From an archaeon (GTDB lineage: Archaea > Nanobdellota > Nanobdellia > Pacearchaeales > GW2011-AR1), in the NCBI GenBank assembly GCA_030636025.1, contig DAOVXQ010000001.1, positions 24,791 through 88,790 of the forward strand: a stretch of DNA of 64,000 nucleotides, given 5' to 3'. This document shows positions 1 through 64,000 of the stretch, in pieces. The first letter of the stretch is position 1; every line of letters begins with the position of its first letter. Under the pieces are notes generated by a model. The model was not told the origin of the DNA and made no database searches. It saw only the letters and a list, made by a program, of their open reading frames with translations. The position numbers were made by a program, and so were the translations under genes.

Positions 1-1150
1 CATAATTATTCCTTTTTTTATTTTTTCCCATGTTTTTCTTTCAATCATACAGGCATTTGAAAAAATTTCAGTGCACACATTTATTTTTAATATCTTCCAA
101 AATTTTATAAAACTTATTTCACTTTTTTTATTAATCTTAATTGGGGTTAAAACAAATGCAATAATTTTTTCATTTTTACTAGGAATCCTTTCAATGTTTA
201 TTATTTCTTATTTATATTGTAAATATAAATTGCCTCAAATTTTTGGAAAACCCAAATTAAGAAAATCTGAAAAAAGAAAAACCATAAAAAACCTTATATC
301 ATATTCCTGGCCAATTATGTTTCTTGCATTTTTTCTTAATATTTTTAATTTAATAGACTCTTTTTCAATAGGTTATTTTAAGGGAGTATTAGAGGTGGGT
401 TTTTATAATGCCGCCGTGCCCATAGCCACATTATTATCATTAACCAGAACTATTTTTTTGCAGCTTTTTTTCCCTTTAATGACAAAAATGTATGCTTTAA
501 AAAATATGTCTGTAATTAATAGCATAAGTAAACAGGTTGCAAAATGGGTTTTAATTATCAATCTCCCAATATTTGCTCTTTTTTTTATTTTCCCAGGAGT
601 TTTTATCAACTTTTTATTTGGAGCAGAATATCTTGTTGCAGAAAATGCTTTAAGATTTCTTTCAATTAGTGCATTACTTTCTTCAGTATTTATTGTTTCA
701 AATCAACTTTTGTCTATTGCAGGCAAATCTAAACTCATTTTATTAGACATCATAATCGCCTCAGTATTAAATATAATTTTAAATGCAATTCTTGTTCCAA
801 TGCCAAAAATATTTTTTATAGATAATGCATTTGGTATAACTGGCGCAGCAATAGCCACAATGATTTCAACAATTGTATTTAGTTTTCTTTTTTTATTCCA
901 AGCAAAACATTATCTTTCAATAATTCCATTAAAAAGAAAGATGATTAGAATTTTTTTCATAGCAGCAATTTTAGCAATTTTAATAGTTTTTATTAAGCAA
1001 TTTATTATAATTAATTTATTAACTATGACTTTGTTAGGTATATTCTTTTTTTTAGCTTATTTATTATTAATATTTACAACAGGATGTTTAGATGAAAATG
1101 ATTTAATGATTTTGAAATCGATTAAAAATAAATTTACTAAAAATAAATAA
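1..1150 (+). CDS. Polysaccharide-biosynthesis/oligosaccharide flippase (Wzx/MOP-superfamily-like), 5'-partial. The frame stays open back to window position 2.
   Basis: Polytopic hydrophobic protein whose composition is typical of Wzx/MurJ-like exporters. It sits at the edge of the glycan island. The track start at 71 is a GTG and the reading frame is open upstream to the window start. Confidence 0.55.
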   Translation, partial: IIIPFFIFSHVFLSIIQAFEKISVHTFIFNIFQNFIKLISLFLLILIGVKTNAIIFSFLLGILSMFIISYLYCKYKLPQIFGKPKLRKSEKRKTIKNLISYSWPIMFLAFFLNIFNLIDSFSIGYFKGVLEVGFYNAAVPIATLLSLTRTIFLQLFFPLMTKMYALKNMSVINSISKQVAKWVLIINLPIFALFFIFPGVFINFLFGAEYLVAENALRFLSISALLSSVFIVSNQLLSIAGKSKLILLDIIIASVLNIILNAILVPMPKIFFIDNAFGITGAAIATMISTIVFSFLFLFQAKHYLSIIPLKRKMIRIFFIAAILAILIVFIKQFIIINLLTMTLLGIFFFLAYLLLIFTTGCLDENDLMILKSIKNKFTKNK

Positions 1151-1152
1151 TT

Positions 1153-2532
1153 TTATTTTATTATTTTTCCTTTCATATCTTTGGGAATTGGAACATCTAA
1201 TGCATTTAAAATAGTCGGAGCAACATCCAAAATATCAATTTCTCCAAGGTTTCCTTTTTGATTAGATTTATTCATTATAAAAATTCCTTGTTTTGAATGT
1301 GTGGCATCATCACTTCCAATAGCAGTTTGAGGCGACCAGAGAGAAGGATTTCCAATTAAAGAAGTATTAACCCCGTATTCTAAATCATCAAAATAAATAA
1401 CAATATCTGGGGCAATATTCTGGTATTTTCCTTGAAAATCATTTTTTTTGATAAAAAATTTAGTATTGAGGGTTTCTCCTCTATCTCCTGTTATTTTTTT
1501 TAATTCTTCTTTTAATCTATTTATTAAATTATCATAATCTTTTAGTTTTACAATTCCTTGTTCTTCTCTTCCTTCTAAATTAATAAAAATTTGCCCCTCA
1601 TAGGCACCAATTGCCCATGCCTTAGTTTTACCCCAATTTATCATATCCATAGTTAATTTGCATTTTTCTTTTAAAGGCTGTTTTAAAACTAAATATCCCT
1701 TATTAATCAACCAATCACTAAGATTAATTCTATTATGCATCCCCATTATTCCATGGTCAGATACAATAATTATTTTTGTATCCTTGTCTAAAAGTTTTAT
1801 TAATTCCCCTAGTTTTTTATCAACAAATTTATAATAATCTTTCATTGTATTTTTAAATTCAGAATTTGGATCATATTTTCTATGTTTTGAGTCTGCATAT
1901 TTTAGAAAGTTATGATTAATCGAATCACTTTGGGCAATTATCCCAAAAAATAAATCCCATTTTTTATTTTTTGATAAATATTCAATTAATTTAAAATGCA
2001 TTTTAGTAATTTTATATGCACTTTTTATTATTTTTTCTTTTGAAATATCTCTAAAATCATTGTCAACGATCATAAAATTTTCAAATAAAGAATTTATTTC
2101 TTGTTTTATTTCTTTTGGATAAGTATAATCTACATTTGTACTTGGAGTTAATGAAAAACCACTAATGCATATACCTTTTTTAAATGGCTTTATTGGCCAC
2201 GCTAGTGGCATAAGACAAGCAACAGGAATTTTATTATTTTCAGAAACAATCTGCCAAATTGTTTTTTCTTTTAAATTTTTTGAAGAAACTATGTTTGGTT
2301 CATAAAAGTAATTTTTTCTATAAACATATTCAAAAATACCTGTATCTTTAGGTTTTTTTCCAGTCATCATAGAACTCCAGGCAACAACAGATAAAGGGGG
2401 AATAGTGCTATTTAATTTTGCATAACCACCTTGTTCCATTAATTTTTTTATATTCGGCAATTCATCGAGCCAGTCATTAAAGATATATCTTGGTTCAGCT
2501 CCATCAATCCCCAAAACAAATACTTTTGACAT
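1153..2532 (-). CDS. Alkaline-phosphatase-superfamily type I phosphodiesterase / nucleotide pyrophosphatase-like protein
   Basis: N-terminal LGIDGAEP...W..MMTG is the metal-ligand motif of the Phosphodiest/AP family. Length is 459 aa. Confidence 0.55.
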   Translation of the reverse strand: MSKVFVLGIDGAEPRYIFNDWLDELPNIKKLMEQGGYAKLNSTIPPLSVVAWSSMMTGKKPKDTGIFEYVYRKNYFYEPNIVSSKNLKEKTIWQIVSENNKIPVACLMPLAWPIKPFKKGICISGFSLTPSTNVDYTYPKEIKQEINSLFENFMIVDNDFRDISKEKIIKSAYKITKMHFKLIEYLSKNKKWDLFFGIIAQSDSINHNFLKYADSKHRKYDPNSEFKNTMKDYYKFVDKKLGELIKLLDKDTKIIIVSDHGIMGMHNRINLSDWLINKGYLVLKQPLKEKCKLTMDMINWGKTKAWAIGAYEGQIFINLEGREEQGIVKLKDYDNLINRLKEELKKITGDRGETLNTKFFIKKNDFQGKYQNIAPDIVIYFDDLEYGVNTSLIGNPSLWSPQTAIGSDDATHSKQGIFIMNKSNQKGNLGEIDILDVAPTILNALDVPIPKDMKGKIIK

Positions 2533-2720
2533 TTTATTTTTTTACATAATATTAGTAAAATCTGCCCCCCATTAAATAATCTCGTTTAAATTATTTATAA
2601 ATCTTTACTAACTTAGGAGTAATCTATATTAAAAAAGAATAAAGTTTAAATAGGATAATCTCTCAAAATAATTTGATAAATAGATTAAATTTATGTAATT
2701 TTAATATAGATATAATAAAA

Positions 2721-4649
2721 ATGAAGAATGCGGTAATCTTGGTAGCGGGATTGGGGAGTAGATTAAAACCCCTTACTCACGAAGTGCCTAAATGCCTTAC
2801 AGAAATAAATGGAAAACCAATATTAAAAAATACCCTAGAACTATTAAGTAAAAAAGGATTTAAAAGGGCAGTGATAGTAATCGGATTTTTGGGAGAAAGA
2901 GTTAGGGAAGCAATAGGAAAAAAATTTAATGAGATGGACATTATTTATCTTGAAAATCCAACATTTATGGAAACAAATTCTATGTATTCTGCATGGTTAG
3001 CCCGAGAATATATTGAAAAAGGGACCCTTTTAATAGAGGGAGACACTATTTTTGAAGAAGAAATTTTAGAAAGAGTTTTAAAAACAGACAAGGATAAATC
3101 TTTTTGGATTGTAGACAAATTCACAGAACAATTTGACGGATGCATGTCTACTGCTGATGAAAATAACAGGATAATAAAAGTTGAGATAGTAAAAGAAAAA
3201 TTAAAAGAATATAAGAATAATTTTTTTAAATCAACTGGAATACTAAAAATAACCAGCGAGTTTGGAAAAGAATTTTCAAATTGGCTCAATGATGATGTTA
3301 AGGCAGGAAATGTAAATATATACTATGACCTTGTTCTTGCAAAACATATTCATGAAAAACCCCTTTATGTCTACAACATAAGTGATTTAAAATGGTTTGA
3401 AATTGATAATTTTCAGGATGTTAGAAAAGCAGAAAATATATTTCAGTCAACAAAATATGTGATGATAATTATGGATGGTTCTGCTGACCTCCCCTTACCA
3501 GAACTAGAAAACAAAACCCCATTTGAAGCAGCAAAAATTCCAAATATAGATTATTTAACTGAAAATGGGAGAACAGGACTATTACAAACAATGTATCCTG
3601 GACTACCTATTTGTAGCATTGTTGCTAATACAGGGTTATTGGGATATAATCCTGCAAGATATTATCCTATTGGAAGGGCCTCTTTTGAAGCATTAGCTCA
3701 AGATATATTCTTAAATCCTAATGATATTGCGTTTAGATGCAATCTGATTTCCACAGAAAATGAAAAAATTAAAGATTTTACAGCAGGAATGATAGATGAT
3801 GAAAGTGCATCCAAGATAATAAATAATCTTAAAATAGATGACAAAAATATTGAGATCTATTCTGGTCAAAGCTATAGGAATTTATTAATTGCAAGAAATG
3901 CTAATTTTTTTGCCAGTGAAATAATTGCCTTTGAACCCCACGAGAACATTAGTGAAGAAATAAAATCAAAATTATTAAAGCATAAGGGGGGAATACACCC
4001 CTCTATTGAGAAACTAAATTCTATAATGTTAGATTCAATAGAACAAATAAAACTATTAAATCAACAATATAATACAAAAGCAGATATGATTTGGCTTTGG
4101 AGCCCATCAATAACACCAAGAATACCTTCTTTTTCAAGACAATATGGGGTAGATGGTGCTATTGTTGCAGGAATGGACTTTATGAACGGCTTGGGGAGAG
4201 CTATGAGGATGGAAGTGAAAAAAATACCCGAAGCTACAGGCGATTTTGATACTAATTTAAAAGAAAAATTAAAATATGCAAAGAATTATTTAAGGTATAA
4301 TGATATTGTGTTTATACATATAAATTCTCCTGATGAAGAATCTCATGCACGTAATGCTGAAAAAAAAGTAAAAGCCATAGAAAATATTGATAGAGAAATC
4401 ATAGGACCTTTATTAGAATTTTTAAATAAAACCTATCCAAATAATTTCAGAATTGCTGCAATGCCAGATCATTATACATTTGTTAAAAATGGAAAACATG
4501 ATGAAAGATCCGTCCCTTATTTTATATGTGGGAAAAATATAAAAAAGAATGATGTTAAAAAATTTACAGAAAAAGAAATTTTTGAAGATAACAAGATAAC
4601 TTTAAAAAGCTATGATTTTATCAATCTTTTGCTAAATGAAGGAATATGA
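2721..4649 (+). CDS. Fusion protein: N-terminal sugar-phosphate nucleotidyltransferase domain plus C-terminal archaeal cofactor-independent phosphoglycerate-mutase-like (ApgM/metalloenzyme) domain
   Basis: The N-terminus MKNAVILVAGLGSRLKPLTHEVPKCL is the GxGxR NTP-transferase motif. The C-terminal ~400 aa align by eye with archaeal iPGM (IIMDGSAD, IAFRCN, ATGDFDTN, IVFIHINSPDEESH, PDHYT). The probable start is the internal ATG at 2721; the track gives 2673. Confidence 0.65.
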   Translation: MKNAVILVAGLGSRLKPLTHEVPKCLTEINGKPILKNTLELLSKKGFKRAVIVIGFLGERVREAIGKKFNEMDIIYLENPTFMETNSMYSAWLAREYIEKGTLLIEGDTIFEEEILERVLKTDKDKSFWIVDKFTEQFDGCMSTADENNRIIKVEIVKEKLKEYKNNFFKSTGILKITSEFGKEFSNWLNDDVKAGNVNIYYDLVLAKHIHEKPLYVYNISDLKWFEIDNFQDVRKAENIFQSTKYVMIIMDGSADLPLPELENKTPFEAAKIPNIDYLTENGRTGLLQTMYPGLPICSIVANTGLLGYNPARYYPIGRASFEALAQDIFLNPNDIAFRCNLISTENEKIKDFTAGMIDDESASKIINNLKIDDKNIEIYSGQSYRNLLIARNANFFASEIIAFEPHENISEEIKSKLLKHKGGIHPSIEKLNSIMLDSIEQIKLLNQQYNTKADMIWLWSPSITPRIPSFSRQYGVDGAIVAGMDFMNGLGRAMRMEVKKIPEATGDFDTNLKEKLKYAKNYLRYNDIVFIHINSPDEESHARNAEKKVKAIENIDREIIGPLLEFLNKTYPNNFRIAAMPDHYTFVKNGKHDERSVPYFICGKNIKKNDVKKFTEKEIFEDNKITLKSYDFINLLLNEGI

Positions 4650-6100
4650 AAACTAAAAAGAAAATTTTGTTAATTAACCCAAGATTAAATGTATCAAAAG
4701 GCTCAATTAGAAGGCTACCAACCCCCCTTGGTTTAATGTATCTTGGAAATGTTTTAGAAAAGGGAGGACATGAAGTTTCAATACTTGATAGTGCTTGTGA
4801 GGGATATAATAATATTACTATAAAAGATGATATTGAAACATATGGATTAAGTGATGAAGAAATAACTAAAAGAATTAGAGAAGAAAATCCAGATTTTGTT
4901 GGTGTAACCTGTCTTTTTTCAAAAATAGAAGAAGAAGTAAAAACTGCCTGTAGAATAGCTAAATCCGTAAATCCAAATATATCAACAGTTATTGGAGGAA
5001 TTCATCCAACATTATTTGCAGAAAAATTAATGAAGGAAAATCCGGAAATAGATTTCATTATTCAAAAAGAAGGTGAAAGTCGCCTTTTAGATTTAGTAAA
5101 TAATTTTCAAGACTATAAATCTATAGATGGTCTTGTTTTTAGAAAAGATGAAAAAGTAATAATAAACCCTCCAACCAGAATTGAAGATATTAATAAACTA
5201 CCTTTGCCTGCAAGACATTTAATAGACATGGAAAAATATATTGATGTGGGATTATTTAGCAACCCCTTTCCTAAAAAAGAGAGGGTTGCACAAGTTTTAG
5301 CATCAAGAGGGTGCATTTATCATTGTGATTTTTGTTCAACTCCAAAGTTTTGGGGAAAATTTAGAAGAAGAGATGCAGAGAATATTCTTGAAGAAATTAT
5401 TCATTTAAAAGATGAATATGGCATACAAGAAATACAATTTAGAGACGATAATCTTACTATAGACAGAGAAAATGCACTTAAACTTTTTAGACTTATGAAG
5501 CCATTAAAAATAGTTTGGTGCTCTGGTGTAATGCTTCAAGCACTTAACGAAAAAATGGTAAAAGCCATGGCAGAATCTGGATGTTATAAATTAACAATCT
5601 CTCCTGAATCAGGTAGTGAAAGGATTTTAAGAGAATTGATGCACAAACCTCTTCAATTAGAGCAAGTTAAACCAAAAGTAGATTTACTACATAAGTATGG
5701 AATAAGTACACATAGTGACTTTATCATAGGATATCCTGGAGAAACAAGAGAAGAAATATACCAAACATTTGAATTTGCTAAAGAAATTCAAACTAATTCT
5801 GCATCTTTTTTTATAGCAGGACCTTGTCCAGGAAGTCCATTATATGAAAGATGTAAAAAAAAGGGATGGTTAGATCAGGGTTGGAGGGGAGATTATAAAT
5901 CCTCAGGAATTCATATAAAAAAAACAGATTCAGAGTATGTTATGTCTGAAAAAGAACTTATAGAATTAACTGAAAAAAATACCCGCGAATTTAATGAATT
6001 AACTAAAAATAATGATCCTCAAGCATGGATAGAAAAATACAAAATTTTCTTAGAAAAACACCCCGAACAAACAGAAAAAATAATGGGAAGAGTTGTTTAA
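4646..6100 (+). CDS. B12-binding-domain radical SAM enzyme (class B, methyltransferase-like)
   Basis: An N-terminal Rossmann-like B12-binding region is followed by ASRGCIYHCDFC (CxxxCxxC). Its ATGA start overlaps the preceding gene, indicating translational coupling. Confidence 0.7.
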   Translation: MKTKKKILLINPRLNVSKGSIRRLPTPLGLMYLGNVLEKGGHEVSILDSACEGYNNITIKDDIETYGLSDEEITKRIREENPDFVGVTCLFSKIEEEVKTACRIAKSVNPNISTVIGGIHPTLFAEKLMKENPEIDFIIQKEGESRLLDLVNNFQDYKSIDGLVFRKDEKVIINPPTRIEDINKLPLPARHLIDMEKYIDVGLFSNPFPKKERVAQVLASRGCIYHCDFCSTPKFWGKFRRRDAENILEEIIHLKDEYGIQEIQFRDDNLTIDRENALKLFRLMKPLKIVWCSGVMLQALNEKMVKAMAESGCYKLTISPESGSERILRELMHKPLQLEQVKPKVDLLHKYGISTHSDFIIGYPGETREEIYQTFEFAKEIQTNSASFFIAGPCPGSPLYERCKKKGWLDQGWRGDYKSSGIHIKKTDSEYVMSEKELIELTEKNTREFNELTKNNDPQAWIEKYKIFLEKHPEQTEKIMGRVV

Positions 6101-6150
6101 ATATAATTTTCCTAGCGAAGATTTATAAATCGTCTCAGATTCTCACTTAA

Positions 6151-7569
6151 ATGGAATCCAAAAAACCAAATATAATTTTTATAATGGCCGACGCAGTTAG
6201 AGCGAGAAACCTTGGTTGTTATGGTTATCATAGAAATACTTCTCCAAATATAGATTCTTTAGCTAAAAAAGGAGTTTTATTTGAAAATGTTTTTTCATCA
6301 AATAATGTAAGTAATAAACAATTTTTATCTATTCTTGGCGGAAAAAGAGTTATAGCAGAGGGACCTTTAATAAATTATGTTAGTAAAAAAGAAATTCAAG
6401 GTTTCTTTGAAACCGGGGGAGTTCTTTTTCCAGAAATGCTCAAAAAACAAGGATATAAAACCTATTTTTTAAAAGACATATATGGTTGGCAAAAAAAAGG
6501 TTTTGATTATTATTTTAAATGTGCATCTAAGGAGGACAAATCAAATGTAAAATGGAGATTAATTAATTTTTCAAAAAAATTTCCCATATTCTATAAAACT
6601 TTAAAATATTCTTTTCACAATTTAGTTTCAAAAAAACTTGCAAATAAGATAAGAGAAAGAAAAGAATCCGAAAAAGTTACAAGAGAAGCTATTGAAATAA
6701 TTAAAAAATCAAAAAAAAATCCTTTTTTTATGTGGCTTTATTATGGAGATACACATTTACCTTATAATGTTCCATCAAAATTTAATAATAAGTTTATTGC
6801 AAATAAAAAAAGTAAAAACTTATTTAAGGAAATATCTAATAAAGGCATGGATAAACGTATTGTAGATTTTCTGAAAGTCTCATTTAGTCGAGGAGATACT
6901 ATTGAAGATGCTATTGCACAATACGATTGTGCCATCGCCTATGTAGATTCATTAGTCAAAAGAGTGGTAAATGCTCTTGAAAAAAAGAATATCCTTGAGA
7001 ATACTATCATTTTTATTTTTGCAGATCATGGGGAAAGCCATGCAGAACATAACATATACTTTAATCATTATGGGCCTTATGGGACGGTATACCAGGTCCC
7101 ATTAATAATTTTCGGAAAAGGAATTCCAAAAAATAAAAGAATAAAAAGCTTTATTCAACACGAAGATCTTGCCCCAACTATTTTTAATATATTAAATATA
7201 AATCATAGTCCAACTCTTTTTGATGGGGGCAGTTTAATTCCCCTTATGAATGGAGAAAAAGAGAAGATTAGAGATCATGCTTTTATGGTAGAAAATTCTT
7301 CTATTAGAAAAAAGATAATCAGAACAAAAAAATATTCTTATATGGAATCTGCTTCAAAAGAAGATGCCACTTGTAAAGTTTGTAATAAAATCCACCAAGG
7401 AGTTATTGAATTATATGATTTGGAAAATGATCCTGGAGAAAATATAAATATTGCTAAAAAAAATAAAAAAGCTTTAATTGAAATGAAATTAAAATTAAAT
7501 AAAACAATTAAAGATTTGAAAAATTTAAATGAGAAAAGAAGAATAAACCAAGTTTTATCAAAGATTTAA
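6151..7569 (+). CDS. Sulfatase-fold (alkaline phosphatase superfamily) protein lacking the C/S-x-P-x-R formylglycine motif; candidate phospho-substituent transferase or hydrolase
   Basis: NIIFIMADAVRARNLGCYG...SPNIDSLAKKGVLFENVF has the sulfatase N-terminal architecture. The position where CxPxR is expected reads FSSNNVSNKQF instead. Confidence 0.5.
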   Translation: MESKKPNIIFIMADAVRARNLGCYGYHRNTSPNIDSLAKKGVLFENVFSSNNVSNKQFLSILGGKRVIAEGPLINYVSKKEIQGFFETGGVLFPEMLKKQGYKTYFLKDIYGWQKKGFDYYFKCASKEDKSNVKWRLINFSKKFPIFYKTLKYSFHNLVSKKLANKIRERKESEKVTREAIEIIKKSKKNPFFMWLYYGDTHLPYNVPSKFNNKFIANKKSKNLFKEISNKGMDKRIVDFLKVSFSRGDTIEDAIAQYDCAIAYVDSLVKRVVNALEKKNILENTIIFIFADHGESHAEHNIYFNHYGPYGTVYQVPLIIFGKGIPKNKRIKSFIQHEDLAPTIFNILNINHSPTLFDGGSLIPLMNGEKEKIRDHAFMVENSSIRKKIIRTKKYSYMESASKEDATCKVCNKIHQGVIELYDLENDPGENINIAKKNKKALIEMKLKLNKTIKDLKNLNEKRRINQVLSKI

Positions 7570-7694
7570 TTTATCCAATTTAAATATAAAAATTTATAAA
7601 CCCAAAAATAAATCAGAAGAATGAGGGGGAACTAGAGGGTTTATGCTCTAACTAATAAAAAATACCTCCTTAACAGAAAAAAGAATACTTTAAA

Positions 7695-8015
7695 ATGGCT
7701 GATAAAAATATAAAACTTTCAAAAGAATTAATAGAAAAATTACAAAGAAAAATAAAAGAAACAGATTTTGCATCAATACAAGATTATGTGATTTATGTAT
7801 TAAATCAATTAGTTGTTTCTGAAGAAAATCAAGAAGAGGCTAGCAAAGATGAATCAGTTAATTATTCTCCAGGAGAAGAATATGGCTCAATAGAGGAGAG
7901 GTATAAAAAATACTTGGAAGAAAGTAAGAAAATGTGTTGGAAAATTGATAGTTTTGAGGAATGGTCCAGAAGGGTTGAAAATGATTCATTAGGGGAAAAT
8001 GAAATAATTAAATAA
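7695..8015 (+). CDS. Small ribbon-helix-helix-like (CopG/Arc-type) protein, copy A, 106 aa
   Basis: It has a predicted beta-strand (IKLSKEL) followed by two helices. It is a paralog of the next gene. Its last codons derive from the duplicated sulfatase-like 3' sequence. Confidence 0.4.
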   Translation: MADKNIKLSKELIEKLQRKIKETDFASIQDYVIYVLNQLVVSEENQEEASKDESVNYSPGEEYGSIEERYKKYLEESKKMCWKIDSFEEWSRRVENDSLGENEIIK

Positions 8016-8135
8016 AACAATTAAAGATTTAAAAAATCTAAATGAAAAAAGAAGAATAAACCAATTTTGATCAAAGATTTAAATTATTCAATTTAAACAA
8101 AAATATTTATAAACTAAAAAATAAATTTAATTAAT

Positions 8136-8360
8136 ATGACAAACATTATAACTCTACCAAAAGAATTAGCAGAAAAATTACAAAAAAAAATAAAGGAAAC
8201 AGATTTTGCATCAATACAAGATTATGTGATTTATGCATTAAATCAATTAGTTGTTTCTGAAGAAAATAAAGAAGAGATTAGTAAGGAAGAAGAAGTAGCA
8301 TACACTCCTGAAGAAGAAGAAGAACTGAAAAAAAGATTAACAGAGCAGGGTTATATTTAG
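8136..8360 (+). CDS. Small ribbon-helix-helix-like protein, copy B, 74 aa, with an acidic C-terminus
   Basis: The N-terminal 45 aa are near-identical to copy A. Confidence 0.4.
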   Translation: MTNIITLPKELAEKLQKKIKETDFASIQDYVIYALNQLVVSEENKEEISKEEEVAYTPEEEEELKKRLTEQGYI

Positions 8361-8364
8361 ATTT

Positions 8365-8865
8365 TTAATAATTTAATGAGTTATCTTCAGATAAGTTATT
8401 TTCATTAGATTCTGATTCACTTGTTTGATTAAATTCTTTTTCATCTTCCCAAATTCTCCAATCATAACCCATATTTTTACAAGTTTCTGCAGCCAAACAA
8501 TCTAATTTTAAATCTACTCTCTCACCAATTTCTTGGCTTATAACATTTTTAGACATATTCCTAACACCATTTACAGCATGAGTGAATTTTAAAAGCTTAT
8601 CCTGAGAATCCCCTCCCTCTCTTGCCTTTGACTCATTAGCCCAGATAGTCTCATTTGATATTGAATTAACTTGGATTGCCCGTATCATCTGCCCTGTTAA
8701 TCGCACATCTTTTTCTTTAATTATCAAATCAATATCATGCATAATCTCTTGCGCCTCTTTTTCATATTCTTTTTTATGTTCGGGAATTTTAATAGATTTT
8801 AAAGTAACAATGCATAACCTATCTATCAATTCAGCAAATGTTGGCATGTATTTTCTTTCAGACAT
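8365..8865 (-). CDS. Hypothetical protein with an acidic Ser/Glu/Asn-rich C-terminal tail
   Basis: 166 aa with no motif I recognise. It is the last gene of a ten-gene minus-strand operon running to 15597, is the 3'-most gene of the operon and overlaps the gmd-like stop by 8 nt. Confidence 0.35.
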   Translation of the reverse strand: MSERKYMPTFAELIDRLCIVTLKSIKIPEHKKEYEKEAQEIMHDIDLIIKEKDVRLTGQMIRAIQVNSISNETIWANESKAREGGDSQDKLLKFTHAVNGVRNMSKNVISQEIGERVDLKLDCLAAETCKNMGYDWRIWEDEKEFNQTSESESNENNLSEDNSLNY

Positions 8866-9832
8866 TTTCTCTCCACCAGTTTAATAAATCTTGCATGGTT
8901 TGCTCAAAGCTATATTTTGGAACCCATCCTGTTTTGTTTAAGAACTTACTGCAATCAGGTATTTGTAATGTTACATCATAGGGCCGTAATAATTCTGGAT
9001 CTTCTTCTTTTTTTATATCTTTGTCACTTAAGTCAATTAGATGGTCTAACATTTCTCCTATTGTATTTGTTGTATTCCCCCCAATATTATATGCTTCTCC
9101 TGGCTCACATTTTCTAACTAATGAATGATACGCTCCTACTGCATCCCTTACATCTGCCCAAGTTCTTACACTATCGAGATTCCCATGTTTTAAGATTGGT
9201 TCTTGTTTATCTTTTTCTATTAAAGCAATTTGTTTTGCAAAATTACATTCAGCACTCATCATTGTTCTTCTTGGACCTGTATGTGTAAACATTCTTGTCC
9301 TAATTGTTTTTATTTTATAATTTGTCCAATATAAAAGTGCCACCATATCTGCTCCAACTTTCCCTACAGCATATGGATTAGACGGATTAAAAGGACAATC
9401 TTCTTTAATTGGAACTAAATCTTTTGTTACCAGCCCATAAACTTCTGAACTAGAACAGACATGCACTATTGGATCATATCCTGTTTTTTCCTTAGTCATC
9501 CTGACTGCCTCCAATAATCGTAAGGTTCCTATCGTATTTGTTTGAATTGTAATATCTGGATTTGAATAAGAATCCCCAACATAACTTTGTGCGGCTAAAT
9601 GAAAAATATAATCAGGCCTATGTTTATCAATTACTCTTAAACAAGCAGACTGGTCTAACAAATCCATAGGAACCATCTTTATTTTTCCGTCTAAGTGTTT
9701 AATTCTATTCAAATCTTCTGTCCACCTATATGTTCCTATAACTTCCTCTTCTTTTTTAACTAACAAATCCTCTAAATGACTTGCGACAAAACCTCCTGCA
9801 CCTGTAATTAAATTAGTTACCATTTTTTTCAT
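8858..9832 (-). CDS. gmd: GDP-mannose 4,6-dehydratase family (Gmd/Rmd-like) NDP-sugar dehydratase
   Basis: Rossmann motif TGAGGFVASHL. Extended SDR blocks TIGTLRLLEAVR, SSSEVYG, NPYAVGK, HTGPRR and GNLDSVRTWADVRD match Gmd (GTLRLLEA, STSELYG, SPYAVAK, HESPRRG, GNMDSLRDWGHAKD). Confidence 0.55.
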   Translation of the reverse strand: MKKMVTNLITGAGGFVASHLEDLLVKKEEEVIGTYRWTEDLNRIKHLDGKIKMVPMDLLDQSACLRVIDKHRPDYIFHLAAQSYVGDSYSNPDITIQTNTIGTLRLLEAVRMTKEKTGYDPIVHVCSSSEVYGLVTKDLVPIKEDCPFNPSNPYAVGKVGADMVALLYWTNYKIKTIRTRMFTHTGPRRTMMSAECNFAKQIALIEKDKQEPILKHGNLDSVRTWADVRDAVGAYHSLVRKCEPGEAYNIGGNTTNTIGEMLDHLIDLSDKDIKKEEDPELLRPYDVTLQIPDCSKFLNKTGWVPKYSFEQTMQDLLNWWRENV

Positions 9833-10214
9833 AAAAATTTATTAAAGTTTCTAAATCAACATTATTTATTTTAATATCATTTAGTTCGGTTTTATCTATT
9901 AGGGCAAATCCTGCCCCTTCTTTTAATGATATTTTTGAAATATCATTAATACTCGCAGTATATATTTTTATGTTTCCTTTATATTTATCTCCTAAATTAT
10001 AATTCTTAGAACCATAAAATTTTGGATTTATTGTTATTCCTGTTTCTTCAAAAATCTCTCTAACAACTGCTTCTTTAGGTTTTTCATTATTTTCTATTTC
10101 TCCTCCAAAAATTCCCCACGCTCCCCGAGTTGAGGGATAATCTAATGTTTTCTTCTGCAAAAGAACCTCATTTCTATCATTCAATATTATACATTCCACC
10201 ACATTTCTATCCAT
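9813..10214 (-). CDS. NUDIX hydrolase (GDP-sugar hydrolase Gmm/WcaH-like by context)
   Basis: Nudix box GGEIENNEKPKEAVVREIFEETGI. It is adjacent to and co-oriented with the gmd-like gene. Confidence 0.65.
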   Translation of the reverse strand: MDRNVVECIILNDRNEVLLQKKTLDYPSTRGAWGIFGGEIENNEKPKEAVVREIFEETGITINPKFYGSKNYNLGDKYKGNIKIYTASINDISKISLKEGAGFALIDKTELNDIKINNVDLETLINFYEKNGN

Positions 10215-10584
10215 TTATCACATACTCCTTATCATTTACTTCTTTTGAAATATAAGGCCATTGTGTGCATTCTATCATCACAGTATCTTCTAAAAATTTT
10301 GCCTTATGTGCAATTCTTGGCTCAATAGTTATCCTCTGACCTTTTTTTAAATTTATTTCCTGCCTTTCCTTTGTATCAATATTTTCAAAAATATATTCTG
10401 CTTCCCCATGTAATAAATAAAAAGTTTCACTATAATTGTGATAATGATTTCCAAGTATAGAACCCTCTTTTATTTTAAGTAATTTTAATTGCAAGGCAGT
10501 AAAATCCCCATTAAAAATAGGTGTCAGACTTCTTCTTTCATCTTCATGTGCTGGTTCAATTTCTTTATAATCTAATCCTTTCAT
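10207..10584 (-). CDS. Cupin-domain protein (possible NDP-keto-sugar epimerase/isomerase)
   Basis: HYHNYSETFYLLHGEA...H is a cupin two-His motif. 125 aa, lying inside the sugar operon. Confidence 0.45.
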   Translation of the reverse strand: MKGLDYKEIEPAHEDERRSLTPIFNGDFTALQLKLLKIKEGSILGNHYHNYSETFYLLHGEAEYIFENIDTKERQEINLKKGQRITIEPRIAHKAKFLEDTVMIECTQWPYISKEVNDKEYVING

Positions 10585-11138
10585 TTTAATTCTGCATATT
10601 TTTCTATTTGTGCTTTTGTTCCTCCTGTAGGCACTTCAACTAAAATTGTAGACTTATCATTATACAATGCATTTTTGTAAACAGGGATAACGTCCTCTGC
10701 CTTTCTTATTTTAATAACCTCTATGTTTTTACATATGATTTCTAAGGCATTTGTATAATCTGAACAATGTTGAATTCCAGGATATAATGGTTTTGTGTTT
10801 CCTATCTGAGTTCTCATAATCACCTTGGGATTATATTCCCCATGGCTCATTTCTTTAATTTTATCTAGGTGGTTTACTAATTGATTCATCCCACATATTA
10901 AAAAATCTATTCTTGGATAAATACTTATTGGAATATATCCCTTTAAACTTAGTCCTATTGAAATCCCCATCTGCATATCCTCTGCCACAGGCATTTCTAT
11001 TTTCTTTTCTAAAGGAACATTTTCAAGACTCATATGCATTGGACTGCCAGGATACAAAACTGTCTGACCCATAAAAATTGTTCTTTTATCTTCTGCAAGA
11101 ATTTCCATTGCTTTTTTTGTTTGTTTTTTATAATCCAT
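10581..11138 (-). CDS. Truncated TPP-enzyme E1-beta-like subunit (transketolase-like pyrimidine-binding domain only)
   Basis: MGQTVLYPGSP...PVAEDMQMGISIGLSLKGYIPI resembles E1-beta/transketolase PF02779. At 185 aa it is far shorter than canonical E1-beta (~325 aa). Confidence 0.55.
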   Translation of the reverse strand: MDYKKQTKKAMEILAEDKRTIFMGQTVLYPGSPMHMSLENVPLEKKIEMPVAEDMQMGISIGLSLKGYIPISIYPRIDFLICGMNQLVNHLDKIKEMSHGEYNPKVIMRTQIGNTKPLYPGIQHCSDYTNALEIICKNIEVIKIRKAEDVIPVYKNALYNDKSTILVEVPTGGTKAQIEKYAELK

Positions 11139-11139
11139 T

Positions 11140-11748
11140 TTAAAAATCCACCCATTTACCTATTCCATAATGGGGATATCTCCTCTCATATTCATATTTT
11201 ATTATATCTGCCCTTCCATTTTTCCAGACCTCATTTGTAGGAGTATAAACTCCAATTCCATTATCTTCGACTACAAAAGTTATTGGTAAATCTTGCCCCC
11301 CTGCATATTGCGTACATTCACTAAATGCTCCCATCTTTGAAGCCATATCTCCAACAAAACACCAAACATGCTCTCCCGAATTTTTTTGCCTTATTCCCAT
11401 TGCAGTTCCAACTGCGATAGGCAGAATCCCCCCAACAATTGCTGATGAAAATATTTTGTATTGATTGCTATTTGCATGTATGCTCCTATCTTCTAAAATT
11501 TCATTTTTTAACCACTCCGGATTTTTGCTTTTTAATAAAGCATGATAATGGCTTCTCCATGTCGAAAAAACCCAATCTTCATCTTTTACATTTTTAAAAA
11601 TTTCAATTAATTGGTCTTCATTTCCACCAGAAAGATGAATCGGACTATGTATTTTTCCAGCCTCATATAAATCCACTATTTCTTTTTCAAAATTCATCAA
11701 ATATTCTTTATCTATACTAACTTTTTCAATTAAATCTTGTTTATCCAT
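11140..11748 (-). CDS. Truncated TPP-binding E1-alpha-like subunit
   Basis: HLSGGNE, the SIHANS region (compare GGSMH) and CFVGDMASKMGAFSE...VVEDNGIG (the GDG...N TPP-binding motif). 202 aa against ~330 aa for canonical E1-alpha. Confidence 0.6.
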   Translation of the reverse strand: MDKQDLIEKVSIDKEYLMNFEKEIVDLYEAGKIHSPIHLSGGNEDQLIEIFKNVKDEDWVFSTWRSHYHALLKSKNPEWLKNEILEDRSIHANSNQYKIFSSAIVGGILPIAVGTAMGIRQKNSGEHVWCFVGDMASKMGAFSECTQYAGGQDLPITFVVEDNGIGVYTPTNEVWKNGRADIIKYEYERRYPHYGIGKWVDF

Positions 11749-11757
11749 TTTTATTAA

Positions 11758-12714
11758 TTATTTTATATTTTTTTGATACCAATTCATTGTTTTTCTTATT
11801 CCTTCTTCTAAACTAACTTTGGGTGTCCATCCAAAATCATTTTTAGCTTTAGTGCAATCAAAACATAAACTCGTTTTTATTGTCGGTTTTGAAGTATCAT
11901 ATTCTATATTAATATTCTTGCCTGAAATGTCAATCATTTTTTTAACAAGATTACTAACAGAAACAGCTTCTCCAGAACCAACATTATATAACTCATAACC
12001 TGTTTGTTGATCATCTACAGCCATACTAACAAAATCAACTAAGTCATCAATATACAAAAAATCTCTTTTTTCTTTTCCATCTCCCCAAACAACTAATTTT
12101 TCATTTTTATTATTCATAACTTTAGTAATTGTTGCTCCAAAAACATGAGATTTTTCTAAGTCAAATTTATCATAAGGCCCATAAACATTTGCCTGCCTTA
12201 TTACAGTATGTTTGGTTTTTCCTAATCTTGAAAAAAATTCACACATCTTTTCAATATAAATTTTAGTATGTCCAACCCCAAAATAATTTGGAAGAAGTTC
12301 CTGGTTGGGATTAAAATCAGTCTCCTTTAAAGGTTTTTCACTTGGTTGATACATCACAGTAGAACTTGGAAAAATAAAATGTTCAACATTATTATCAAAT
12401 GCAGACCTTAATAATAATGAGTTCATTACCGCATTATCTGTTACATGGATATAAGGTTTTGTAACAATATCTTTTGAACCAGAAGTTGTAGAAGCATCTT
12501 GGATAATTATATTTTTTCCAGCAACAATCCCTTGAACATCTTTAGAATCAAGAAGATTTGCATGAACCATCTCAACATTATCTATTTTTGGAGGTTTAGA
12601 TTTAAAATAAGTCCCAGTAACTTCAAAATTTTCTCTTTTTCCAAATCTTTCTGCAACATTTCTGCCAATAAATCCTGTTGCACCACAAACTAAAACCTTT
12701 TTTTTACTATTCAT
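11758..12714 (-). CDS. NAD-dependent epimerase/dehydratase (GDP-fucose-synthase/UDP-Glc-4-epimerase-like SDR)
   Basis: VLVCGATGFIGRNV Rossmann motif; extended SDR, 318 aa. Confidence 0.65.
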   Translation of the reverse strand: MNSKKKVLVCGATGFIGRNVAERFGKRENFEVTGTYFKSKPPKIDNVEMVHANLLDSKDVQGIVAGKNIIIQDASTTSGSKDIVTKPYIHVTDNAVMNSLLLRSAFDNNVEHFIFPSSTVMYQPSEKPLKETDFNPNQELLPNYFGVGHTKIYIEKMCEFFSRLGKTKHTVIRQANVYGPYDKFDLEKSHVFGATITKVMNNKNEKLVVWGDGKEKRDFLYIDDLVDFVSMAVDDQQTGYELYNVGSGEAVSVSNLVKKMIDISGKNINIEYDTSKPTIKTSLCFDCTKAKNDFGWTPKVSLEEGIRKTMNWYQKNIK

Positions 12715-14186
12715 TTTTTATCTCCAAGAAGTTTTCTTTTAAGATTAATTTTTGTCATCTCTTCTAAATGGGTCCTGCCCTCTTTTCCAAATTTATCTTC
12801 AATTAGTTTAAGATATCTCGGATTTTTATAGTAAGTATCAAAAGCATAATCTCTAAATTCAAGAACTTCTGCAGGACTAAGATTATCTGTTGGAAGAGGT
12901 AAAAAATTATAACCATGCTGAGAAAAATCAACCCACCTTTTAGGTAGTTCTATTCCTTGTTTAACAGAATTATCATAAAGAGGAGACCCCGGATAAGCAG
13001 TAGTGCAATACATTGTTTGCCATTCACAATTTAATTCCATTGCAAAATTAAGATTCCTTTGCATACTATCATAATTATCTCCAGGCAAACCAAACATACA
13101 GTGTCCAATAATATTTATCCCCTCATCTTTTGTTTGTTGAACCACTCGCCGTATATCTTCTTTTGTAAATTGACCTTTATTAACTTTCGCCCTGCTTTTA
13201 TCATCTCCTGTTTCTGTTCCATAAGCAAGCCAATTGAAACCTGCCTTTTTTAATTTACTTAAATATTCTTTCTTAGTTGTATCTATTCTTCCATAAGACC
13301 AGATATTTAAATCATAATTTCTTTCTATAAGCCCCTCTGCAATAGGAACAAAATGGTTTGGATTAATAATAAATAATTCATCAATAATTTTTAAATTTTT
13401 TACATCGTATTTATTTACTAAAGTATCTATTTGATCAAGAACCCATTCTGGTTTCCAATTTCTTTGTTTTCTTTCACCAAAGGTAGACCAAATTGCACAA
13501 AAATCACATGAAAAAGGACAACCCAAACTTGTAGAAATAGAAGCATAATTTGCTCTGGAATCAAAGTTTCCTAAACATTGCCAGTTGTGTGCCAAATATT
13601 TATCCATTGGTAAAAGATTCCAGGAAACTTCTCCTAACTCTTGTGTTAAGTTTTCAATATTCTTTGGTCTGGGATTTCCCCTTATTTCTTGGTTGTCTCT
13701 CCACCAAAGTCCAGGTATCTTTTTCAATGGTGCTTTTTCTAATAATCCTTGTAATGTAAGAAATCCTTCTCCTTGTCCAACATAATCACATACTTCTTCA
13801 TCCATAGTTCTTCTTGGAAGAGCAGAAGGATGCAATCCTGTAAGAATAACTTTTGTTTTAGGTGCTTCTTCCTTAATCTTTGTGCAAAGTTCACCAACCG
13901 CAGTCATTAATTGTGTTGATGCAGCGGGTTGTTGACCATATACTATGATATTAGTTAATTTAGGATTTATTAACAAAATCTTTTCAGCTGTTTCAGTATG
14001 TGTAAGATTTTCAGCATTTGCATCAATAATATTCACTCCAAAACCTTTTTTTTTAATAAATCCTGCAGTTAATGCTGCCCAAAAAGGAGGTTCAATTGCA
14101 GAATATGTTTTGCTTAAATCTTGATAAACATCTTTTTTAATTCCCCCACCAACATTTACAAGGGTTAAATCTATCTGTCTATTCAT
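12711..14186 (-). CDS. B12-binding-domain radical SAM enzyme (class B)
   Basis: N-terminal B12-binding-like domain followed by SLGCPFSCDFC (CxxxCxxC). 491 aa. Confidence 0.7.
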   Translation of the reverse strand: MNRQIDLTLVNVGGGIKKDVYQDLSKTYSAIEPPFWAALTAGFIKKKGFGVNIIDANAENLTHTETAEKILLINPKLTNIIVYGQQPAASTQLMTAVGELCTKIKEEAPKTKVILTGLHPSALPRRTMDEEVCDYVGQGEGFLTLQGLLEKAPLKKIPGLWWRDNQEIRGNPRPKNIENLTQELGEVSWNLLPMDKYLAHNWQCLGNFDSRANYASISTSLGCPFSCDFCAIWSTFGERKQRNWKPEWVLDQIDTLVNKYDVKNLKIIDELFIINPNHFVPIAEGLIERNYDLNIWSYGRIDTTKKEYLSKLKKAGFNWLAYGTETGDDKSRAKVNKGQFTKEDIRRVVQQTKDEGINIIGHCMFGLPGDNYDSMQRNLNFAMELNCEWQTMYCTTAYPGSPLYDNSVKQGIELPKRWVDFSQHGYNFLPLPTDNLSPAEVLEFRDYAFDTYYKNPRYLKLIEDKFGKEGRTHLEEMTKINLKRKLLGDKK

Positions 14187-14281
14187 TTTATTATCCCTTT
14201 TTTAATATAATTCATAATCATTTTTAATAATTCTTATTTTTAAAGATTTAGTAGTTTAAAAATATAGTATTCCTATATTAG

Positions 14282-14905
14282 TTAAAAACTTTTACTTTCT
14301 CCTCCATCTACAGTAATGCATGAACCATTAATGTGTTTGGCCTTATTTGAACATAAAAAAGTAACTATTCCTGCAACATCTTCTGGCTTTCCTTTTCCAG
14401 AGTAATTTTTTGTTCCAATATCTATTGGTCCTGGTGCTATAGTATTAAAAGTAATTCCTTCATATTTCCCAGCAAGGCATTTCATTAAACTTATTTCTGC
14501 AGCTTTAGCCATATTAAACCAGGGTTTTCCTCCAGATTCTTTTCCATAAATAGAAGCGATAGTAATTACTCTCCCCCATTTTTGCTTTTTCATATAGGGA
14601 AGACATTTCATAGTTAGTTTTCTGGCAACTCCTGCATTTTTTTCATAAACTTCTTCCCATTCATCAAATTTTTCATAATTTTCACTTCCCCATCTTCCAC
14701 CACCTCCAACATTGTTTATTAAAATATCATAGTTTCCATTAATCTTGGTTAAATCATCTTTTAAAACATCTACTATAATTCCTTTAGTTCTTGAACAAAT
14801 ATCAACTAAGCACCCCTCTTTTTTTAGTTCTTCTGCTATTGCTTTTCCAATTCCCTTGCTTCCACCAGTAACAAGCGCATATTTTCCTTCAAGATTTAAT
14901 TCCAT
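14282..14905 (-). CDS. Short-chain dehydrogenase/reductase (classical SDR)
   Basis: ALVTGGSKGIGKAIA glycine-rich motif. 207 aa. Confidence 0.7.
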   Translation of the reverse strand: MELNLEGKYALVTGGSKGIGKAIAEELKKEGCLVDICSRTKGIIVDVLKDDLTKINGNYDILINNVGGGGRWGSENYEKFDEWEEVYEKNAGVARKLTMKCLPYMKKQKWGRVITIASIYGKESGGKPWFNMAKAAEISLMKCLAGKYEGITFNTIAPGPIDIGTKNYSGKGKPEDVAGIVTFLCSNKAKHINGSCITVDGGESKSF

Positions 14906-15597
14906 TTTTTTAAATCATATTTATTTAAATCAAGAGGTTTAGGGGTACAGTATAAAATCCCCCGATAAGTAAGTCGAGGGGTTGAATGAGCATACATTAT
15001 ATTATCCAAGGTTTCGGTATCAGAAGATAATCCTTTTATACTTTTAACATCCCTCTCTTCTATTATGTCGCAGGTTGCCAATTCATTTGTATAAAAATTA
15101 AAATTAGGATTCACTTTTTTTAAAAGACCCCCAACAACATTCATTCCAAGGGGCTCTCCATCATAATTACAATGTCCTAGTCCATTATCAAAATCATGTA
15201 TGCAGACTACACAATTTTCAAAACCCTCTAATGATTTTAATTCTCCTTGAACCACCCATTTATCTTCTTTTGGTAATAAAGGATCATAAAAATGTGCATC
15301 TAAATACATAAACACAGTATCTTTTCTTCCAGTTTTTTTATAATTCTTAATAAAATCTTTTAAAAACTTTGGACTAGACTTTTTTTCAATAAATACATTA
15401 TTTAACTTTTTGATTTTTTCCATAGCTATCTTTAAATATTCCTCTTTTATATCACAAGACAGCACATCTTTAAAATTATGAGAATGAAATTTAGCATTTA
15501 TCCCCATAAATGCTCCTGTTTCAATAAATGTAGAAATATTAAATTCATCTCTTAATTTAATTATTTGCTTAATTGCCGTTCTGTCTAACCAACACAT
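14896..15597 (-). CDS. Putative class I SAM-dependent methyltransferase (CmcI/TylF/FkbM-like)
   Basis: FIETGAFMGINA resembles the methyltransferase motif I. 233 aa. The call is weak. Confidence 0.35.
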   Translation of the reverse strand: MCWLDRTAIKQIIKLRDEFNISTFIETGAFMGINAKFHSHNFKDVLSCDIKEEYLKIAMEKIKKLNNVFIEKKSSPKFLKDFIKNYKKTGRKDTVFMYLDAHFYDPLLPKEDKWVVQGELKSLEGFENCVVCIHDFDNGLGHCNYDGEPLGMNVVGGLLKKVNPNFNFYTNELATCDIIEERDVKSIKGLSSDTETLDNIMYAHSTPRLTYRGILYCTPKPLDLNKYDLKKWN

Positions 15598-15715
15598 AAG
15601 AAATTGTTGTAGAGATCATTTTTAAGTTTTTATATAGTTAAAAAGAATAGTAATCCTACTTATTTGTTAAATTAAAAATACATAATTTTTATAAGGCAAA
15701 AAAAACTAAATATCT
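15598..15715. promoter_or_regulatory. Divergent intergenic region with TATA-like boxes (tttttatatag; aatttttataagg) serving the minus-strand sugar operon and the plus-strand GT gene
   Basis: 118-bp AT-rich spacer between divergently oriented genes. The boxes are recognised only by archaeal TATA consensus resemblance. Confidence 0.25.
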
Positions 15716-17395
15716 ATGTCAAAACAGAACAGAAAACCCAAACCAAAAACACCTAAAATAAACAAAATACTTTTTGCAGAAACAGAAAATAAATATTTTT
15801 TTCTTTATCATCATTGGTATCTCCCATTAAAAAAAAGATGTAATAAGTTAATTTCATTTGATTGGAGATATAATCTCCTTATATATGGAAAAAAGGAAAT
15901 GAATAAAAGATTTCTTAAGATTATAGAAAAAGAAAAACCAGATTATGTTTTTTCATGGGCAAGGGGAGATGACACAGAACTTGAAATGTTATTAAAAATA
16001 AGAGAAATTTCTCCAAAAACAAAAACAATTCTTTTTTCAGGTGATGAAGACACGACTTTTGAAACTTTTTCAAGATATTTTATATTATTCTATGATTACG
16101 GACTAATATCTCCAAACCCTGAAAAATATATCCCAAAATATAATAAAGATGGAATAAAAAATATTTTCCCAATCATTGGAGCATTAAACACAGATTTTTT
16201 TAAACCAATAAATACTAAAAAAAAATATGATGTTACATTCATTGGTGCTTCGAGAGGAAAATTATCTAAAAGATATGAATATATTAAATTTTTAAAAGAT
16301 AATGGAATAAAAATAAAAGTATTTGGGTGGGGTTGGGACAAATATCCTAAATTAAAAGAGATTTATGGGGGCCCCTTAGAATCAGAAGAATTAGTAAAAG
16401 TCCTAAATCAAAGTAAGATAAGTTTATGTTTTTCAAAAGATGATTTTGGGAAAACAGAAGTAAAAGGAAAGCATTTTGAAACAGCAGCATGCAAAACATT
16501 TAGTTTAACAGAGTATTCTAAGGGATATTTAAAATATTTTAAGCAAAAAAAAGAGATTATTCTGTTTAAAGATAAAGAAGATTTATTAAAAAAAATAAAA
16601 TATTATCTTAAGCACAAAAAAGAAAGAGAAAGAATTGCAGAAGTAGCTTATAAAAAAATTATTAAAAATTATAATTTAGATATAGATTTAAAGAAGCTTT
16701 TTAAGGTGCAATCAAAAAAAGATTTTACTCATAAAAAACTTCCAAAAATAAATAAAAAAATTACCTCTTTATCTAAAAATGACTTAAATTTAAGTTTAGA
16801 AAAACTTAAAAACAAATTAAAAAATAAAGATTATATTATTTTAACGGATAGAAAATGTAAAAACCTCCCTTATAGAAAATATTTGCAGGCCTATTCCTTA
16901 GAAAAAACAAGAAAACCAATGAGTTGTTGTAATTATTATGTCCACTCTAAAATTTTAGGAGATTATCTGTATTTTATTACAAAAGATGCCTTTAAAAATC
17001 TCAATAAAGAAAATTTTAGTTCATTTTTAAATATAAATCAGTTTATGGTAACTAAAGATTATCTTTTAAACAATTTACAAAATTTTAAGAAAATTTTAAA
17101 TGGAAAAAAAATAGATTTTATAACTGAAAAAAATACTGCAATAATCGCCCTCCCATTGATAAGAATTAATAAAACTAAGATTAAAGATTATGAAACTATG
17201 AAAAAAGCATTTATTTTTTATTTTTTGTATAAATTATTTTCTTTAAAAATAAGAAAAAAGCCCGCCCTATTCTATTATATTTTTGCACTTTCCTTAGAAA
17301 TTCTTAGGGGAAAAAGATTTATCTTAGGGGCATTAATGAAAATATTAAAAGATAAGGATAAAAAAAATAAATTAAATAGTTATAAGAAAAAATAA
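15716..17395 (+). CDS. CgeB-like/GT1-fold glycosyltransferase with a C-terminal extension
   Basis: ISLCFSKDDFG...KHFETAACKTFSLTE...EDLLKKIKYYLKHKKERERIAEVAYKK matches the CgeB/Glyco_trans_1 C-terminal region. Confidence 0.45.
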   Translation: MSKQNRKPKPKTPKINKILFAETENKYFFLYHHWYLPLKKRCNKLISFDWRYNLLIYGKKEMNKRFLKIIEKEKPDYVFSWARGDDTELEMLLKIREISPKTKTILFSGDEDTTFETFSRYFILFYDYGLISPNPEKYIPKYNKDGIKNIFPIIGALNTDFFKPINTKKKYDVTFIGASRGKLSKRYEYIKFLKDNGIKIKVFGWGWDKYPKLKEIYGGPLESEELVKVLNQSKISLCFSKDDFGKTEVKGKHFETAACKTFSLTEYSKGYLKYFKQKKEIILFKDKEDLLKKIKYYLKHKKERERIAEVAYKKIIKNYNLDIDLKKLFKVQSKKDFTHKKLPKINKKITSLSKNDLNLSLEKLKNKLKNKDYIILTDRKCKNLPYRKYLQAYSLEKTRKPMSCCNYYVHSKILGDYLYFITKDAFKNLNKENFSSFLNINQFMVTKDYLLNNLQNFKKILNGKKIDFITEKNTAIIALPLIRINKTKIKDYETMKKAFIFYFLYKLFSLKIRKKPALFYYIFALSLEILRGKRFILGALMKILKDKDKKNKLNSYKKK

Positions 17396-18557
17396 TTTTA
17401 TTTTTTTGATGTTTTAAATTTACAATTTTTTTATAAAAATCCTCTAATTTTTTTATATTTTTACTCAATCTAAATTTTTCCTGAGCTTTTTTAACATTTT
17501 GTTGTAATTTTTCATAATTCTGTTGTTGAATAATTTTCTTAAGATTTTTTAAGTCAGAATAATCTATCAAAATACCAATTTTATTCTCTTTCACAATATC
17601 TGACATAACCTCACTCTGTCTATTTATAATTGTAGGCAATCCTGCCTCAATATAATTAAACATTTTCCCGGCCATAGATGTTTTAGGCCATATGGGATTT
17701 ATTATTGTGGCATCATAAAAATCAGGAAATATACCATAATTATATTTTGAAATTTTTTTGTTTAATTCTTCTGGTTTTTCCCTTTTATGAAAATGAAAAT
17801 ATTTATTTATTTTTTCTTCATTAAAAAACAAATTATTGTCCTTTTCCTGAACACAAGGACCATATGTATGGAAATGAATTTTTTGCGAGGTAACAGTTTT
17901 TACAATTTTTATAAATGGAATTCTACCTTCTTCAGAAGTTAAAGGCCCTCCAGGATAAATTACATGTAATTCTTTTTTTCTTTTTCCCCTTTTCGGAGGA
18001 TAAATCCATTCATCTAAACAATCTGGAGTGATTGCTAAATCTGGAACCCCTATTTTATATCTTAAAAAATTAAGTTCTCCAGAGGGACCTTTATGTAAAA
18101 CACCGTGAGCTTTTTTAAAAGATATTTTTTCAAAAATTTTCTGAAAAATCTTTTTCATCCTAAAACCTCCCGTGGTTCCTGTAGAAAATTCCCAGATATC
18201 ATAAGCAAAATATATTTTCGGCCTTTCTTTTTTTATTAAAAACATAAAAATCATAGTAAATAAATCCGGACCAGTAATATGAAAAACATAAGGATTTAAC
18301 TTCCTAATTTTCTTTAAAAAAATCCTGGCTTCTTTACTCGAAATTTTTTTAAAAAATTGAATTATCTTTTTTGGATGTATTTTATGCTCCAATTCAAAAA
18401 TAAGAATTTTATCAAATGCTTTTTTATAAAGATTTTCATCAACTTTAGAGAATGAAATAAGTGTTGTTTTATATTTCCCAGTTAATTTTAGGGCTCGTGC
18501 AAATTTTAAATTGACTATGCTTGGAACACGTTCCACAAAAACTATTTCTTTCTTCAT
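17319..18557 (-). CDS. Glycosyltransferase (GT1/GT4-fold-like)
   Basis: The C-terminal YIEAGLPTIINRQSEVMSDIVKENKIGILID is the GT-B donor-binding motif region. The start is uncertain. The gene converges on and overlaps the previous gene. Confidence 0.4.
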   Translation of the reverse strand: MKKEIVFVERVPSIVNLKFARALKLTGKYKTTLISFSKVDENLYKKAFDKILIFELEHKIHPKKIIQFFKKISSKEARIFLKKIRKLNPYVFHITGPDLFTMIFMFLIKKERPKIYFAYDIWEFSTGTTGGFRMKKIFQKIFEKISFKKAHGVLHKGPSGELNFLRYKIGVPDLAITPDCLDEWIYPPKRGKRKKELHVIYPGGPLTSEEGRIPFIKIVKTVTSQKIHFHTYGPCVQEKDNNLFFNEEKINKYFHFHKREKPEELNKKISKYNYGIFPDFYDATIINPIWPKTSMAGKMFNYIEAGLPTIINRQSEVMSDIVKENKIGILIDYSDLKNLKKIIQQQNYEKLQQNVKKAQEKFRLSKNIKKLEDFYKKIVNLKHQKNKIIFSYNYLIYFFYPYLLIFSLMPLR

Positions 18558-19465
18558 TTTACATCTCTTATTTCTACAAGGGTTGTTCCTAATTCTTCTT
18601 TATTATTTGTTTTAACCTTTACATCGCAAGGATGACATTCCCCATATTTATTACAATGCCTAAAAATATCTTCTATTTGAAAAGAAGAGTTTAATAAGTT
18701 CCCCACAGGATTTTCACTCAATAATAAATCTCTTTGACATTTATAAACCTCCCCACAAGGATTAATCAAAAGATTTGAAGTTTTGCACATACACTCTAAA
18801 TTTTTTTCACTAGAAACAGCTTCAGGATATCTAGAAGAATTTCCATGAGTTATTGCAAATTCTCTATCCAGATTGTCTTTTCCTCCATAAACACCAATAA
18901 ATGATTTTGGCCTAAAACTAATCTCTTCTTTTTTACATCTTAGTGCCATCCTTTCTAAAGATTCTAATTGAGCAGGGGAAGGATACATTATACATTCTAT
19001 TCCTATATCAAAACCTGCTTTTTTTAGTTTACTTGTATTTTCTACTAATTTTTCTCCTTCACCCATTTGTTCTGGGTGATAACTAACTCTAATTGATGGA
19101 AAAGGCGAATGATTATTTATTCTTTCTGGAGAAACTTTTTCAATAAAATTATTAATTTTAACTTTATTCCACCAAAGATTTGTAACAATGTCGATTCCCA
19201 ATTCTGGTTTAATGTTATTGATTATATAGATAAAATCTTTATGTAATGATGGCTCTCCTCCAACTAAAGACATAGGGATTTCTTTTGGAGCTTCAATTCT
19301 ATTTATTGCTCTCACCCATTGTTCTCCAGAAATTTCATTGAATTTATCTCTGTAAAAATTATTACTTGACGCCTTATTAACACAAAAACTGCAATTAAGA
19401 TTGCACCGAAAAGTAAGAAATGCAGACATATAATTATATGATTTGGGCAATGTGATTTTTCCCAT
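18554..19465 (-). CDS. Radical SAM enzyme with a C-terminal SPASM/twitch-like Cys-rich domain
   Basis: FRCNLNCSFC (CxxxCxxC) near the N-terminus. The C-terminus reads NPCGEVYKC...GNLLNSSFQIEDIF..C....C.PC. Confidence 0.6.
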   Translation of the reverse strand: MGKITLPKSYNYMSAFLTFRCNLNCSFCVNKASSNNFYRDKFNEISGEQWVRAINRIEAPKEIPMSLVGGEPSLHKDFIYIINNIKPELGIDIVTNLWWNKVKINNFIEKVSPERINNHSPFPSIRVSYHPEQMGEGEKLVENTSKLKKAGFDIGIECIMYPSPAQLESLERMALRCKKEEISFRPKSFIGVYGGKDNLDREFAITHGNSSRYPEAVSSEKNLECMCKTSNLLINPCGEVYKCQRDLLLSENPVGNLLNSSFQIEDIFRHCNKYGECHPCDVKVKTNNKEELGTTLVEIRDVK

Positions 19466-19466
19466 T

Positions 19467-20522
19467 TTAAGTAAAATTATCGTGAGGCAAAGGATATTTT
19501 ATTCTATGAAGATATCTATTTCCGGCATCACACCTGCATCCAGCCCTACAATTTTCAACCCCCTTTTCTCTTAATTTTTGTAATACTTCTTTTCTTTTAT
19601 CTCCTTCCCAAATTTCATTAAAAGAATTTTCATAAAGGTTTCCATAGGCAAATTCTGTATTTTCATAGAATAAATTACAAGGGAGAACATTTCCTTTTGA
19701 ATCAATCAAACTTATAAAGGGTAGACCATAGCATTCTGGGTAAGTAGTTTCTTCTTGTATTCTTTCCATAGTTGCTTCTCTAAATAAAACTTTAAAATCA
19801 TTATTTGAATACTTAGTCACAAGAGGTTTTAATTTATTATAGTCATCAGGATTAACAATCAAATCATTTTTACTTAATGGATGGTGAGAATAAGGTTTTA
19901 TAACTAAATAATCTGGTTTTATTTTACTTAATTTTCTTGTTAATTCTTCTGCAGTGTCTAAACTCTGAGGGATAACAAGAAATTGAGTCCCAATTGTAGC
20001 TTCTAATCCTTTTTCTTTTTTTAAATTAACAGATTCTTTTATATTATTCATTAATTTATCAAAATCTTGTTTTTTTGTTCCATGAGATTTAGAATAAACT
20101 TCTGAGTTTCCTGCATCTACACTAAATTTAACCCAAGAAAGATATGGAAGAATTTTTTCTCTTTTATCTTTATTAAAAAAAACTCCATTACTTGTTAAAG
20201 CTACATCCATTCCATATTCTTTTGACTTTTGAATAAATGTGGTTATGTCTTTATGTAGTAAGGGTTCTCCTTCCCCTCCAAACATAACAGACCTAATTTC
20301 ATGTTTTGCCATATCTTCCAGGGCATTTAACATTACATTAGAATCGATATCTGTTTTATGTTCAACCCAGTCTAATGCACAGAAAACACATTTTTGATTG
20401 CATCTGGCGGTTGCTCCAATCTCAATAGTTATCGGATAACAATCTCCAGTTTTATCCCATTGATTTACTTTATCTGGATGAAGATAAATTTTATGTCCAT
20501 CAATATCAGTTTTTGCCTTCAT
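19467..20522 (-). CDS. Radical SAM/SPASM-domain enzyme, paralog of the 22252-23376 gene
   Basis: ARCNQKCVFC. The C-terminus has PCNLF...GNLYENSFNEIWEG...C..GC.C, a SPASM-type motif. Confidence 0.6.
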   Translation of the reverse strand: MKAKTDIDGHKIYLHPDKVNQWDKTGDCYPITIEIGATARCNQKCVFCALDWVEHKTDIDSNVMLNALEDMAKHEIRSVMFGGEGEPLLHKDITTFIQKSKEYGMDVALTSNGVFFNKDKREKILPYLSWVKFSVDAGNSEVYSKSHGTKKQDFDKLMNNIKESVNLKKEKGLEATIGTQFLVIPQSLDTAEELTRKLSKIKPDYLVIKPYSHHPLSKNDLIVNPDDYNKLKPLVTKYSNNDFKVLFREATMERIQEETTYPECYGLPFISLIDSKGNVLPCNLFYENTEFAYGNLYENSFNEIWEGDKRKEVLQKLREKGVENCRAGCRCDAGNRYLHRIKYPLPHDNFT

Positions 20523-20620
20523 TTTTAATTAGTTTATAATAAATTTTTCTAACTTACCTTTTTTTATATAAGCACCATAAGCAAATGATTTAAAAAGATT
20601 ATGAAATTAAGATACATGTT

Positions 20621-21124
20621 TTAAGAAAAAATTTTTTCCTTATTGTAATTTATAAACTCTTTAACAAAATCACTTAAATTTATGTTTCTTAATTCATCTA
20701 ATCTAAAATAGCCTGCTTTTTGGCCCTCTGTTATTTTTTTATTTATATGATCTATATTCTCAAGTATCCTGCCTTTGAAAAATTGGATTTCTTCCAAAGG
20801 ACCTTTAATTCTTTTTAATTCATATGGGCCATTTATCCAGTAGTTAGCTATCCTCAAATTTCTTATTTCAACAAATCCTTTTCCTATCTGTTTTATAGAT
20901 TTAATTAGACAGCCAGGCAATTCTTCATCCAGTTCCCTTTCAATTCCTGCAAAAATATTTTCTCCTTTTTCTATGCCCCCTCCAAATAAATCCCAAGTCC
21001 CAGGTTCAATTACTTTAGGTTTATTGTCTCTTAATTGAAGTAGAAATTGGTTTTTGTTATTTAGTAATATTATTTTAGCTACATTTTTCATTTTACTCTT
21101 TGTCATATAAATCTCTCCTTTCAA
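20621..21124 (-). CDS. NUDIX hydrolase
   Basis: GGGIEKGENIFAGIERELDEELPG Nudix box. Confidence 0.6.
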   Translation of the reverse strand: MKGEIYMTKSKMKNVAKIILLNNKNQFLLQLRDNKPKVIEPGTWDLFGGGIEKGENIFAGIERELDEELPGCLIKSIKQIGKGFVEIRNLRIANYWINGPYELKRIKGPLEEIQFFKGRILENIDHINKKITEGQKAGYFRLDELRNINLSDFVKEFINYNKEKIFS

Positions 21125-21617
21125 TAATCATACAAGGTTCTTTAAATTTTTTTGCATACTCATAGGAATGTTTTAATTCATAAGTATTTTTAGGATCATA
21201 AACTGGAAAATTAAATCTTGCTTTAAAAAAATCTGAAAAATCTTGTGAATGTTGTGGTCCGGGATTAATTGGATTCATTGAGCCTATTACTGCCCTTATT
21301 ATCATTGGGGCATTATATTGTTGATTTGATAAAATAGGCAATTTATCTAAATAATTAACTAAGGAATCTAAAGCATTTAACATAAAATCATGCCTCTCAA
21401 AAATTAAAACAGGTTTAAATCCTTCTATAGCCATCCCAGTTGCTAAACCTGTCATTAAATTTTCTGCCACAGGGGATTCTAAAATTTTTGATTTTGGAAT
21501 ATCTTTTAATGAACCATATCCTTTTGAACCATGTTTTAGATTATATCCAATAAAAATTGCTTTTTCGTCCTTAGCTATTTCTTCCATCGAATTTTTTATA
21601 ATATCTTTATATTTCAT
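21093..21617 (-). CDS. Truncated E1-beta-like TPP-enzyme subunit, paralog of 10581-11138
   Basis: ESPVAENLMTGLATGMAIEGFKPVL. 174 aa. Confidence 0.55.
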   Translation of the reverse strand: MKYKDIIKNSMEEIAKDEKAIFIGYNLKHGSKGYGSLKDIPKSKILESPVAENLMTGLATGMAIEGFKPVLIFERHDFMLNALDSLVNYLDKLPILSNQQYNAPMIIRAVIGSMNPINPGPQHSQDFSDFFKARFNFPVYDPKNTYELKHSYEYAKKFKEPCMIIERRDLYDKE

Positions 21618-22241
21618 TTACATTGTACTCCCTATTTTACCTTTTGAAAAATTAACAAATTTATCTGTTCCTGCATGAAGTGTTGTTGGATTATAGTGGT
21701 ATCTTCTTACACAAGATGGCCAATTTATCTGACAAGTTCCATATCTTTCAATTTTAGTGGTTTCAACAGACCTATCATTATCCTCAATAATAAATGTGCA
21801 GGGAAGATTATGTCCTTCAACATATCTTACTGCTTCATAAAAATGCCCCTCATCCTCTGCACCATCTCCTACAAAACACCAAACTTTACTTTCACTTTTC
21901 TTTCTTTTTAATGCCCAAGCAATTCCTGTTGCAACTGCAGGAGTTCCAGCAACAATTGCAGAAGAAAGAAAGTTTATGGCTTTATTATGGGGATGCATAC
22001 TTTCTCCTTTTAATATCTTTTCTTCTAATTCTTTTGGAGACCCTCCTTTTAATAAATAATGATAATGTGAACGATGTGTAGAAAAAACATAATCTTCTGG
22101 TTGAATTTCTTTAAATATTTCTATTAATTGATTTTCATTACCTCCAGAAAGGTGAATATAATAAGGTATTTTTGCATCTTCCCATAATGTTTTTATATGT
22201 TTTTCAAAATCGATTAATTCTTGTTTAGTGACGTGTTCCAT
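21618..22241 (-). CDS. Truncated E1-alpha-like TPP-binding subunit, paralog of 11140-11748
   Basis: HLSGGNENQLIEIF, ESMHPH (compare GGSMH), CFVGDGAEDEGHFYEA...IIEDNDRS. Confidence 0.6.
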   Translation of the reverse strand: MEHVTKQELIDFEKHIKTLWEDAKIPYYIHLSGGNENQLIEIFKEIQPEDYVFSTHRSHYHYLLKGGSPKELEEKILKGESMHPHNKAINFLSSAIVAGTPAVATGIAWALKRKKSESKVWCFVGDGAEDEGHFYEAVRYVEGHNLPCTFIIEDNDRSVETTKIERYGTCQINWPSCVRRYHYNPTTLHAGTDKFVNFSKGKIGSTM

Positions 22242-22251
22242 TTTTATATTT

Positions 22252-23376
22252 TTAGATAAAATTAATGTGTTGAGGGGGTTTGCCCTCAGGTTTTGTTATG
22301 TTTAAATTATTTTCTTTTATGTCCCAAAGATATTCATTAACTTTATGTTGAAGGCAAAGGGTTCCACACATTTTTTTTGCATCAAATTTAGATGAAGAAA
22401 TTAAATCCATAACTTTATCATATCTTTTACTTTGCCAAATATCTTTAAAAGAATTTTCAGCGATATTTCCAATGTGATATTTTTTATATTTATCATTAAA
22501 TAACATCCCACAAGGAGCAACTAATCCAGAACCAGACATTTGCAATATAAATCGAGGACCATAGCATTTAGAATATTTTCTTTCCCCTCCACTCATTATT
22601 TTAGACCATTTTGCTTTAACAAGATAATCTTTTGTAGAATTAGATTCTGCTACCTGTAATATCTCCTTAAGTTCATAATATTTATTATAATCAATACCCA
22701 AGGTCCCATCTTCATCATCGCTACAATGTTTAATAACTAAATAATCTACTTTTAACTCTTTTCCTAAATTAACAAGAGGGATTATTTGATCTTTAAATTC
22801 TGGCATTAGGACCATTTGTAATCCTATTGTTGTCTCTAATTTTTTCTCTTTTTTTAATTTTGTAGTTTCTTTTACAATGTTTTTAAATTTATAAAAATCA
22901 TTTTCCCTACAACCATGAATTTCTTTATATCTTTGTGGCTCCCCGGCAGAAACATTAAACCTTAAATAAGTAAGTGCAGGAAGAATCTCCTCTAATTTTT
23001 CTTTTTTTAAAAGAACCCCATTTGTTCCTAATGCCATATCAAGCCCATTTTTTTTACCATGAATTATTGCATCATAAAGATAAGGAGAACAAGTACTTTC
23101 ACCATCACTAACAAAACTTATTGCTTTTACACCAATCTCTGCAACATCATCTAAAAATCTAAAAATTACATCCCTAGTCATTCTTTTTTCATCATTTGCC
23201 TGTAATTGCCCATAACAATAAACACATTTATAATTGCATTTTCGGGTTAATGCACAATCAATTGTTATTGGGGCTATTTTTTCTCCTTTTAACCAAGCAT
23301 TAACCCTATCTGAATGCCAGGCTAATTTTTGCCCATCTAATATTAATCCTTTTTCTTGTTCAAATTTATTTTCCAT
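22252..23376 (-). CDS. Radical SAM/SPASM-domain enzyme
   Basis: TRKCNYKCVYC. The C-terminus has PCGMLF...GNIAENSFKDIW...C..LC. Confidence 0.6.
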   Translation of the reverse strand: MENKFEQEKGLILDGQKLAWHSDRVNAWLKGEKIAPITIDCALTRKCNYKCVYCYGQLQANDEKRMTRDVIFRFLDDVAEIGVKAISFVSDGESTCSPYLYDAIIHGKKNGLDMALGTNGVLLKKEKLEEILPALTYLRFNVSAGEPQRYKEIHGCRENDFYKFKNIVKETTKLKKEKKLETTIGLQMVLMPEFKDQIIPLVNLGKELKVDYLVIKHCSDDEDGTLGIDYNKYYELKEILQVAESNSTKDYLVKAKWSKIMSGGERKYSKCYGPRFILQMSGSGLVAPCGMLFNDKYKKYHIGNIAENSFKDIWQSKRYDKVMDLISSSKFDAKKMCGTLCLQHKVNEYLWDIKENNLNITKPEGKPPQHINFI

Positions 23377-23415
23377 AGATTTTCCTATTCATTTTTATTT
23401 TTAAAGATTATTGAG

Positions 23416-24393
23416 TTATATTAGGGGCTTTTCAATATATTCAAGTAATTTATTGTGAACATCATTAATACTTATTTGATTTATACAATCTCCCTCATTT
23501 TCACAAAACTCTTTAAAACAAGGGGCGCAAGAAGGATAGGGGTTTGGTAAAAGTGCCTGCCCCCTACCATAAAATTCAATCTCTAAATGAGGGGTGGGTC
23601 CAAATAAACCTAACGTTCTTTTTTTTAATGCAATTCCTAGATGTAATCCTAAACTATCATTACTAATAATTACATTACATGAATTAATCCAATCAATATA
23701 TTTTTCAAGGTTTTTTAAAACTTCTTTTGATTGTTTATTCTGCCTGGTTACCTTAAACCCTTCTTTTTTTAGTCTAATTTCTAATTTATCCCAGTTTTGA
23801 TTAGACCATGCTTTAGTTGGCCATTTTTGTCCAACCAATACATTAAGGCCTATATCATATTTTTCATTTGTTTTCGGAGAATATCCTAAAATATATTCCT
23901 CATCCTTCCAGGTCTGCCCCACCATTTCAAATAATAATTTTTGAGTTGTTTTTTTATTTATTTTTTTAGCATCTGGGTTTGAACTAACTGCAAGAACTTC
24001 TGAGGCCCGATCATATGCTTCAGCCATATTAGTTTTTTTATCAAATCTAAACCCATATTTTTTCCATGCATCAATCTTGCCAGAGAATTTACAAATATCA
24101 GGATTTTTTTCAAGATTTATAAGAGTATCAAAAGATTCTTCTAATAACTGCATTGCATATGTAAAATCAAGAGGAATCAATCTGTCAATGTGGGGATTTC
24201 TTTTAAGTAATGGCATTGCCTCCAAATCTGTAATCCATGTAACTTCCTCATTTTTATATAGATGTAACAACGGGGTTGTTCTTAGAACATCCCCTAAGCT
24301 TACTCTTCTTACTTCAGTTTTATTATCTAAAAATTCAGAATACCCTGTTTTAATTATCAACACCTTATGCCTTAACATTAATATAATTTTCAA
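23416..24393 (-). CDS. GT9-family (heptosyltransferase-like) glycosyltransferase
   Basis: KVLIIKTGYSEFLD...SLGDVLRTTPLL matches the GT9 N-terminal motif (LGDV...TP). Confidence 0.5.
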   Translation of the reverse strand: MKIILMLRHKVLIIKTGYSEFLDNKTEVRRVSLGDVLRTTPLLHLYKNEEVTWITDLEAMPLLKRNPHIDRLIPLDFTYAMQLLEESFDTLINLEKNPDICKFSGKIDAWKKYGFRFDKKTNMAEAYDRASEVLAVSSNPDAKKINKKTTQKLLFEMVGQTWKDEEYILGYSPKTNEKYDIGLNVLVGQKWPTKAWSNQNWDKLEIRLKKEGFKVTRQNKQSKEVLKNLEKYIDWINSCNVIISNDSLGLHLGIALKKRTLGLFGPTPHLEIEFYGRGQALLPNPYPSCAPCFKEFCENEGDCINQISINDVHNKLLEYIEKPLI

Positions 24394-24479
24394 TTTTACT
24401 TTATAAAAATTATGTATTTCTCATAACTATTATATTTTACATTAGATAAGATTTTAAATGATAAAATATCCTTAAACCC

Positions 24480-25022
24480 ATGAAAAAGAATCCAATTAAA
24501 CTTAATCTCGGGGGCGGAAAAAAAAAGATTCCAGGATTTCTTAATGTAGATTTGGTCAAAACATCTAAAACAGATGTAGTTCATGATTTGAATATTTTTC
24601 CATGGCCATTTAAAGATAACTCTGTAGATGCAATAGTTATGAATAATATTTTAGAACACTTGAAAGATATAACCTCTGTGATGAAAGAATTATGGAGAAT
24701 TTCTAAAAATAAAACAAAAATAAAAATTAATGTGCCCCATTTTGCAAGTTTAGGTGCTTATGTGGACCCAACACATTACCATTTTTTTACATATTATTCT
24801 TTTGAAGTTTATACTAACGAAAGCTGTAAAAAAAGTTTTGATATTTTTGATTATTATACAGATAAAGAAAAATTTAAGATTTTAAAAAGAAAAATCACTT
24901 ACCCAAAAGGGCTAATTTTATTTGAATGGATAGCAAATAAATATCCCAAATTACATGAAACTTTATTAAGAAAATTTTTACCAGTTAGAAATCTAGAATT
25001 TGATTTGGAGGTAGAAAAATGA
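24480..25022 (+). CDS. Class I SAM-dependent methyltransferase (Methyltransf_11-like)
   Basis: LNLGGGKKKIPGFLNVD...VDAIVMNNILEHL. Confidence 0.6.
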   Translation: MKKNPIKLNLGGGKKKIPGFLNVDLVKTSKTDVVHDLNIFPWPFKDNSVDAIVMNNILEHLKDITSVMKELWRISKNKTKIKINVPHFASLGAYVDPTHYHFFTYYSFEVYTNESCKKSFDIFDYYTDKEKFKILKRKITYPKGLILFEWIANKYPKLHETLLRKFLPVRNLEFDLEVEK

Positions 25023-25073
25023 AAATTAAAAATAATTTTCAGTTATTTATCTTAAGAGGCAAAACTTCATAAA

Positions 25074-26165
25074 ATGAAAAAGAAAATTTTAATATTATCA
25101 AATTATTCTGCAGGGATTTGTGGGGTGTGGCAAAGGGCAAAAGTAGAGGCAGCAGAATTTAAAAAAAGAGGATATGAAGTTTATATTTTTTCTAGTAATG
25201 CTATAAAGGGCAACAATAAATTAGCCAAACCAGTAGATTTTTATGAAGGAGTTAAAATAAAAAGATTTCCATTTAAGATGCTTGGAGGAGAAAGTTATAT
25301 GAAATGGAATTTTGAAAAACAAGCAATAAAATTAAAGCCAGATATAATTCTCGCGCATAATTATAGGCATATTCATACAAAAAAAGCTCTTAAGGTAGCT
25401 AAAAAAATAAATGCCAAATGTTTTTTGATAACTCATGCCCCATTTGTGAAAAATAGGTCCTTTCTTCCAAAGATAATTATTAAATTAAAAGATTTTTTTA
25501 ATAATTTAAATAAATTTGATAAAGTGGTTACAATTAGTAAATGGGAAATCCCGATTTTATTAAAATTAGGGTGTAAAAAAAGCAAAATAGTTCACATTCC
25601 TAATTCAATTCCAAATGAATTTTTCACTCAAAAAAAAGCAAAACAGCAAAAAAAGATTTTATATCTTGGACGAATTCATCCAAGAAAAGATTTAGCAACC
25701 TTAATGAAGGGATTTAAAAATTCTAATCTGGAAAAAGATTATGAATTAGAGATAGTTGGATTAAAAGAAGAAAATTATTATAAACAGCTTCTTAACCTTA
25801 AAAATAATTTAAATTTAAATGTAACATTTACAGAGCCAATTTTTGATTTAAGAGAAAAAATCAAAAAATTTGATTCTGCAGAAATTATGGTTTTACCTTC
25901 AAGATTTGAACCATTTGGAATAGTTTTTTTAGAATCAATGGCAAGAGGGAAAATAACTATTGCATCAAACACGCAAGGAGCAAAAGAATTAATTCAAAAT
26001 GAAAAAGAGGGTTTTATTTTTGAGGTAGGAGATTATATTAAATTAAGAGAAATTTTAAATAATGTGGCAGGCAAAAAATTAGATACCATTAAAAAACAGG
26101 CAATAATTTCTACAAAGAAATTTCATGTTTCTAATATTATTAATAAATGGGAAGAATTATTTTAA
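25074..26165 (+). CDS. GT4-family glycosyltransferase
   Basis: LPSRFEPFGIVFLESMARGK...KEGFIF is the canonical GT4 E-x7-E region. Confidence 0.7.
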   Translation: MKKKILILSNYSAGICGVWQRAKVEAAEFKKRGYEVYIFSSNAIKGNNKLAKPVDFYEGVKIKRFPFKMLGGESYMKWNFEKQAIKLKPDIILAHNYRHIHTKKALKVAKKINAKCFLITHAPFVKNRSFLPKIIIKLKDFFNNLNKFDKVVTISKWEIPILLKLGCKKSKIVHIPNSIPNEFFTQKKAKQQKKILYLGRIHPRKDLATLMKGFKNSNLEKDYELEIVGLKEENYYKQLLNLKNNLNLNVTFTEPIFDLREKIKKFDSAEIMVLPSRFEPFGIVFLESMARGKITIASNTQGAKELIQNEKEGFIFEVGDYIKLREILNNVAGKKLDTIKKQAIISTKKFHVSNIINKWEELF

Positions 26166-26166
26166 A

Positions 26167-27024
26167 CTATGATTTTTTTAAGGTTAGGAAAATGCTTTCT
26201 CCAGGAATAATTTTGCCAAATAAGATTATATCTAAATAAGAAATAAAACTCAAGATTCCAAAAAAAAGTTGAAATAAAAATTTCGGTTTTTTAATTCTTT
26301 TTAATTTATCTTTTATTACCTGCCCTTCCCTCGTAGCCTTTTTTCCGGAAATTTTATCTATTATTTTAGATGATTCATCTTTCATAAAATCAGTTAACTG
26401 CTGGAATATCACACTGTAATGATAATAATTTTCAATTTCTAATCCATTATTTTTTATTAATTTTTTCATTGCACTAAATTTTAATCTGTTCAAATGACCT
26501 TCTTTAGCCTCTAATTCCATAAGATTTTTATTTTCTTTTTGCATTTTTCCAAAAATTCTGTTTATGCTTAAACGCACACCCTGCCCATATTGGGATGTGA
26601 AAATTATTATTCTCCCATCTTTTTTTAAAACTCTTTTAAGTTCACTAAGTAATTTATTTAAGTCCTCTGGGGATATATGCTCAAAAACATCAGCAAGAAG
26701 AATGCAATCTACAGAATCTGAGTTTAAGGGAATTTCAGTTACAGAACCTTGCTTTTTGATTATTTCCTTTTCAGGAATTCTTTTTAATGCCTCATTTGAG
26801 ATATCTAAAACAATAACTTTTTTAAAATTCTTTAAAAAATAAAAAGCCCAGTTACCAACTCCCCCTCCAGCATCAAGAAAAACTTCTTTGTTTTTTACTT
26901 TTGAAGCTTCTTTTTTAAATATTTTTAATTTTACATAATTACTAAACCACTTATATTCAGAACGATTAATTGTCCAAAAATCTTCCTTATACTTGCCATC
27001 ATTGTATTTTTTATAATCAAACAT
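26167..27024 (-). CDS. Class I SAM-dependent methyltransferase
   Basis: VFLDAGGGVGNW...VLDIS...ILLADVFEHI...DGRIIIF. Confidence 0.6.
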   Translation of the reverse strand: MFDYKKYNDGKYKEDFWTINRSEYKWFSNYVKLKIFKKEASKVKNKEVFLDAGGGVGNWAFYFLKNFKKVIVLDISNEALKRIPEKEIIKKQGSVTEIPLNSDSVDCILLADVFEHISPEDLNKLLSELKRVLKKDGRIIIFTSQYGQGVRLSINRIFGKMQKENKNLMELEAKEGHLNRLKFSAMKKLIKNNGLEIENYYHYSVIFQQLTDFMKDESSKIIDKISGKKATREGQVIKDKLKRIKKPKFLFQLFFGILSFISYLDIILFGKIIPGESIFLTLKKS

Positions 27025-27072
27025 CTTTTTTATTATAAAATAGATTTTATAAATTTTGTTATTAAAAACAAA

Positions 27073-27498
27073 TTATTCTGAGGCATGATTAACCTTAACA
27101 TCTAAATATCCAATTCCAATCGCCCGAACAATATCACTTTTTATCCCAACCCTTTTACCATTAAGTTCCCTTATAGAAATAGCTCTTTTTCCAACATCTT
27201 CTAAACTTAAATTTTCTAGTTGTCCTTTTCTAATATCCGATTCTAAATCCCAAATTTTTCCATTTATTTCATATAAATCATTATGCCATTTTAATGTTTG
27301 TTCTTCTGAACAAATTTGTTGCCCAATATAAACACCTATTTCTTGACTATAATCCATTATTTCCCTAGAAAGGCGATGCTTTGTATCTAAATCTGGAATC
27401 CGTTCTACTTTTAATTGAATAATAGAACGCTTATCAAGCAATTCATCTAATGGATATCTCATTTTTATATAGGACACCTTAATTATATTTAAAAGCAT
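27073..27498 (-). CDS. Hypothetical protein
   Basis: 141-aa ORF with no recognised motif. Called only because it is a long ORF in a gene-dense context. Confidence 0.3.
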   Translation of the reverse strand: MLLNIIKVSYIKMRYPLDELLDKRSIIQLKVERIPDLDTKHRLSREIMDYSQEIGVYIGQQICSEEQTLKWHNDLYEINGKIWDLESDIRKGQLENLSLEDVGKRAISIRELNGKRVGIKSDIVRAIGIGYLDVKVNHASE

Positions 27499-27516
27499 TA
27501 TGAAGGTTAGATATTA

Positions 27517-28404
27517 ATGATTTCAATAATCATAACTGCATTTAAAGAACCAGAGACAATTAGAAAATCAATTGAATCAGCCCTTAATCAAAAAACAAAT
27601 TATAAATATGAAATTTTAGTTTCTGCACCAGATGAGGAAACATTAAATATTGCTAAAAAATATGAAAAAAAAGATAAAAGATTAAAAGTTTTCCAAGACC
27701 CTGGAAAAGGTAAAAGTTATGCTTTAAATTTAATTTTCCAAAAAATAAAAACAGACATATTAATTTTGACAGACGGAGATGTTATTATGTCTAATAATTC
27801 TGTAGACGAGATAGCAAATTTATTTTTAAATCCAGAAATTGGATGTGTAGCCGGAAGACCTATTTCAATTGAAGATCAAAAAACAAAATATGGTTTTTGG
27901 GCTAATTTTTTATTTAATGCAGCACATAAATTAAGAAAACAATCTTTTAAATCAAATTCTTTTATTGAATGTTCTGGATATTTATTTGCATTCAGAAAAA
28001 ACAAAATCAAACAAATTCCATTAGATGTAGCAGAAGATGCAGTAATCCCTTATATGTTTTGGGAAAAAGGATATAAAATTGGTTATGCAGAAAATGCAAA
28101 AGTTTATGTTAAAAATGTTGATAACTGGAATGATTGGATAAAACAAAAAACAAGAACTTCCAAGGCGCATGAAACTTTACATAAGTATGTAGATATAAAA
28201 TCAACACCACGGATTAAATCATTTAAAACAGAAACAAAAGGAATTTTTGATGTTTTGAAATATCCAAAAACTCCAAAAGAGGTTTTCTGGACATTTCAAT
28301 TAATTTTAGCAAGATTATATATGTGGATTAGTGTATTTAAGGATACAAAATTAAAAAATAAGCACTATGAGGATGCTTGGGAAAGGGCTGAATCAACAAA
28401 ATAA
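27517..28404 (+). CDS. GT2-family glycosyltransferase
   Basis: ISIIITAFKEPETIRKSIESALNQ...TDGDV shows the GT2 N-terminal and DxD features. Confidence 0.65.
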   Translation: MISIIITAFKEPETIRKSIESALNQKTNYKYEILVSAPDEETLNIAKKYEKKDKRLKVFQDPGKGKSYALNLIFQKIKTDILILTDGDVIMSNNSVDEIANLFLNPEIGCVAGRPISIEDQKTKYGFWANFLFNAAHKLRKQSFKSNSFIECSGYLFAFRKNKIKQIPLDVAEDAVIPYMFWEKGYKIGYAENAKVYVKNVDNWNDWIKQKTRTSKAHETLHKYVDIKSTPRIKSFKTETKGIFDVLKYPKTPKEVFWTFQLILARLYMWISVFKDTKLKNKHYEDAWERAESTK

Positions 28405-28418
28405 AAAGGAACTAAATA

Positions 28419-29087
28419 ATGAAAAAACAAATAATCCATTTTAATAATTTTAATCTTGTAAGGGCAGATAAGAATTGTAATGTTCCTTTAATTTCTGATA
28501 AAGAGAAAGAAAAATATATCAAAAAATTCAAACAAAATAATTGGCATAATGGGGAATTATCCACTGCAGATAATTATGATTTTAGGGACGATAAAATATA
28601 CTATGGGAAATCAAATTTTTACGATTTTCTTATATGCCATGAAATAAAACAAAATATTTCACCAATTATTTCTTTAAATGCAATTATAGAGGTAGGAGAT
28701 AATATTATTTTAATAAAACGTCCAAATAATGTTTCAAGTTATGCAGGGTGGTGGGATTTTCCTGCAGGAATGGTTTATTTCAAGGACAATTCACTAAAAG
28801 AAAGATTATATAATAGAATAATGGATGATACAAAAATAAAAAAACACGAACTAGACATAAAAAAAAGAATCGCTCCTGCGATTACATTAGATGGGATGGC
28901 TCTTAATTTTTTTTATGTTTTAAAATATAAAAAATCAAAAACAGAGTTAGAATCTTTTTTCAAAGATAATTTTAAAGAAGATAGGCCAATTATTCTAAAA
29001 AAATCAAAAATCAATGAATTTTTGAATAATAATCCTGTAGTTTTTTCAGAAATTTTAGATAAAGAATTTATTTCTCACATAGAATAA
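28419..29087 (+). CDS. Hypothetical protein (possible degenerate Nudix-fold)
   Basis: IIEVGDNIILIKRP...WDFPAGMV loosely resembles a Nudix fold but lacks the canonical Nudix box. Confidence 0.25.
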   Translation: MKKQIIHFNNFNLVRADKNCNVPLISDKEKEKYIKKFKQNNWHNGELSTADNYDFRDDKIYYGKSNFYDFLICHEIKQNISPIISLNAIIEVGDNIILIKRPNNVSSYAGWWDFPAGMVYFKDNSLKERLYNRIMDDTKIKKHELDIKKRIAPAITLDGMALNFFYVLKYKKSKTELESFFKDNFKEDRPIILKKSKINEFLNNNPVVFSEILDKEFISHIE

Positions 29088-30013
29088 TCTTTCCTTGCCC
29101 ATTCAATTGTTTGTTTTAATCCTTCTTTTAAACAATATTTTGGAGTCCAATCTAAAAATTTTTTAGTTTTTTTCATATCTGCGACCCAAATCTTAGAATC
29201 ATAATCTCTTTTTTTATATGCCCCCAAATTAATTTTACTTTTTGAATTTGTAATTTCTATCACATTTTTAACAACTTCTAAAACTCTTGTCTGAATCCCA
29301 ACCCCCACATTAAAAATTTCCCCCCTAAATTCATTTGCTTTTTCAATAGAGTTTAAATACAAATCCATAACATCTTCAATAAAAACAAAATCCCGCCCAA
29401 AGTCTTGATTTACAATATCAATATCCTGATGTTTCAATGCTTTTGAAATAACTGTAGGTATTAATCTATTTTTATAATCAAAAGGCCCATAAGGAGAAAA
29501 TAATCTTAAGGAAACTATTGGTTTGTTTTTTGTTTTAACCATCATTTGCCCATATTTTGTAGCAGCATTTTTTGTTATTCCATACATATTTATTGGAATA
29601 CAGACATCATCTTCTTTCATTGGTTTATTTTTTATACCATATTCCGAAGAACTCCCAGTATTGACAAAACAAGAATAATCCACAGAATTACAAGAATCAA
29701 TTAAGTTTTTAGTGCCTATAAAATTTGTTTTGAATAAATTTTCATCACTGGCCTGAACCCCCCCATATATTCCTTGTGTTGCTAAATGAAAAATAATATT
29801 TGGTTTAATTTCTTTGACAATGTAAGATAATTTTTCTTTCTCTTTTAAATCTACAACATATTCATTTAATTTTGATAAAATATTTTCTAATCTCCATTTA
29901 TTAGATGTTTTTCGAGTTAAAATATGAATCTCATAATCATTAATTAATTTTCTCACAAGATTTGAACCAACAAATCCTGTTGCTCCCGTAACAAGTATTC
30001 TTTCAATTTTCAT
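29075..30013 (-). CDS. NAD-dependent epimerase/dehydratase (extended SDR)
   Basis: ILVTGATGFVGSNLVRKL. 312 aa. Stop and start overlap the neighbouring genes. Confidence 0.65.
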   Translation of the reverse strand: MKIERILVTGATGFVGSNLVRKLINDYEIHILTRKTSNKWRLENILSKLNEYVVDLKEKEKLSYIVKEIKPNIIFHLATQGIYGGVQASDENLFKTNFIGTKNLIDSCNSVDYSCFVNTGSSSEYGIKNKPMKEDDVCIPINMYGITKNAATKYGQMMVKTKNKPIVSLRLFSPYGPFDYKNRLIPTVISKALKHQDIDIVNQDFGRDFVFIEDVMDLYLNSIEKANEFRGEIFNVGVGIQTRVLEVVKNVIEITNSKSKINLGAYKKRDYDSKIWVADMKKTKKFLDWTPKYCLKEGLKQTIEWARKDYSM

Positions 30014-31773
30014 ATTTTCTTGATTGGTGAGACAACCATATTTTCCCTAAATTCTTTCCTATCTAACAATGGTGAAGAATCTTCAATTGGTTTTCCAAAT
30101 TCAAGTTTAGGAATAACCTTAGCATTAGGTTCTAATTCTAAATTACATAATGCTGGGCCCTTGTAATTAAGAACATCATCAATTTTGTTTAAAGCTAGAT
30201 GATTTTCTATTTGAAAAGTTTTTATTCCATATGCCTGAGCTACTTTTGATAAATCAGTATTCCCAAGGCCTCCATCAATGGAACTGGCCTTATAATTAGA
30301 TTTAAACCAAACATCTTGAAATTGTTTAATCATACCATATCCGTGATTATTAAATAAAAAAATTTTTATTGGAAGGTTATGTTTTACAATGGTTTCAAGT
30401 TCATTAATATTCATTTTTAATCCTCCATCACCGGTAATACAAATCACAGGTTTTTTATTCATAGCAAAACAAGCACCAATACTTGCAGGCAAAGCATACC
30501 CCATTGAAGCATGCCCTAAATCAGAAAATAATCTTTGATCCTTCTTGATTCTAAATCCTTGCATTGTCCACGACAAATTATTTCCAGTATCAACAGCAAT
30601 TATATCTCCTTCCTTTAACTTATTTGAAAGAACATCAATAAAAACATAGGGATTTACTTTATCTTTTTGTTCAAAATATTCTGGAAGACAAGCAGGATAC
30701 TTCTCTTTCCAAATTTCAATTTTATTTTTCCAAAAAGATAAATTTTGTGTTTCAATTTTTTTATCTTTAATATTATTAAGAAAATCCCTCATACCATAAT
30801 TTAAACTTACATCAATTTTTATTCCGCGGTTTTTATATAATTCTTTATAGTTAATATCTAAAATTACTTTTTTCGCTCCTCTTGCAAAAGTTTTTGGGCA
30901 ATTTCCAATCTGTCTTGTATCTAATCTTGAGCCAAGACTAATAATCAAATCAGAATTTTGAACTGCAAAATTTCCAGGCCTAGTTGACGAAACCCCAAAC
31001 TCCCCGATTCTTAAAGGATGGTCATATTGAAGTATATCTATCCCCCCCCAAGATAATGCAACAGGAATCCCTAATCTTTCAATAAGATTTTTTGTTTCTG
31101 TTTCAGCATCTCCAATTTTAACTCCTGCACCCAAAATAACAACAGGCCTTTCTGCTTTTTCAATCAAATCAATTGTTTGATTTACTTTTTTATCCAACAA
31201 AGAATAATCAATCTCTTTTTTCTTAGGAATATAGTTCCTTAATTTATCAGACTTAATTTCTGCTAATTGAACATCAATTGGCAAATCTAATAAAACAGGC
31301 CCAGGCCTTCCAGATTTAGCAATATGAATTGCCTTATCTAAAAAATATTTTATTTTTTCAGGATTATCAACTTGGTAAGAAAATTTAGTAATTGGTTTAA
31401 CCATATCAACAATATTTGTTTCCTGAAATCCTCTCTGCCTTGGGCCTTTTTTCCCTGCGAATTCTTTTGTATTTACTTGTCCAGTAATATATAATGTAGG
31501 AATAGAATCAAAATATGCACAAGCAATTCCGGTTATAAGATTAGTTGCACCAGGTCCGCTAGTTGCAATCGCAACCCCAATGTTTTTTGTAATTCTTGAA
31601 TAGGCTTCTGCAGCCATAGCTGCTCCTTGCTCTTGAGTAGTGCAAATATATTCCAAATTTTTATCTTTACCCAAAGAATTTACTAACGGAGAAATAAATC
31701 CACCTATAACCAAAAAGGCATGATTAACATTTTTTTCTTTTAAATAGCCCACAATATAATCTGAAGTTTTCAT
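30010..31773 (-). CDS. TPP-dependent enzyme of the acetolactate-synthase-large-subunit family (YerE-like candidate branched-chain-sugar synthase)
   Basis: 587 aa. N-terminal pyrimidine domain GAAMAAEAYSRITKNIGVAIATSGPGATNL. Central and C-terminal TPP domain CITGDGGLKMN...NN with a GDG...N motif. Confidence 0.65.
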   Translation of the reverse strand: MKTSDYIVGYLKEKNVNHAFLVIGGFISPLVNSLGKDKNLEYICTTQEQGAAMAAEAYSRITKNIGVAIATSGPGATNLITGIACAYFDSIPTLYITGQVNTKEFAGKKGPRQRGFQETNIVDMVKPITKFSYQVDNPEKIKYFLDKAIHIAKSGRPGPVLLDLPIDVQLAEIKSDKLRNYIPKKKEIDYSLLDKKVNQTIDLIEKAERPVVILGAGVKIGDAETETKNLIERLGIPVALSWGGIDILQYDHPLRIGEFGVSSTRPGNFAVQNSDLIISLGSRLDTRQIGNCPKTFARGAKKVILDINYKELYKNRGIKIDVSLNYGMRDFLNNIKDKKIETQNLSFWKNKIEIWKEKYPACLPEYFEQKDKVNPYVFIDVLSNKLKEGDIIAVDTGNNLSWTMQGFRIKKDQRLFSDLGHASMGYALPASIGACFAMNKKPVICITGDGGLKMNINELETIVKHNLPIKIFLFNNHGYGMIKQFQDVWFKSNYKASSIDGGLGNTDLSKVAQAYGIKTFQIENHLALNKIDDVLNYKGPALCNLELEPNAKVIPKLEFGKPIEDSSPLLDRKEFRENMVVSPIKKI

Positions 31774-31805
31774 CTAAAATCTCCCATTAAATCGCATTTA
31801 TAAAA

Positions 31806-32471
31806 TTAATTATACTTTAGAAATCTCCAAACCATCCAGATAATTCTTTTTGGAGTCATTTTACTAATTCCATCAGACCTTTCATAATGATTCACCCTAA
31901 TTCCTTTAATCTCATAATCTTTGTCTTTTATTTTTCTTAATAAATCAATATTAAATAGCCATCCTGTTTGAAGGTTTGTAATGCCCTCATAAATTTCCCT
32001 TTTAAAATAAACAGGATATCCATTAATGTCTTTTAAGTGTACTCTAAATCTTATTTGACTCCATACATTAAATATTTTTGAAATAATATCTCTCCCCACC
32101 CCATCCTTCCTTCTTTTTCTTATGGCTTTTATAACCCCTGAATTTCCCCTTTCAGAGTACACCTTAACAATATCTTTTACACTAACTTCTCCATCCCCAC
32201 AAGTAAAACCTAAAATTTTTCCTTTAGCTACATCCAATCCAGTCATTATTGCCCCCCCATAATCTTTATTTTTTTTATTGTGCATTACTTTAATCCTTGT
32301 TTCTTTTAATGAATTTAATTCGTCAGAGGTAGAGTCTTTACTACAATCATCAACTAAAATAATCTCATAATTAATTCCTTTTAATTCTTTTTTTAATTTT
32401 TTTACAAAAGGTATTGGACATCCAGCATCATTATAAAAAGGGATAACAATACTTAATTCAGGTTTTTTCAT
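31806..32471 (-). CDS. Short GT2 glycosyltransferase (GtrB/Dol-P-sugar-synthase-like)
   Basis: LSIVIPFYNDAG...ILVDDCSKDST. 221 aa. Confidence 0.55.
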   Translation of the reverse strand: MKKPELSIVIPFYNDAGCPIPFVKKLKKELKGINYEIILVDDCSKDSTSDELNSLKETRIKVMHNKKNKDYGGAIMTGLDVAKGKILGFTCGDGEVSVKDIVKVYSERGNSGVIKAIRKRRKDGVGRDIISKIFNVWSQIRFRVHLKDINGYPVYFKREIYEGITNLQTGWLFNIDLLRKIKDKDYEIKGIRVNHYERSDGISKMTPKRIIWMVWRFLKYN

Positions 32472-32582
32472 ATTATTTTTCTAATTTGGGCATTTATAAG
32501 ATTTATGTAATTCTTAATAAGTTAACTAATAAATAGATTTAAGGACATAAATCCTTTTAAACCAATTCAAGTATATTTTTTT

Positions 32583-33869
32583 ATGAAAAAAGATTTGTTA
32601 GAGGGGGTTCATAACGCCATACAAGAATTAGTAAAAATAAATCCCCCATCTTTTTTAAAGACTTCTTTTATCAGCACAGGTCTAGCTATTTATGGTGCCG
32701 AGGAAATTAATGCGATTGTAGATACAGTATTAGAAGGAAAATTAGGATTAGCAACAAAAGGATATGAATTTGAAAAAGAATTTTCAAAATATATTGGTGC
32801 AAAAAAAACCTTGCTTGTAAATTCAGGTTCATCAGCGAGTTTGTTAGCTATGGAGGGAGTTAAAAAATATTTTGATATTAACGAAGGAGAAATAATAACA
32901 ACTGCTTGCGGATTTCCAACAACGTTAAATCCAATAATTCAATTAGGATTTAAACCAGTTTTTGTTGATGTTGACGAAACTTATAATATGACTCCCGAAA
33001 ATATTGAAAATGCATTAAGTAATAAAACCAAGGGAATTGTTTTCGCCCATACTCTTGGAAATCCTGCAAAAATAGATGAAATAATGAATATTGCTAAGAA
33101 AAATAATCTCTTTGTTTTAGAGGATTGTTGTGATGCATATGGTTCAAAATACAACGGGAAAATGTGCGGTTCATTTGGAACCGTTTCGACATTTAGTTTT
33201 TATCCAGCACACAATATAACCCTTGCAGGAGAGGGGGGGGCAGTAGCTTCAGATAATTTAGAAATTGATAAAATCATGAAAAGTTTTAGAGATTGGGGAA
33301 GAGATTGTTTTTGCAATGCAGGACAAGACAATAAATGTGGGAAAAGATTTGATTTTAAGATTGGGGACATCCCCTATGACCATAAATATGTTTATTCTCA
33401 GATAGGATATAATTTAAAACCAACTGAAATACAAGCAGCAATGGGGATAGTGCAATTAAAAAAAATCAAAGGATTTAATAAAAAAAGAAAACAAAATTAT
33501 CAAGATTTTAAAGAAATTTTTTCAAATTTAGAACATCATTTTGAACTTCCAAAAATAAATCCTAAAGCAGACCCTGTTTTTTTTGGGTTGCCTTTGACAA
33601 TTAAAAATCCAAAAATTCAAAGGCAAGATTTAGTCAAATTCTTAAATCAAAATGGAATTGGAACGCGATATGTTTTTGGAGGAAATTTACTTTACCATCC
33701 TGCATATAAAAATATAAACCATAAAATATGTGGGGAATTAGAACAGACAGACAAAATTTTTAAAAATTCACTTTGGATGGGAATTCATCCAGGAATAAAT
33801 AAAGAAAAAATAGATTATATTGGCTCTAAGTTCAATGAGTATATAAAATCAATAGACAAAGCCCGGTGA
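32583..33869 (+). CDS. NDP-4-keto-6-deoxyhexose 3-dehydratase (RfbH/DdhC E1 or ColD family of the DegT aminotransferase fold)
   Basis: NSGSSASLLAMEG, CGFPTTLNPI, HTLGNP, EDCCDA, FSFYPAHNIT, RDWGRDCFCNAGQDNKCGKRF, DHKYVYSQIGYNLKPTE, GTRYVFGGN. By recollection these match E1 block for block. Confidence 0.7.
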   Translation: MKKDLLEGVHNAIQELVKINPPSFLKTSFISTGLAIYGAEEINAIVDTVLEGKLGLATKGYEFEKEFSKYIGAKKTLLVNSGSSASLLAMEGVKKYFDINEGEIITTACGFPTTLNPIIQLGFKPVFVDVDETYNMTPENIENALSNKTKGIVFAHTLGNPAKIDEIMNIAKKNNLFVLEDCCDAYGSKYNGKMCGSFGTVSTFSFYPAHNITLAGEGGAVASDNLEIDKIMKSFRDWGRDCFCNAGQDNKCGKRFDFKIGDIPYDHKYVYSQIGYNLKPTEIQAAMGIVQLKKIKGFNKKRKQNYQDFKEIFSNLEHHFELPKINPKADPVFFGLPLTIKNPKIQRQDLVKFLNQNGIGTRYVFGGNLLYHPAYKNINHKICGELEQTDKIFKNSLWMGIHPGINKEKIDYIGSKFNEYIKSIDKAR

Positions 33870-33912
33870 TATTTATAAAAACAATTAAAAACTTGTTTTT
33901 TCTTATTTTGTT

Positions 33913-35421
33913 ATGGAAGATTTGGATAATATAATTGAAAAAAGGAAGGAAAAAACCCTTAACTGGGCTAAAAATCCCTATAATTTTACATTAATTTTAA
34001 TTCTCCTTTTTACAATAATAATTAGATTATATTATTTTATTTTAATTAAGGGTCAGGCATTATGGTGGGATGAGGCAGAATATATGTTGGTTGCAAAATC
34101 TTTTTCTGGAATTGCCCAGCATGTAAATTATACTTTTGACCCAGTAAGGCAAGTTTTAAATCCATTTTTAATGTCTTTATCTTTCAGGATTATTGGTGCA
34201 AGTGAATTCTTGCCAAGAGTATTTTTATTAATCTTATCAATAGCATCTGTTTTAGGTATGTATTATCTTGGAAAAGAGTTATACGACAAAAAAGTAGGAT
34301 TATTGTCGTCCTTTTTTATGTCCTTTTTTTGGTTAAATTTATTTTTTAGTTATCGGATTATAGTGGACATACATTCATTAACTTTTTTTATTTTTTCTGC
34401 ATTTTTCTTTTACAAATATTTTAAAACTGGATCTAATAAGGCACTTTATTTGGCAACGATTTTAATTTCAGTAGGAACTTTATTTAAATTATCCACTGCA
34501 TTTTTATTGCCTGCAATTTTATTATATCTTTTGATAACCGAAAAATTAAATTTCTTAAGAAAAAAAGAAATATGGTTCGCTACCTTAATCTTCACATTAA
34601 TACAGGTTCCATATATTATTTGGGGATACATCAAATTTAATGGATTTATTTTTACCCAGGCCTCGGGAGTAGTTTCTCCAGATAATCCAATAATACATGG
34701 AACAAGAATGTTTATTAGTTATTTGAATTTATTTCCAACTTATCTTTCATGGCTTTTTGTAATTATTTTTATCTTAGGATTATTTTCAATGTATAAATTA
34801 TTTTTAGGATTAGATATTTTAATAAAAAAAGGAGACAAAAATCTAAAAAGAGATTTATATTTATTATTAATCTTATTAATGCCAATAATTTTTGTTAGTG
34901 TAATGATAAATCATGCAGAAAACAGATATATAATTAATATTTTTCCAGCAGTGTTTATAATTTCTAGTGCATTTATTTTTTCAGTTTTTAAGTTTATTAA
35001 AAAGAAAAACAAAGTTTTCGCAATTATCTTTATTATTTTATTATTGGGATTTGCAATGAATTATCAAATAAAATATGCAGACAATATGATTAAAAATAAA
35101 AAAGACTCATTTATGCAGGTAAAAAGGGCAGGATTATGGTTAAAAGAAAATACTGAGGTTACAGATGTAATTGTATCCCATAGCCCCCCTCAGATGAAAC
35201 ATTATGCAGAAAGAGAAATATTTGTTTTTCCTCAGAAAAAAGAAGAATTTGAATCAAGGTTATCCTCAGATACCAACCTCAAATTTTTTGTAATTTCTGT
35301 ATTTGAGAATGCTGCAGAATGGTCATATTCTTATCCTGCAGAAAATAATTTAACCCCTGTTAAGACATATTATCTAGATTCCTCTAACCAGCAACCCGCA
35401 TTAATTATTTATGAATTATGA
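33913..35421 (+). CDS. GT-C fold glycosyltransferase (GT39/GT83, ArnT/PMT-like)
   Basis: Polytopic membrane protein, 502 aa. N-terminal ...RLYYF..IKGQALWWDEAEY is the ArnT-like loop motif. Confidence 0.55.
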   Translation: MEDLDNIIEKRKEKTLNWAKNPYNFTLILILLFTIIIRLYYFILIKGQALWWDEAEYMLVAKSFSGIAQHVNYTFDPVRQVLNPFLMSLSFRIIGASEFLPRVFLLILSIASVLGMYYLGKELYDKKVGLLSSFFMSFFWLNLFFSYRIIVDIHSLTFFIFSAFFFYKYFKTGSNKALYLATILISVGTLFKLSTAFLLPAILLYLLITEKLNFLRKKEIWFATLIFTLIQVPYIIWGYIKFNGFIFTQASGVVSPDNPIIHGTRMFISYLNLFPTYLSWLFVIIFILGLFSMYKLFLGLDILIKKGDKNLKRDLYLLLILLMPIIFVSVMINHAENRYIINIFPAVFIISSAFIFSVFKFIKKKNKVFAIIFIILLLGFAMNYQIKYADNMIKNKKDSFMQVKRAGLWLKENTEVTDVIVSHSPPQMKHYAEREIFVFPQKKEEFESRLSSDTNLKFFVISVFENAAEWSYSYPAENNLTPVKTYYLDSSNQQPALIIYEL

Positions 35422-35840
35422 TTTATTGGCTTATCTTTTTTAAAAACCCAAAGTAATGAACCTAAAAAACTAATTGGAATGCTCATTGCAATCCCTCCAA
35501 TAGCCGCAATATTTTCTTGAAGCATTCCTGTCCCAAAAAGATTTTTTAAGATTAATGCAGTCATAAAATTAACACTTATTGCAATGATATAAACAATAAA
35601 AAAACGCACTATTTGTTTTTTAACTGGATGCCCTCTTGCAGAAAAAGTAACATTCCGGTTCATAGAAAAATTATAAATTATTGAAATAAATGTTCCAAAA
35701 AATAATGCTAAAATAAAACTAACTTCTATCCAAAATCTAAAAACATTAAAAAATATCATATGAACTAATGCTGAACTTCCTCCAACAATACTAAATATTA
35801 TAAATTTAATAAAATGATTTTTAATAAATTGGATTATCAT
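35409..35840 (-). CDS. GtrA-family small membrane protein (candidate lipid-linked sugar flippase)
   Basis: 143 aa with four TM segments. FIIFSIVGGSSALVHMIFFNV is GtrA-like. Confidence 0.55.
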   Translation of the reverse strand: MIIQFIKNHFIKFIIFSIVGGSSALVHMIFFNVFRFWIEVSFILALFFGTFISIIYNFSMNRNVTFSARGHPVKKQIVRFFIVYIIAISVNFMTALILKNLFGTGMLQENIAAIGGIAMSIPISFLGSLLWVFKKDKPINHNS

Positions 35841-36853
35841 GAAAACAAACTCTCCTTAAAAATTATCAAAGCTAACAAACAAATTATAATTTGCATTATA
35901 AAAATAAAATAAATTACATCGGTTTCATAAACCTTTTTCTTAAATTTTTTAAGTATGAATAATGATAAATGAGTCAGGCTATAAATTTTGTTATAAGGCA
36001 TTTCTAAACTTCCATCTTTATTTGGATTTGCAAAAGAATATTTTTTTAATTTACCTCTTAATTTTAATATTGTTTCTAAGATATAAAGAATAAAAACAAA
36101 AACAGCAATTTTTTCAAAATTACCTAAGATTGCCATGATAGCAATTAAGGCCCCAATAGCCCAGGTTAAAGAATCTCCTGGAAAAACTTTCGCAGGATAT
36201 TTGTTATATAAATAAAAAACAATTAATGAAGATACCATTATTAATCCCATTAATGAAATCCATGAAGAACCAGTAATATATGCAATTAATGAAAGAAATG
36301 TTAGAATAATGATCCCCTGCCCTGCTTCAAGCCCATTAAACCCTGCTAAAAAATTATAAGTGATTGTCGCTCCAGCAATTCCTAATGGAATAAGAATTAA
36401 GGGATATAGAAATCCTAATTCAATGGGGCCTAAAAAAATGCAGTTAATGGTTGTGGTCCCAGCATTAATTACTGCCAAAGGAATTGATGCCATGAATGCT
36501 AAAAAAATTCTAAACCTTACAGATAATCCTTCGTGTTTCCAACCTAATAAATCATCAATTAAACCAATAATTGCTAAAATTAGAATAACACTTATTAATG
36601 CAAAAATTTCAAGAGTAATCCCATTAACAGAATCTATAAAAAATGTCCTAATTGCGATATAAGACAAGACACCAATTATAAATGATAAAACTACAATAAC
36701 TCCTCCAGAAGAAACAACATTTTTGGGATGCCCTGGTTTATTCATATCTTCCCATAAAAGATTAGCTTGTTTACATTTTTTAATCCATTTAGGGAGAACT
36801 AATAAGGTTAATATTAGACTTATAAAAATCGAAATAAATAATATGGCTTCCAT
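35837..36853 (-). CDS. MraY/WecA-family (Glycos_transf_4) polyprenyl-phosphate sugar-1-phosphate transferase, AglH-like
   Basis: Polytopic protein. IIGLIDDLLGW is the family's conserved DD-loop. Confidence 0.6.
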   Translation of the reverse strand: MEAILFISIFISLILTLLVLPKWIKKCKQANLLWEDMNKPGHPKNVVSSGGVIVVLSFIIGVLSYIAIRTFFIDSVNGITLEIFALISVILILAIIGLIDDLLGWKHEGLSVRFRIFLAFMASIPLAVINAGTTTINCIFLGPIELGFLYPLILIPLGIAGATITYNFLAGFNGLEAGQGIIILTFLSLIAYITGSSWISLMGLIMVSSLIVFYLYNKYPAKVFPGDSLTWAIGALIAIMAILGNFEKIAVFVFILYILETILKLRGKLKKYSFANPNKDGSLEMPYNKIYSLTHLSLFILKKFKKKVYETDVIYFIFIMQIIICLLALIIFKESLFS

Positions 36854-36895
36854 AATTACCTTAAAAATTATCTATTTTTAAATATTGCTAAGGGA

Positions 36896-39694
36896 TTATA
36901 GTTTCCAATCCAAATATTTAGTAGCATCCTTATCTATATATTTTTCTTTAATCTTTTCCTTCCCTGTATATTCAATTTCCCAGATTTTTATTGGTCCCTG
37001 AATTCCTTGATAATAAACAAAGTCAGGAAGATTCATTCCTTGTGCATTTAAATCACCTATAATAAAATTAGGCTCAGTATGAATTAATTTAAAATTAGGA
37101 AAATTATCCAACGGGTCATTTAAAATGTACTTTTGCACCATCATTCCTCTCATTAACCTTGTACTTAAAAACATTGCAGCCCCAATAGAATTTTGAGTTA
37201 ACCCTTGATTGTTTTGATTTATTCTTGGAAAGATATACGCGGCCCCCTCAATTCCAGAACCAAAATCAATAAATTCATTGCCAATAGAAGCATACCTTAG
37301 ATTTTGTTGATATTGCTTGCCATTGTAAACTAAAATAATATACGGCTGTTGAAATGAAATAGCTTCAGTATCTTCTTTTATTGCGGGAAGGATTATTGCA
37401 CCAATACCTGTTTGTTGACCTGGCAACAAAACTTCTTTTCCATTTTCATTTATTATTAGGTCTTCATCTAATGCAATTCCTCCCGGATAAACATAAAGTG
37501 TTTTGTTTTGAGTTTCTTGAGTTTGCTTTTCATCTAATAAAAATGTTCCAATCCAAGAATATTTATCGTAATTTTCATCACTCCCAATACTTGAATAGGC
37601 ACCATATTTTCCAATATCCGAAGAATCAATCAAAAAGTGAGTTGTATTATGATTATATAAAAATTCTAGAGCATCCTCTTGATTATCTCCTGTTAAAACC
37701 TTCCTGCCCATTAAATAATTCCAATAAGTTATTGCATTTCCTCCATCTAAAACAGTAGCCCTATTTCCAATACTTTGCACCCAATACCCATAATCCCACC
37801 AATGACCAAATACTGCATCCTGAGGGGTATCTGTCCTAACCCAATCCATTGCTTTTTGCCATTGCTGATTATAATGGGAAGGAACCATATTATATGCCTG
37901 AATCTTATTTGTTTGATAAAAAGTCCAAAAACTAAATAAACTAGATAATAAAACTAAAATTACAAAAACACCAAGGATAATTTTAATTGTCTCATCTTTA
38001 GTTTTCATAAATTTTTTAATAGAGCCTACAATTAAATAACCAACAAAAATTGAAGCAATAGGCCCTAAAACCATAATTAATCTTACTCCTCCTCTCGCAG
38101 TAAAAACCGTAAATGAAAATAAAACTAACAACAATAAATATTCAAATTTTATTTTTTCAAAGCTTTTATCCTGTTTTTTATAATGCTGAATATAATAATA
38201 GATTAAACCACCAATCAATAATGATGAAGTGCCATAGTAAACAAATTTACTAACAAAATTTTCTCCATTTAAAATACTTGAAGCAGAGTATCTTGAGAAA
38301 ATTAATCCAGATAAAAATAATACGTAAAATCCTGTTAAAATCCAAGCATCTCTATTTTTTATCTTATTAATCATTTTTTTAAACAAAATTACCGAACCAA
38401 TAAAAAACATCCAAAACATTAAGGGAATATTTTTTACAAAAGGTCCAAAACTTGCCCCCCATTCAGTAAAGTAAGGTTGCCTGTTTTCAGCAACAGTAGT
38501 ACTCCATCTACCAGTAATTGGTTTAAAGATTATTCGATGAATTACTTTTACTTTTTCAATAAGAAATCCCGGACCAAAAATTATGGAAGATAAAATAATT
38601 AATAAAATCATTGCAATTATAATTGATATAATATTCTTCGGAAGGTTTATTTTTTCCAAAAATTTATTTTTTGATATTTTTGTATTCCAAATTAGAATGT
38701 GGATTAAAAAAATAAATAAAACTAAAAAGGAAAGACCCGTGTTTAATGAAGTTAACATCCCTTTTAATGTAAATCTATTAGAAAAAATTAACATCATCCC
38801 AAAAGAAAACAAAACCCACAAAGAATAAATAATAAACTCTTTTTTCTTAATTTTATTCAACAAAAAAGCAATTAAACAAGTAATAGATATGGGAATGAAT
38901 AAATAAATAACTAATCCAGAAATCAGCCCCATAAATGCAGTAGTAATTCCCGCCAAAACCCCAAAAATTATTGCAATTTTTAAATTTTTAGATTTCCAAG
39001 CTTTCAAAAATAAATAAAATGTAAGAAACATAAAGAAGAAAGCAGCAGATTCTTTTTCAGGAATTCCTGCAATAGTTCTCGATAAAAAAACTGGAATTAC
39101 AATCATAAAAAAAGTTGAAATTAATGCAATAATGTTTCCTTTAATCTTGCTTTTTTTGGATTTTCTAACAAAAATTTCTCTAACAAAAAGAAAAAATGCT
39201 AGAATTGTTAATGCAAACATTATAACTGGAAAAATTGCTCCTGAAAATTCAATAGGATAATCTCCAAATAAATTAAAAAAATAATGAGTATATGCAATCA
39301 TATAGGGGAGTAGCATAGTTTCTATCGTATTGTCAAATCCAAGTGGAACATTTCTCATAGTATCTATTTTAGGGATTGAACCTGTTTCTACAATACTTTT
39401 AGCTGTCCTTAAAAACAACCACGGGTCTAAATCAGGACCTAATGTCCATGTATTTGTTGTGATGTCCCACAAGCCAGGATTCCCTCCATGGTCGTGCATT
39501 GGCATACTTCGAATATAAACTCCTAAAATAATCGCAATAATCAAAAATCCAATAACCCAAACCCAGGGTTTTTTAACAAATTTCAAAAATTTTTCTTTTC
39601 TTTCCTGAATCAAATCCTCTGTTTTTTCAATATTACTTTCTGTAGAAATATCTTTAACAATCCCAAAATCATTATTTATATTATTTTCTTCCAT
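36896..39694 (-). CDS. aglB: Archaeal oligosaccharyltransferase AglB (STT3 family)
   Basis: 932 aa with an N-terminal multi-TM domain. WWDYGYW matches the WWDYG catalytic motif. Confidence 0.85.
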   Translation of the reverse strand: MEENNINNDFGIVKDISTESNIEKTEDLIQERKEKFLKFVKKPWVWVIGFLIIAIILGVYIRSMPMHDHGGNPGLWDITTNTWTLGPDLDPWLFLRTAKSIVETGSIPKIDTMRNVPLGFDNTIETMLLPYMIAYTHYFFNLFGDYPIEFSGAIFPVIMFALTILAFFLFVREIFVRKSKKSKIKGNIIALISTFFMIVIPVFLSRTIAGIPEKESAAFFFMFLTFYLFLKAWKSKNLKIAIIFGVLAGITTAFMGLISGLVIYLFIPISITCLIAFLLNKIKKKEFIIYSLWVLFSFGMMLIFSNRFTLKGMLTSLNTGLSFLVLFIFLIHILIWNTKISKNKFLEKINLPKNIISIIIAMILLIILSSIIFGPGFLIEKVKVIHRIIFKPITGRWSTTVAENRQPYFTEWGASFGPFVKNIPLMFWMFFIGSVILFKKMINKIKNRDAWILTGFYVLFLSGLIFSRYSASSILNGENFVSKFVYYGTSSLLIGGLIYYYIQHYKKQDKSFEKIKFEYLLLLVLFSFTVFTARGGVRLIMVLGPIASIFVGYLIVGSIKKFMKTKDETIKIILGVFVILVLLSSLFSFWTFYQTNKIQAYNMVPSHYNQQWQKAMDWVRTDTPQDAVFGHWWDYGYWVQSIGNRATVLDGGNAITYWNYLMGRKVLTGDNQEDALEFLYNHNTTHFLIDSSDIGKYGAYSSIGSDENYDKYSWIGTFLLDEKQTQETQNKTLYVYPGGIALDEDLIINENGKEVLLPGQQTGIGAIILPAIKEDTEAISFQQPYIILVYNGKQYQQNLRYASIGNEFIDFGSGIEGAAYIFPRINQNNQGLTQNSIGAAMFLSTRLMRGMMVQKYILNDPLDNFPNFKLIHTEPNFIIGDLNAQGMNLPDFVYYQGIQGPIKIWEIEYTGKEKIKEKYIDKDATKYLDWKL

Positions 39695-39696
39695 AA

Positions 39697-39843
39697 TTAA
39701 TTCTCCAACAACCTTCCAACTTCCTCTAACAACTCAGAAGCATTTTTTTCTTTTATAAGAGTTTCCATGCCACAATACGGACAATCCTTAGGATTCTCAG
39801 TTTCAAATCTATAATTACAGTTTGTGCATATCCACTTTTTCAT
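39697..39843 (-). CDS. Small zinc-ribbon protein (48 aa, two CxxC pairs), not in the supplied ORF track
   Basis: Reverse-strand ORF MKKWICTNCNYRFETENPKDCPYCGMETLIKEKNASELLEEVGRLLEN. It ends 2 nt before the aglB start. Confidence 0.35.
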   Translation of the reverse strand: MKKWICTNCNYRFETENPKDCPYCGMETLIKEKNASELLEEVGRLLEN

Positions 39844-39883
39844 ATTCTTTTTAAATTTTAATAGGTTTTAAAGCTTTTTGTAT

Positions 39884-40750
39884 TTAAAACAACACCGGCG
39901 TAACAAAGACTTCTATGAGTGCAGCAACAAATAATAACACTACTGCAACAATAACTAAATTTAATGAATCCTGAAGTATGACCCAAAACTTTTCCGAGTG
40001 AACATCATGTTTAATTACAGCAATGCTAATAATTCCTCCGGCTAATGCTCCTGCAAAATAAGAACCAATTTCAGGAATTCCATGTATCATGTAACGGGCA
40101 AGCCCTAAAGGAAGATTTGCTAAATTAGATTTTGAGAAAATTCCGATTGCGGCCGCGATTACACTTGCATTCCATGCCAAAATAAAAATCGCTCCTGCCC
40201 CAAAAATCAATGAAAAGACAAGGGTAAAAATCAAGACATAAATATTATTTGCGAAGATATTCACAATTTTTTCTTTTGCAGTCAAAAAAGCAGTTGTCCT
40301 TGAAACATGCTCCACACCATATTCCGTAACACACTCGTCAAAAAAAGCCGGCTTATTTATCATACAATAAGTTTCAATCTGGGCGATAAAATTCTGATTT
40401 CCCGACGGGAACACAATATACCAAAATGAAAATGCAACAACCAACCCTAAAAACAAAAACATAAATGAATAAATAGCTTTATTGTGCTCTAATAAAAGTC
40501 TTTTAAATCCTTGAATCTGTAAATCTTTTTCCTCTTCAAATTTTAAAGTATAATAAATAAATGGGATTGTAAACATAACACAAAAAGTAACAACCAAAAT
40601 CCCTGAATATTTTGAAAGAACAGGGTCCCCTGAAAAAATCCATTTAACTAAAAGCAACGAGATAGTTCCATAAAACGCTCCAACAAAAAACATCTCCCAC
40701 GGATTTTTTTCAGCCTTTGCAGGGTTAATCAACATTTCTAACATAAACAA
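39884..40750 (-). CDS. Integral membrane protein, function unknown
   Basis: 288 aa with multiple hydrophobic segments. Confidence 0.35.
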   Translation of the reverse strand: MFMLEMLINPAKAEKNPWEMFFVGAFYGTISLLLVKWIFSGDPVLSKYSGILVVTFCVMFTIPFIYYTLKFEEEKDLQIQGFKRLLLEHNKAIYSFMFLFLGLVVAFSFWYIVFPSGNQNFIAQIETYCMINKPAFFDECVTEYGVEHVSRTTAFLTAKEKIVNIFANNIYVLIFTLVFSLIFGAGAIFILAWNASVIAAAIGIFSKSNLANLPLGLARYMIHGIPEIGSYFAGALAGGIISIAVIKHDVHSEKFWVILQDSLNLVIVAVVLLFVAALIEVFVTPVLF

Positions 40751-40859
40751 TACCTCTCTAACATTCTTTTTTCCTCATTATAAAAATGAATTTATCTTTT
40801 TTAAATATATAGATTTCAACACATTTTTATACTATTTAAACCTATTAATAAAAAAGATA

Positions 40860-41678
40860 ATGGACAAACAAAAACAATTCAATAAAATTTGTAAAGACAT
40901 TAAATCTATAAAAATTCAGGGAGCTAAAAATGTCGCAATAGCTGGTTTTAAGGCATACAAATTAATTCCAACAAAAAAATCAAAACAAAAAATTATTTCT
41001 CTCAGACCAACAGAACCAATGCTGATTAATCTTTTAAATAATGCAGACAAATTATCTCATCAGCAAATTCTCAATCACTTAAACAAAACTCAAAAAACAA
41101 TCAACAAAGAAGTTTTAAAATTAATTAAAAATAATTATGTAATTTTTACTCACTGTCATTCTTCATCGGTTGTTCAGGCATTAATTAATGCAAAGAAAAA
41201 AAAGAAATTTGAAGTTTACAACACAGAAACTCGCCCATTATATCAGGGAAGAAAAACTGCAAGAGAATTAAAAAAAGCAGGAATTAAAGTTACTAATTTT
41301 ATTGATTCTGCATTAAATATAGCATTAACTAAATCTCAGAAAACAAAAGATGTAAACATTATTTTTCTTGGAGCCGACGCTGTTTTGAAAAAAGGAGTGA
41401 TAAATAAAATCGGCAGTGGACTAATTGGCAAACTTGCAAAATTAGAAAAAATACCTGTTTACATTTTGGCCAACTCTTGGAAATATTTTCCAAAAAATAT
41501 AAAAATAGAACAAAGAAATTTTAAAGAAGTTTGGGAAAATGCACCAAAAAATATTAAGATAAAAAATCCCGCATTTGAATTAATTAAAAAGAAATATATT
41601 AGGGGAATTATTTCAGAATTTGGAATTTTATCTTACAAAGATTTTTTAAAACAAGTTAAAAAAAGAAAGATTGAATAA
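40860..41678 (+). CDS. eIF-2B alpha/beta/delta-family protein (aIF-2BI / candidate ribose-1,5-bisphosphate isomerase)
   Basis: VIFTHCHSSSV...IIFLGADAVLKKGVINKIGSG...IPVYILANSWK shows the IF-2B family architecture. 272 aa. Confidence 0.55.
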   Translation: MDKQKQFNKICKDIKSIKIQGAKNVAIAGFKAYKLIPTKKSKQKIISLRPTEPMLINLLNNADKLSHQQILNHLNKTQKTINKEVLKLIKNNYVIFTHCHSSSVVQALINAKKKKKFEVYNTETRPLYQGRKTARELKKAGIKVTNFIDSALNIALTKSQKTKDVNIIFLGADAVLKKGVINKIGSGLIGKLAKLEKIPVYILANSWKYFPKNIKIEQRNFKEVWENAPKNIKIKNPAFELIKKKYIRGIISEFGILSYKDFLKQVKKRKIE

Positions 41679-42071
41679 TTAATTCTTTTTCATAAGCACA
41701 TTACTCATCTCAGTTTGCAAAATTTCAACCCTGCCAAGAATTTCCTGTTTGGCAACAATTAGTTTTTTTACCTGCTCATCAATTATTTCTTTCGCTTCAG
41801 GAATAGTTTTTTTAACCAAATTTTTATTTCCAATTTCCACTAAAAGTTCTTTATTTTTAATTTCCGCAGGAATATAAATTCCCTTGCCAATATTCGCAAG
41901 AATTTCTTTATTCTCTGATTTTTCTAATTCATCCAAACCACTCTTCAACTGTTCCATATCTTCAAGATGCTGCGTAATTAATTGCAATTGTTGTTCCAAC
42001 TGGCGTGCTTCCTGCTCCATCATCTGCAATTGTATCAAATGCTCTTGATTTTCTTCTACCATATTAAACAA
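41679..42071 (-). CDS. pfdA: Prefoldin alpha subunit
   Basis: 130 aa. A coiled-coil is followed by two beta-hairpins (GKGIYIPAEI ... LLVEIGNKNLV) and a second coiled-coil. Confidence 0.5.
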   Translation of the reverse strand: MFNMVEENQEHLIQLQMMEQEARQLEQQLQLITQHLEDMEQLKSGLDELEKSENKEILANIGKGIYIPAEIKNKELLVEIGNKNLVKKTIPEAKEIIDEQVKKLIVAKQEILGRVEILQTEMSNVLMKKN

Positions 42072-42112
42072 AAAAATAAAAGCTTTTTAAACTTATTTGT
42101 TATTAAAATTCA

Positions 42113-42541
42113 ATGCTAAAAAAGACAATCTCTCTTTTTGAGAAACATAATAAACTTTCATGGGCAATAACCATCTTAATAGCAATAACAATCTTTTATA
42201 TCTCTTCAATTACTTTTGAGTTTAGTGAAGTTCAAACATTGAACATAAAATCTTATCTTTATCACTTTTTCGCATTTTTCTTTCTCTGTTTTTTTCTTTT
42301 AATCTCAATGATAAAGGGAAATGAAAACAAAAAATTAATTATTTTAGGGATTATATTAGCGATTTTATATGGAATCTCCGACGAGATTCATCAATTTTTT
42401 GTTTCAGGAAGAGCTTGTTGTTTGGAAGATGTTTTAACAAATTCTATGGGAATTTTATTAGCTGGAGGATTTTATTTATTTAGGTTAAGAAAAAATAATT
42501 CACTGCAACTTGAAAACCTTTCTCAAAACAATGCTAAATAA
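42113..42541 (+). CDS. VanZ-like membrane protein
   Basis: GISDEIHQFFVSGRACCLED resembles the VanZ signature D-E-x-H-Q. Confidence 0.45.
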   Translation: MLKKTISLFEKHNKLSWAITILIAITIFYISSITFEFSEVQTLNIKSYLYHFFAFFFLCFFLLISMIKGNENKKLIILGIILAILYGISDEIHQFFVSGRACCLEDVLTNSMGILLAGGFYLFRLRKNNSLQLENLSQNNAK

Positions 42542-42898
42542 CATTGAAAATCCAATATAATACCATATCCAGTGAGGGAGAATATCTACAAATGTCCCTC
42601 TCAACCATTTAAATAAAATCAACAAAGGAATAATCGTAATAATCATTGGTTTAAAGGATTGCTTCATTTGTTCAGGCAAGTCCTCCATCATCTGTTTATT
42701 CAGTTCCATAACTTTCTGCGGATTGTCCTTGCATTTTTTCATTTCCCCTCTGAGAAATTTCTGCTTATCCTTTAATTCCTTCATCCTTTTTTTATCAGTC
42801 ATAAAATGTGTAACAATTGTTATAAAAAGAGTTACAAAAAAAGATAGAATCATAAGTCCAACAAGAGGATTATTTTGAATAAAATTTGTGATGTCCAT
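42500..42898 (-). CDS. DUF106/archaeal Oxa1-YidC-like membrane insertase homolog
   Basis: A TM segment is followed by a charged coiled-coil (KELKDKQKFLRGEMKKCKD...) and further TM segments. It occupies the conserved position downstream of secY. Confidence 0.45.
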   Translation of the reverse strand: MDITNFIQNNPLVGLMILSFFVTLFITIVTHFMTDKKRMKELKDKQKFLRGEMKKCKDNPQKVMELNKQMMEDLPEQMKQSFKPMIITIIPLLILFKWLRGTFVDILPHWIWYYIGFSMLFSIVLRKVFKLQ

Positions 42899-42934
42899 TT
42901 TATTATCAATCTTTTTTAGTTTTTAAATCTATTT

Positions 42935-44308
42935 TTAAACACCCATCATTTTTTTCATAGCTGGATTCATATCCATTTGATGTTGTTCAACGATTTTTTG
43001 ATAAAACTGGAATATAATCATAATTCCTAATAATAATGAAGTCCCGCCTGTCAAAGTTCCAAGAACATTTGCAGAAGACGCCAGCAACCCAATAGCCAAA
43101 CCACCCATTACAGTTAAAGGCAAAACATATCTTGCTAAAATTGATTCTAAAATTCTTTCATCTTTTCTAAATCCAGGAATCTGCAACCCTGATTTCAAAA
43201 TATTTTGTGCCTGACTTGATGCATCCATCCCCGAAGTTTTAACCCAGAATATTGAAAAAACTGCAGCTAAAAACATGTAAAAGAGAATATGCCCTAATGT
43301 CTGAAACAAATACACCCATCTCCAACTACCACTTATTATTGCCCCAACAATATTTGTTGAAGAAATCCAAAACAAAAATCCAGAAACAGGCCTCCCATTA
43401 ACAACTTCTCCTAAAAAACTTGGATGCCCTAACCAATTCTGTAACAAACCCCCAAACAATTGCAAATTAGCAACTAATGCTGCAACTAAAATAACCGGAA
43501 TTACCGACGCATAAAAAAACTGCAAAGGCCATTTCATTGTATATCCTCTTAATCTATCGTAACTTAATGGAATTTCAATTTTCAATGACTGAGCCCACAC
43601 AACTGCTAAAAATAATATAACTGTTGCAAGAATTGCTGCCAATGCCAACATTGCTCCTTGAGAATCTGCATGCATTATACTAACAACAAAAGCCCAAACC
43701 TTTCCTGTTGGTTGCAATCCTCCTGCAATCCCTTCTGTCCCTAAAAATCCAAATCCTGCAGTAAACAATCTCCAACCAACTCCTGCGGCAATAAACAAAC
43801 TAACACCAGAACCAAACCCCCATTTGTTACATAATTCATCCATAAATAATATCACCAGCCCACCTAAAATTAATTGCACAATAACTATCCCTGTAAAACC
43901 TACATTAGCTTTAATTCCGCCCATTAAAACATAAATCAATGCTTCAAAAATTATAAAAAAGAAAACTAATAATTTCTGCAAACCCTGAAAAAATTTTTTC
44001 CCTTCTTCAGTAGATGTGTCAATATCTAAAATCTTGCTTCCAACTAATAATTGCAAAATAATAGAAGCCATTACAATCGGTCCAATACCCAGCGAGATTA
44101 TAGAACCAAAACTCGTCCCCATAATTACAGCCAAATATTCAAATTGGTCTAAAAATCCCGGGTCAGCCCCGTAAAGTGCAATATTTGACAAAACAAAAAA
44201 CGAAACAAGAACAATCAGAGTCCATTTTAATTTAATATTAAATCCCAGCTTCTTTTCAACAGGTCCTTTCACTTCAGGAAGATTTTTTAATATGTCTCTA
44301 AATTCCAT
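42935..44308 (-). CDS. secY: Preprotein translocase subunit SecY
   Basis: 457 aa with 10 TM segments, directly downstream of uL15. Confidence 0.9.
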   Translation of the reverse strand: MEFRDILKNLPEVKGPVEKKLGFNIKLKWTLIVLVSFFVLSNIALYGADPGFLDQFEYLAVIMGTSFGSIISLGIGPIVMASIILQLLVGSKILDIDTSTEEGKKFFQGLQKLLVFFFIIFEALIYVLMGGIKANVGFTGIVIVQLILGGLVILFMDELCNKWGFGSGVSLFIAAGVGWRLFTAGFGFLGTEGIAGGLQPTGKVWAFVVSIMHADSQGAMLALAAILATVILFLAVVWAQSLKIEIPLSYDRLRGYTMKWPLQFFYASVIPVILVAALVANLQLFGGLLQNWLGHPSFLGEVVNGRPVSGFLFWISSTNIVGAIISGSWRWVYLFQTLGHILFYMFLAAVFSIFWVKTSGMDASSQAQNILKSGLQIPGFRKDERILESILARYVLPLTVMGGLAIGLLASSANVLGTLTGGTSLLLGIMIIFQFYQKIVEQHQMDMNPAMKKMMGV

Positions 44309-44350
44309 TTTTATTTATCGAGATTTAACTTTTTAAAACCAATGAAGAAA

Positions 44351-44818
44351 TTATTTTTCATTTTCAACTTTCCCCTTTTTCTGATTACCTTTAATTTTAA
44401 AAATAATTGCCTGCCCCCCTGCTTTTTCAATTTTCTCTTTAGCAGATTTTGTAAATCCTTGAGCAGTAATATTTAATTTCTCCTTAATCTCTCCTTCTCC
44501 AAGAATTTTTTTATCCTTAAGAATAACTTCTCCTTTCTTCGCCAATTGTTTAATATTTTTTTGAATATCTCTCAAATTAACCACCGGAATTTTCTTTTTC
44601 TTAGCATGCAAACTTGTAATTCCTTTTTTCCCAAAATATTTGTTTCCATATTTTTTAATAATTAATGATTTTTTATGGTCTGCCCTTTTACCTGTTCCAG
44701 CCATTCCTTTTCCACCCTTATGTCCTTTCCCCATATGTTTTTTTCTTGCACCCCAACCATGATTAGTTTGCCCTCGCTGTCCTACAGATTTTTTAGTTTT
44801 TTTAGTTCTAACTACCAT
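44351..44818 (-). CDS. rpl15: Ribosomal protein uL15
   Basis: Gly/Lys-rich N-terminus KGHKGGKGMAGTGKR. Confidence 0.85.
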   Translation of the reverse strand: MVVRTKKTKKSVGQRGQTNHGWGARKKHMGKGHKGGKGMAGTGKRADHKKSLIIKKYGNKYFGKKGITSLHAKKKKIPVVNLRDIQKNIKQLAKKGEVILKDKKILGEGEIKEKLNITAQGFTKSAKEKIEKAGGQAIIFKIKGNQKKGKVENEK

Positions 44819-44819
44819 A

Positions 44820-45161
44820 TTATACTCTTGCCATTTTTAATTGTTTATTTAAATCTGAATAATTTTCATTTTCTTTTGTATAAATATGCATCCCCAAAGA
44901 TTTTTGTTCAAAAAGGCCTGTTTGGAGATTATATTCGTCTTTTCCCCTATAAACTCTCTCTATAGTTTCTCCACTTCTTCTTAAAGTTGTTATACCTCCA
45001 CAAAAATCTACTACTTTTACTACTAATTCATCTCCTTCCTTAAAATTATTTTGTTCATTTAATACTAATATGTCTCCTTCAATTATTTCTACTAATGAAA
45101 TATTTGGAGCTAATTTAATTCTTTTAGGCTGGGTTCGTTTTTGATGTTTAATTTTTTTCAT
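44820..45161 (-). CDS. Hypothetical 113-aa protein inserted between uL30 and uL15
   Basis: Tightly packed ORF whose stop and start abut the neighbouring genes. It has a basic N-terminus. No family recognised. Confidence 0.35.
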   Translation of the reverse strand: MKKIKHQKRTQPKRIKLAPNISLVEIIEGDILVLNEQNNFKEGDELVVKVVDFCGGITTLRRSGETIERVYRGKDEYNLQTGLFEQKSLGMHIYTKENENYSDLNKQLKMARV

Positions 45162-45613
45162 TATAGCATCCTCCCAACTAATTTATTTATATCTTTTTTA
45201 TTATTTCCTAAAACACCTTTAGGATATTGCAATTTGCTTTTAATCCCCTTACGAGGTGGGTGCAATCTAAAAAAGGGCTTTAATCCTAAATCTTTTAATG
45301 TCTTTCCAGCAATCAAACTCTCTGCAATCTTTTCTGCTCCTTCAATTTTCTTCCCTCCAATTTTTAATCCCCGAGCCTTTAATAATTCAACAAGAGTTTT
45401 TTCATCTATTTCTCCATATGCAATATAATATTTTACTTTTTTAATAAACCCGAGAATATCTTTCGTTGGTTTCACGATAACACAAGAATATTTTCGCCTT
45501 AATTTTAATCTATAAAGGGCATTTTCAATATCTTCATTTACCTTTACCATCCCTGAAATTCTAATTATAACAATCAAATTTTCATTTTTTGTTTCTTTAT
45601 TTTTCTCTGCCAT
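45161..45613 (-). CDS. rpl30: Ribosomal protein uL30
   Basis: LIVIIRISGMVKV...L is L30-like. The probable start is MAEKN at 45613; the track extends it to 45658. Confidence 0.8.
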   Translation of the reverse strand: MAEKNKETKNENLIVIIRISGMVKVNEDIENALYRLKLRRKYSCVIVKPTKDILGFIKKVKYYIAYGEIDEKTLVELLKARGLKIGGKKIEGAEKIAESLIAGKTLKDLGLKPFFRLHPPRKGIKSKLQYPKGVLGNNKKDINKLVGRML

Positions 45614-45647
45614 TTTGTTTTTTATTATTTTTCTAGGAGATAGTTTT

Positions 45648-46391
45648 TTACATATCATTAGTTTTATTTAAAGCATTCATACAAGCTTTTGCTAAATTGA
45701 ATGTTGTTCTTATCTTGCCATTAGTAACACTATAAACATCTTTAATACCTGCGGCCTTTAAAATTTTTTTGCATTCATTTCCAATAACTAATCCCGTTCC
45801 CTGGGGTGCAGGCATTAATTTTACTTTACAACTCCCTGATTTTCCTTCGACAATAAACGGAACAGTATGTTCCTCCCCGCAAGTGCAGTCAAAACTCCCA
45901 CATCCCATTTTAATTTTATGAACATTTAATTTTGCTTTTCTTAATGCCTTGGCTCTTGCAGGCAAAGTCTCTTTTGCCTTTCCAGAATCAAGCCCAACAT
46001 ATCCCTTGCCATTTCCAACAACAACCATGCACGAAAATTTAGGAACATTTCCCTCTTTTGTTTTCTTTTGAGTTTGTCTCCACGCCCTTCTTTTTCCCCC
46101 GCCAAATTTCCCCTTCGCCTGTCCAATATTAAGCACATCGGATTTCAGATTCAAAATAGTATCAATTATTTCAGATTCAAGAACCTTGAACTTCAAAATT
46201 TCATCTATATTTTTAATTTTTCCAGCCATAACAAGTTTTCCTAATTTTGTCTTCGGATTCCATTTTGCAAGATGGTCTGCATGTTCCTGAGCAAGCCGTT
46301 CCTCTCTGGCTTTTTCTATCTCTGCCTTTGTTCTCTTTTGGAATTTTTTCTGAAATGTTCTTTGTTCTCTTGCCATTTTATTTTGATTCAA
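45648..46391 (-). CDS. rps5: Ribosomal protein uS5
   Basis: S5 dsRBD and C-terminal domain motifs (VVVGNGKGYVGLDSGKA). Confidence 0.9.
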   Translation of the reverse strand: MNQNKMAREQRTFQKKFQKRTKAEIEKAREERLAQEHADHLAKWNPKTKLGKLVMAGKIKNIDEILKFKVLESEIIDTILNLKSDVLNIGQAKGKFGGGKRRAWRQTQKKTKEGNVPKFSCMVVVGNGKGYVGLDSGKAKETLPARAKALRKAKLNVHKIKMGCGSFDCTCGEEHTVPFIVEGKSGSCKVKLMPAPQGTGLVIGNECKKILKAAGIKDVYSVTNGKIRTTFNLAKACMNALNKTNDM

Positions 46392-46863
46392 TCTCCTTCT
46401 TTACTTTCTCAAAAATATCTTTAACATTAGTATTTTCACCAGCAATTCTTTCCTCAGAGGGAATCACACCCTCCCCATATTTTATATTTATCCCTGCATC
46501 TGCAACACCTTTAACAACAGCATAAATCCTCGAACCTTTTGTATTTGGAATTAATCCACTATCTAAAATAACTTTCTCTTTCAGACCTTTTGCTTTTTTT
46601 CCTAATAATAGCCCTCCAAGATAAGCCGCAGGCAAAGATTTTAAACTTCCTTTTTTATCTTCAGACCAGCCATATTTTGACAACTCTTTTGTATTAACCG
46701 AATATTTCACAAAATCCTGCGCATGTTTGCTCCCAACAATTTGAACTATCAAATATTTATTAGTTTTTCTAACAACTAATCTCAGATTTCCGCCTTTAAG
46801 TAAAATCAATCTTTTAGTATAATTCGTCTTACTTTGCAATCTTCGTTTTTTGTCTAGTTTCAT
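46378..46863 (-). CDS. rpl18: Ribosomal protein uL18
   Basis: RRLQSKTNYTKRLILLKGGNLRLVVRKTNKYLIVQIV. Confidence 0.85.
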   Translation of the reverse strand: MKLDKKRRLQSKTNYTKRLILLKGGNLRLVVRKTNKYLIVQIVGSKHAQDFVKYSVNTKELSKYGWSEDKKGSLKSLPAAYLGGLLLGKKAKGLKEKVILDSGLIPNTKGSRIYAVVKGVADAGINIKYGEGVIPSEERIAGENTNVKDIFEKVKKEIESK

Positions 46864-47267
46864 TTTATTTTTTCTCCTAAATATTCTTTAAGGTGCATTT
46901 TGCTTCTAAAATTTCTCATCCTTATTTTTTTCCTTAATTCTTTATAATCTTTATTTTCTAATTTGCCCAAATTCTTCAAAACTTTAATATATCCTCTTAA
47001 TTTTCTCGTAATTTTAACATAAACCTGTTTTCTATTTCTAATTTTCTTTTTAATTTTCCCAGGACCTCGCCTTGTTTTTCTTCTAACAACCTTTTTCCTT
47101 CCTTTAACCGGCTTAATTCCTATAACTCCCTCGGCAAACAAGTCTTTAATATCTTGCTTTGTAATCGCTTCTTTTATTTCCGGAAGTTTTTTACTATCAA
47201 AAATAATTCTGTTTTTTCCAACTTTCAAAGTTTTTGATGCAAGGATTTTCTTTTTACTTAAGTTCAT
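46860..47267 (-). CDS. rpl19e: Ribosomal protein eL19
   Basis: LASKTLKVGKNRIIFD...RRKTRRGPG. Confidence 0.85.
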   Translation of the reverse strand: MNLSKKKILASKTLKVGKNRIIFDSKKLPEIKEAITKQDIKDLFAEGVIGIKPVKGRKKVVRRKTRRGPGKIKKKIRNRKQVYVKITRKLRGYIKVLKNLGKLENKDYKELRKKIRMRNFRSKMHLKEYLGEKIK

Positions 47268-47857
47268 TTGCCCCTCCCATAATTATTTGTTTTAATTTCT
47301 TTCTTAGTTTCTTTTTGTTTTTCTGTTTTAATTTTCGGTTTGTCCTTTTCAATTTCCTTAGATTTTTTCTCTTCACTTTTTTTCTTTTCTTCTTTCTCTT
47401 TTTTCTCCGCTTCTTTTTTAGCTTTTTTATCCTTATCTAATTTTGTTTTCTTCCTTTTTTCTGCAATCTCTTTCTTTTCCTTAGATTGAATTTCAAGTTT
47501 TCTCAAAAACTTTTTAGGATTTAAATTCATTAAAACAATTTTTTCTTTTTGAATATATTCTGCAATTTCTTTTCTTTTCTTATTTCCAATCTTAGCAACA
47601 ATTCCAATTTCATTTTTTTCTAAACTTTTTAATTCTTTTAAATTATGAATTAACACAGGTTTCAACCCATTAACTAATCCTCTTTCTTTTTTCGCACCCC
47701 TAAATCCGGCCGAAACATTTCTAATGTGCCCTTTCATTTTCAATCTGATTTTATTATCTCTTCCCTTTGCCTTCCTATATTTAACCTTATTTTTTCTTCT
47801 AACTCCTAACTTTGAATATTTTCTTACATCTGTTCTTTGAAATTTTTTTGTTCTCAT
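47264..47857 (-). CDS. rpl32e: Ribosomal protein eL32 with a ~70-aa Lys/Glu-rich C-terminal extension
   Basis: N-terminal eL32 core (FQRTDVRKYSKLG..WR...G) followed by a KEKK...EKKEKEEKKKSEEKK low-complexity tail. Confidence 0.8.
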   Translation of the reverse strand: MRTKKFQRTDVRKYSKLGVRRKNKVKYRKAKGRDNKIRLKMKGHIRNVSAGFRGAKKERGLVNGLKPVLIHNLKELKSLEKNEIGIVAKIGNKKRKEIAEYIQKEKIVLMNLNPKKFLRKLEIQSKEKKEIAEKRKKTKLDKDKKAKKEAEKKEKEEKKKSEEKKSKEIEKDKPKIKTEKQKETKKEIKTNNYGRGK

Positions 47858-48429
47858 AAAAACTTCCTCCCAGGTTTTTCAATAATATAAATTCCATCCT
47901 GAAAAATTCTTCTGTCTTTATTTTTCGGTTTTGCACCCTTTTCAATATTCGCCGCACACTGTCCAGTTTTCTCTCTGTCAATACCCTCGACTTCAATAAA
48001 TTCTTTATCTACCTTAACAGAAACTCCTGGAACAAGTTTTATCCTTCTATCTATCTTCTCACCTAAAAAATTATTAATCAACAATTCATTTTTAGCTTCA
48101 TCTATTTTAACAGTCATCGGAAAATGAACATTTGCAATTTGCAATTTATATTTAAATTTTTTATTCAAACCAGTAATCATATTCTGAATATGTGCTTTCA
48201 TTGTCCCAAACATTTTCTTTTCATTTTTCCTCGCATTTTTAACCCCTAAAATTATTTTATCTCCCTCAATTTTAGTATCAATAACCGAACTTAATTTCCT
48301 TCTAAGCTCATCACCACCTTTTTTTAAAATTATCTCTTTGCCTTCGATAACTCCCTGAATTCCTTCTGTGATTTCAATTTCTTGTTTTAAATCTTTTCTT
48401 TCCATTAAAATATATATGCAACTAAGCAT
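47854..48429 (-). CDS. rpl6: Ribosomal protein uL6
   Basis: Two-domain L6 pattern, in the canonical position. Confidence 0.85.
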   Translation of the reverse strand: MLSCIYILMERKDLKQEIEITEGIQGVIEGKEIILKKGGDELRRKLSSVIDTKIEGDKIILGVKNARKNEKKMFGTMKAHIQNMITGLNKKFKYKLQIANVHFPMTVKIDEAKNELLINNFLGEKIDRRIKLVPGVSVKVDKEFIEVEGIDREKTGQCAANIEKGAKPKNKDRRIFQDGIYIIEKPGRKFL

Positions 48430-48776
48430 CCTCCCTGATTATTTTCTTCAGCATCATTATGTTTCATTAGCCCTTTATTTGTCGAAACAATTACAAGCCC
48501 AAAATCTTTCGCAGGCAAAAATCTCCGAACATATTTATTAATATTTTTAACAGACACAGTATATCTTGGTTTAATCGCCATGATTTTATTTACCTTTTTA
48601 ATTTCAACCTTGAGTTTAGTCCCGTCAACACTATAATCCAAATAACCAGATTCCCTCGCTATATCTAAGATATTTCTCAATAACTTTGAATGTTTATTCA
48701 AAACCACAGATTCCTTTCTGGCTTTTTTCGCATTCATTATCTGATTCAATCCGTCTGCAACAATATCTTGACTCAT
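48405..48776 (-). CDS. rps8: Ribosomal protein uS8
   Basis: MSQDIVADGLNQIMNA matches the S8 N-terminus and ...GGCLVAYIF the C-terminus. The start is set at the internal Met. Confidence 0.85.
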   Translation of the reverse strand: MSQDIVADGLNQIMNAKKARKESVVLNKHSKLLRNILDIARESGYLDYSVDGTKLKVEIKKVNKIMAIKPRYTVSVKNINKYVRRFLPAKDFGLVIVSTNKGLMKHNDAEENNQGGCLVAYIF

Positions 48777-48777
48777 T

Positions 48778-49008
48778 TTAACTGTATTTTTTAAACCCAA
48801 TTTCCTCCGCAATTTCTCTGAAACAATGTCTGCATAAATTCAGCCCATATCTATTTATCATGGCACCAAATCTCCCGCATCTTTCACATTTCTTCTGAGT
48901 TATTCCAGTGGTTCTTTCCTTGGGTTTATTATGTTTAATAAATTTAGCTCTGACTGCTGGTTTTCTCGCAAATTGCTTCAACATTTTTCTCCAATCACTT
49001 GCAGTCAT
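48778..49008 (-). CDS. rps14: Ribosomal protein uS14 (zinc-binding type)
   Basis: C.RCGR...[12 protein letters not shown]. The true start may be the internal Met at 48984. Confidence 0.8.
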
Positions 49009-49574
49009 TATATAACCTCCACTCCAAAATTTTGAGTTAAAAATTCAACAATCTTTTCCTTGTCAACCCTTTGTCTTTTAGGAAACTTTCCCTTTTTTAT
49101 TTTCTTAAAAACTACTCTTTTCCCTTTTTTCTTGAAAACAATAGTTATATCAAATCCCAACATTCCAATATCCCGATTATATTCCAGCCCTGGAATTTCG
49201 ATATATTCATGAATTCCAAACGAAAATTGATTTTCAACAATTTTCTTTTTCGAAATTTCATTGTCAATCGCCGCAAAAAATCTTTTCAATAAATCATTAA
49301 TCTGTTCTTTATTTCTTAATGTAACTTTGCATCCAGATTCTTTGTTAGGGCTAATCCCAAATGCAGGAATCCTCCTCGTAGATTTTGTTTTCAGAATTGT
49401 TTTTCCAGTTATCATTTTAAGCAACACAACAGATTTCTCAAGTTTATCTCCTGTTCCACCGCAATTCAAAACCATTTTTTCTATTTCAATTTCCTGCATC
49501 TTTGAATCTGCCTTTTTAATTTCCTGAGATTCTTCAATTTCCATTGTTTTATTTTCTGTTTCCATTTTATTCAA
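49008..49574 (-). CDS. rpl5: Ribosomal protein uL5
   Basis: [13 protein letters not shown]...GMLGFDI. The start is uncertain; an internal Met lies at 49499. Confidence 0.85.
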
Positions 49575-50217
49575 TTACAATTATATTTTTTATCCAGACA
49601 TTTATTTTATCTCCATCAAGAGAAATTTTAGCAAGATGTTTTCCACCCCTATCCATAATTTCCATAATTTTCCCGCTAACCCCAATGTGTTTTCCCTTCA
49701 CTACAAATGCATTTTTCCCTTTTTCCATTGGAATCACCTTCGCTATTTTATTATCCTTTAAATTTAAAATAATAGAATCTCCAGTTTTCACTTTTTCATC
49801 TGAAATAATATTTATCCCTCCACTCAAATTCAACTGAACTTTTTTCTTTGCCAAAATTTTCTTATCTAAAATCTTAAAAACTTTTATCTCAGCGTCTTTA
49901 TTTGAAATTTCCTCAAAACTCATTTTTTTATTTTCAGACAATTTCGCCCGGTAATTTTTAGAACCAATACAAATAACATCAAATAATCCAATAGGATAAT
50001 TTGTCTCTCTAATTTGCTTATGATTAATTAAAATTTGTTTTTCATTCAATAATCTTTGCAATTCTTTTTTATTTCTTACAGACTTCAAAATATCCCTAAC
50101 AACAACAACTAATGGAATCGACTCTGTTTTATTATGCGTCGCTACAGCTAAATATTTCGTTCCCTTTTTTGGTATTGCCCAAAATTTCTTAATGTTTTGT
50201 CTTTTCAAATATGTCAT
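49567..50217 (-). CDS. rps4e: Ribosomal protein eS4
   Basis: HLKR...P (MTYLKRQNIKKFWAIPKKG) and a KOW-containing core. Confidence 0.85.
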   Translation of the reverse strand: MTYLKRQNIKKFWAIPKKGTKYLAVATHNKTESIPLVVVVRDILKSVRNKKELQRLLNEKQILINHKQIRETNYPIGLFDVICIGSKNYRAKLSENKKMSFEEISNKDAEIKVFKILDKKILAKKKVQLNLSGGINIISDEKVKTGDSIILNLKDNKIAKVIPMEKGKNAFVVKGKHIGVSGKIMEIMDRGGKHLAKISLDGDKINVWIKNIIVIE

Positions 50218-50684
50218 TATTTTTTCTCCCCCGTTTTAATTTCTGTCTTCGGTAATTTCTTAAATACAATTTCTTTCTTAACCTCTTCAGTTTTATTTTT
50301 TCTATTTTTCATAATCGCACTCAATCTTTTTTTATCTTCTAAATTTAATTCCTGAATCAATAAATTCGACGGGTCAAACCAAACATTAACTTTTGAGCCA
50401 TCTTTTTTAAGTCTTTGGATTCCCTCAATAGCAACTTTCAATTTCGTATTATTAATCACATTAATTTTCCCAGTTTTACCCTTAAATTCCCCATTCATAA
50501 TCTTCACCTTATCATCTTTTTTCAACGGAAAACTTCTTCTCTCATATTTTTTCTTTAAATCTTCACTCAAATGTGCAGACATAAATTTACGTCTAATATG
50601 CAACGGAGCATTCGCTCTGTATTTTCTCTGTTTCCTTGGCTGTTTACTTGCCTTCCATTTAGTTGAAAATTTCTGTTTCATTTT
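50217..50684 (-). CDS. rpl24: Ribosomal protein uL24 with a C-terminal Lys-rich extension
   Basis: SKQPRKQRKYRANAPLH and KOW motif KKDDKVKIMNGEFKGKTGKI. The start is set at the internal Met. Confidence 0.8.
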   Translation of the reverse strand, partial: KMKQKFSTKWKASKQPRKQRKYRANAPLHIRRKFMSAHLSEDLKKKYERRSFPLKKDDKVKIMNGEFKGKTGKINVINNTKLKVAIEGIQRLKKDGSKVNVWFDPSNLLIQELNLEDKKRLSAIMKNRKNKTEEVKKEIVFKKLPKTEIKTGEKK

Positions 50685-51084
50685 ATACCACAAACTTGCA
50701 TATCTTGCTAAGAAATTGCCACCTGTCTGCAACTTCTCTTGATATTGGTCCTTTAATTTGAGTTCCCTTTGGATTTCCTTTAATATCTTTCAATAATACA
50801 ACTGCATTATCTGTGAACGCAACTCTTTCTCCAGTGTTTCTTCTAAAAGGTTTTCTTTGCCTTACAACAACTGCGTCAAAAACCTCTCCCTTCATTTTGT
50901 AATCACCTTTTCTAACTGAAACTTTTACCCAGTCCCCGATTTTCGCATATTGCTGTCTTCCTTTTTTTGTTTTCCCGTGTTTAACACTAACTATTTTAAC
51001 AATTCTTGCCCCACTATTGTCTGCAGCAAGAACTAAGCTTCCAATATTCAAACTTTTAGTTAGTTTAGCACATACGCCTTTCAT
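50683..51084 (-). CDS. rpl14: Ribosomal protein uL14
   Basis: LAADNSGAR...V...R. Confidence 0.9.
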   Translation of the reverse strand: MKGVCAKLTKSLNIGSLVLAADNSGARIVKIVSVKHGKTKKGRQQYAKIGDWVKVSVRKGDYKMKGEVFDAVVVRQRKPFRRNTGERVAFTDNAVVLLKDIKGNPKGTQIKGPISREVADRWQFLSKICKFVV

Positions 51085-51428
51085 TTTTCCCCTCCCCGAA
51101 TTTTCTTTATAACAATAAAATGAACTATCTTACTAATTGGTCTGCATTCTTTAATTTCAATATAATCTCCGATTTGAATTTCACTAAACATACATTCAGG
51201 CAATCGCGCGTGAAGTTTTGTTTTCCTTTTAGCATATCTTTCATATTTTTTAATATAAAGAGTTCGTTCAAATTCAATTGTAACTCTCTTCGGGAATTTT
51301 CTTATAACTTTTCCCTTGAAACTTCTGCCTCTAATACTAATCTGTCCATGAACCGGACAAAATTTATCAGCACAGCTAACTTTTTCTTTCATTTTCTTTG
51401 TCTGTTTTTTTATTTTTACTTCTACCAT
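51081..51428 (-). CDS. rps17: Ribosomal protein uS17
   Basis: CPVHGQISIRGR...GKV OB-fold pattern. Confidence 0.85.
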   Translation of the reverse strand: MVEVKIKKQTKKMKEKVSCADKFCPVHGQISIRGRSFKGKVIRKFPKRVTIEFERTLYIKKYERYAKRKTKLHARLPECMFSEIQIGDYIEIKECRPISKIVHFIVIKKIRGGEK

Positions 51429-51475
51429 GTTTATCTTTATCTAGGTCTGTCCTAGTTCTCCTCTATTTTTAACCT

Positions 51476-51769
51476 TTACTCAATTGCGTTTTCTGAAAAT
51501 CCAAGTTTTACCAAGGCCTGTTTAGCTGTTCTGGAATGATTTCCCTGCAGTTCAATAGTGTTCTCTTTCACTGTTCCACCGCAAGCCAGTTCCTGCTTTA
51601 AACCTTTTGCAAGAGTTTTCAAGTCTATCCCTTGAAAACCCTGGATTATTGTCATAATCTTACCGAACCTTTTCTTTTCAGTTGTTATCTGAATTCTTTG
51701 TTCAGTCCTCGCAATTTCCTCACAAACACAAGCTTGTAAAGGCAATCCGCACTTTGGGCATATATCCAT
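51476..51769 (-). CDS. Translation initiation factor aSUI1 (eIF1 homolog)
   Basis: CPKCGLP..CVC zinc ribbon, then KRFGKIMTIIQGF...ACGGTVK SUI1 domain. Confidence 0.85.
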   Translation of the reverse strand: MDICPKCGLPLQACVCEEIARTEQRIQITTEKKRFGKIMTIIQGFQGIDLKTLAKGLKQELACGGTVKENTIELQGNHSRTAKQALVKLGFSENAIE

Positions 51770-51771
51770 GT

Positions 51772-51972
51772 TTATTTGTCAATAGATTCCTTATTTAATC
51801 TATTGAATGTAAGCAACCTTGCAATCGTCTTTTTAATTTCATTTATTTTAACTTTCCCAGATTTATTCGCCGAAATCGTGCTCTTCACTAATTCCATTTT
51901 CAATTCTTTAAGTTTTTCTTTCCTTTCCTTTTCAGGCATTTTCGCTATTTCCTTTGATTTTAATATTGCCAT
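51772..51972 (-). CDS. rpl29: Ribosomal protein uL29
   Basis: 66-aa helical protein with EL..EL motifs, in the canonical position. Confidence 0.8.
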   Translation of the reverse strand: MAILKSKEIAKMPEKERKEKLKELKMELVKSTISANKSGKVKINEIKKTIARLLTFNRLNKESIDK

Positions 51973-52046
51973 ATTGATTTTGACTTAACTTTTCCGAGAA
52001 AAGTTATTTTTTTGTTCAAACTTGTTTTTCCAAAAAAGTTTGCCAT

Positions 52047-52724
52047 TTATTTTGATTTCTTTTTCTTAGATTTAATTTCCTTGGGTTTAATTTCTTCAAT
52101 TTCAGGTTCTACGTTTATTTTTTTCAACATTTCTTCATTAATATCAATTCTATCATAAATTTTTGCATCAGGGGCCATTATCGCAACTTTAACTCCAATA
52201 ATCCCTGTCTTAGTAAGTGCTGTTGCTTCTGCCCTATTAACTTCCTTTCTTGATTCTCCTGCCTTTTTTAAATAACCTTGTGCAAATCTCCAAAGTCTTG
52301 CCCTTTCGCTCGGCAGTTTTCCGCCTAACCGAATTTCACATCCAAGAGCCCCACTTTTAATAATTTCTTGCAATTTCCTATATGCGATTACTTTAAATTT
52401 CAAATTCCCCATTCTTTCCAATGCCATTGCAATTTCATCTGCAACTAATTGTGCATCAAATATCGGGTTTCCAATTTCCTGAATTTCAATATGAGGATTC
52501 TCTAATTTAAACCTTCTTGTCAAAATCCTTGTCAACTCTTCTATTTTTTCCCCTCTCCGCCCAATAACTAACCCTGGCTTGCTCGTATGAACAATTATTT
52601 TTTCCCCAACCGGCGTATATTCAATATCTAACTTACTAATTTTGCCCTTGCCTAAATTTCTCCGAATATATTCTTTAATTCCGAATTCTTCTTTCTTAAG
52701 TTGTATAAATTTTCTTTGTTCCAT
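52047..52724 (-). CDS. rps3: Ribosomal protein uS3
   Basis: KH domain (VIGRRGEKIEEL) followed by the S3 C-terminal domain. Confidence 0.9.
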   Translation of the reverse strand: MEQRKFIQLKKEEFGIKEYIRRNLGKGKISKLDIEYTPVGEKIIVHTSKPGLVIGRRGEKIEELTRILTRRFKLENPHIEIQEIGNPIFDAQLVADEIAMALERMGNLKFKVIAYRKLQEIIKSGALGCEIRLGGKLPSERARLWRFAQGYLKKAGESRKEVNRAEATALTKTGIIGVKVAIMAPDAKIYDRIDINEEMLKKINVEPEIEEIKPKEIKSKKKKSK

Positions 52725-52727
52725 TTT

Positions 52728-53294
52728 TTATTTTCTCTTCGCCCTCGCCTTTTTCTTAACAGACAAAATTAATTTAATTATAACATTTGTTCTTTTGAAT
52801 CTCCCCTTTCCAAATCTCCGATAAGGTCGCGCAGCAACATCTGCCTTGCAATACAAAACATATTTTTCCAACTCCAGTTCATTGACAATCGCATTTGCTT
52901 TCAAACTTTTAAGTAATTTAATAAATTCAGTCACTGCTTTAATCGGATATCTCCCGCTCATTATTTTTCCTTTTCTGTGAGGCAATTCTCCCTTCATCGG
53001 AACTGCTTTTTTGTAAGTCAAAATTTCAGAAAGCATATCAATTGCCTTCTCAATATTTTTCCTTCTAATATAATCACAAATCGCAATAGAGTGTTTTGTC
53101 GAAATTTTCAAATCCTTCCCGCAAACAATCGCCTCTGTCTTCGATAATTTCTTTTCTTCAGTTTTTTTAGCAACTTCTTTTTTCTCAGATTTAATTTTCT
53201 CAACAGGCTTAACTATCTCTTTAGTAACTTTCTCAACAGGTTTAACTATCTCTGCTTTCTTTGTTTCATTTATTGTTTTATTTTCTGTTTCCAT
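52728..53294 (-). CDS. rpl22: Ribosomal protein uL22 with an N-terminal repeat-containing extension
   Basis: The L22 core is KHSIAICDYIRRKNIEKAI.... The N-terminal ~60 aa contain the direct repeat VKPVEKVTKEI / VKPVEKIKSEK. Confidence 0.85.
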   Translation of the reverse strand: METENKTINETKKAEIVKPVEKVTKEIVKPVEKIKSEKKEVAKKTEEKKLSKTEAIVCGKDLKISTKHSIAICDYIRRKNIEKAIDMLSEILTYKKAVPMKGELPHRKGKIMSGRYPIKAVTEFIKLLKSLKANAIVNELELEKYVLYCKADVAARPYRRFGKGRFKRTNVIIKLILSVKKKARAKRK

Positions 53295-53295
53295 T

Positions 53296-53709
53296 TTATT
53301 TTACAGACCTCGAAGCACTTGACCTTGTTGCACCAATTCCTGCAGCCCCGTGCTTAACTTTATTTCTGGTAATTGCAAGTTCGCCTAATCTATGCCCCAA
53401 CATTTCCCCGACAATTTCAATAGGAACAAATTCCTTTCCATTATGAATGCCAATTGTCAATCCAACCATTTGCGGGACAATTATAAGATATCTCGAATGA
53501 GTTTTAATCCTTTTATTTTCATTTATTTTTTTATTGCATCTTAAAACAAATTTTTGTATCTCGTCAGACTGCCTAAAAATAGTCCGCCTTTCATTTGCCT
53601 TTAATAATTTTGAAAATTCCCTTAAATCCATTTCTTTTAATTCTTCAATAGTTTTCCCCCTATATGTGAATGTTTTTCTTTCAAGTTTGTTTATTTTTTG
53701 TTCTGCCAT
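53296..53709 (-). CDS. rps19: Ribosomal protein uS19
   Basis: ...[25 protein letters not shown]...HG. The start is set at MAEQK; the track extends it to 53880, overlapping uL2. Confidence 0.85.
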
Positions 53710-53710
53710 A

Positions 53711-54406
53711 TTATTTCTTTCCAGTTCTACTAGGTCTAATATGCCCAACCTTTTTTCCAGGAGGAGCATTTCTCTTAGCGATTTTACTTTTAATTCTTTT
53801 TCCCCGCCCCCCACCAAACGGATGGTCAACAGCATTAACCTTAACAGGCGAAGTCCGATGCCATTTTCTTCCTTTTGCAAGCATCATATAGTGTTTTTTA
53901 CCTGCTTTAATAAGGGGTTTCATTAATCTCCCTTCCCCAGCAACAATTCCAATAGTCGCCCTGCAATTTTGATTTAATTTTATTTTTCGTTTATTTTTAA
54001 TTGCAATTTCAATTCTTTTCAAATCTTTCCCACTAATCACTGCAGAACTCCCAGCAGTCCTCATATACAACGGCCCTTTCCCAGGAACATTTTCAATGCA
54101 ACTTACCCGGGTCCCAATTGGAATATCTTTCAATTTTAAAATATTACCATCCTTTACAGCTCCTTTAATTTCTATTTCTTGCCCCTCATAAATTCCACTA
54201 ATTGCAGGACTATAAAAACTCTCCTTATCAATTAAAATTTTCACAAGCGGAGCAGAATGTCCGGCAGAATTAAACAACTTAACAATTTTCGCCTTTCCTT
54301 CTGCCCGCAATTTAGGATAGCTCACTTTATATCTGTAAGCTCGTTTTCTAATCTTAAATGCAGGTCCGCCCTTTCCCCGTGCCTGTTGTGTTATTCTTTT
54401 TCCCAT
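53711..54406 (-). CDS. rpl2: Ribosomal protein uL2
   Basis: ...HPFGGGRGK... in the conserved C-terminal domain. Confidence 0.9.
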
Positions 54407-54407
54407 T

Positions 54408-54878
54408 TTATAATTTTGCCCCCATTAACGCTTGATTAAATTCATTATATTTTTTTAAATTAAAATATTCCTTATCTTCTTTATTCTGAGTAATAAGCCT
54501 TACCCCGGGGTTAAACAACCCATCCTGAGTTTTATTTTGATTTTTAACTAACATTTTTCCAATTTCTTCATCACTGTATCCTTCATCTTTTAGTGAATAA
54601 AATTGAGCATCACTGATCTGTATCATTGCGTTAAATGGATCTATGTTGAAATGTCCGCCCTCAACAATTAAATTGTCTTTATGTTCGAAAATTACACCAA
54701 CATATCCTTCCCTACCTGTTTCCTTAAATCTACTAAGAAAGAATAATTCTCCTTCTTTTAATCCCTGATAACCATAACATAGACATTCTTCATTCCAAAC
54801 TCCAAATCTAACAACATCTCCTGCTACAATTCTTGTTAAATCTTCTTTACTTAATAATTTTTTAATTTCAGTTACCAT
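54408..54878 (-). CDS. Hypothetical 156-aa protein inserted between uL23 and uL2
   Basis: Tightly packed ORF between two universally adjacent ribosomal-protein genes. No family recognised. Confidence 0.35.
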   Translation of the reverse strand: MVTEIKKLLSKEDLTRIVAGDVVRFGVWNEECLCYGYQGLKEGELFFLSRFKETGREGYVGVIFEHKDNLIVEGGHFNIDPFNAMIQISDAQFYSLKDEGYSDEEIGKMLVKNQNKTQDGLFNPGVRLITQNKEDKEYFNLKKYNEFNQALMGAKL

Positions 54879-55126
54879 TAAATCATCCCCAGTTTCGTCG
54901 CAATATCAATCGCAGGATTACTTTTATTTAATTTAACATAAGCAAATTTTTTATTATCTCTTATTAATGTATTAATAGAATCAATTTTCACCTTAAACAT
55001 TTTTTCAATTTCTTCTTTAATTTTAGTTTTAGAACTTTGTCTATCTGTTTCAACCACCAAAGTATTTTCTATTTCAAGCAATCTTACTGCTTTTTCACTT
55101 GATATTACTTTCATTTTTGCCCCCAA
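54878..55126 (-). CDS. rpl23: Ribosomal protein uL23
   Basis: ...KFAYVKL....A......G.. Confidence 0.85.
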   Translation of the reverse strand: MGAKMKVISSEKAVRLLEIENTLVVETDRQSSKTKIKEEIEKMFKVKIDSINTLIRDNKKFAYVKLNKSNPAIDIATKLGMI

Positions 55127-55925
55127 AAATTAAATTTAAATCTTTAATCGCATCCTCGCTGAAAATTGTCAATCTCGCGCCATTATCTGCCAAATCACAA
55201 ACCTGCAATTCATTAACTTTCAAAACATCAATCCCTAAAATTTTCTTATCCTCACTTTTCCCAATTACAAACAACAATCCTGCATTTTGCTTATTTTTTC
55301 TCCCCCTTAATTTGCCAATTCCTGCCCTCTTTGTTTTTTTCTGAATTGCAACACAATACAAATCCCCAAGAATTTTCTTTAAAGAAATTAAAAATTCCCT
55401 TGTCTTCAATTTCAAAAATTTATTTTCAACAATAATTGGCAACTTGGTTTCAATTTTCTTGTCATTTAATGAAGCATATTTTTTCTTTAATTCATCAACA
55501 GAATTTGTATAAGCTAATGCAGACAATAAAGCTTTTTTTAATTCTTTTTTATTTATTTTTTTTAATTTTCCCAGTCCTTTTGGGGGATGTGCTCTTCTAC
55601 CGCCGACAGTTGACGGAATAATCGCACCAACCCATGAAAACTGAGTTCCTCTCCTCCACATCGTTTTTTTCGGAACCCTTGCCATTCCTTTTCCTATTCG
55701 CGTCTTCCAAACCCCTTTCGCATTTCGAACACTGCCCGACGCAGACCTATCCATTCCCGCCCGATATTTCGGCGCATAAGGAGATTTCATCTTCTCAGAT
55801 TCGATAACCTTAAAAATAATATCTTCCCTGATTGGTTCTTCAAATAAGTTTGTAGTTATTTCTTTTACTTTCTTGCCGTTTGTGTCCAATATTTGTGCCT
55901 TTGTCATTTTATAATTTTCCTGCAA
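55095..55925 (-). CDS. rpl4: Ribosomal protein uL4
   Basis: ...RAGMDRSASGSVRNAKGVWKTRIGKGMARVPKKT... is the L4/L1e family pattern. Confidence 0.85.
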   Translation of the reverse strand: MQENYKMTKAQILDTNGKKVKEITTNLFEEPIREDIIFKVIESEKMKSPYAPKYRAGMDRSASGSVRNAKGVWKTRIGKGMARVPKKTMWRRGTQFSWVGAIIPSTVGGRRAHPPKGLGKLKKINKKELKKALLSALAYTNSVDELKKKYASLNDKKIETKLPIIVENKFLKLKTREFLISLKKILGDLYCVAIQKKTKRAGIGKLRGRKNKQNAGLLFVIGKSEDKKILGIDVLKVNELQVCDLADNGARLTIFSEDAIKDLNLIFGGKNESNIK

Positions 55926-56412
55926 TTTTTGATTCTAAATATTCTCTTTTATCTGATTCTGTTCTTGAAGATTTTAAAAATGCCTTCCATGCTTTCATTT
56001 CATGGTTAACTATTCCTAATTCCCAAATACAAAAGCAACCTTCTTTATTTATATCTAAATCAAAATAATCTATTGGAGTGTAATTGCGATTATCCATTTC
56101 ATCAGAATTATTAAATCCATATCCATAAATTTGATTTTTGAGAACTATCGGATACTTTGTATCCCATCTGGCTACATTTAATATATCTTTTGATAAAATC
56201 GCAAACCCCATTCCTGTCAAGGGATTTATCTTCTTTTCTAAAATTTCTTTTTTTAAAAAAGTTTTAGTCTCCTCAATGGGGTTGGGTTTTGTTTGTTCTG
56301 TAAACAGATCATATAGCTTAAGAACTAATGAAGGAGAGGTAATCAACCCCGCAGGCATTACCTTTTTTGGTTCATGTTCATAAGCTAAATTTCCTATATT
56401 ATTTAAATCCAT
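55909..56412 (-). CDS. Hypothetical 167-aa protein inserted between uL3 and uL4
   Basis: Tightly packed ORF; its stop overlaps the uL4 start region. No family recognised. Confidence 0.35.
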   Translation of the reverse strand: MDLNNIGNLAYEHEPKKVMPAGLITSPSLVLKLYDLFTEQTKPNPIEETKTFLKKEILEKKINPLTGMGFAILSKDILNVARWDTKYPIVLKNQIYGYGFNNSDEMDNRNYTPIDYFDLDINKEGCFCIWELGIVNHEMKAWKAFLKSSRTESDKREYLESKIAGKL

Positions 56413-56413
56413 T

Positions 56414-57361
56414 TTATCTCAATTCAATAAATTCATAACTCCTTTTTAATTGTTTTTTACTTTCTCTTAATGGCGAGCTAATTAATAATTGTCTTTTTAC
56501 AGGTCCCTGGATGCTTCCAAAAACAATAATATAATCTGATTTTATTTTGCCAAAATGCTTAAATCCTTTTTTAAGATTAATATCTTTTTCAGAAATGCTT
56601 CCAATTTCAACAAGGTTATTATTATAAATCACCCTCGTGAAATATCCCATTTGTCCCATTTTAGGTTCTCTAAATGTAACTCTTGCTGGATGCCACGGAC
56701 CACCACTCCCAGGCCCCCTCCGCCCTTTTTCTGATTTATGACTTCTTAATGCTAATCCAAATCTTTTCATAGGCCCCTGAGTCCCCTTGCCTTTTGTAAC
56801 TCCTCGAACATCAACCAGCCCCCCAGAAAAAACATCTTTAACAGAAATTTCTTTTTTCAAATTCTCCTTAACAAAATTCAATTTCACCTCAAAATTTCCA
56901 GCAAGTCCAATCTCAGACACATCAGGCTTTCTTTTAATTCCAGTTTTTTTAACCTGCGAATAAACAATAATCCGAACATCGTCGGCATCATTTTCAAAAT
57001 CACTAATTTTCTTCTCTACCTTTTTAGGCAACTTAACTTTTTTCTTCATTTCTTTATCAACATTTTCATTTAAAACCTCGCCAAGAACAACCCCGTTTTT
57101 ATAAAACCTAACTGAAAAAATTTTCATTGTCGGGCATTCAATAATTGTAACTGGAATTGTAATCTTCTGACTTTTAGTTAATGAATGCGCCCCATTATCC
57201 TTCACAAAAGCCGACATCATCCCGACTTTGTATCCGATAAATCCAAACAATCCAGAATCCTTTTTCAAATTCGTCCAGCTAACTCTAGGCAAAATTTTCT
57301 TTGCCCTTACTCGCGGATAAAACTGCAAGCTTCCCTTTCTTGGAGCACGATGTTTTGACAT
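56414..57361 (-). CDS. rpl3: Ribosomal protein uL3
   Basis: MSKHRAPRKGSLQFYPRVRA...GYKVGMM.. The start is set at the internal Met; the track extends it to 57448. Confidence 0.9.
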   Translation of the reverse strand: MSKHRAPRKGSLQFYPRVRAKKILPRVSWTNLKKDSGLFGFIGYKVGMMSAFVKDNGAHSLTKSQKITIPVTIIECPTMKIFSVRFYKNGVVLGEVLNENVDKEMKKKVKLPKKVEKKISDFENDADDVRIIVYSQVKKTGIKRKPDVSEIGLAGNFEVKLNFVKENLKKEISVKDVFSGGLVDVRGVTKGKGTQGPMKRFGLALRSHKSEKGRRGPGSGGPWHPARVTFREPKMGQMGYFTRVIYNNNLVEIGSISEKDINLKKGFKHFGKIKSDYIIVFGSIQGPVKRQLLISSPLRESKKQLKRSYEFIELR

Positions 57362-57488
57362 TTTATTTATACTTAGAAAAAACTCAAAGAGCCGTTTCTG
57401 AGCCTGAAAGTAAAAACTTTCTGCTATCAAAAATAGCATATTAAACACTAATATGATAATTTAGTGAGAAAATCTGGGTTTTTAAAGG

Positions 57489-58208
57489 TTATGCCTCAAC
57501 CTCAACTTCTTTCCTAAATTCCCTGCCATCAATATCCAAAAATCTCTCAATCTTCCCAGCCCGTTTAGCCATCTCTCTTATTTTAGCAAAATCCTTTTCA
57601 TCTGTTTCAGGCATAATTATCCCCTCAATTATAAAATTATGTTTTATCTCAATTTTCTTAAAATCCTTAGCTTCGTCATCAAAAATTAAACTATCAACTA
57701 ATCCCTTGTCTGTTGTCTTGATTTTTATAAAATTAATTTTCGCCTTTGCATCTTCTTTTTTTTGACTCCCTGCTCCCTTAGCAGATTTCGGAGATTTTAC
57801 CCGAATTTTCAAATCTGTTTTATCAGTCTTAAAAGACAAAGCAAAAAAAACCTTATCAAATTTATTGCACAAATCCAAAATTTCATCTCCGCTCATTTCT
57901 TTATCATAAATCATATATTTTCTAACCCCCATTGCCATTTTTTTCTCATTATATTCAAACCCCTCCAAATCCAATGCAGAAATTAATGCACCATCAACAC
58001 TAACTTTTTCACTACCTAATTGTTCTGCAAGATACATAATTATCTCCTTAGCATATTCAGAAGTTGTAGCAAGTGTATATTTTCTCTGAGTATTTCTACA
58101 TCTAATCATCGCCCGATTTTCAAAAATCCCCTTACTAAATTTAATAAATTGAGAATGAACTAATTCGTCGACATTTTCCTCAAAAATTTTTTTAATAAAA
58201 CTATCCAT
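57489..58208 (-). CDS. Hypothetical 239-aa protein upstream of the ribosomal-protein cluster
   Basis: Long ORF with a Lys/Asp-rich C-terminal half. No motif recognised. Confidence 0.3.
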   Translation of the reverse strand: MDSFIKKIFEENVDELVHSQFIKFSKGIFENRAMIRCRNTQRKYTLATTSEYAKEIIMYLAEQLGSEKVSVDGALISALDLEGFEYNEKKMAMGVRKYMIYDKEMSGDEILDLCNKFDKVFFALSFKTDKTDLKIRVKSPKSAKGAGSQKKEDAKAKINFIKIKTTDKGLVDSLIFDDEAKDFKKIEIKHNFIIEGIIMPETDEKDFAKIREMAKRAGKIERFLDIDGREFRKEVEVEA

Positions 58209-58297
58209 CTTAAAAATTATTTTTATATATTTATAAATGTTTAGTTGAAAATAACTTTTCTAACAACATTTATAAAGATTTATCGTCATATATTTCC

Positions 58298-59344
58298 ATG
58301 TTAAACGAAAAACTTTTTAGAAACATAATCTTGATTGTATTAATTACCGGACTATTTATATTAGCCGCATTAATTATAAGACCAATAATTATTCCAATAA
58401 TTTTCGGCATATTATTAACATATATTTTTTATTCTTCTTATGAATTTGTATTAAGCAAAATCAAAAACGAAAGTCTGTCTGCATTAGCAGTTTGCATTGC
58501 TCTTTTGTTAATTATATTAATCCCTCTGATTTTAATTTTTAAAGCATTAGTAAATCAAGCAATTGCACTTTATCTTGCAATGCAAAATATAAGTTTAGCC
58601 ACAATCTTTGAAGGAATCCTCCCAACCTTTTTATCTCAATCAGAAATGTCTGCAACTTTTTCAAACTCTTTAAATAATCTCATAACACAAATTCTTACAT
58701 CCGGCATCCAGAGTTTCACTAATTTTATTCTCAATCTTCCTGTAAATTTACTTAAATTATTTGTTGTTATATTTGTCTTTTTCTTTGGTTTAAGAGATGG
58801 AAAAAAAGTCTTACTTTATCTTCGGTCATTATCTCCATTAAGTAGTGGTACTGAAAAACAATTTTCCAAACAATTCAAAGATGTAACTTATTCTGTTTTA
58901 GTTGGGCAAATTATAATCGGGCTTATTCAAGGAGTTGTCGCAGGAATCGGATATTTTATTTTCGGAGTTCCAAATGCACTTCTTTTAGCATTATTAACTG
59001 CCTTAGTTGGTGTAATCCCGTTAATTGGTCCGTGGTTGGTCTGGGTTCCAATAGATGCATACTTATTTGCAACAGGCAAAACAGGGCCAGGAATTGGGCT
59101 ATTAATTTACGGACTAATTGTGATTTCATGGTTAGATACAATAATCCGCCCTTTAATCGTATCCAAAAAAACAAAAATAAACTCTGCAATTGTGATTATT
59201 GGAATGATTGGAGGATTATTTGTCTTCGGAGTTTTAGGACTTATAATCGGTCCCTTAGTTTTAGCCTATATTCTTTTAATACTCGAAATCTATAGAAAAA
59301 GCAAAACAACAAAGAACATTCTTTTTGAACCAGTAAAAAAATAA
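58298..59344 (+). CDS. AI-2E family (UPF0118/PerM-like) transporter
   Basis: 348 aa with ~8 TM segments and the family's architecture. Confidence 0.65.
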   Translation: MLNEKLFRNIILIVLITGLFILAALIIRPIIIPIIFGILLTYIFYSSYEFVLSKIKNESLSALAVCIALLLIILIPLILIFKALVNQAIALYLAMQNISLATIFEGILPTFLSQSEMSATFSNSLNNLITQILTSGIQSFTNFILNLPVNLLKLFVVIFVFFFGLRDGKKVLLYLRSLSPLSSGTEKQFSKQFKDVTYSVLVGQIIIGLIQGVVAGIGYFIFGVPNALLLALLTALVGVIPLIGPWLVWVPIDAYLFATGKTGPGIGLLIYGLIVISWLDTIIRPLIVSKKTKINSAIVIIGMIGGLFVFGVLGLIIGPLVLAYILLILEIYRKSKTTKNILFEPVKK

Positions 59345-59345
59345 A

Positions 59346-60818
59346 ATGAGGTTAAAAGTAAAAATATTAAAATTTTTAGCAGGAAAACCGATATGCATAA
59401 TTCATGAAAAAACCGCAAAAAAAATGAGTTTGCATGTTAATAATAGAATTTCTATTAAGATAGGCCATAAGAATTTAATCTCTGCCATTGACACTGCAGA
59501 AGGGATATTAAACCCAAATGAAATCGCTGTTTCTAATGAAATTGTAAAACACTTAAAATTAAAAAAAGGAAACAAAGTAAATGTTCAAATTGCCTCCCCG
59601 CCAAAAAGTGCAGGGTTTATTAAAAAGAAATTAAATGGAGAACCATTAGAAAAAAAAGAAATTAACGAAATAATCAAAGATATAGCAAACAATCATTTAA
59701 CAGAAATTGAAATAGCATTTTTTATCTCAGGAGTTTATAATTTTGGGATGTCTTTAAATGAAACGAAAAATATGATTCAGGCAATGGTTAAAACAGGAAA
59801 GGTGATTAAGCTAAAAGGTAAAATTGTTGATAAGCATTGTATTGGGGGAATTGCAGGCAACCGGACAACGCCCCTAGTGGTTTCTATTTGCGCTGCTGCA
59901 GGATTAAAAATGCCAAAAACTTCTTCAAGAGCAATAACAAGTGCTGCTGGAACAGCAGATGTTATCGAAACTCTGGCAAATGTTAATTTTCCAATTAAAA
60001 AAATAAAAAAAATAATCAATAAAACAAATGCCTGCATGGTTTGGGGCGGGGCATTAGGATTAGCCCCAACAGACTCAAAAATAATAAAAATAGAAAGAAG
60101 AATCCACATAGATTCAAGTGCTTTAATGTTGTCGAGCATTATCTCAAAAAAACTTTCAGTCGGGAGCAAATATGTTTTAATTGATATTCCTTATGGAAAA
60201 TCTGCAAAGGTGTCCAAAAAACAAGCAGAAATTTTAAAAGAGAAATTTATCAAACTTTCTAAAAAATTTGATTTAAAATTAAAAGTAGTTTTAACAGACG
60301 GAAAAGGACCAATTGGAAATGGAATCGGCCCTGTTTTAGAAATGAATGATGTTTTATCTGTCCTTAAAAGAGAAAATCCCCCAATGGATTTAGAAGAAAA
60401 ATCAATCATGCTTGCAGGAAACTTATTGGAAATGGCAAAGAAAACAAAAAAAGGACAAGGAGAAAAATTAGCAAAACAAATTTTAGATTCAGGAAAGGCA
60501 CTCAAAAAATTTCAACAAATAATTAAAGCCCAGCAGGGAAAAATTAAAAAACTAAAACTCGGAAAATTTTCTCATACAATTTATGCAAAAAGAAAAACTA
60601 AAATAAAACATTTAGATAATAAACTAATAAATTATCTCGCAAGATTTACAGGTTGCCCCGAGGATAAATCCGCAGGAATTTATCTTTATAAAAAAGCAGG
60701 AGATACTGCAGAAAAGAGAGAGAAGATTATGACAATTTATGCACAATCAAAAGAAAAACTAAAAAATGCAGAAAAATTTTATAATAAAAATAAAAAAGAG
60801 ATGATTGTGGTTGGGTAA
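59346..60818 (+). CDS. Thymidine/AMP phosphorylase family enzyme (archaeal AMP phosphorylase-like, ~490 aa)
   Basis: HCIGGIAGNRTTPLVVSICAAAGLKMPKTSSRAITSAAGTADVIE matches the pyrimidine-nucleoside phosphorylase core. An N-terminal extension is typical of archaeal AMPpase. Confidence 0.65.
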   Translation: MRLKVKILKFLAGKPICIIHEKTAKKMSLHVNNRISIKIGHKNLISAIDTAEGILNPNEIAVSNEIVKHLKLKKGNKVNVQIASPPKSAGFIKKKLNGEPLEKKEINEIIKDIANNHLTEIEIAFFISGVYNFGMSLNETKNMIQAMVKTGKVIKLKGKIVDKHCIGGIAGNRTTPLVVSICAAAGLKMPKTSSRAITSAAGTADVIETLANVNFPIKKIKKIINKTNACMVWGGALGLAPTDSKIIKIERRIHIDSSALMLSSIISKKLSVGSKYVLIDIPYGKSAKVSKKQAEILKEKFIKLSKKFDLKLKVVLTDGKGPIGNGIGPVLEMNDVLSVLKRENPPMDLEEKSIMLAGNLLEMAKKTKKGQGEKLAKQILDSGKALKKFQQIIKAQQGKIKKLKLGKFSHTIYAKRKTKIKHLDNKLINYLARFTGCPEDKSAGIYLYKKAGDTAEKREKIMTIYAQSKEKLKNAEKFYNKNKKEMIVVG

Positions 60819-60908
60819 ATTTTCCCAAACCTTAAATAAAAAACCCCACAAAATTTTTCCCTTAAACCTTATCAAAATGTTTTTATATACCCAATCCTAA
60901 TTTTAAAT

Positions 60909-62267
60909 ATGGAAAAAAAGAAAAGAGGAGAGAGAACTAGCAAAAACACAGAAGGACCAATTTCTCCAATACATCCAAAACATTTTTATGATAAAATTCA
61001 TATCTTAGTAAAGAACAAACTCTGGTTGCAAGTTTTCATTGCATTAGTTTTAGGTATTTTCATTGGTTTTTTAATCGGCCCAACCTTTGGTTTTTTAGAT
61101 ATTGAAACTTCTAAATTAATCGGGGAATGGGCATCACTGCCAGGGATTATATTTTTAAAAGTAATACAAATGGTTGTCGTCCCCCTGATATTTGTATCAA
61201 TAATTATCGGGATAACTGGCGCAAAAAATTTAAGACAACTCAAACGAATGGGTTTAACCCTCGCTGTTTATTTCATATTCACAACAATCATCGCAGTAAT
61301 AATCGCAATCTTGCTTGCTTCAATAATCCAGCCAGGAAATTATATTTCTAAAGAATCAATTAATTTAGCCAATAACGGAAACACATCTGTTTCACAAATT
61401 AATTCTTTCTCAATTCCAGATTTTTCAGAGATTCCCTCTTTTGTAGAAGCAATTTTCCCAACGAATTTATTTGGCTCAATCGTCCATGGCGAATTACTTG
61501 CAATAGTTTTTTTTGCAATAATTTTTGGAATCGCTTTAATTTGTATTAATGCAAAAAAATCAAGGCCCCTAATTTCTTTATTTAGTTCTGTTCAAAGTAT
61601 CTGCATGACTGTAATAAAATGGGCAATGTTGTTAGCCCCTATCGCTGTTTTCGGAATGATGATAAAACTAACAACTGATTTTGGCCTGTCAACATTATTG
61701 GGCTTAGGCACCTATGTTTTAACAGTTTTAGCAGGTTTATTAATTTTAATAATTTTTTATTTTATTATAGTTTTTATTTTCGCAAAAAAAACTCCCTTTG
61801 AATTTTTCAGGCAAATAAGAGATGCTCAGTTACTGGCCTTTTCAACCTCAAGTTCTGCAGCAGTAATGCCTCTGTCTATGAAAGTTTCTGAAGAAAAATT
61901 AAAAGTAAGACCTGCCGTAGCACAATTTGTTATTCCAACAGGCGCGGTTATCAACATGGACGGAACAGCACTCTATCAGGTAATTGCAACAATGTTTTTG
62001 GCACAAGTATTTGGAATCCCCCTCGGGATAACTGCCTTATTAATTTTAGTTGTTACTGTTGTCGGAGCATCTATCGGAACCCCTTCAACACCAGGAGCAG
62101 GAATCGCAATCCTAGCAATGATTTTAACAGGATTAGGAATCCCATTAACAGGAATCGCCCTCATCCTCGGTGTTGACAGAATCCTTGATATGAGCAGAAC
62201 AACAATTAATGTAACAGGAGATTTAACAGCCAGTGTATTTATTGATAAAGTTGTAAAAGAAGTTTGA
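60909..62267 (+). CDS. Dicarboxylate/amino-acid:cation symporter (GltP/DAACS family)
   Basis: 452 aa, a polytopic protein with the SDF-family re-entrant loop composition (...AAVMPLS...). Confidence 0.7.
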   Translation: MEKKKRGERTSKNTEGPISPIHPKHFYDKIHILVKNKLWLQVFIALVLGIFIGFLIGPTFGFLDIETSKLIGEWASLPGIIFLKVIQMVVVPLIFVSIIIGITGAKNLRQLKRMGLTLAVYFIFTTIIAVIIAILLASIIQPGNYISKESINLANNGNTSVSQINSFSIPDFSEIPSFVEAIFPTNLFGSIVHGELLAIVFFAIIFGIALICINAKKSRPLISLFSSVQSICMTVIKWAMLLAPIAVFGMMIKLTTDFGLSTLLGLGTYVLTVLAGLLILIIFYFIIVFIFAKKTPFEFFRQIRDAQLLAFSTSSSAAVMPLSMKVSEEKLKVRPAVAQFVIPTGAVINMDGTALYQVIATMFLAQVFGIPLGITALLILVVTVVGASIGTPSTPGAGIAILAMILTGLGIPLTGIALILGVDRILDMSRTTINVTGDLTASVFIDKVVKEV

Positions 62268-62315
62268 TAGAGTTTTTTAGATGTAGATTATATTTTCCAA
62301 TAAGAATTTTTTCAT

Positions 62316-64000
62316 TTACCGATTCTTCTCAGCCCGAGGGTGTTCATACCCTAATCCTCTTCTTACTCTTAATTGTTTAATATGCTTCTTTTTTTCTTTT
62401 AAGAATTTATCTATATCCAATTTATATTCGTCAATCATTCTTGAAGCATGACTCCCCCCTAAAAAATGAGGCATGATAACATAAGTCGCTCCCTTTTCAT
62501 ACAAAACATTCGCCTCCTCAATATTATGTGAAATAACTATAATAATCGCCTCTTTATTTATTTGTTTAACTTTATTAATCAATAATAAATTTGTTTCAAA
62601 CTCTGGAATTGTTGAAACAATCATTTTTGTTTTAATTAAATTTAATTCACTTAAAAATTCTTCATCATCTACATCCCCATATCTACAGTCAATTTTTTTC
62701 TTAGATAATTCAAACATTGTTTCAGGATTATAATCCACAACCAAAAATTTCTTTTTTAATTTTTTAAATGATTCTAAAAGGTCATAGCCAATTCGGTTAT
62801 ACCCAAATAAAACAATATCATAATCCTTGAACTCCTGCTCGCCTTCCCGAACTTTTTTTCTTTCAAATATAGAAAGATATTTAGATAAATAAGGATAAAT
62901 TTTATTAGAGTATAAAATTAAATATGTCGAGCCAGAAATAGTTATTATCCCGACAATTGTAACAAGTGACAATATTTCATTAGTTAGATGTCCTGCACTA
63001 ACACCTAATGCTATAAGAATTAAAGAAAATTCACTTATCTGAGCCACTGTAAGCCCGGCCTGGAATCCGGTTTTTTTCTTATATCCAAGCAAACCCATTA
63101 AAATCATAACAATTAAAGGATTCCCAATAAGGATAAACAAAGAGAAAATTATCGCCGGGACAATTAAATCATTTATGTTTCCAAAAACCATTTGAGAGCC
63201 AAGGAGTATAAAAAATAAAATAATAAAGAAGTCTCTTAAGGGTCTCATTTTTGAGCTGATTTCATAATGGAAAGGAGACATGGAAAGTGCAATACCTGCA
63301 ACTAAAGCACCGATTTCCATTGAAAAGCCCATATAATGGAATAATGCTGCCAGACCCAACCCCCACCCAATTGAAAACAAAAATAGGAATTCCTGTGATT
63401 TGGCAAAGAAGTTTGATAAACTCGGCAGAACATAAATACTAATTAAAACAAATCCCCCGATTAATAAAACTCCGCTCAAAATATTTCCAAGAGATAAACT
63501 GTCCATACTTAAGTTGCCTGAAAAAGAAGAAATCACCATCAGGAGAATTATCACAAAAATATCCTGCACCAATAAAAAACCAATTGAAATTTTCCCGTAT
63601 AATTTTTCTAAATCTTTTTTATCAGACAACAGCTTCATAATTATAATCGTGCTACTGAATGTTAAGGCGATTGCAATATAAAACGAAACAATTACTGAAA
63701 ATCCTAATAGTCTGCTTATCAAAAAACCAAACAAAGATGTAAAAACAATTTGGCCAATTCCAGTTATCAGGGAAACCTTTCCAACTTCTTTTATAACTTT
63801 TGGGCTTAAACTTAGACCAACAATAAAAAGAAGCAATGCCACACCGATTTGAGAAAAAACTTTCAGTGTCTCAGTTGATTGCACAATATTCAAAAAATAA
63901 GGGCTGACAATTATTCCAGTAAGAATATAACCAATTATCAAAGGTTGCTTCAACAACCGCGTTATTCCTGCAATCAAAACAGTTATCGCAATGATTATAC
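62316..64000 (-). CDS. CPA2-family cation/proton antiporter with a C-terminal RCK/TrkA-N domain; the N-terminus runs off the window (partial)
   Basis: Kef-type TM core (GYILTGIIVSP) plus C-terminal DIVLFGYNRIGYDL (Rossmann/RCK). The frame stays open beyond the TTG at 63977 to the window edge. Confidence 0.7.
   Translation of the reverse strand, partial: IIIAITVLIAGITRLLKQPLIIGYILTGIIVSPYFLNIVQSTETLKVFSQIGVALLLFIVGLSLSPKVIKEVGKVSLITGIGQIVFTSLFGFLISRLLGFSVIVSFYIAIALTFSSTIIIMKLLSDKKDLEKLYGKISIGFLLVQDIFVIILLMVISSFSGNLSMDSLSLGNILSGVLLIGGFVLISIYVLPSLSNFFAKSQEFLFLFSIGWGLGLAALFHYMGFSMEIGALVAGIALSMSPFHYEISSKMRPLRDFFIILFFILLGSQMVFGNINDLIVPAIIFSLFILIGNPLIVMILMGLLGYKKKTGFQAGLTVAQISEFSLILIALGVSAGHLTNEILSLVTIVGIITISGSTYLILYSNKIYPYLSKYLSIFERKKVREGEQEFKDYDIVLFGYNRIGYDLLESFKKLKKKFLVVDYNPETMFELSKKKIDCRYGDVDDEEFLSELNLIKTKMIVSTIPEFETNLLLINKVKQINKEAIIIVISHNIEEANVLYEKGATYVIMPHFLGGSHASRMIDEYKLDIDKFLKEKKKHIKQLRVRRGLGYEHPRAEKNR

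What the first reader, a model, noticed from the sequence alone, without database searches (positions are those of the whole stretch)
2721..6100. Nucleotidyltransferase fused to an archaeal iPGM-like phosphomutase and translationally coupled to a B12-radical-SAM enzyme
One polypeptide combines a sugar-1-phosphate nucleotidyltransferase domain with a complete archaeal-type cofactor-independent phosphoglycerate mutase-like (alkaline phosphatase superfamily) domain. Its stop overlaps the start of a cobalamin-binding radical SAM enzyme through an ATGA junction. I am not aware of this fusion as a characterised enzyme. Two readings are possible. It could be a bifunctional phosphosugar mutase/nucleotidyltransferase making the NDP-hexose substrate for the island (iPGM relatives include phosphopentomutase). 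Alternatively it could activate a phospho-acid such as 2- or 3-phosphoglycerate as a CMP/CDP conjugate that is then C-methylated by the B12 radical SAM. The second reading is architecturally reminiscent of Fom1 (cytidylyltransferase fused to PEP mutase) followed by Fom3 in fosfomycin biosynthesis, although no PEP mutase is present here.
Basis: partly seen in the sequence, partly recalled or inferred. Interest (0 to 1): 0.65.

Follow-up and report, generated by a model that had tools for sequence, protein, structure and literature searches.

The report
Fused enzyme making a CDP-activated glycan decoration
An archaeal gene fuses a cytidylyltransferase to a relative of phosphoglycerate mutase and sits directly before a vitamin-B12 radical SAM methylase; this widespread, uncharacterised cassette most likely builds a CDP-activated, methylated small phosphate head group that is then attached to a surface glycan.

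Summary
Window 2721-4649 is one uninterrupted 642-aa ORF. It has an N-terminal LicC/PntC-type cytidylyltransferase domain and a C-terminal archaeal apgM-type (alkaline-phosphatase superfamily) domain with all metal ligands and the Ser nucleophile intact. Its stop overlaps the start of a B12-binding radical SAM gene (ATGA, 4646-4649).

The fusion is found in more than 100 protein clusters from many bacterial and archaeal phyla. It also occurs as two adjacent genes, including in cultured Clostridium fallax.

The conserved cassette has four parts: the cytidylyltransferase (NT), the apgM-like enzyme, a methylase, and a CDP-alcohol-type phosphotransferase. The methylase is usually a SAM enzyme resembling phosphoethanolamine N-methyltransferases, and in anaerobes a B12 radical SAM.

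The apgM-like domain is not a canonical phosphoglycerate mutase. It lacks the mutases' conserved arginine cluster and groups with HomK homoserine phosphotransferases, though it is not one of them.

The closest relatives of the radical SAM sit beside, or are fused to, cytidylyltransferases in 2-aminoethylphosphonate clusters.

My best reading is a Lic/Fta/Fom-like pathway: make a small phosphomonoester (probably amine-bearing), cytidylylate it, C-methylate the CDP conjugate, and transfer it to a glycan. The Fom1/Fom3-like logic is supported. Phosphoglycerate as substrate is doubtful, and the phosphosugar reading is rejected. This is a new variant of a known kind, and the substrate is unproven.

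The parts
2721..3446 (+). N-terminal LicC/PntC-type (COG1213-like) cytidylyltransferase domain of the fusion (aa 1-242). It carries the G10-x-G12-x-R14 ... K24 signature.
   Evidence: Pfam PF00483/PF12804. PDB phmmer: LicC 1jyk 1.6e-19, PntC 6pd1 3.2e-15. Family profile: LicC 2.1e-34 and PntC 8.3e-27 over the full length, against 2e-17 or weaker, N-terminal only, for sugar-1-P NTs. Foldseek: LicC TM 0.87-0.89.
3453..4649 (+). C-terminal apgM-superfamily (alkaline-phosphatase fold) domain (aa 245-642). Ser299 nucleophile (nt 3615-3617); metal ligands D252, D538, H542, D583, H584, H593. HomK-like rather than mutase-like pocket: F353, T354, Y385, W460, N535, E539/E540.
   Evidence: Pfam PF10143/PF01676. 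NCBIfam scores. PDB 2zkt 1.9e-38. Foldseek TM 0.82-0.86. Residue comparison with the solved mutases and with HomK members.
4646..4649 (+). ATGA overlap between the fusion's stop codon and the radical SAM start codon.
   Evidence: Direct reading of the sequence. The same 4-nt overlap is computed in L020, with gaps of 1 nt in L006 and 17 nt in L003.
4646..6100 (+). B12-binding (class B) radical SAM enzyme, 484 aa. The CxxxCxxC motif is at C223-C230 (nt 5312-5335). Proposed C-methyltransferase acting on the cytidylylated product.
   Evidence: Pfam PF02310 plus PF04055. Best NCBIfam match is the Sden_1168 family at 342 bits, below its cutoff of 575. Relatives are fused to NT domains or lie in AEP clusters.
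6151..7569 (+). Soluble sulfatase-fold (alkaline-phosphatase superfamily) protein, 472 aa, lacking the formylglycine motif (S-N-K-Q-F in place of C/S-x-P-x-R). Candidate phosphotransferase or phosphodiesterase for the head group.
   Evidence: Pfam PF00884 3.5e-49. Motif read from the sequence; no TM helix. Sulfatase-fold genes also follow the cassette in L014 and L017.
1153..2532 (-). Divergently transcribed type I phosphodiesterase / nucleotide pyrophosphatase-family protein, 459 aa. Possible accessory enzyme; its role is not established.
   Evidence: Pfam PF01663 2.8e-42. A homologue lies 5 genes upstream of the fusion in the Methanosarcinales locus L020.
2533..2720 (.). AT-rich divergent intergenic region upstream of the fusion (presumed promoter region). 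It contains TTTATAAA at about 2594-2601.
   Evidence: Direct reading of the sequence. Function not tested.
1..1150 (+). Wzx/MATE-like polysaccharide flippase, cut by the window edge. It places the cassette in a glycan island.
   Evidence: Pfam Polysacc_synt and Polysacc_synt_3. The full 519-aa gene is seen in L001.

Best explanation
The three co-directional genes 2721-7569 are the archaeal, anaerobic version of a widespread four-function cassette. The cassette makes a CDP-activated small phosphate head group and puts it on a surface glycan.

Step 1 (inferred). The C-terminal apgM-like domain uses its two-metal site and Ser299 (a phospho-enzyme intermediate) to make a dedicated small phosphomonoester. 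It is probably a phosphotransferase onto a small hydroxy-amine or hydroxy-amino acid (ethanolamine-, serine- or threonine-like), as in its nearest characterised relatives, the HomK homoserine phosphotransferases. It is probably not a 3-PG/2-PG mutase.

Step 2 (strongly supported by homology). The fused LicC/PntC-like domain condenses that phosphomonoester with CTP to give CDP-X plus PPi. Fusion would channel a scarce intermediate.

Step 3 (inferred). The overlapping B12 radical SAM enzyme methylates a carbon of the cytidylylated intermediate, as Fom3 does with CMP-hydroxyethylphosphonate. In aerobic or bacterial cassettes this step is replaced by a SAM methyltransferase resembling phosphoethanolamine N-methyltransferases.

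Step 4 (inferred). A phosphotransferase moves P-X(Me) from CDP onto the glycan. In sister loci this is a CDP-alcohol phosphatidyltransferase or a TagF-like enzyme. In the window the only candidate is the sulfatase-fold protein that lacks the formylglycine motif.

Overall the pathway parallels LicA/C/D (phosphocholine) and especially FtaABCD of C. difficile (CDP-threonine, then CDP-N-methylthreonine, then the glycan). The FtaA-type HAD phosphotransferase is replaced here by an apgM-type enzyme.
For: Conservation of the architecture:
- The fusion is conserved in more than 100 clusters.
- In 33 non-redundant genome loci it occurs fused (14), as adjacent NT and apgM genes (14), or with the NT gene not called (5).

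Partner genes in those loci (annotated):
- Directly downstream is a methylase: a 268-aa SAM MTase in 18 loci, a B12 radical SAM in 4 loci (plus one nearby), or a racemase-MTase fusion in 3 loci.
- Next comes CDP-OH_P_transf, a TagF-like Glyphos_transf, or a sulfatase-fold gene.

NT domain: LicC/PntC-like over its full length.

apgM-like domain:
- Catalytic residues are invariant.
- The DRRAGR arginines, R460 and H385 of the solved archaeal mutases are replaced by F/T, W and Y, as in HomK.
- NCBIfam: HomK model 345 bits and PRK04200 356 bits, against 241 bits for the Pyrococcus-type mutase model.
- Its nearest stand-alone relatives at 31-36% identity are true TIGR02535 members.
- HomK function and its specificity residue come from bioRxiv 10.1101/2024.10.14.618325.

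Amine-type partners in sister cassettes:
- The SAM MTase's best solved relatives are phosphoethanolamine N-methyltransferases, at 5e-24 against 6e-13 for the next hit.
- The racemase resembles cysteate and aspartate racemases.
- A GNAT or a FemAB protein occupies the same position in two loci.

Radical SAM acting on a cytidylylated substrate:
- NT-rSAM fusions P0169, P0195 and P0198 exist.
- The NT-rSAM fusion in L088 lies beside an AEP aminotransferase. The relative in L090 (49% identical) lies in a PepM/Ppd/PhnW/NT/LicD/CDP-OH cluster.
- The relative in L089 (55% identical) lies beside an HxGH-type cytidylyltransferase.
- An NT-SAM MTase fusion, P0259, also exists.

Glycan context: flippase, NDP-sugar enzymes and AglB/STT3 in the window.
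Against: - No enzyme of this cassette has been assayed, and the identity of X is not determined.
- The window itself has none of the amine-tailoring partners. That inference comes from sister cassettes and from the AEP context of the radical SAM relatives.
- At the published PGM/HomK specificity position the cassette has Asn. This is neither the Lys of the mutases nor the Glu of HomK, so it does not positively indicate an amine substrate.
- The domain passes the TIGR00306 subfamily cutoff.
- A LicC-like cytidylyltransferase that uses 2-phosphoglycerate now exists (CpgD), so LicC-likeness does not exclude glycerate.
- The similarity of the SAM MTase to phosphoethanolamine methyltransferases covers only the N-terminal SAM-binding half.
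- No canonical CDP-alcohol or TagF-type transferase was found in the parts of the window that were scanned (1-24.4 kb and selected ORFs). The transferase role of the sulfatase-fold protein is a guess.
- B12 radical SAM enzymes are not all methylases.
Confidence: 0.55

Rival explanations
1. A true bifunctional phosphoglycerate mutase / CTP:2-phosphoglycerate cytidylyltransferase. The apgM domain converts abundant 3-PG to scarce 2-PG. The NT domain makes CDP-2-glycerate, as CpgD does. The B12 radical SAM C-methylates the glycerate moiety before it is transferred to the glycan.
For: - The fold, all metal ligands and the Ser nucleophile of iPGM are kept.
- The domain passes the TIGR00306 cutoff.
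- It has an invariant Lys516 and Lys549, shared with the mutases.
- CpgD is a LicC-like enzyme that prefers D-2-PG, and its authors suggest a dedicated phosphoglycerate-supplying enzyme might exist.
- Fusion would make sense for channelling a low-abundance isomer.
Against: - The cassette family has lost R353, R354, R357, R460 and H385. At the Lys specificity position it has Asn535. All of these are conserved in the two solved archaeal mutases.
- It scores below every mutase equivalog cutoff, and 100 bits higher on the HomK-clade models than on the Pyrococcus-type mutase model.
- TIGR00306-positive proteins have been shown to be homoserine phosphotransferases.
- Hosts such as Clostridium and Bacteroidota presumably already make 2-PG in glycolysis (general knowledge, not tested here).
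- An amino-acid racemase, a GNAT, a FemAB protein and a phosphoethanolamine-MTase-like partner do not fit glycerate.
Confidence: 0.2
2. PhpF/PhpG-like order of reactions. The NT domain first makes a CMP/CDP-activated phosph(on)ate. The apgM-like domain then uses that nucleotide conjugate as donor, via Ser299, to transfer the phosphoryl group onto an acceptor. This is what PhpG is annotated as doing with CMP-5'-phosphonoformate and phosphoglycerate in phosphinothricin biosynthesis.
For: - PhpG is an apgM homologue, and the window domain matches its model (150 bits).
- The domain order NT then apgM matches this reaction order.
- The best-matching radical SAM family carries a phosphonate-pathway name.
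Against: - The PhpG score is far below its cutoff of 545, and lower than the 217-256 bits HomK members give.
- No enolase or CPEP mutase homologue was recognised among the cassette-associated families annotated. No PEP mutase motif is present in the 88 loci held at that point.
- Most cassettes carry a separate CDP-alcohol-type transferase. That implies the CDP conjugate survives to the last step.
- NT-rSAM and NT-MTase fusions imply that tailoring happens on the nucleotide conjugate.
Confidence: 0.08
3. A polyol-phosphate mutase, for example glycerol-1/3-phosphate to glycerol-2-phosphate, feeding a CDP-2-glycerol-type head group for a teichoic-acid-like polymer.
For: - Loss of the carboxylate-binding arginines would fit a neutral polyol.
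- TagF-like CDP-glycerol glycerophosphotransferase homologues and ABC-2 exporters accompany many cassettes.
- From my own knowledge, CDP-2-glycerol is a known capsule precursor.
Against: This reading does not explain the obligatory methylase, the amino-acid racemase, the GNAT or FemAB partners, or the AEP context of the radical SAM relatives. No precedent for such a mutase was found.
Confidence: 0.07
4. A bifunctional phosphosugar mutase / sugar-1-phosphate nucleotidyltransferase supplying the NDP-hexose for the island.
For: The cassette is embedded in an NDP-sugar modification island. The alkaline-phosphatase superfamily includes phosphopentomutase (general knowledge).
Against: - The NT profile matches LicC and PntC over its full length at 1e-34 and 1e-27. 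Sugar-1-P enzymes match only the N-terminal nucleotide-binding part, at 2e-17 or weaker.
- The apgM cap domain (PF10143) is the small-acid-binding type, not the DeoB type.
- The partner transferases are CDP-alcohol phosphotransferases, not glycosyltransferases.
Confidence: 0.03

Closest known systems
FtaABCD of Clostridioides difficile (CDP-threonine / CDP-N-methylthreonine pathway for the Type A flagellin glycan; bioRxiv 10.64898/2026.02.12.704994, PMC10714395)
   Same: The four functions come in the same order: a non-kinase phosphotransferase related to an alternative homoserine kinase, a LicC-like cytidylyltransferase, a methylase acting on the CDP conjugate, and a TagF-like phosphotransferase onto a glycan. 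Sister cassettes of the window have exactly these last three types.
   Different: The first enzyme here has the apgM (alkaline-phosphatase) fold, not the ThrH-like HAD fold, and it is fused to the NT. The window uses a B12 radical SAM instead of a small SAM N-methyltransferase. The window has no TagF-like gene. The substrate is unknown. The setting is an archaeal glycan island, not a flagellar locus.
Fom1 / Fom3 of fosfomycin biosynthesis (cytidylyltransferase-PEP mutase fusion; B12 radical SAM methylating CMP-2-hydroxyethylphosphonate)
   Same: A cytidylyltransferase is fused to the enzyme that makes the small P-compound, followed by a class B radical SAM that is proposed to methylate the cytidylylated intermediate. 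A 49%-identical relative of the window's radical SAM lies in a locus with PEP mutase (annotated with CTP_transf_like), Ppd and AEP transaminase.
   Different: There is no PEP mutase motif in the window, nor in the 87 loci fetched by then, which include all 33 cassette loci. The product is therefore a phosphate ester, not a phosphonate. The NT here is LicC/PntC-type, not the HxGH type. Homology to Fom3 itself was not tested.
HomK / TIGR02535 (apgM-like homoserine phosphotransferase, BT2402; bioRxiv 10.1101/2024.10.14.618325)
   Same: This is the closest characterised relative of the C-terminal domain. It has the same catalytic Ser and metal ligands. It shows the same replacement of the mutase Arg cluster, His385 and Arg460 by F/Y, T/S, Y and W.
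   Different: The window domain scores 345.5 bits, below the cutoff of 446.3. It has Asn, not Glu, at the specificity position. It has cassette-specific residues I300, S321, S463, F487 and E540. It is never seen next to hom or thrC in the loci examined, and is always with an NT and a methylase.
Archaeal cofactor-independent phosphoglycerate mutase (ApgM; PDB 2zkt, 3kd8)
   Same: Same fold (TM 0.82-0.86), same two-metal site and same Ser nucleophile.
   Different: Only 23-25% identity. The DRRAGR arginines, R460, H385 and the Lys at position 535 are lost. It scores below the PRK04024, PRK04135 and PRK04200 cutoffs.
LicC / PntC / CpgD small-molecule cytidylyltransferases (COG1213)
   Same: Full-length sequence and fold match to LicC and PntC. 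These enzymes activate phosphocholine, 2-aminoethylphosphonate and 2-phosphoglycerate respectively.
   Different: Only about 23% identity to LicC. It is fused to an apgM-like domain. Substrate specificity is unknown. No CpgD chain appeared among the matches to the PDB copies searched, so no direct comparison could be made.

Membership tests
Cofactor-independent phosphoglycerate mutase, archaeal ApgM type | Alkaline-phosphatase core plus PhosphMutase cap fold | tested here: met
   PF01676 and PF10143. AF2 model against 2zkt gives TM 0.82-0.86.
Cofactor-independent phosphoglycerate mutase, archaeal ApgM type | Ser nucleophile and the six metal ligands | tested here: met
   D252, S299, D538, H542, D583, H584 and H593 are invariant.
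Cofactor-independent phosphoglycerate mutase, archaeal ApgM type | Basic substrate pocket: the DRRAGR arginines, R460, H385 and the Lys three residues before the D-x3-H motif (the PGM state of the published specificity position) | tested here: not met
   The window has F353, T354, M357, W460, Y385 and N535. Cassette conservation at these positions is 93-100%, except 357, which is variable. The Lys/Glu rule is from bioRxiv 10.1101/2024.10.14.618325. My mapping of it to column 535 rests on the K (PGM) versus E (HomK) pattern.
Cofactor-independent phosphoglycerate mutase, archaeal ApgM type | Score above curated equivalog cutoffs | tested here: not met
   PRK04200 355.7 against 426; PRK04024 241 against 489; PRK04135 162 against 468. 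Only the broad subfamily model TIGR00306 passes, at 359.5 against 320.
Cofactor-independent phosphoglycerate mutase, archaeal ApgM type | Catalyses 3-PG <-> 2-PG | not testable with these tools
   Needs an enzyme assay.
HomK homoserine phosphotransferase (TIGR02535) | Score above 446.3 bits | tested here: not met
   345.5 bits. Of nine HomK-clade proteins scanned, eight score 464-545 and one 441.
HomK homoserine phosphotransferase (TIGR02535) | Glu at the BT2402 E299 position | tested here: not met
   Asn535 in 59 of 59 cassette sequences, against Glu in 8 of 8 HomK members.
HomK homoserine phosphotransferase (TIGR02535) | Non-mutase pocket (aromatic or neutral residues in place of the mutase Arg and His) | tested here: met
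   Y385 and W460 are identical to HomK. F353 and T354 correspond to Y and S in HomK.
LicC/PntC-type small-molecule cytidylyltransferase | Full-length homology and fold, with the G-x-G-x-R ... K signature | tested here: met
   Profile against LicC 2.1e-34 (positions 4-242) and PntC 8.3e-27 (1-240). Foldseek TM 0.87-0.89. G10, G12, R14 and K24 are invariant in the 29 fusions and read from the sequence.
LicC/PntC-type small-molecule cytidylyltransferase | CTP specificity and identity of the phospho-substrate | not testable with these tools
   Needs an assay.
Class B (cobalamin-binding) radical SAM methyltransferase | N-terminal B12-binding domain plus a radical SAM core with CxxxCxxC | tested here: met
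   PF02310 (aa 25-150) and PF04055 (aa 220-378). C223-x3-C227-x2-C230.
Class B (cobalamin-binding) radical SAM methyltransferase | Membership of the NCBIfam Sden_1168 'P-methyltransferase' equivalog | tested here: not met
   342.4 bits against a cutoff of 575. The relative in the AEP cluster (L090) also fails, at 393.7 bits.
Class B (cobalamin-binding) radical SAM methyltransferase | Methyl transfer, and the atom methylated | not testable with these tools
   Needs anaerobic reconstitution.
Fom1/Fom3-type phosphonate pathway | PEP mutase present | tested here: not met
   No EDKxxxxxNS motif in six-frame translations of the window and the 87 loci fetched by then. The motif is recalled from my own knowledge. 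No PEP_mutase Pfam hit among the window ORFs scanned.
FtaABCD-type CDP-amino-acid glycan modification | LicC-like NT, plus a methylase acting on the CDP conjugate, plus a TagF-like or CDP-alcohol transferase | tested here: inconclusive
   Sister cassettes have all three. The window has the NT and a (radical SAM) methylase but no recognisable TagF or CDP-OH transferase. Homology to FtaA-D was not testable.
Sulfatase (for ORF 6151-7569) | C/S-x-P-x-R formylglycine motif | tested here: not met
   S-N-K-Q-F at the aligned position, by manual comparison with the sulfatase consensus recalled from my own knowledge (sequence). The fold match is PF00884 3.5e-49.

The most novel reading that the evidence does not exclude
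The cassette defines a third functional class of the apgM superfamily, neither phosphoglycerate mutase nor HomK. Fused to a cytidylyltransferase, it produces a so-far undescribed CDP-linked metabolite, a CDP-amino-alcohol or CDP-amino-acid. The window's B12 radical SAM then C-methylates a CDP-linked phosphate ester, for example CDP-ethanolamine to a CDP-aminopropanol, or CDP-serine to a CDP-threonine-like product. That would be the phosphate-ester counterpart of Fom3 chemistry, and would give a new phosphodiester-linked decoration on archaeal and bacterial surface glycans.
Probability: 0.35. Interest if true: 0.75.

Novelty: new variant of a known kind. Interest (0 to 1): 0.6.

Why it matters
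Every database name seen for these proteins calls them 2,3-bisphosphoglycerate-independent phosphoglycerate mutase, although they lack the mutase substrate pocket. Correcting that affects metabolic reconstructions of many uncultured archaea and bacteria, because a glycolytic step would be credited wrongly.

The cassette would add a second, non-homologous route to CDP-activated small head groups, alongside the very recently described CDP-threonine pathway. It would also extend the apgM superfamily beyond the mutase and HomK functions.

It links a family of B12 radical SAM enzymes to cytidylylated substrates in both phosphonate and non-phosphonate contexts. NCBIfam currently labels that family 'P-methyltransferase' (NF038361).

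The hypothesis is directly testable, because a cultured organism, Clostridium fallax DSM 2631, carries the split form.

Tried and rejected
1. Frameshift or assembly artefact: rejected.

2. Loss of catalytic residues: rejected.

3. Hidden phosphonate pathway.
- The split TPP-enzyme pairs at 10581-11748 and 21093-22241 first looked like a possible phosphonopyruvate decarboxylase.
- They are E1_dh/Transket_pyr-type, with neighbours typical of NDP-sugar chemistry.
- No PEP mutase motif exists in the window or in the 87 loci held at that point.

4. Literature searches found nothing for Sden_116x locus tags, for phosphoglycerate mutase plus cytidylyltransferase combinations, or for a PepM-independent methylphosphonate route.

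5. Mapping the HomK specificity residue from the numbering printed in the preprint failed.
- The listed metal-ligand numbers are not mutually consistent with any alignment I could make.
- I resolved it by fetching true TIGR02535 members and finding the single column that is K in the solved mutases and E in all HomK members.
- The mapping is therefore an inference.

6. The distant apgM-like genes in loci L045-L087 were tested as possible HomK references. None reached the cutoff.

7. P-methylation, as the NCBIfam name suggests, was considered. I think it unlikely, because neither a phosphate ester nor AEP has a P-H bond (chemical reasoning, not a test).

8. CpgD could not be compared directly. 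No CpgD chain appeared among the matches to the PDB copies searched.

9. FtaA-D sequences were not obtainable, so the Fta comparison is at the level of family and function only.

Full report
**1. The observation**

The ORF list shows one reading frame from 2673/2721 to 4649 on the + strand, followed by an ORF at 4646-6100. Full-length homologues align from residue 1 of the ATG-2721 product, so 2721 is the likely start. The product is 642 aa with no internal stop.

Pfam places NTP_transferase at aa 4-173. The PhosphMutase cap lies at aa 281-442, inside a Metalloenzyme (alkaline-phosphatase superfamily) core at aa 245-621. The next protein has B12-binding and Radical_SAM domains and a CxxxCxxC motif at C223-C230.

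The junction reads GGA ATA TGA, with the ATG at 4646-4648 and the TGA at 4647-4649. The ATGA overlap is therefore real.

The identical protein is on record from NCBI, ENA and Logan assemblies, and two contigs were read. More than 100 clusters of homologues at 47-60% identity have the same two-domain architecture. An AlphaFold2 model built on 29 of them is confident as one two-domain body (pLDDT 93.1, pTM 0.86). A frameshift artefact is excluded.

D252, S299, D538, H542, D583, H584 and H593 are invariant, so the catalytic machinery is not lost.

The organism is an archaeon. The window carries the r-proteins L32e, S4e and L5e and an STT3/AglB oligosaccharyltransferase. RNA polymerase subunit N lies just upstream on the contig. 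GC content is about 29%.

**2. What surrounds it**

The genes around the fusion form a glycan island:
- a Wzx-like flippase, a nucleotide-pyrophosphatase-family protein and a sulfatase-fold protein;
- NDP-sugar dehydratases and epimerases, NUDIX proteins, a cupin, two split E1-like TPP enzyme pairs, several further radical SAM proteins and glycosyltransferases.

There is no PEP mutase. None of the scanned ORFs hits PEP_mutase. The PepM signature EDKxxxxxNS (recalled from my own knowledge) is absent from all six frames of the window and of the 87 loci held at that point.

**3. The family and its conserved neighbours**

A scan of one genome per GTDB species returned 79 loci. After removing duplicates, 33 carry a close relative (at least 35% identity) of the apgM-like domain:
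- 14 are fused;
- 14 have the NT and the apgM-like protein as adjacent, often overlapping genes, including cultured Clostridium fallax DSM 2631;
- 5 have the apgM-like gene with no NT gene called beside it (at least one at a contig edge or with an uncalled start).

The NT plus apgM-like pair is therefore the conserved unit, and fusion is one of its forms.

The gene directly downstream is nearly always a methylase:
- a 268-aa class I SAM methyltransferase in 18 loci;
- a B12 radical SAM in 4 loci, with a fifth nearby. These are the window, an Elusimicrobia MAG, a metagenome contig, a Methanosarcinales MAG, and nearby in an Aenigmatarchaeota MAG;
- an Asp/Glu-racemase-methyltransferase fusion in 3 loci.

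A separate 235-aa racemase follows in 9 loci. In single loci a GNAT or a FemAB protein takes the +1 position.

Next comes a phosphotransferase:
- CDP-OH_P_transf in 11 loci;
- TagF-like Glyphos_transf in 9 loci, sometimes fused to a second methyltransferase;
- a sulfatase-fold protein in the window, L014 and L017.

ABC-2 exporter genes flank the Bacteroidota versions.

A CDP-alcohol-dependent transferase at the end of the cassette implies that the intermediate stays CDP-linked until the last step.

**4. The NT domain**

The window domain alone hits LicC (CTP:phosphocholine cytidylyltransferase, 1.6e-19) and PntC (the phosphonate-specific cytidylyltransferase for 2-aminoethylphosphonate, 3.2e-15) best.

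A profile of 21 cassette NT domains hits LicC at 2.1e-34 and PntC at 8.3e-27 over the whole length. Sugar-1-phosphate nucleotidyltransferases reach at best 2e-17, and only over the N-terminal nucleotide-binding part. Foldseek agrees (LicC TM 0.87-0.89).

This rejects the phosphosugar reading. It places the enzyme among small-molecule cytidylyltransferases.

That class now also includes CpgD, which makes CDP-glycerate from 2-phosphoglycerate (PMC12275187). It also includes FtaB of the CDP-threonine pathway. LicC-likeness therefore does not by itself identify the substrate.

**5. The apgM-like domain is not a canonical mutase**

NCBIfam scores:

| Model | Score (bits) | Cutoff |
|---|---|---|
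| TIGR00306 (broad subfamily) | 359.5 | 320 |
| PRK04200 | 355.7 | 426 |
| TIGR02535 'proposed homoserine kinase' | 345.5 | 446.3 |
| PRK04024 (Pyrococcus-type mutase) | 241 | 489 |
| PhpG | 150 | 545 |

The domain passes only the broad subfamily model.

A whole-library search shows that the nearest stand-alone relatives at 31-36% identity are genuine TIGR02535 members. That family has been shown by genetics and complementation to be a homoserine phosphotransferase, HomK. A TIGR00306-classified member, DET_RS08350, also complements thrB. The phosphate donor is unknown (bioRxiv 10.1101/2024.10.14.618325).

I aligned 59 cassette sequences, 8 HomK members and the two solved mutases 2zkt and 3kd8 (sequences rebuilt).

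| Window position | Solved mutases | Cassette | HomK |
|---|---|---|---|
| 353 | R (DRRAGR) | F | Y |
| 354 | R (DRRAGR) | T | S |
| 357 | R (DRRAGR) | variable | H |
| 385 | H | Y | Y |
| 460 | R | W | W |
| 535 | K | N (59/59) | E (8/8) |

Column 535 is the only column that is Lys in both solved mutases and Glu in all HomK members. I take it to be the published specificity position (BT2402 E299).

The cassette also has its own invariant or near-invariant residues: I300 after the nucleophile, S321, S463, F487 and E540.

So the domain keeps the phosphoryl-transfer chemistry but has a pocket unlike that of the mutases. It is a sister of HomK, not a member. The GapMind authors also predict threonine-phosphate-forming members next to cobD. 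The superfamily therefore already contains amino-acid phosphotransferases.

**6. Hints to the head group**

- The 268-aa SAM methyltransferase's best solved relatives are plant and nematode phosphoethanolamine N-methyltransferases (5e-24, against 6e-13 for the next family). Only the N-terminal half aligns.
- The racemase scores 170-186 bits on the cysteate racemase model (cutoff 190). It passes the amino-acid racemase subfamily model. It is closest to solved aspartate racemases.
- The GNAT gives weak hits to phosphinothricin and arsinothricin N-acetyltransferases.

Together these suggest a head group with an amino group and, in some lineages, an alpha-carboxylate with an anionic side chain. 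That is a phospho-amino-alcohol or an O-phospho-amino acid.

This matches the FtaABCD pathway of C. difficile:
- a ThrH-like phosphotransferase is proposed to make phosphothreonine;
- FtaB makes CDP-threonine;
- FtaC N-methylates it;
- the TagF-like FtaD transfers it to GlcNAc on flagellin.

Both FtaA and the present domain are relatives of alternative, non-ATP homoserine 'kinases' (ThrH and HomK respectively).

**7. The radical SAM enzyme**

Its best NCBIfam model is the 'Sden_1168 family B12-binding radical SAM P-methyltransferase' (342 bits, below the cutoff of 575).

Among its 120 best homologues, three are fused to an NTP_transferase domain: P0169, P0195 and P0198.

- The P0169 gene lies next to a bona fide 2-aminoethylphosphonate aminotransferase (424 bits against a cutoff of 361).
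- A 49%-identical homologue (L090) lies in an archaeal cluster with PEP mutase (its precomputed Pfam entry also lists a CTP_transf_like domain). The cluster also holds phosphonopyruvate decarboxylase (431 against 312), an AEP aminotransferase (446 against 361), two LicC-like NTs, LicD and a CDP-OH transferase.
- A 55%-identical homologue (L089) follows a protein with the HxGH cytidylyltransferase motif and what I read as a ParB-like N-terminus.

An NT-SAM methyltransferase fusion, P0259, also exists.

The repeated fusion or adjacency of this radical SAM family with three different kinds of cytidylyltransferase is the strongest evidence that it works on a cytidylylated small molecule. This is the logic known from Fom3 (established knowledge).

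In the AEP clusters the likely substrate is CMP-AEP. In the window the nearest phosphate-ester analogue would be a CDP-amino-alcohol.

The 'P-methyltransferase' name looks doubtful for these contexts, because neither AEP nor a phosphate ester has a P-H bond (chemical reasoning).

**8. Proposed mechanism and its status**

- Shown by sequence or structure prediction: the two-domain fusion, an intact phosphoryl-transfer site, a LicC/PntC-type NT, a class B radical SAM with an overlapping start, and the conserved cassette with CDP-alcohol-type transferases in sister loci.
- Inferred: (i) the apgM-like domain supplies a dedicated phosphomonoester by phosphotransfer; (ii) the NT makes CDP-X; (iii) the radical SAM C-methylates CDP-X; (iv) a transferase installs P-X(Me) on a glycan. 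In the window the transferase might be the soluble sulfatase-fold protein. It has S-N-K-Q-F where sulfatases have C/S-x-P-x-R, and it has no TM helix.

The identity of X is open. I rank the possibilities in this order:
1. amine-bearing head groups;
2. 2-phosphoglycerate (the CpgD-like rival);
3. a PhpF/PhpG-like order of reactions;
4. a polyol phosphate;
5. phosphosugars.

**9. Novelty**

No paper in the searchable library describes this fusion or cassette. Where database names exist, they all say phosphoglycerate mutase.

The logic is known from the Lic, Fta and Fom pathways. The new elements are:
- an apgM-superfamily enzyme as the first step, and its fusion to the NT;
- the N535-type pocket as a third class in that superfamily;
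- a B12 radical SAM in a PepM-free, phosphate-ester context.

I therefore file it as a new variant of a known kind, of moderate to high interest, with a clear experimental path through the cultured Clostridium fallax.

Noticed in passing
window 10581-11748 and 21093-22241 (- strand), with neighbours 8858-14186 and 18554-23376: There are two separate pairs of short E1_dh-like and Transket_pyr-like genes (split TPP enzymes). They sit among NDP-sugar dehydratases and epimerases, NUDIX proteins, a cupin, a second B12 radical SAM (12711-14186) and three SPASM or plain radical SAM genes. This looks like machinery for branched-chain or C-methylated deoxysugars in an archaeal glycan island. The Elusimicrobia locus L003 has the same combination next to its cassette.
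   Followed up: partly
window 36896-39694 (-) and about 44300-57450 (-): An STT3/AglB oligosaccharyltransferase (932 aa) and an archaeal ribosomal protein operon (L3, S3, S4e, S8, L32e, L5e/L18, L30, L15). These show that the window is archaeal and that the island lies near the N-glycosylation enzyme.
   Followed up: partly
window 6151-7569 (+): A sulfatase-fold protein has Ser in place of the formylglycine Cys, and lacks the Pro and Arg of the C/S-x-P-x-R motif. It is therefore unlikely to be a sulfatase. Similar genes follow the cassette in L014 and L017.
   Followed up: partly
L088 250-2481; L090 8001-9482; proteins P0169, P0195, P0198: Relatives of the window's B12 radical SAM are fused to a LicC-like NT domain. 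Two of the loci looked at (L088, L090) are genuine 2-aminoethylphosphonate clusters (PepM, Ppd, PhnW-AepZ). They imply an undescribed radical SAM modification of cytidylylated AEP. The NCBIfam label 'P-methyltransferase' for the nearest family may be a misnomer.
   Followed up: partly
L089 5758-9482: The closest relative of the radical SAM (55% identity) follows three genes. They are a HAD hydrolase, a 208-aa protein that I read as possibly LicD-like, and a 328-aa protein that combines what I read as a ParB-like N-terminus with an HxGH cytidylyltransferase motif. The same contig stretch also encodes DNA polymerase A, ribonucleotide reductase and PrkA. The nature of this replicon was not examined.
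   Followed up: no
proteins P0348, P0362, P0379, P0386 (974-1101 aa): These are apgM-like domains at the N-terminus of very long proteins. The C-terminal 600-700 residues have no Pfam match.
   Followed up: no
protein P0259 (472 aa): A cassette-type NT domain (50% identical to the window's) is fused to a class I SAM methyltransferase. This is another fusion linking cytidylylation and methylation.
   Followed up: no
bioRxiv 10.1101/2024.10.14.618325, Appendix 3: The metal-ligand residue numbers printed for BT2402 (D274, H278, H325, D346, H347) cannot all be reconciled with the order of the motifs in eight TIGR02535 members (D298, H302, D341, H342, H351 in P0306 numbering). The position of E299 had to be inferred from the K/E pattern.
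   Followed up: partly

Follow-up and report, generated by a model that had tools for sequence, protein, structure and literature searches.

The closest described relatives of the system reported here are E1-type alpha/beta enzymes that branch sugars in actinomycete secondary metabolism, as the first-pass annotation had proposed. This alphaKADH2 set includes AviB1/AviB2 (avilamycin), Pau11/Pau12 (paulomycin), the aldgamycin and kosinostatin enzymes and KbDH-alpha/beta (kibdelomycin), the last tested in vitro. E1-type alpha/beta enzymes put a pyruvate-derived C2 (acetyl) unit on keto-sugars, often with ketoreduction as the next step (PMC12247030; PMC4753412; PMC4425429). The paulomycin enzymes are full length, with 325 aa for Pau11 and 345 aa for Pau12 (PMC4425429). 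YerE-type carboligases, which act in the synthesis of yersiniose and related branched sugars of LPS, are proposed to transfer an acyl anion equivalent, which they derive from 2-oxo acids, to an NDP-keto-sugar. Finally, sulfopyruvate/phosphonopyruvate decarboxylases of the ComD/ComE type consist of a bare PYR and a bare PP subunit, which can be fused.

The window, i.e. the whole stretch of 64,000 nucleotides that was analysed, encodes two pairs of much shorter E1 subunits (hereafter mini-E1). It carries an archaeal surface-glycan island, as previously annotated, with AglB/STT3, an AglH-like GT4, a flippase and many glycosyltransferases. L32e/S4e ribosomal proteins are also encoded there. The island includes phosphodiesterase/sulfatase-family genes, and a separate YerE-type ThDP/flavin carboligase gene is located at 30010-31773. 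All ORFs named in the first-pass annotation were recovered on the minus strand at the coordinates given there, and profiles upheld their families (NUDIX, cupin, E1 parts, SDR, B12-type and SPASM radical SAMs). The boundaries that it gave to two cassettes (9813-14186 and 20621-23376) were too narrow, the conserved units extending over about 8365-15597 (module A) and 17319-24393 (module B). Module A contains:

8365..8865, minus strand: 166-aa protein of unknown function with homologs in clade-A loci, last gene of the module
8858..9832, minus strand: NDP-hexose 4,6-dehydratase, GMD/RmlB-like, 324 aa (GDP_Man_Dehyd 1.7e-70)
9813..10214, minus strand: NUDIX hydrolase A, 133 aa, complete Nudix box, accessory (NUDIX 1.8e-14)
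10207..10584, minus strand: WbuC-like cupin, 125 aa (Cupin_2 / TIGR04366)
10581..11138, minus strand: clade-A mini-E1 beta, 185 aa (Transket_pyr 3.8e-4; PDH E1-beta NF006667 1.9e-10)
11140..11748, minus strand: clade-A mini-E1 alpha, 202 aa (E1_dh 5.1e-16)
11758..12714, minus strand: extended SDR, GDP-fucose-synthase-like, 318 aa (Epimerase 1.3e-38; GDPFucSynFcl 1.8e-39)
12711..14186, minus strand: B12-binding-domain radical SAM, 491 aa (HpnJ 1.6e-42)
14282..15597, minus strand: classical SDR (207 aa) and unknown 233-aa protein, heading the same tightly packed gene run

Module B contains:

17319..18557, minus strand: glycosyltransferase, Gtf3_C/GT1-like, 412 aa, last gene of the module
18554..19465, minus strand: third radical SAM, 303 aa (Radical_SAM 1.6e-9)
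19467..20522, minus strand: second SPASM radical SAM, 351 aa, conserved partner, paralog of 22252-23376
20621..21124, minus strand: NUDIX hydrolase B, accessory, not core (NUDIX 1.2e-8); an external gene call starts it from the ATG at 21106 (20621-21106, 161 aa)
21093..21617, minus strand: clade-B mini-E1 beta, 174 aa, PYR (pyrimidine-binding) domain only (Transket_pyr 4.3e-12)
21618..22241, minus strand: clade-B mini-E1 alpha, 207 aa, PP (ThDP/diphosphate-binding) domain only (E1_dh 7.9e-20, PDH_E1_alph_y 2e-26)
22252..23376, minus strand: SPASM radical SAM, 374 aa, conserved partner of clade-B mini-E1 (Radical_SAM and SPASM profiles)
23416..24393, minus strand: GT9 (heptosyltransferase-family) glycosyltransferase, first gene of the module (Glyco_transf_9 1.9e-12); 320 aa and 23416-24378 in an external gene call

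The subunits are indeed minimal, as had been noted from the sequence. Clade-A and clade-B alphas cover positions 5-171 and 6-170, respectively, of the 300 positions of the E1_dh profile. They thus correspond to the ThDP-binding half of E1-alpha and miss the C-terminal 40% or so. Both betas consist of the Transket_pyr domain only; that of clade B aligns with E1-beta residues ~6-177, and a profile search found no PF02780 domain in it. The alpha Mg/ThDP motif GDG...EDN and the diphosphate-contact motif R57/H59 are invariant among homologs; in the clade-A alpha of the window, the former reads GDM...EDN, with Asp and Asn kept. Clade-B beta keeps the cofactor-activating Glu (PVAE) and the His of QHSQ, and E52 and H123 are invariant among 50 beta homologs. 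The PVAE Glu and the QH motif are also retained in clade-A beta. The AF2 model of clade-B alpha has a pLDDT of 88.8, and its best 50 Foldseek matches are all E1-alpha (TMq about 0.7, TMt about 0.40). That of clade-B beta (pLDDT 94.8) matches E1-beta with a TMq of 0.88, DXS being second-best and both ranking ahead of split transketolase. Furthermore, the best-scoring profiles for the window subunits are PDH E1 alpha and beta. On profile scores and predicted folds, the mini-E1 pairs are clearly E1-like rather than transketolase-like. In canonical E1-alpha, the C-terminal half bears a catalytic His and an active-site wall. Since this half is absent, the chemistry of mini-E1 may differ from that of E1. 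The alpha tail, in which Y183, H189, G191 and F198 are conserved, could stand in for it.

The two pairs are paralogous, as claimed, with 44% identity between alphas (E 3e-54) and 37% between betas (E 1e-33). However, their nearest relatives in other phyla are 60% and 80% identical, and they sit in separate deep clades, A and B (the 60% relative being that of the clade-A alpha, which falls inside clade A). The pairs are thus paralogs of ancient origin, each serving a module of its own. The mini-alphas group in a separate clade on a long branch and are only 27% identical to a full-length E1-alpha from a glycan locus. We surveyed 77 non-redundant related loci, including 14 of clade A, 18 of clade B and 17 of a fused class. 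The alpha/beta pair is the sole constant among them, its pairing being obligate: both parts are fused into a single chain in 22 loci, adjacent in 27 and no more than 5 kb apart in 10. Fusion arose independently in clade A (locus L073) and on a branch beside clade B. These counts and independent fusions suggest that each pair is one enzyme made from two genes; in module B, beta starts at the codon right after the alpha stop and in frame with it.

Hence, of the two paralogous cassettes that had been described, only the alpha/beta pair is duplicated. A NUDIX gene lies beside the pair in only 2 of the 77 loci, and the two NUDIX proteins of the window share the Nudix-box half and nothing more (39% over 57 aa, E 2e-8). 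The radical SAMs taken as matching members belong to different, unrelated classes, B12-type and SPASM. The system was also viewed as archaeal. This holds for the window, but the family is present in bacteria (Desulfobacterales, Phycisphaerae, Omnitrophota, Parcubacteria, Pelagibacteraceae and Prochlorococcus), in cyanophages, cultured ones included, and in one jumbo phage with the order beta-SPASM-alpha.

Module A is found together with genes for NDP-hexose 4,6-dehydratase, an epimerase and a reductase. Among clade-A loci, 12 of 14 carry 4,6-dehydratase/SDR genes, 12 have the extended SDR type of the window and eight encode RmlC. The 4,6-dehydratase of the window also matches dTDP-glucose 4,6-dehydratase (2.8e-45) and GMD (1e-39), has homologs with 42-52% identity in clade-A loci and is the probable supplier of a 4-keto-6-deoxy sugar to the module. 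The cupin occupies the slot of the RmlC-type 3,5-epimerase of other clade-A loci, and the extended SDR may act as a ketoreductase or epimerase once the ThDP step is complete. The closest relatives of the B12 radical SAM act on sugars (HpnJ, AprD4), its best PDB match being the AprD4 diol-dehydratase (6fd2, 4.5e-13). Its orthologs adjoin alpha in only three of the 14 clade-A loci (42%, 36% and, in L073, 62% identity). This protein also has secondary matches to PhpK-type P-methyltransferases. No clade-A locus of the 14 carries a NUDIX gene. The 166-aa protein has no match in Pfam, NCBIfam or PDB but has homologs (48-52% identity) in five of the 14 loci; it was ruled out as the missing alpha C-terminus. 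The genes at 14282..15597 are weakly conserved elsewhere, homologs of the 207-aa SDR being found in two loci.

The partners of module B are different. SPASM radical SAM genes are found in 15 of 18 clade-B loci versus none of the 14 clade-A loci. Orthologs of the 374-aa protein (54-72% identity) adjoin the pair in nine loci; it falls under all curated NCBIfam cutoffs, and PDB offers nothing closer than MoaA (5e-5). The second SPASM protein is 33% identical to it (E 4e-50) and has orthologs (44-59%) in eight loci. The third radical SAM, in which Pfam detected no SPASM or B12 domain, has homologs in seven of 18 clade-B loci, GT9 in six of 18 and the 412-aa glycosyltransferase in five loci. DegT and, in four loci, an HldE-like kinase/nucleotidyltransferase also neighbour clade-B pairs. 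NUDIX B orthologs adjoin the pair in only two loci, and the gene is missing from the closest relative (L020). In L020, GT9-alpha and beta-SPASM are encoded as in-frame fusions; on this single metagenomic contig, the partners would be physically linked to the pair. The fused class travels with heptose-activation genes, in cultured cyanophages as well, and is flanked by Zn-ADH (14 of 17), PfkB kinase (11 of 17), a CTP_transf-like nucleotidyltransferase and a cupin or 'phosphoheptose isomerase'.

By analogy with the actinomycete enzymes, the pairs may well be ThDP carboligases of minimal size, attaching C2 units from pyruvate to keto-sugars for glycans. Each would work as a heteromeric ThDP enzyme. 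It belongs to the E1 (alpha-keto acid dehydrogenase 2) lineage, but alpha has shrunk to a single diphosphate-binding domain and beta to a single pyrimidine-binding domain. The dehydrogenase-complex parts, i.e. the C-terminal E2-binding domain of beta and the C-terminal half of alpha with its regulatory loops, have been lost. We infer the donor, acceptor, step order and radical SAM roles as follows. Pyruvate would be decarboxylated to hydroxyethyl-ThDP, and the C2 unit would then be passed to a carbonyl of a nucleotide-activated or already-transferred sugar. The envelope or N-glycan would thereby gain a sugar with an acetyl branch or an extended chain. In module A, the adjacent 4,6-dehydratase would provide the acceptor, an NDP-4-keto-6-deoxyhexose, and the product would be tailored by the cupin, the SDRs and the B12-type radical SAM; the SDR next to the pair, and the Zn-ADH of the fused class, parallel the post-branching ketoreduction of antibiotic pathways. 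The module B pair would work with both SPASM radical SAMs, the third radical SAM and GT9 on a heptose-type sugar. A 4,6-dehydratase is lacking from module B, which makes the carbonyl acceptor there hypothetical; the radical SAMs may create it or else remodel the adduct. The two NUDIX genes are accessory to their own loci and may encode hydrolases of NDP-sugars.

Where kinase and nucleotidyltransferase genes accompany the pair, as they do in the fused class and in part of clade B, a step on a sugar phosphate would account for them just as well. A DXS- or transketolase-like enzyme acting before nucleotide activation, which would join C2 units supplied by pyruvate or by a ketose to an aldose (phosphate), is conceivable though rather unlikely. 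Its product, an uncommon (deoxy)ketose or a higher-carbon sugar phosphate, would next be isomerised and phosphorylated; nucleotidylation and transfer by GT9 would follow. The PfkB, nucleotidyltransferase, isomerase-like and Zn-ADH neighbours of the fused class and the HldE-like genes of clade B are consistent with this, as are an APH-kinase-alpha fusion, secondary DXP_synthase_N matches of alpha and the DXS rank in the beta fold search. However, E1 profiles and folds score clearly above DXS and transketolase, and the enzymes associated with clade A are those of NDP-ketosugars, PfkB kinases not being among them, although three of its 14 loci have a GHMP kinase. Moreover, no PfkB, HldE or nucleotidyltransferase partner of module B is detectable in the window, and elsewhere such genes may just supply NDP-heptose that is used later. 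Much less probable is a simple 2-oxo acid decarboxylase of the sulfopyruvate/phosphonopyruvate type, whose aldehyde product would go into a decoration other than a sugar, for instance a phosphonate or sulfonate head group. ComD/ComE-type enzymes share the two-subunit plan, and the PhpK-type matches and phosphodiesterase/sulfatase-family genes would suit such a product. Nevertheless, alpha matches TPP_enzyme_C weakly and beta has no TPP_enzyme_N match, which makes this the wrong ThDP lineage. Furthermore, the pathway context differs: no PEP mutase or sulfopyruvate-pathway gene occurs among Pfam-scanned window genes and annotated conserved neighbour clusters, and the partners are consistently glycosyltransferases and sugar-nucleotide enzymes. 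Lastly, decayed housekeeping pyruvate/acetoin dehydrogenase E1 or a housekeeping split transketolase, as automated labels on homologs ('pyruvate dehydrogenase E1 component', 'transketolase central region-containing protein') might suggest, is refuted by lengths kept at about 205 aa in 1772 alpha matches and about 174 aa in 354 beta matches across two domains of life and phages, and conserved over 153 clusters at 50% identity (E<1e-30), by invariant catalytic motifs and natural fusions, by abutting E1 genes that leave no space for remnants in a tightly packed operon, by the absence of E2 and E3 genes among the window ORFs scanned and by transketolase profile and fold scores far below those of E1. 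The pairs of the window are apparently functional.

Among known enzymes, heterotetrameric E1 (PDH, BCKDH, acetoin dehydrogenase) is the best sequence and fold match to mini-E1, from which the ThDP/Mg motif, the diphosphate-contact Arg/His and the beta Glu and His are kept; the E2-binding domain, the alpha C-terminal half and nearby E2/E3 genes are missing, and the role is not housekeeping. YerE-type carboligases share the proposed chemistry and the cell-surface glycan niche but are single chains of about 580 aa (TPP_enzyme_N/M/C) from the decarboxylase/acetolactate-synthase superfamily. Like the alphaKADH2 branching enzymes, mini-E1s are E1 alpha/beta homologs in sugar-tailoring clusters without E2/E3, and module A matches their context (4,6-dehydratase, cupin, SDR). 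In contrast to the full-length AviB/Pau enzymes of secondary metabolism, they have ~205 + ~175 aa and, in DPANN archaea as well as in various bacteria and phages, are located in envelope/N-glycan loci; the clade-B coupling to SPASM radical SAMs and GT9 has no counterpart in those pathways. Database and literature searches found no characterised system matching these modules, in agreement with the first-pass annotation. Mini-E1s belong to a large uncharacterised family and are best read as a truncated variant of the AviB/Pau11-12 enzymes.

Two stretches of the window are conserved as units, module A (~8365-15597) and module B (17319-24393), each of which encodes a pair of half-size ThDP subunits related to E1 (mini-E1; alphaA/betaA and alphaB/betaB). 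All the ORFs named by the first-pass annotation are present at the positions it had assigned to them, with the following Pfam/NCBIfam identifications:

9813-10214, minus strand, NUDIX protein of module A, 133 aa
10207-10584, minus strand, WbuC-like cupin, 125 aa
10581-11138, minus strand, betaA, Transket_pyr only, 185 aa
11140-11748, minus strand, alphaA, matching positions 5-171 of 300 of the E1_dh profile, 202 aa
11758-12714, minus strand, extended SDR, GDP-fucose synthase as best match, 318 aa
12711-14186, minus strand, B12-binding radical SAM, HpnJ as best NCBIfam match, 491 aa
20621-21124, minus strand, NUDIX protein of module B, 167 aa
21093-21617, minus strand, betaB, Transket_pyr only, 174 aa
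21618-22241, minus strand, alphaB, matching positions 6-170 of 300 of the E1_dh profile, 207 aa
22252-23376, minus strand, radical SAM with SPASM domain (SPASM374), 374 aa

Two radical SAM genes had been overlooked: 19467-20522 encodes a second SPASM protein (SPASM351, 33% identical to the product of 22252-23376) and 18554-19465 a third radical SAM (rSAM303). Module A also carries a 4,6-dehydratase gene (8858-9832) and module B carries none. In both modules, genes are tightly packed, overlapping or abutting, and betaB starts directly after the alphaB stop, in frame. Pairwise alignments bear out that the two E1 pairs are paralogous: alphaA and alphaB share 44% identity (E 3e-54), betaA and betaB 37% (E 1e-33). 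Similarity between the two NUDIX proteins is confined to the Nudix-box half (39% over 57 residues).

The first-pass annotation had considered both subunits as half-length, and they are. The alpha match ends at ~position 170 of 300 in E1_dh, without the C-terminal half of full-length alpha (~320-370 aa). PF02780, the E2-binding C-terminal domain of beta, is found in neither betaA nor betaB; it is present in the full-length E1-beta used as comparator, from locus L010 of an uncultured bacterium. These short lengths are conserved. Among 1772 database homologs of alphaB, the best 120 all have 204-249 aa and are 64-83% identical; among 354 homologs of betaB, 119 of the best 120 have 154-204 aa and at least 114 of the best 120 carry PF02779. 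The closest homologs of both proteins carry Pacearchaeota or Nanoarchaeota labels. An exhaustive profile search retrieved 153 clusters (50% identity) at E<1e-30, whose complete members mostly have 195-265 aa, and 2057 more matches at E<1e-10, canonical E1s among them. A plasmid search gave distant matches only (≤37% identity), which are ordinary E1 components where annotated.

Furthermore, the cofactor residues are intact. The ThDP/Mg motif reads GDGAEDEG...EDN in alphaB and GDMASKMG...EDN in alphaA, and D126, N155 and the diphosphate-contact residues R57 and H59 of alpha are invariant in 52 sequences. In beta, the PVAE (cofactor-activating Glu, E52) and QHSQ (His, H123) motifs align to those of E1-beta, E52 and H123 being invariant. 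The C-terminal tail of alpha has its own family-specific invariant residues (Y183, H189, G191 and F198). AF2 models are confident (pLDDT 88.8 for alpha and 94.8 for beta). With Foldseek, E1-alpha chains take every one of the top 50 places for alpha (best E 4e-11, TMq ~0.7), and the model spans only ~40% of them (TMt ~0.40). For beta, the PYR domain of E1-beta (TMq 0.88, rmsd 2.2 Å) scores above DXS (~0.73) and split transketolase (0.68).

The first-pass annotation had named two outcomes that would overturn its reading, another ThDP family and pseudogene fragments, and neither applies. The subunits do not belong to another ThDP family such as split transketolase. NCBIfam matches to transketolase reach 4.7e-7 versus 2e-26 for PDH E1-alpha, the TK_C domain is absent and the split transketolase 6yaj ranks only 47th by fold for beta. 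A housekeeping E1 is ruled out by the profiles and folds; moreover, neither the Pfam-scanned window ORFs, nor the precomputed contig annotation, nor the annotated conserved neighbour clusters, which are part of all neighbours, contain an E2 or E3. Lastly, pseudogene remnants are ruled out because the lengths are conserved, the motifs are invariant, natural fusions exist and no spare sequence is left: since the alphaB and betaB genes abut, no remnant of the missing domains can hide between them.

We sampled 15 genome loci, 80 metagenome loci, several look-ups and three phage records, giving 77 loci with a mini-alpha after removal of duplicates, a sample biased by the two peptide patterns that seeded the scans. 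Pairing of alpha with beta is essentially obligate: both are fused in one chain of 389-421 aa in 22/77 loci, beta lies immediately downstream of alpha in 27/77 and within 5 kb in a further 10/77, the remaining loci being mostly truncated contigs. Three fusion representatives of ~400 aa contain both E1_dh and Transket_pyr (Pfam). In a neighbor-joining tree of alpha, a simple distance tree without support values, a long branch separates all mini-alphas from the full-length E1-alpha of a glycan locus; the mini-alphas split into clade A and clade B, with the fused group beside clade B, and archaeal and bacterial sequences are interleaved. AlphaA falls inside clade A and alphaB inside clade B. Each alpha is nearer to relatives in its own clade (60% identity for the nearest relative of alphaA, 80% for that of alphaB) than to the other alpha of the window (44%). 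The window pairs are thus ancient paralogs and not the result of a local duplication.

Gene partners are class-specific. They were counted in loci flanked by 6 kb or more of sequence, by our own ORF calling and BLAST/HMM clustering, a subset of the neighbour clusters being annotated.

Partner genes of mini-E1 in the three classes of loci (clade A, n=14; clade B, n=18; fused, n=17)
SPASM radical SAM: 0/14; 15/18; 2/17
303-aa-type radical SAM: 0/14; 7/18; 0/17
B12 radical SAM: 3/14; 8/18; 2/17
GT9: 0/14; 6/18; 1/17
PfkB/HldE-like kinase: 0/14; 4/18; 11/17
DegT aminotransferase: 1/14; 4/18; 1/17
NUDIX: 0/14; 2/18; 0/17
4,6-dehydratase/extended SDR: 12/14; 4/18; 8/17
RmlC 3,5-epimerase: 8/14; 0/18; 0/17
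Unknown 432-aa protein (unk432): 7/14; 0/18; 0/17
Homolog of window 8365-8865: 5/14; 0/18; 0/17
Zn-ADH: 0/14; 1/18; 14/17
Cupin (119 aa): 0/14; 0/18; 7/17
CTP_transf-like: 0/14; 0/18; 5/17

The first-pass annotation had described NUDIX, beta, alpha and radical SAM genes as one duplicated cassette (9813-14186 and 20621-23376). Since partner counts are class-specific and NUDIX is rare (2/18 clade-B, 0/14 clade-A and 0/17 fused loci), this cassette is not a conserved unit, and the tree also speaks against its duplication. Of the cassette, only the alpha/beta pairing is constant. Searches of the window with tblastn detected no PfkB, HldE-like, CTP_transf, Zn-ADH, RmlC, GHMP kinase or unk432 homolog.

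Two minus-strand genes inside module A, 8365-8865 (unk166, 166 aa) and 14896-15597 (unk233, 233 aa), encode proteins without detectable family, and PDB sequence searches were empty or non-significant for both. The first is kept in clade-A loci (48-52% identity), the second is not. Having no similarity to full-length E1-alpha, unk166 is not a detached alpha C-terminus. The divider between the modules is a plus-strand gene encoding a 559-aa glycosyltransferase (15716-17395); it converges with another glycosyltransferase ORF (17319-18557, minus strand), with a 77-nt overlap at their 3' ends.

Several individual loci are informative about the partners of mini-E1. The closest relative of module B (alpha 80% identical), locus L020 on metagenome contig Ga0315281_10001597, lacks NUDIX and displays three consecutive in-frame fusions at 7077-12117:

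GT9-alpha, 528 aa
beta-SPASM radical SAM, 559 aa
class I methyltransferase-SPASM351-like, 603 aa

These fusions suggest a complex of GT9, alpha/beta and SPASM radical SAM, a link that is only suggestive because it comes from a single contig. In an uncultured 735-kb phage (LR756501, 7391-9609), the order is beta, SPASM radical SAM, alpha. In a Desulfobacterales MAG (locus L004, 5863-15731), a clade-B module made up of GT2, three radical SAMs, alpha, beta and two unknowns lies directly upstream of lptC-lptA-lptB-rpoN, an LPS transport locus. An HldE-like nucleotidyltransferase/PfkB protein is additionally encoded in four archaeal clade-B loci, most of which also have SDRs and DegT aminotransferases. 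Furthermore, cultured cyanophages encode a 402-aa alpha-beta fusion annotated as 'transketolase central region-containing protein':

KM359505 167767-168912, Prochlorococcus phage P-TIM68
GU071095 149421-150629, Synechococcus phage S-SM2

The gene is flanked by Zn-ADH and carbohydrate kinase genes, near epimerases, nucleotidyltransferases, 'phosphoheptose isomerase' and glycosyltransferases. It resides in the 'LPS gene clusters' of cyanophages; PMC3037559 left open what these clusters do. Among the mini-alpha homologs P0147, P0189 and P0122, some contain inteins (Hint or LAGLIDADG domains) and one, P0122, has an N-terminal APH-type kinase. In the glycan locus L010 (2858-4735 and 10001-11171), a mini pair coexists with full-length E1 alpha and beta (310 and 312 aa, Transketolase_C present), which suggests that the two architectures are not interchangeable.

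With heterotetrameric E1 (alphaKADH2), mini-alpha shares the PP domain, the GDG-X(~26)-N ThDP/Mg motif and the diphosphate-contact residues, and mini-beta the PYR domain, the cofactor-activating Glu and the catalytic His; mini-E1 lacks PF02780, the alpha C-terminal half and, in the annotated neighbourhood, the E2/E3 association. The closest known systems are the sugar-branching E1 pairs AviB1/B2, Pau11/12 and KbDH-alpha/beta, which are likewise alpha/beta pairs in sugar-tailoring clusters without E2/E3. Module A resembles them in a probable route to an NDP-keto-deoxysugar, with dehydratase 8858-9832 (dehydratase/SDR in 12/14 clade-A loci), whereas module B has no dehydratase. However, Pau11 (325 aa) and Pau12 (345 aa) are full length (PMC4425429), versus 202-207 aa for mini-alpha and 174-185 aa for mini-beta. 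Because of this half size, the lack of PF02780, the separate long-branched clade and an identity of only 27% between mini-alpha and its full-length glycan-locus counterpart, mini-E1 lies outside this type, which also has no counterpart to the clade-B coupling with SPASM radical SAMs and GT9. The proposed chemistry is also that of YerE-type enzymes, which are members of a different superfamily. ComDE-type (sulfopyruvate/phosphonopyruvate) decarboxylases share the minimal two-domain layout but not the lineage: mini-alphas match TPP_enzyme_C weakly (7e-5 and 1.9e-3) and mini-betas do not match TPP_enzyme_N (Pfam). Our literature searches retrieved nothing on the mini-E1 family, its radical SAM association or a mini-E1/radical SAM/GT9 system.

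The surroundings of both modules are an archaeal glycan island that encodes AglB/STT3 (36896-39694), an AglH-like GT4 (35837-36853), a flippase, a DegT aminotransferase, a PMT-type transferase and numerous glycosyltransferases and methyltransferases; the window also encodes ribosomal proteins L32e and S4e, which mark it as archaeal. A third ThDP enzyme is found in the island (30010-31773, minus strand, 587 aa). It is a full-length protein of acetolactate-synthase/YerE type with TPP_enzyme_N/M/C (acolac_lg 2e-126, under cutoff), encoded directly upstream of an SDR epimerase gene (29075-30013, minus strand); it is plausibly a YerE-like sugar-branching enzyme rather than an enzyme of amino-acid biosynthesis. 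Elsewhere, 2673-4649 encodes a 658-aa fusion of an NTP-transferase with a phosphomutase/metalloenzyme domain of iPGM type, and the next gene (4646-6100) a fourth-class B12 radical SAM; phosphodiesterase/sulfatase-family genes (1153-2532 and 6151-7569) lie on either side. This region (1153-7569) may form a decoration module of its own, for head groups or phospho-sugars.

Decarboxylation of a 2-oxo acid by an E1-type enzyme yields an acyl-anion equivalent on ThDP. By analogy with the actinomycete pairs, we give an even chance to mini-E1 being a carboligase that adds a pyruvate-derived C2 unit to a keto-sugar. C3 or C4 keto-sugars receive such a unit from full-length actinomycete E1 alpha/beta homologs, and ketoreduction often follows; KbDH-alpha/beta couples pyruvate with ketones in vitro (PMC12247030; PMC4753412; PMC4425429). 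Mini-E1 would carry out the same carboligation; with the C-terminal wall of alpha gone, its site is plausibly accessible to bulky sugar acceptors. In module A, the acceptor would be a 4-keto-6-deoxy sugar from dehydratase 8858-9832, with the cupin as putative epimerase or isomerase, SDR 11758-12714 as putative reductase and the B12-domain radical SAM performing an additional sugar-tailoring step. HpnJ and AprD4, the nearest relatives of this radical SAM (12711-14186), both act on sugars. In module B, the substrate would be a heptose-type donor used by GT9, and the SPASM radical SAMs might either make the carbonyl, a reaction of radical SAM dehydrogenases, or remodel the adduct. What the data show directly is E1-lineage PP and PYR domains with intact cofactor residues, in a neighbourhood that is consistently one of sugar-nucleotide and glycosyltransferase genes. 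The kinase and nucleotidyltransferase partners also fit a DXS- or transketolase-like action at the sugar-phosphate stage, an alternative that we consider unlikely.

Beyond the carboligase reaction itself, we tentatively propose, as a possibility still somewhat doubtful, that mini-E1 is an unrecognised and widespread minimal ThDP family of archaea, bacteria and phages. Its clade-B members would be physically complexed with SPASM radical SAMs and GT9. Through ThDP-mediated polar C-C bond formation together with radical chemistry, possibly after transfer of the sugar, this complex would build a new type of envelope sugar, branched or higher-carbon (heptose-derived). In cyanophages and jumbo phages, the same enzyme would serve to remodel glycans of the host or the virion. 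If true, no ThDP enzyme of the E1 lineage smaller than mini-E1 would be known (~380 residues altogether, whether split or fused), and biocatalysis would gain a compact new carboligase scaffold. The minimal size of mini-E1 would separate the parts of E1 needed for cofactor chemistry from those that serve only the dehydrogenase complex. No characterised system couples a ThDP enzyme to GT9 and two or three radical SAM enzymes as clade B does. Since the S-SM2 and P-TIM68 copies come from cultured systems, function is directly testable, and these copies may account for the 'LPS gene clusters' of cyanophages, a puzzle that dates from 2010. The family is large, with members in archaea, bacteria and phages. 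It marks an uncharacterised sugar-modification pathway in DPANN archaea, candidate-phyla bacteria, SAR11, Prochlorococcus and their phages, carriers that are very abundant or poorly understood and in which surface glycans govern phage susceptibility and host-symbiont contact.

What the first reader, a model, noticed from the sequence alone, without database searches (positions are those of the whole stretch)
18554..23376. Three paralogous SPASM/twitch-type radical SAM enzymes embedded among sugar genes with no precursor peptide
SPASM-domain radical SAM enzymes usually mature peptides (RiPPs, PQQ, anSME substrates). Three of them (303, 351 and 374 aa) sit among glycosyltransferases and NDP-sugar enzymes, and I could find no small Cys/Gly-rich precursor ORF in the flanks. 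The sulfatase-like protein in the island lacks the C/S-x-P-x-R motif, so these are unlikely to be anSME maturases. By analogy to BtrN, DesII and AprD4 they may act as dehydrogenases, dehydratases or epimerases on sugar substrates. Together with two B12-dependent class B radical SAM enzymes (4646-6100; 12711-14186) the island encodes five radical SAM enzymes.
Basis: partly seen in the sequence, partly recalled or inferred. Interest (0 to 1): 0.6.

Follow-up and report, generated by a model that had tools for sequence, protein, structure and literature searches.

The report
Sugar-tailoring radical SAM and thiamine enzyme module
Three radical SAM enzymes in an archaeal surface-glycan gene island belong to a conserved, uncharacterised module that also includes a small thiamine-dependent enzyme, is found in many anaerobic bacteria and DPANN archaea, and most likely remodels a nucleotide-activated sugar rather than a peptide.

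Summary
The three ORFs exist as described: 18554-19465, 19467-20522 and 22252-23376, all on the minus strand. All three carry CxxxCxxC. Only two are true paralogues: RS-A (374 aa) and RS-B (351 aa) share 33% identity over their full length. RS-C (303 aa) is only a remote relative.

RS-A and RS-B hit Pfam SPASM but have just four invariant C-terminal cysteines. That fits one auxiliary cluster, as in twitch domains. RS-C has five.

No precursor peptide exists. The gaps in the array are 98 nt or less, and no small ORF family is conserved across 43 related loci. The sulfatase-fold protein lacks C/S-x-P-x-R. The window holds exactly five radical SAM genes.

Across 40 related loci from both domains, a thiamine (TPP) enzyme gene lies within 6 kb of RS-A in 35. 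It lies between RS-A and RS-B in 24 of 29. Genes resembling the NDP-heptose pathway (HldE, GmhA, GmhB) often lie upstream. Fusions occur between the TPP beta subunit and RS-A, between a GT2 and RS-A, and between RS-B and a methyltransferase. The closest solved fold to RS-A is DesII, which acts on an NDP-sugar.

The exact reaction is unknown. I found no published description of this family.

The parts
23416..24393 (-). GT9 (heptosyltransferase-family) glycosyltransferase, first gene of the array
   Evidence: Pfam Glyco_transf_9, E 1.9e-12. Orthologues at 39-59% identity lie in 6 of 40 related loci, usually together with RS-C.
22252..23376 (-). RS-A: radical SAM enzyme with a C-terminal SPASM/twitch-type domain. 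C47/C51/C54 bind the SAM cluster. C271, C289, C337 and C341 are the putative ligands of one auxiliary cluster. C96 and C218 are nearly invariant.
   Evidence: Pfam Radical_SAM 59 bits and SPASM 38.5 bits. Cysteine conservation is 41/41 for the seven listed first. More than 6,600 homologue clusters were found, and the top 120 are 69-76% identical. The AF2 model has pLDDT 87.7. The best PDB fold match is DesII, E 1e-16.
21618..22241 (-). Short E1-alpha-like TPP (PP-domain) subunit, 207 aa
   Evidence: Pfam E1_dh, E 8e-20. It matches residues 55-211 of human PDH E1alpha. The sequence contains GDG...EDND, read from the translation.
21093..21617 (-). Short E1-beta-like TPP (PYR-domain) subunit, 174 aa. 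It lacks the C-terminal domain of E1beta.
   Evidence: Pfam Transket_pyr, E 4e-12. It matches residues 6-177 of 329 of PDH E1beta. Its orthologue is fused to RS-A in L011 and in P0072.
20621..21124 (-). NUDIX hydrolase. It is not a conserved member of the module.
   Evidence: Pfam NUDIX, E 1.2e-8. A NUDIX gene also follows RS-A on the Azospirillum oryzae plasmid. It was not detected in the other loci.
19467..20522 (-). RS-B: paralogue of RS-A. C41/C45/C48 form the SAM-cluster motif. C264, C282, C325 and C329 are invariant.
   Evidence: 33% identical to RS-A. Pfam Radical_SAM and SPASM. The cysteines are conserved in 30/30 orthologues. RS-B lies within 6 kb of RS-A in 29 of 40 loci. Methyltransferase fusions are P0248-P0255 and P0273.
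18554..19465 (-). RS-C: divergent radical SAM enzyme with a degenerate SPASM-like C-terminus. C21/C25/C28 form the SAM-cluster motif. C227, C243, C271, C277 and C280 are invariant.
   Evidence: Pfam Radical_SAM only. Invariant cysteines across 40 sequences. 27 of 40 family members hit SPASM. hhalign against the RS-A family gives 95.6% probability. The AF2 model has pLDDT 91.5, but only weak PDB matches were found. Present in 9 of 40 loci.
17319..18557 (-). GT-B-like glycosyltransferase. Last gene of the array; its start overlaps the end of RS-C by 4 nt.
   Evidence: Weak Glyco_trans_1_4 and galactofuranosyltransferase-like hits. Homologues are present in L007 and L011.
10581..11748 (-). Second short E1alpha/E1beta-like TPP pair (context). 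It belongs to a parallel module with a B12 radical SAM enzyme.
   Evidence: 44% and 37% identical to the pair at 21093-22241. Pfam hits.
12711..14186 (-). Class B (B12-binding) radical SAM enzyme (context)
   Evidence: Pfam B12-binding and Radical_SAM. CxxxCxxC at residue 223.
4646..6100 (+). Class B (B12-binding) radical SAM enzyme (context)
   Evidence: Pfam B12-binding and Radical_SAM. B12 radical SAM genes lie within 6 kb of RS-A in 19 of 40 loci.
30010..31773 (-). Acetolactate-synthase-type (YerE-like architecture) TPP enzyme (context)
   Evidence: Pfam TPP_enzyme_N/M/C. Below every acetolactate synthase cutoff. A homologue sits between RS-B and RS-A in Pacearchaeota locus L007.
36896..39694 (-). 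AglB/STT3 oligosaccharyltransferase. It marks the island as an archaeal protein-glycosylation locus (context).
   Evidence: Pfam STT3 and STT3-PglB_core. NCBIfam archaeo_STT3, E 1e-25.

Best explanation
The three genes are glycan-precursor tailoring enzymes in an archaeal (DPANN-type) surface and N-glycosylation island. They are not peptide maturases.

RS-A and RS-B form a conserved pair that works with the small two-subunit TPP enzyme encoded between them.

Proposed sequence of events, all inferred:
1. An NDP-activated sugar is the substrate. In most bacterial carriers this is an NDP-heptose made by adjacent GmhA-, HldE- and GmhB-like genes.
2. One twitch-type radical SAM enzyme abstracts a hydrogen atom from it with 5'-deoxyadenosyl radical.
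3. Its fully cysteine-ligated auxiliary [4Fe-4S] cluster removes the electron, or a DesII/AprD4-like elimination follows. Either way a keto-sugar results.
4. The TPP alpha/beta enzyme adds a two-carbon unit from pyruvate or a ketol donor to that carbonyl. AviB1/AviB2 and YerE do this in known branched-sugar pathways.
5. The second radical SAM enzyme carries out a further radical step. RS-A has two nearly invariant extra cysteines, C96 and C218, which could act as hydrogen-atom donors, so this step could be an epimerisation or a redox-neutral rearrangement.
6. RS-C, which travels with the GT9 gene, adds a further modification.
7. GT9, GT2 and GT-B enzymes transfer the product into the glycan.

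What is shown: gene content, cysteine patterns, conserved synteny, fusions and fold similarity. What is inferred: substrate identity, reaction types and their order.
For: (1) All three proteins have CxxxCxxC and Radical_SAM hits. RS-A and RS-B have four invariant C-terminal cysteines, spaced C-x17-C...C-x3-C, in 41/41 and 30/30 orthologues. From my own knowledge, this is the same number and a similar spacing to the single auxiliary cluster of BtrN.

(2) No precursor peptide is present. Gaps are 98 nt or less, there is no intergenic small ORF, and no small ORF family is conserved in 43 loci.

(3) Synteny across 40 loci is conserved. The loci come from Pacearchaeota, Woesearchaeota, Patescibacteria, Omnitrophota, Desulfobacterales, Nitrospirota, Planctomycetes, Leptospirales, Lachnospiraceae, Veillonellaceae and Kiritimatiellae. 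A TPP gene lies within 6 kb of RS-A in 35 of 40. RS-B lies within 6 kb in 29 of 40. A TPP gene lies between the two in 24 of 29. GT2 is present in 21, B12 radical SAM in 19 and HldE-like in 15. SIS and HAD neighbours were identified by Pfam.

(4) The TPP enzyme is replaced by non-orthologous types: E1 alpha/beta, split transketolase-like, or ALS-type in L007 and L041. This mirrors the known equivalence of AviB1/AviB2 and YerE for installing a C-acetyl branch (PMC4753412; PMC8234114).

(5) Fusions exist: E1beta-RS-A in L011 and P0072, GT2-RS-A in P0013, and RS-B with a class I methyltransferase.

(6) The RS-A model (pLDDT 87.7) matches DesII best, at E 1e-16 and TMq 0.63-0.70. The next family is four orders of magnitude weaker. 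BlsE and viperin also rank among the matches. DesII has the same layout: an N-terminal helical part, a radical SAM core, and a C-terminal beta-hairpin plus helices (PMC11434129).

(7) The island carries AglB, an AglH-like transferase, GtrA, a GT-C enzyme, DegT and SDRs. The ribosomal proteins are of archaeal type.

(8) The cultured carrier Azospirillum oryzae has SDR, PfkB kinase, SIS, SDR, E1alpha, E1beta, DegT x2, RS-A, NUDIX and then GT4 genes in one block.
Against: No enzyme of these three families has been characterised, so the chemistry rests on analogy.

This window, and the closest archaeal loci L007 and L011, contain no GmhA, HldE or GmhB genes. The substrate in this archaeon may therefore not be a heptose.

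All NCBIfam hits are far below cutoff: DesII 27 bits against 450, and the best hit, TIGR04317, 95 bits against 380. Fold similarity to DesII could reflect the shared architecture only.

The tight coupling and fusion of RS-A with a GT2 leaves open a substrate that is lipid-linked rather than nucleotide-linked.

The TPP pair could serve another role, such as precursor supply or electron supply.
Confidence: 0.7

Rival explanations
1. The radical SAM enzymes act after glycosyl transfer, on a polyprenyl-phosphate-linked sugar or on the assembled glycan, rather than on the soluble NDP-sugar.
For: A DPM1/GtrB-like GT2 lies within 6 kb of RS-A in 21 of 40 loci; where I checked, it sits directly upstream, overlapping RS-A by 4 nt in L001 and fused to it in P0013. 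Two small membrane proteins follow RS-A in 7 loci. The window has GtrA and a PMT_2 GT-C enzyme.
Against: RS-A, RS-B and RS-C have no predicted membrane segments in their models. The nearest solved fold acts on a soluble TDP-sugar. In this window no GT2 is adjacent to RS-A.
Confidence: 0.15
2. They are peptide or protein maturases: RiPP enzymes, or anSME-like maturases of the sulfatase-fold proteins in the island.
For: SPASM-domain enzymes are most often peptide-modifying. SuiB, SkfB, anSME and CteB appear among the fold matches. Sulfatase-fold genes lie at 1153-2532 and 6151-7569.
Against: There is no small ORF and no conserved peptide family. Pfam found no RRE/PqqD domain. The sulfatase-fold proteins lack C/S-x-P-x-R. 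No sulfatase-fold family appears among the gene families that recur across the related loci. There are only 4 auxiliary cysteines, not the 7-8 of anSME-type SPASM. All RiPP-maturase NCBIfam models score far below cutoff.
Confidence: 0.03
3. RS-A serves the TPP enzyme rather than the sugar. Either it activates or matures the TPP protein, or the TPP enzyme oxidises pyruvate to supply low-potential electrons that reduce the radical SAM clusters.
For: E1beta-RS-A fusions exist. A TPP gene lies between RS-A and RS-B in 24 of 29 loci. The best NCBIfam hit is a metalloenzyme cofactor maturase family, TIGR04317.
Against: The TPP partner is exchanged among three unrelated architectures: E1, transketolase-like and ALS-like. 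That argues against a protein-specific maturation. E1-type and transketolase-type enzymes lack a redox cofactor to pass electrons on. This point rests on established knowledge, not on a test here. The TIGR04317 score is 95 against a cutoff of 380.
Confidence: 0.07
4. They modify the nucleotide part of a nucleotide or nucleotide-sugar, as viperin does, with the NUDIX hydrolase processing the product.
For: Prokaryotic viperin is among the better NCBIfam hits, at 56-67 bits. Viperin structures appear among the fold matches. NUDIX genes lie in the array here and next to RS-A in Azospirillum.
Against: The viperin cutoff of 180 bits is not met. Viperin has no auxiliary cluster (my own knowledge). 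NUDIX was not detected in the other loci. The neighbourhood is dominated by glycosyltransferases and sugar enzymes.
Confidence: 0.05

Closest known systems
DesII (TDP-4-amino-4,6-dideoxy-D-glucose deaminase/dehydrogenase, desosamine pathway)
   Same: [quoted passage not shown] It is the best solved fold match to the RS-A model (E 1e-16, TMq up to 0.70). It shares the layout of N-terminal helices, radical SAM core and C-terminal beta-hairpin plus helices. DegT aminotransferases, which resemble DesI, are present in the island and next to RS-A in Azospirillum.
   Different: DesII has a single [4Fe-4S] cluster. RS-A has four extra invariant cysteines. Sequence identity is about 15%. The TIGR04426 score is 27 bits against a cutoff of 450. 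RS-A is about 100 residues shorter.
BtrN (2-deoxy-scyllo-inosamine dehydrogenase; the founding twitch-domain enzyme)
   Same: It carries one auxiliary cluster bound by four cysteines in an abridged SPASM domain. It oxidises a secondary alcohol of a carbohydrate-like substrate. RS-B gives its best PDB sequence hit to BtrN (E 6e-8).
   Different: That match covers only residues 33-136. The fold match to RS-A is poor (TMq 0.31). BtrN acts on a free aminocyclitol, not a nucleotide sugar, and is not linked to a TPP enzyme (my own knowledge).
AviB1/AviB2 with AviX12 (avilamycin), and YerE (yersiniose)
   Same: An E1 alpha/beta-like TPP pair, or a single ALS-like TPP enzyme, installs a two-carbon branch from pyruvate on a keto-sugar. 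A radical SAM sugar epimerase, AviX12, is encoded in the same cluster. Both TPP architectures occur interchangeably in the RS-A/RS-B module.
   Different: The TPP subunits here are truncated to the PP and PYR domains (207 and 174 aa). They are flanked by two radical SAM enzymes and sometimes fused to one. Sequence relatedness to AviB1, AviB2 and AviX12 was not tested. Those pathways are actinomycete antibiotic pathways or Yersinia O-antigen pathways, not cross-domain glycan modules.
anSME (anaerobic sulfatase-maturating enzyme)
   Same: It combines a radical SAM core with a SPASM domain, has a comparable length, and is a moderate fold match (E 5e-11).
   Different: anSME has two auxiliary clusters with 7-8 cysteines and acts on a C/S-x-P-x-R peptide (my own knowledge). 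Here there are only four cysteines, and no such motif occurs in the sulfatase-fold proteins.

Membership tests
Radical SAM superfamily | CxxxCxxC motif and a PF04055 score above the gathering cutoff | tested here: met
   All three proteins meet both: motifs at residues 21, 41 and 47, and scores of 38.6, 59.6 and 59.2 bits against a cutoff of 29.5.
SPASM domain (two auxiliary clusters) | PF13186 hit above cutoff | tested here: met
   RS-A scores 38.5 bits and RS-B 39.5 bits against a cutoff of 21.5. RS-C itself has no hit at E <= 0.1, but 27 of 40 of its family members do.
SPASM domain (two auxiliary clusters) | Seven-cysteine motif CX9-15GX4C...CX2CX5CX3C...C sufficient for two clusters | tested here: not met
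   RS-A has only C271, C289, C337 and C341 invariant. RS-B has only C264, C282, C325 and C329. RS-C has five: C227, C243, C271, C277 and C280.
Twitch subclass (one auxiliary cluster) | Abridged SPASM with 3-4 conserved cysteines placed on the beta-hairpin and the following helix | tested here: met
   There are four invariant cysteines. The model shows strands 277-280 and 285-287 followed by helices. Actual cluster binding cannot be tested with these tools.
RiPP radical SAM maturases | Adjacent precursor peptide gene and/or an RRE (PqqD-like) domain | tested here: not met
   No intergenic small ORF and no conserved small ORF family. No PqqD/RRE Pfam hit. RiPP-maturase NCBIfam models score 24-62 bits against cutoffs of 265-650.
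anSME | A cognate sulfatase with the C/S-x-P-x-R motif | tested here: not met
   A regex search finds no such motif in either sulfatase-fold or phosphodiesterase protein.
DesII (TIGR04426) | Equivalog model score at or above 450 bits | tested here: not met
   RS-A scores 26.9 bits. There is fold resemblance only.
Tungsten-cofactor oxidoreductase maturase (TIGR04317) | Equivalog model score at or above 380 bits | tested here: not met
   RS-A scores 95.6 bits and RS-B 95.4 bits. No aldehyde:ferredoxin oxidoreductase gene turned up in the neighbourhoods.
Two-carbon branching TPP enzymes (AviB1/AviB2 type) | An E1 alpha/beta-like pair with TPP-binding PP and PYR domains, encoded in a sugar pathway and not part of a 2-oxoacid dehydrogenase complex | tested here: met
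   E1_dh and Transket_pyr hits. The beta subunit lacks the C-terminal domain. No E2 or E3 gene turned up in the island ORFs scanned against Pfam. Direct comparison with the AviB1 and AviB2 sequences was not done.
NDP-heptose pathway association | GmhA (SIS), HldE-like kinase/nucleotidyltransferase and GmhB (HAD) genes adjacent | tested here: inconclusive
   These are present in related bacterial loci: HldE-like in 15, SIS in 9 and HAD in 3 of 40. They are absent from this window and, by gene-family clustering, from the nearest archaeal loci L007 and L011.

The most novel reading that the evidence does not exclude
The block RS-B, TPP alpha/beta, RS-A is a previously undescribed biosynthetic module shared across domains. 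It would couple radical SAM chemistry to thiamine-dependent carboligation to build a two-carbon-extended or branched higher sugar, for example a C9 derivative of an NDP-heptose. This sugar would be displayed on the surfaces of many anaerobic bacteria, CPR bacteria and DPANN archaea. RS-A would be one of the most strongly conserved glycan-tailoring enzymes known, with median identity of 69% between domains.
Probability: 0.3. Interest if true: 0.75.

Novelty: new variant of a known kind. Interest (0 to 1): 0.55.

Why it matters
Radical SAM enzymes that tailor sugars are known from a handful of antibiotic pathways: BtrN, DesII, AprD4, AviX12 and BlsE. This finding points to an uncharacterised family pair with more than 6,600 sequence clusters. 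It is spread by horizontal transfer through surface-glycan loci of anaerobes from both domains and is almost always coupled to a TPP enzyme.

Working out its product would reveal a new, probably widespread, sugar on the surfaces of uncultured CPR and DPANN cells and of gut Lachnospiraceae and Veillonellaceae. Those surfaces mediate attachment to hosts.

It would also show whether radical and thiamine chemistry are combined for C-C bond formation on sugars. Cultured carriers such as Azospirillum oryzae make the question testable.

Tried and rejected
- Literature: six full-text searches found no paper describing this family or module. The terms combined radical SAM with SPASM, nucleotide sugar, thiamine, heptose, twitch, epimerase, AglB and DPANN. 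Hits on pelagiphage cassettes and Campylobacter HS:19 were unrelated.
- Rfam and tRNA scans of the window found nothing.
- Phage collection: only distant relatives at 24-25% identity.
- Plasmid collection: one good cultured example, Azospirillum oryzae at 58% identity. A more distant one is in a Solidesulfovibrio locus that also encodes an MptE-like protein, a family I know from memory as flagellin-glycosylation (Maf) factors.
- The 360-aa hypothetical protein next to RS-A in Azospirillum is not an RS-B homologue.
Scores against NCBIfam equivalog models and PDB sequence and fold searches were used instead.
- Cysteine-to-cysteine distances in the models could not be measured, because coordinates are not exposed.
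- The organism name and the rest of the 162,868-bp contig were not retrievable. B12 uptake or salvage therefore could not be checked.

Full report
**Observation**

The three ORFs are real and sit at the stated coordinates on the minus strand: RS-C at 18554-19465 (303 aa), RS-B at 19467-20522 (351 aa) and RS-A at 22252-23376 (374 aa). Each carries a CxxxCxxC motif, at residues 21, 41 and 47. Each has a Pfam Radical_SAM hit above cutoff.

They belong to a tightly packed, co-directional eight-gene array. The order is GT9 (23416-24393), RS-A, a 207-aa E1alpha-like TPP subunit (21618-22241), a 174-aa E1beta-like subunit (21093-21617), a NUDIX hydrolase (20621-21124), RS-B, RS-C and a GT-B-like transferase (17319-18557). 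The gaps between them are 39, 10, 0, -32, 98, 1 and -4 nt.

The window contains exactly five ORFs with CxxxCxxC. They are these three plus the two B12-binding class B enzymes at 4646-6100 and 12711-14186.

The window is archaeal. Ribosomal proteins L3 and L4 and SecY are of archaeal type, and an AglB/STT3 gene lies at 36896-39694. G+C is 25-33%. Roughly the first 40 kb form a glycosylation island. It holds many glycosyltransferases, SDR epimerases or dehydratases, DegT, GtrA, a GT-C enzyme and an AglH-like transferase.

**What was over-stated**

'Three paralogous' is only partly right. RS-A and RS-B are genuine paralogues, at 33% identity over 344 residues with E 4e-50. RS-C matches them by BLAST only around the cluster-binding core. 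It is a remote relative at profile level: hhalign probability is 95.6% and E is 1.2e-8. That alignment runs from the CxxxCxxC through the first two auxiliary cysteines and the GN(I/L) motif.

**Auxiliary-cluster cysteines**

In 41 RS-A orthologues the invariant cysteines are C47, C51, C54, C271, C289, C337 and C341. C96 and C218 are conserved in 40 of 41, and C41 in 38 of 41. In 30 RS-B orthologues the invariant set is C41, C45, C48, C264, C282, C325 and C329.

So both proteins hit Pfam SPASM yet have only four C-terminal cysteines, spaced C-x17-C...C-x3-C. That is enough for one fully ligated auxiliary cluster. From my own knowledge this is the twitch pattern, as in BtrN. It is not the 7-8 cysteines of a two-cluster SPASM domain.

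RS-C has five invariant C-terminal cysteines: C227, C243, C271, C277 and C280. Its own sequence gives no SPASM hit, but 27 of 40 family members do at E <= 0.1.

**No peptide, no sulfatase substrate**

Every small ORF between 17.3 and 24.5 kb lies inside a larger gene. A script found no intergenic small ORF between 15 and 26 kb. It found no small ORF family shared among 43 related loci. Neither the sulfatase-fold protein (6151-7569) nor the phosphodiesterase (1153-2532) contains C/S-x-P-x-R. No RRE/PqqD domain was detected.

**Family and distribution**

RS-A has more than 6,600 homologue clusters at E <= 1e-5. The top 120 are 69-76% identical and about 367 aa long.

A scan of species-representative genomes found it in Pacearchaeota, Woesearchaeota, Patescibacteria, Omnitrophota, Desulfobacterales, Nitrospirota, Nitrospinota, Planctomycetes, Leptospirales, Elusimicrobia, Kiritimatiellae, Lachnospiraceae and Veillonellaceae. 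Identity to the window protein is 61-76%. A cultured carrier is Azospirillum oryzae, on a plasmid, at 58%.

Median pairwise identity among 41 orthologues from both domains is 69%. The figure is 43% for RS-B and 46% for RS-C. In a library clustered at 50% identity, only 230 representatives reach E <= 1e-30. The RS-A orthologues are therefore a tight family.

None of the three reaches the cutoff of any NCBIfam model. The best is TIGR04317 at 95 bits against 380. DesII scores 27 against 450, and PqqE, NirJ, MoaA, viperin and RiPP maturases are all far below their cutoffs. No source gives these proteins a specific name.

**Conserved neighbourhood**

I called ORFs in all loci, clustered them, labelled the clusters with Pfam and counted neighbours within 6 kb of RS-A in 40 loci.

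| Neighbour | Loci (of 40 unless stated) |
|---|---|
| TPP enzyme gene | 35 |
| RS-B | 29 |
| TPP gene lying between RS-A and RS-B | 24 of 29 |
| DPM1/GtrB-like GT2 | 21 |
| B12 radical SAM | 19 |
| HldE-like (cytidylyltransferase-like + PfkB kinase) | 15 |
| SDR | 11 |
| SIS (GmhA-like) | 9 |
| RS-C | 9 |
| GT9 | 6 |
| HAD (GmhB-like) | 3 |

The typical order is HldE, SIS, SDR, RS-B, TPP-alpha, TPP-beta, GT2, RS-A.

The TPP partner varies in architecture. It can be full-length E1 alpha/beta, a split transketolase-like pair, or the short E1 alpha/beta pair seen in this window. In Pacearchaeota L007 and Kiritimatiellae L041 it is a single acetolactate-synthase-type enzyme. The window also encodes that ALS type at 30010-31773. 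It further encodes a second short E1 pair at 10581-11748, which is 44% and 37% identical to the first pair and sits next to a B12 radical SAM enzyme.

Natural fusions tie the parts together:
- E1beta-RS-A, in Woesearchaeota L011 (547 aa) and in P0072 (546 aa). The two are 72% identical to each other, so they are independent sequences.
- GT2-RS-A, in P0013.
- RS-B fused to a class I methyltransferase, in P0248-P0255 and P0273.

**Structure**

The AlphaFold model of RS-A has pLDDT 87.7 and pTM 0.88. Its best match in the PDB is DesII, the TDP-sugar deaminase/dehydrogenase, at E 1e-16 and TMq 0.63-0.70. The next groups are SuiB, SkfB and anSME at about 1e-11, then BlsE (TMt 0.74), viperin and MoaA. 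BtrN matches only weakly.

The DesII paper describes an N-terminal helical domain, the radical SAM core, and a C-terminal beta-hairpin with two helices, plus a single cluster (PMC11434129). RS-A has the same C-terminal elements but adds four cysteines.

RS-C models confidently (pLDDT 91.5) but has only weak PDB matches: DesII at 7e-6, anSME at 1.5e-5 and NifB at 3e-4. It is structurally the most distant of the three from anything solved.

The short TPP subunits cover only the PP domain of E1alpha (residues 55-211 of 365) and the PYR domain of E1beta (residues 6-177 of 329). The beta subunit thus lacks the C-terminal domain of E1beta, which, from my own knowledge, is the part that docks E1 onto the E2 core. 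No E2 or E3 gene turned up in the island ORFs scanned against Pfam.

**Interpretation**

It is shown that these are radical SAM enzymes with one probable auxiliary cluster. It is shown that they have no peptide partner. It is shown that they are embedded in, and sometimes fused to, sugar-pathway enzymes in a module conserved across domains.

It is inferred that they tailor a nucleotide-activated sugar. In many bacterial carriers the adjacent GmhA-, HldE-, GmhB- and SDR-like genes point to an NDP-heptose.

The established precedent is that E1-like AviB1/AviB2 and ALS-like YerE both add a pyruvate-derived two-carbon unit to a keto-sugar (PMC4753412; PMC8234114). This explains why unrelated TPP architectures can replace each other in the module.

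The most economical scheme has three steps. One twitch enzyme creates the carbonyl, either by BtrN-like dehydrogenation or by DesII/AprD4-like elimination. The TPP pair adds C2. The second radical SAM enzyme performs a further radical step. The two nearly invariant extra cysteines of RS-A, C96 just after the GGE-equivalent SDGE motif and C218 just after the strand at residues 212-217, are candidates for a hydrogen-atom donor. Radical SAM epimerases use such a donor (my own knowledge).

The order and type of reactions are not established.

**Caveats**

This window and the nearest archaeal loci lack the heptose-activation genes. The substrate in this archaeon may therefore differ, or those genes may lie elsewhere in the genome.

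The GT2 coupling leaves open a lipid-linked substrate.

The NUDIX gene was not detected in the other loci. It recurs only on the Azospirillum plasmid.

**Novelty**

Sugar-acting twitch-type radical SAM enzymes are a known kind. This family pair, its obligatory TPP partner and its cross-domain spread appear undescribed in the searchable literature. Subscription-only papers were not searchable.

I rate it a new variant of a known kind. Interest is moderate to good.

Noticed in passing
window 1153-7569: A possible phospho-substituent decoration module. It comprises a type I phosphodiesterase/NPP (1153-2532, minus strand) and a fusion of a sugar-1-P nucleotidyltransferase with an archaeal ApgM-type phosphoglycerate mutase (2673-4649). 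The fusion scores 359 bits on apgM, above the cutoff of 320, and has a weak PhpG-like hit. The module also has a B12 radical SAM gene overlapping by 4 nt (4646-6100) and a sulfatase-fold protein without the CxPxR motif but with partial EptA-like hits (6151-7569).
   Followed up: partly
window 8365-14186 (minus strand): A second, parallel sugar module: B12 radical SAM, SDR, short E1alpha/E1beta pair (44% and 37% identical to the pair at 21093-22241), cupin, NUDIX, GDP-mannose-dehydratase-like SDR and a 166-aa ORF with no Pfam hit. This is the same TPP-plus-radical-SAM logic, but with a class B enzyme instead of a twitch-type one.
   Followed up: partly
window 29075-33869; L007 8205-9983: A third TPP enzyme, of acetolactate-synthase/YerE-like architecture (30010-31773; below all acetolactate synthase cutoffs). 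It lies beside an SDR, a GT2 and a DegT aminotransferase. Its homologue replaces the split E1 pair between RS-B and RS-A in Pacearchaeota locus L007.
   Followed up: partly
L011 9467-11110; P0072; P0013; P0248-P0255, P0273: Natural gene fusions: E1beta-like TPP subunit with RS-A (two independent archaeal sequences, 72% identical to each other), GT2 with RS-A, and RS-B with a class I SAM methyltransferase.
   Followed up: yes
L001 9763-10791, L004 9118-10163 and five other loci: Two adjacent membrane proteins of about 170 aa with no Pfam hit follow RS-A in 7 loci, often with an AP_endonuc_2 (xylose-isomerase-like TIM barrel) gene. They are absent from the window. They could be a flippase pair for a lipid-linked sugar.
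   Followed up: partly
RS-A orthologues in L001-L045: RS-A is unusually conserved for a glycan-locus gene. Median pairwise identity is 69% across archaea and many bacterial phyla, against 43% for RS-B in the same loci. This implies strong constraint together with frequent horizontal transfer.
   Followed up: partly
L047 (Solidesulfovibrio carbinolicus pDCAR1, 101180-126238): A more distant RS-A/B relative (40% identity) lies in a locus with a protein annotated as MptE-like, a TIGR04372 glycosyltransferase, several methyltransferases and cobalamin-dependent radical SAM enzymes. I know MptE-like proteins from memory as flagellin-glycosylation (Maf) factors, so related enzymes may serve flagellin glycosylation.
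   Followed up: no
window 15716-17395 (+) and 17319-18557 (-): Two convergent glycosyltransferase ORFs overlap by 77 nt at their 3' ends as called from the first start codon to the stop. The C-terminal roughly 60 residues of both are hydrophobic and low-complexity.
   Followed up: no
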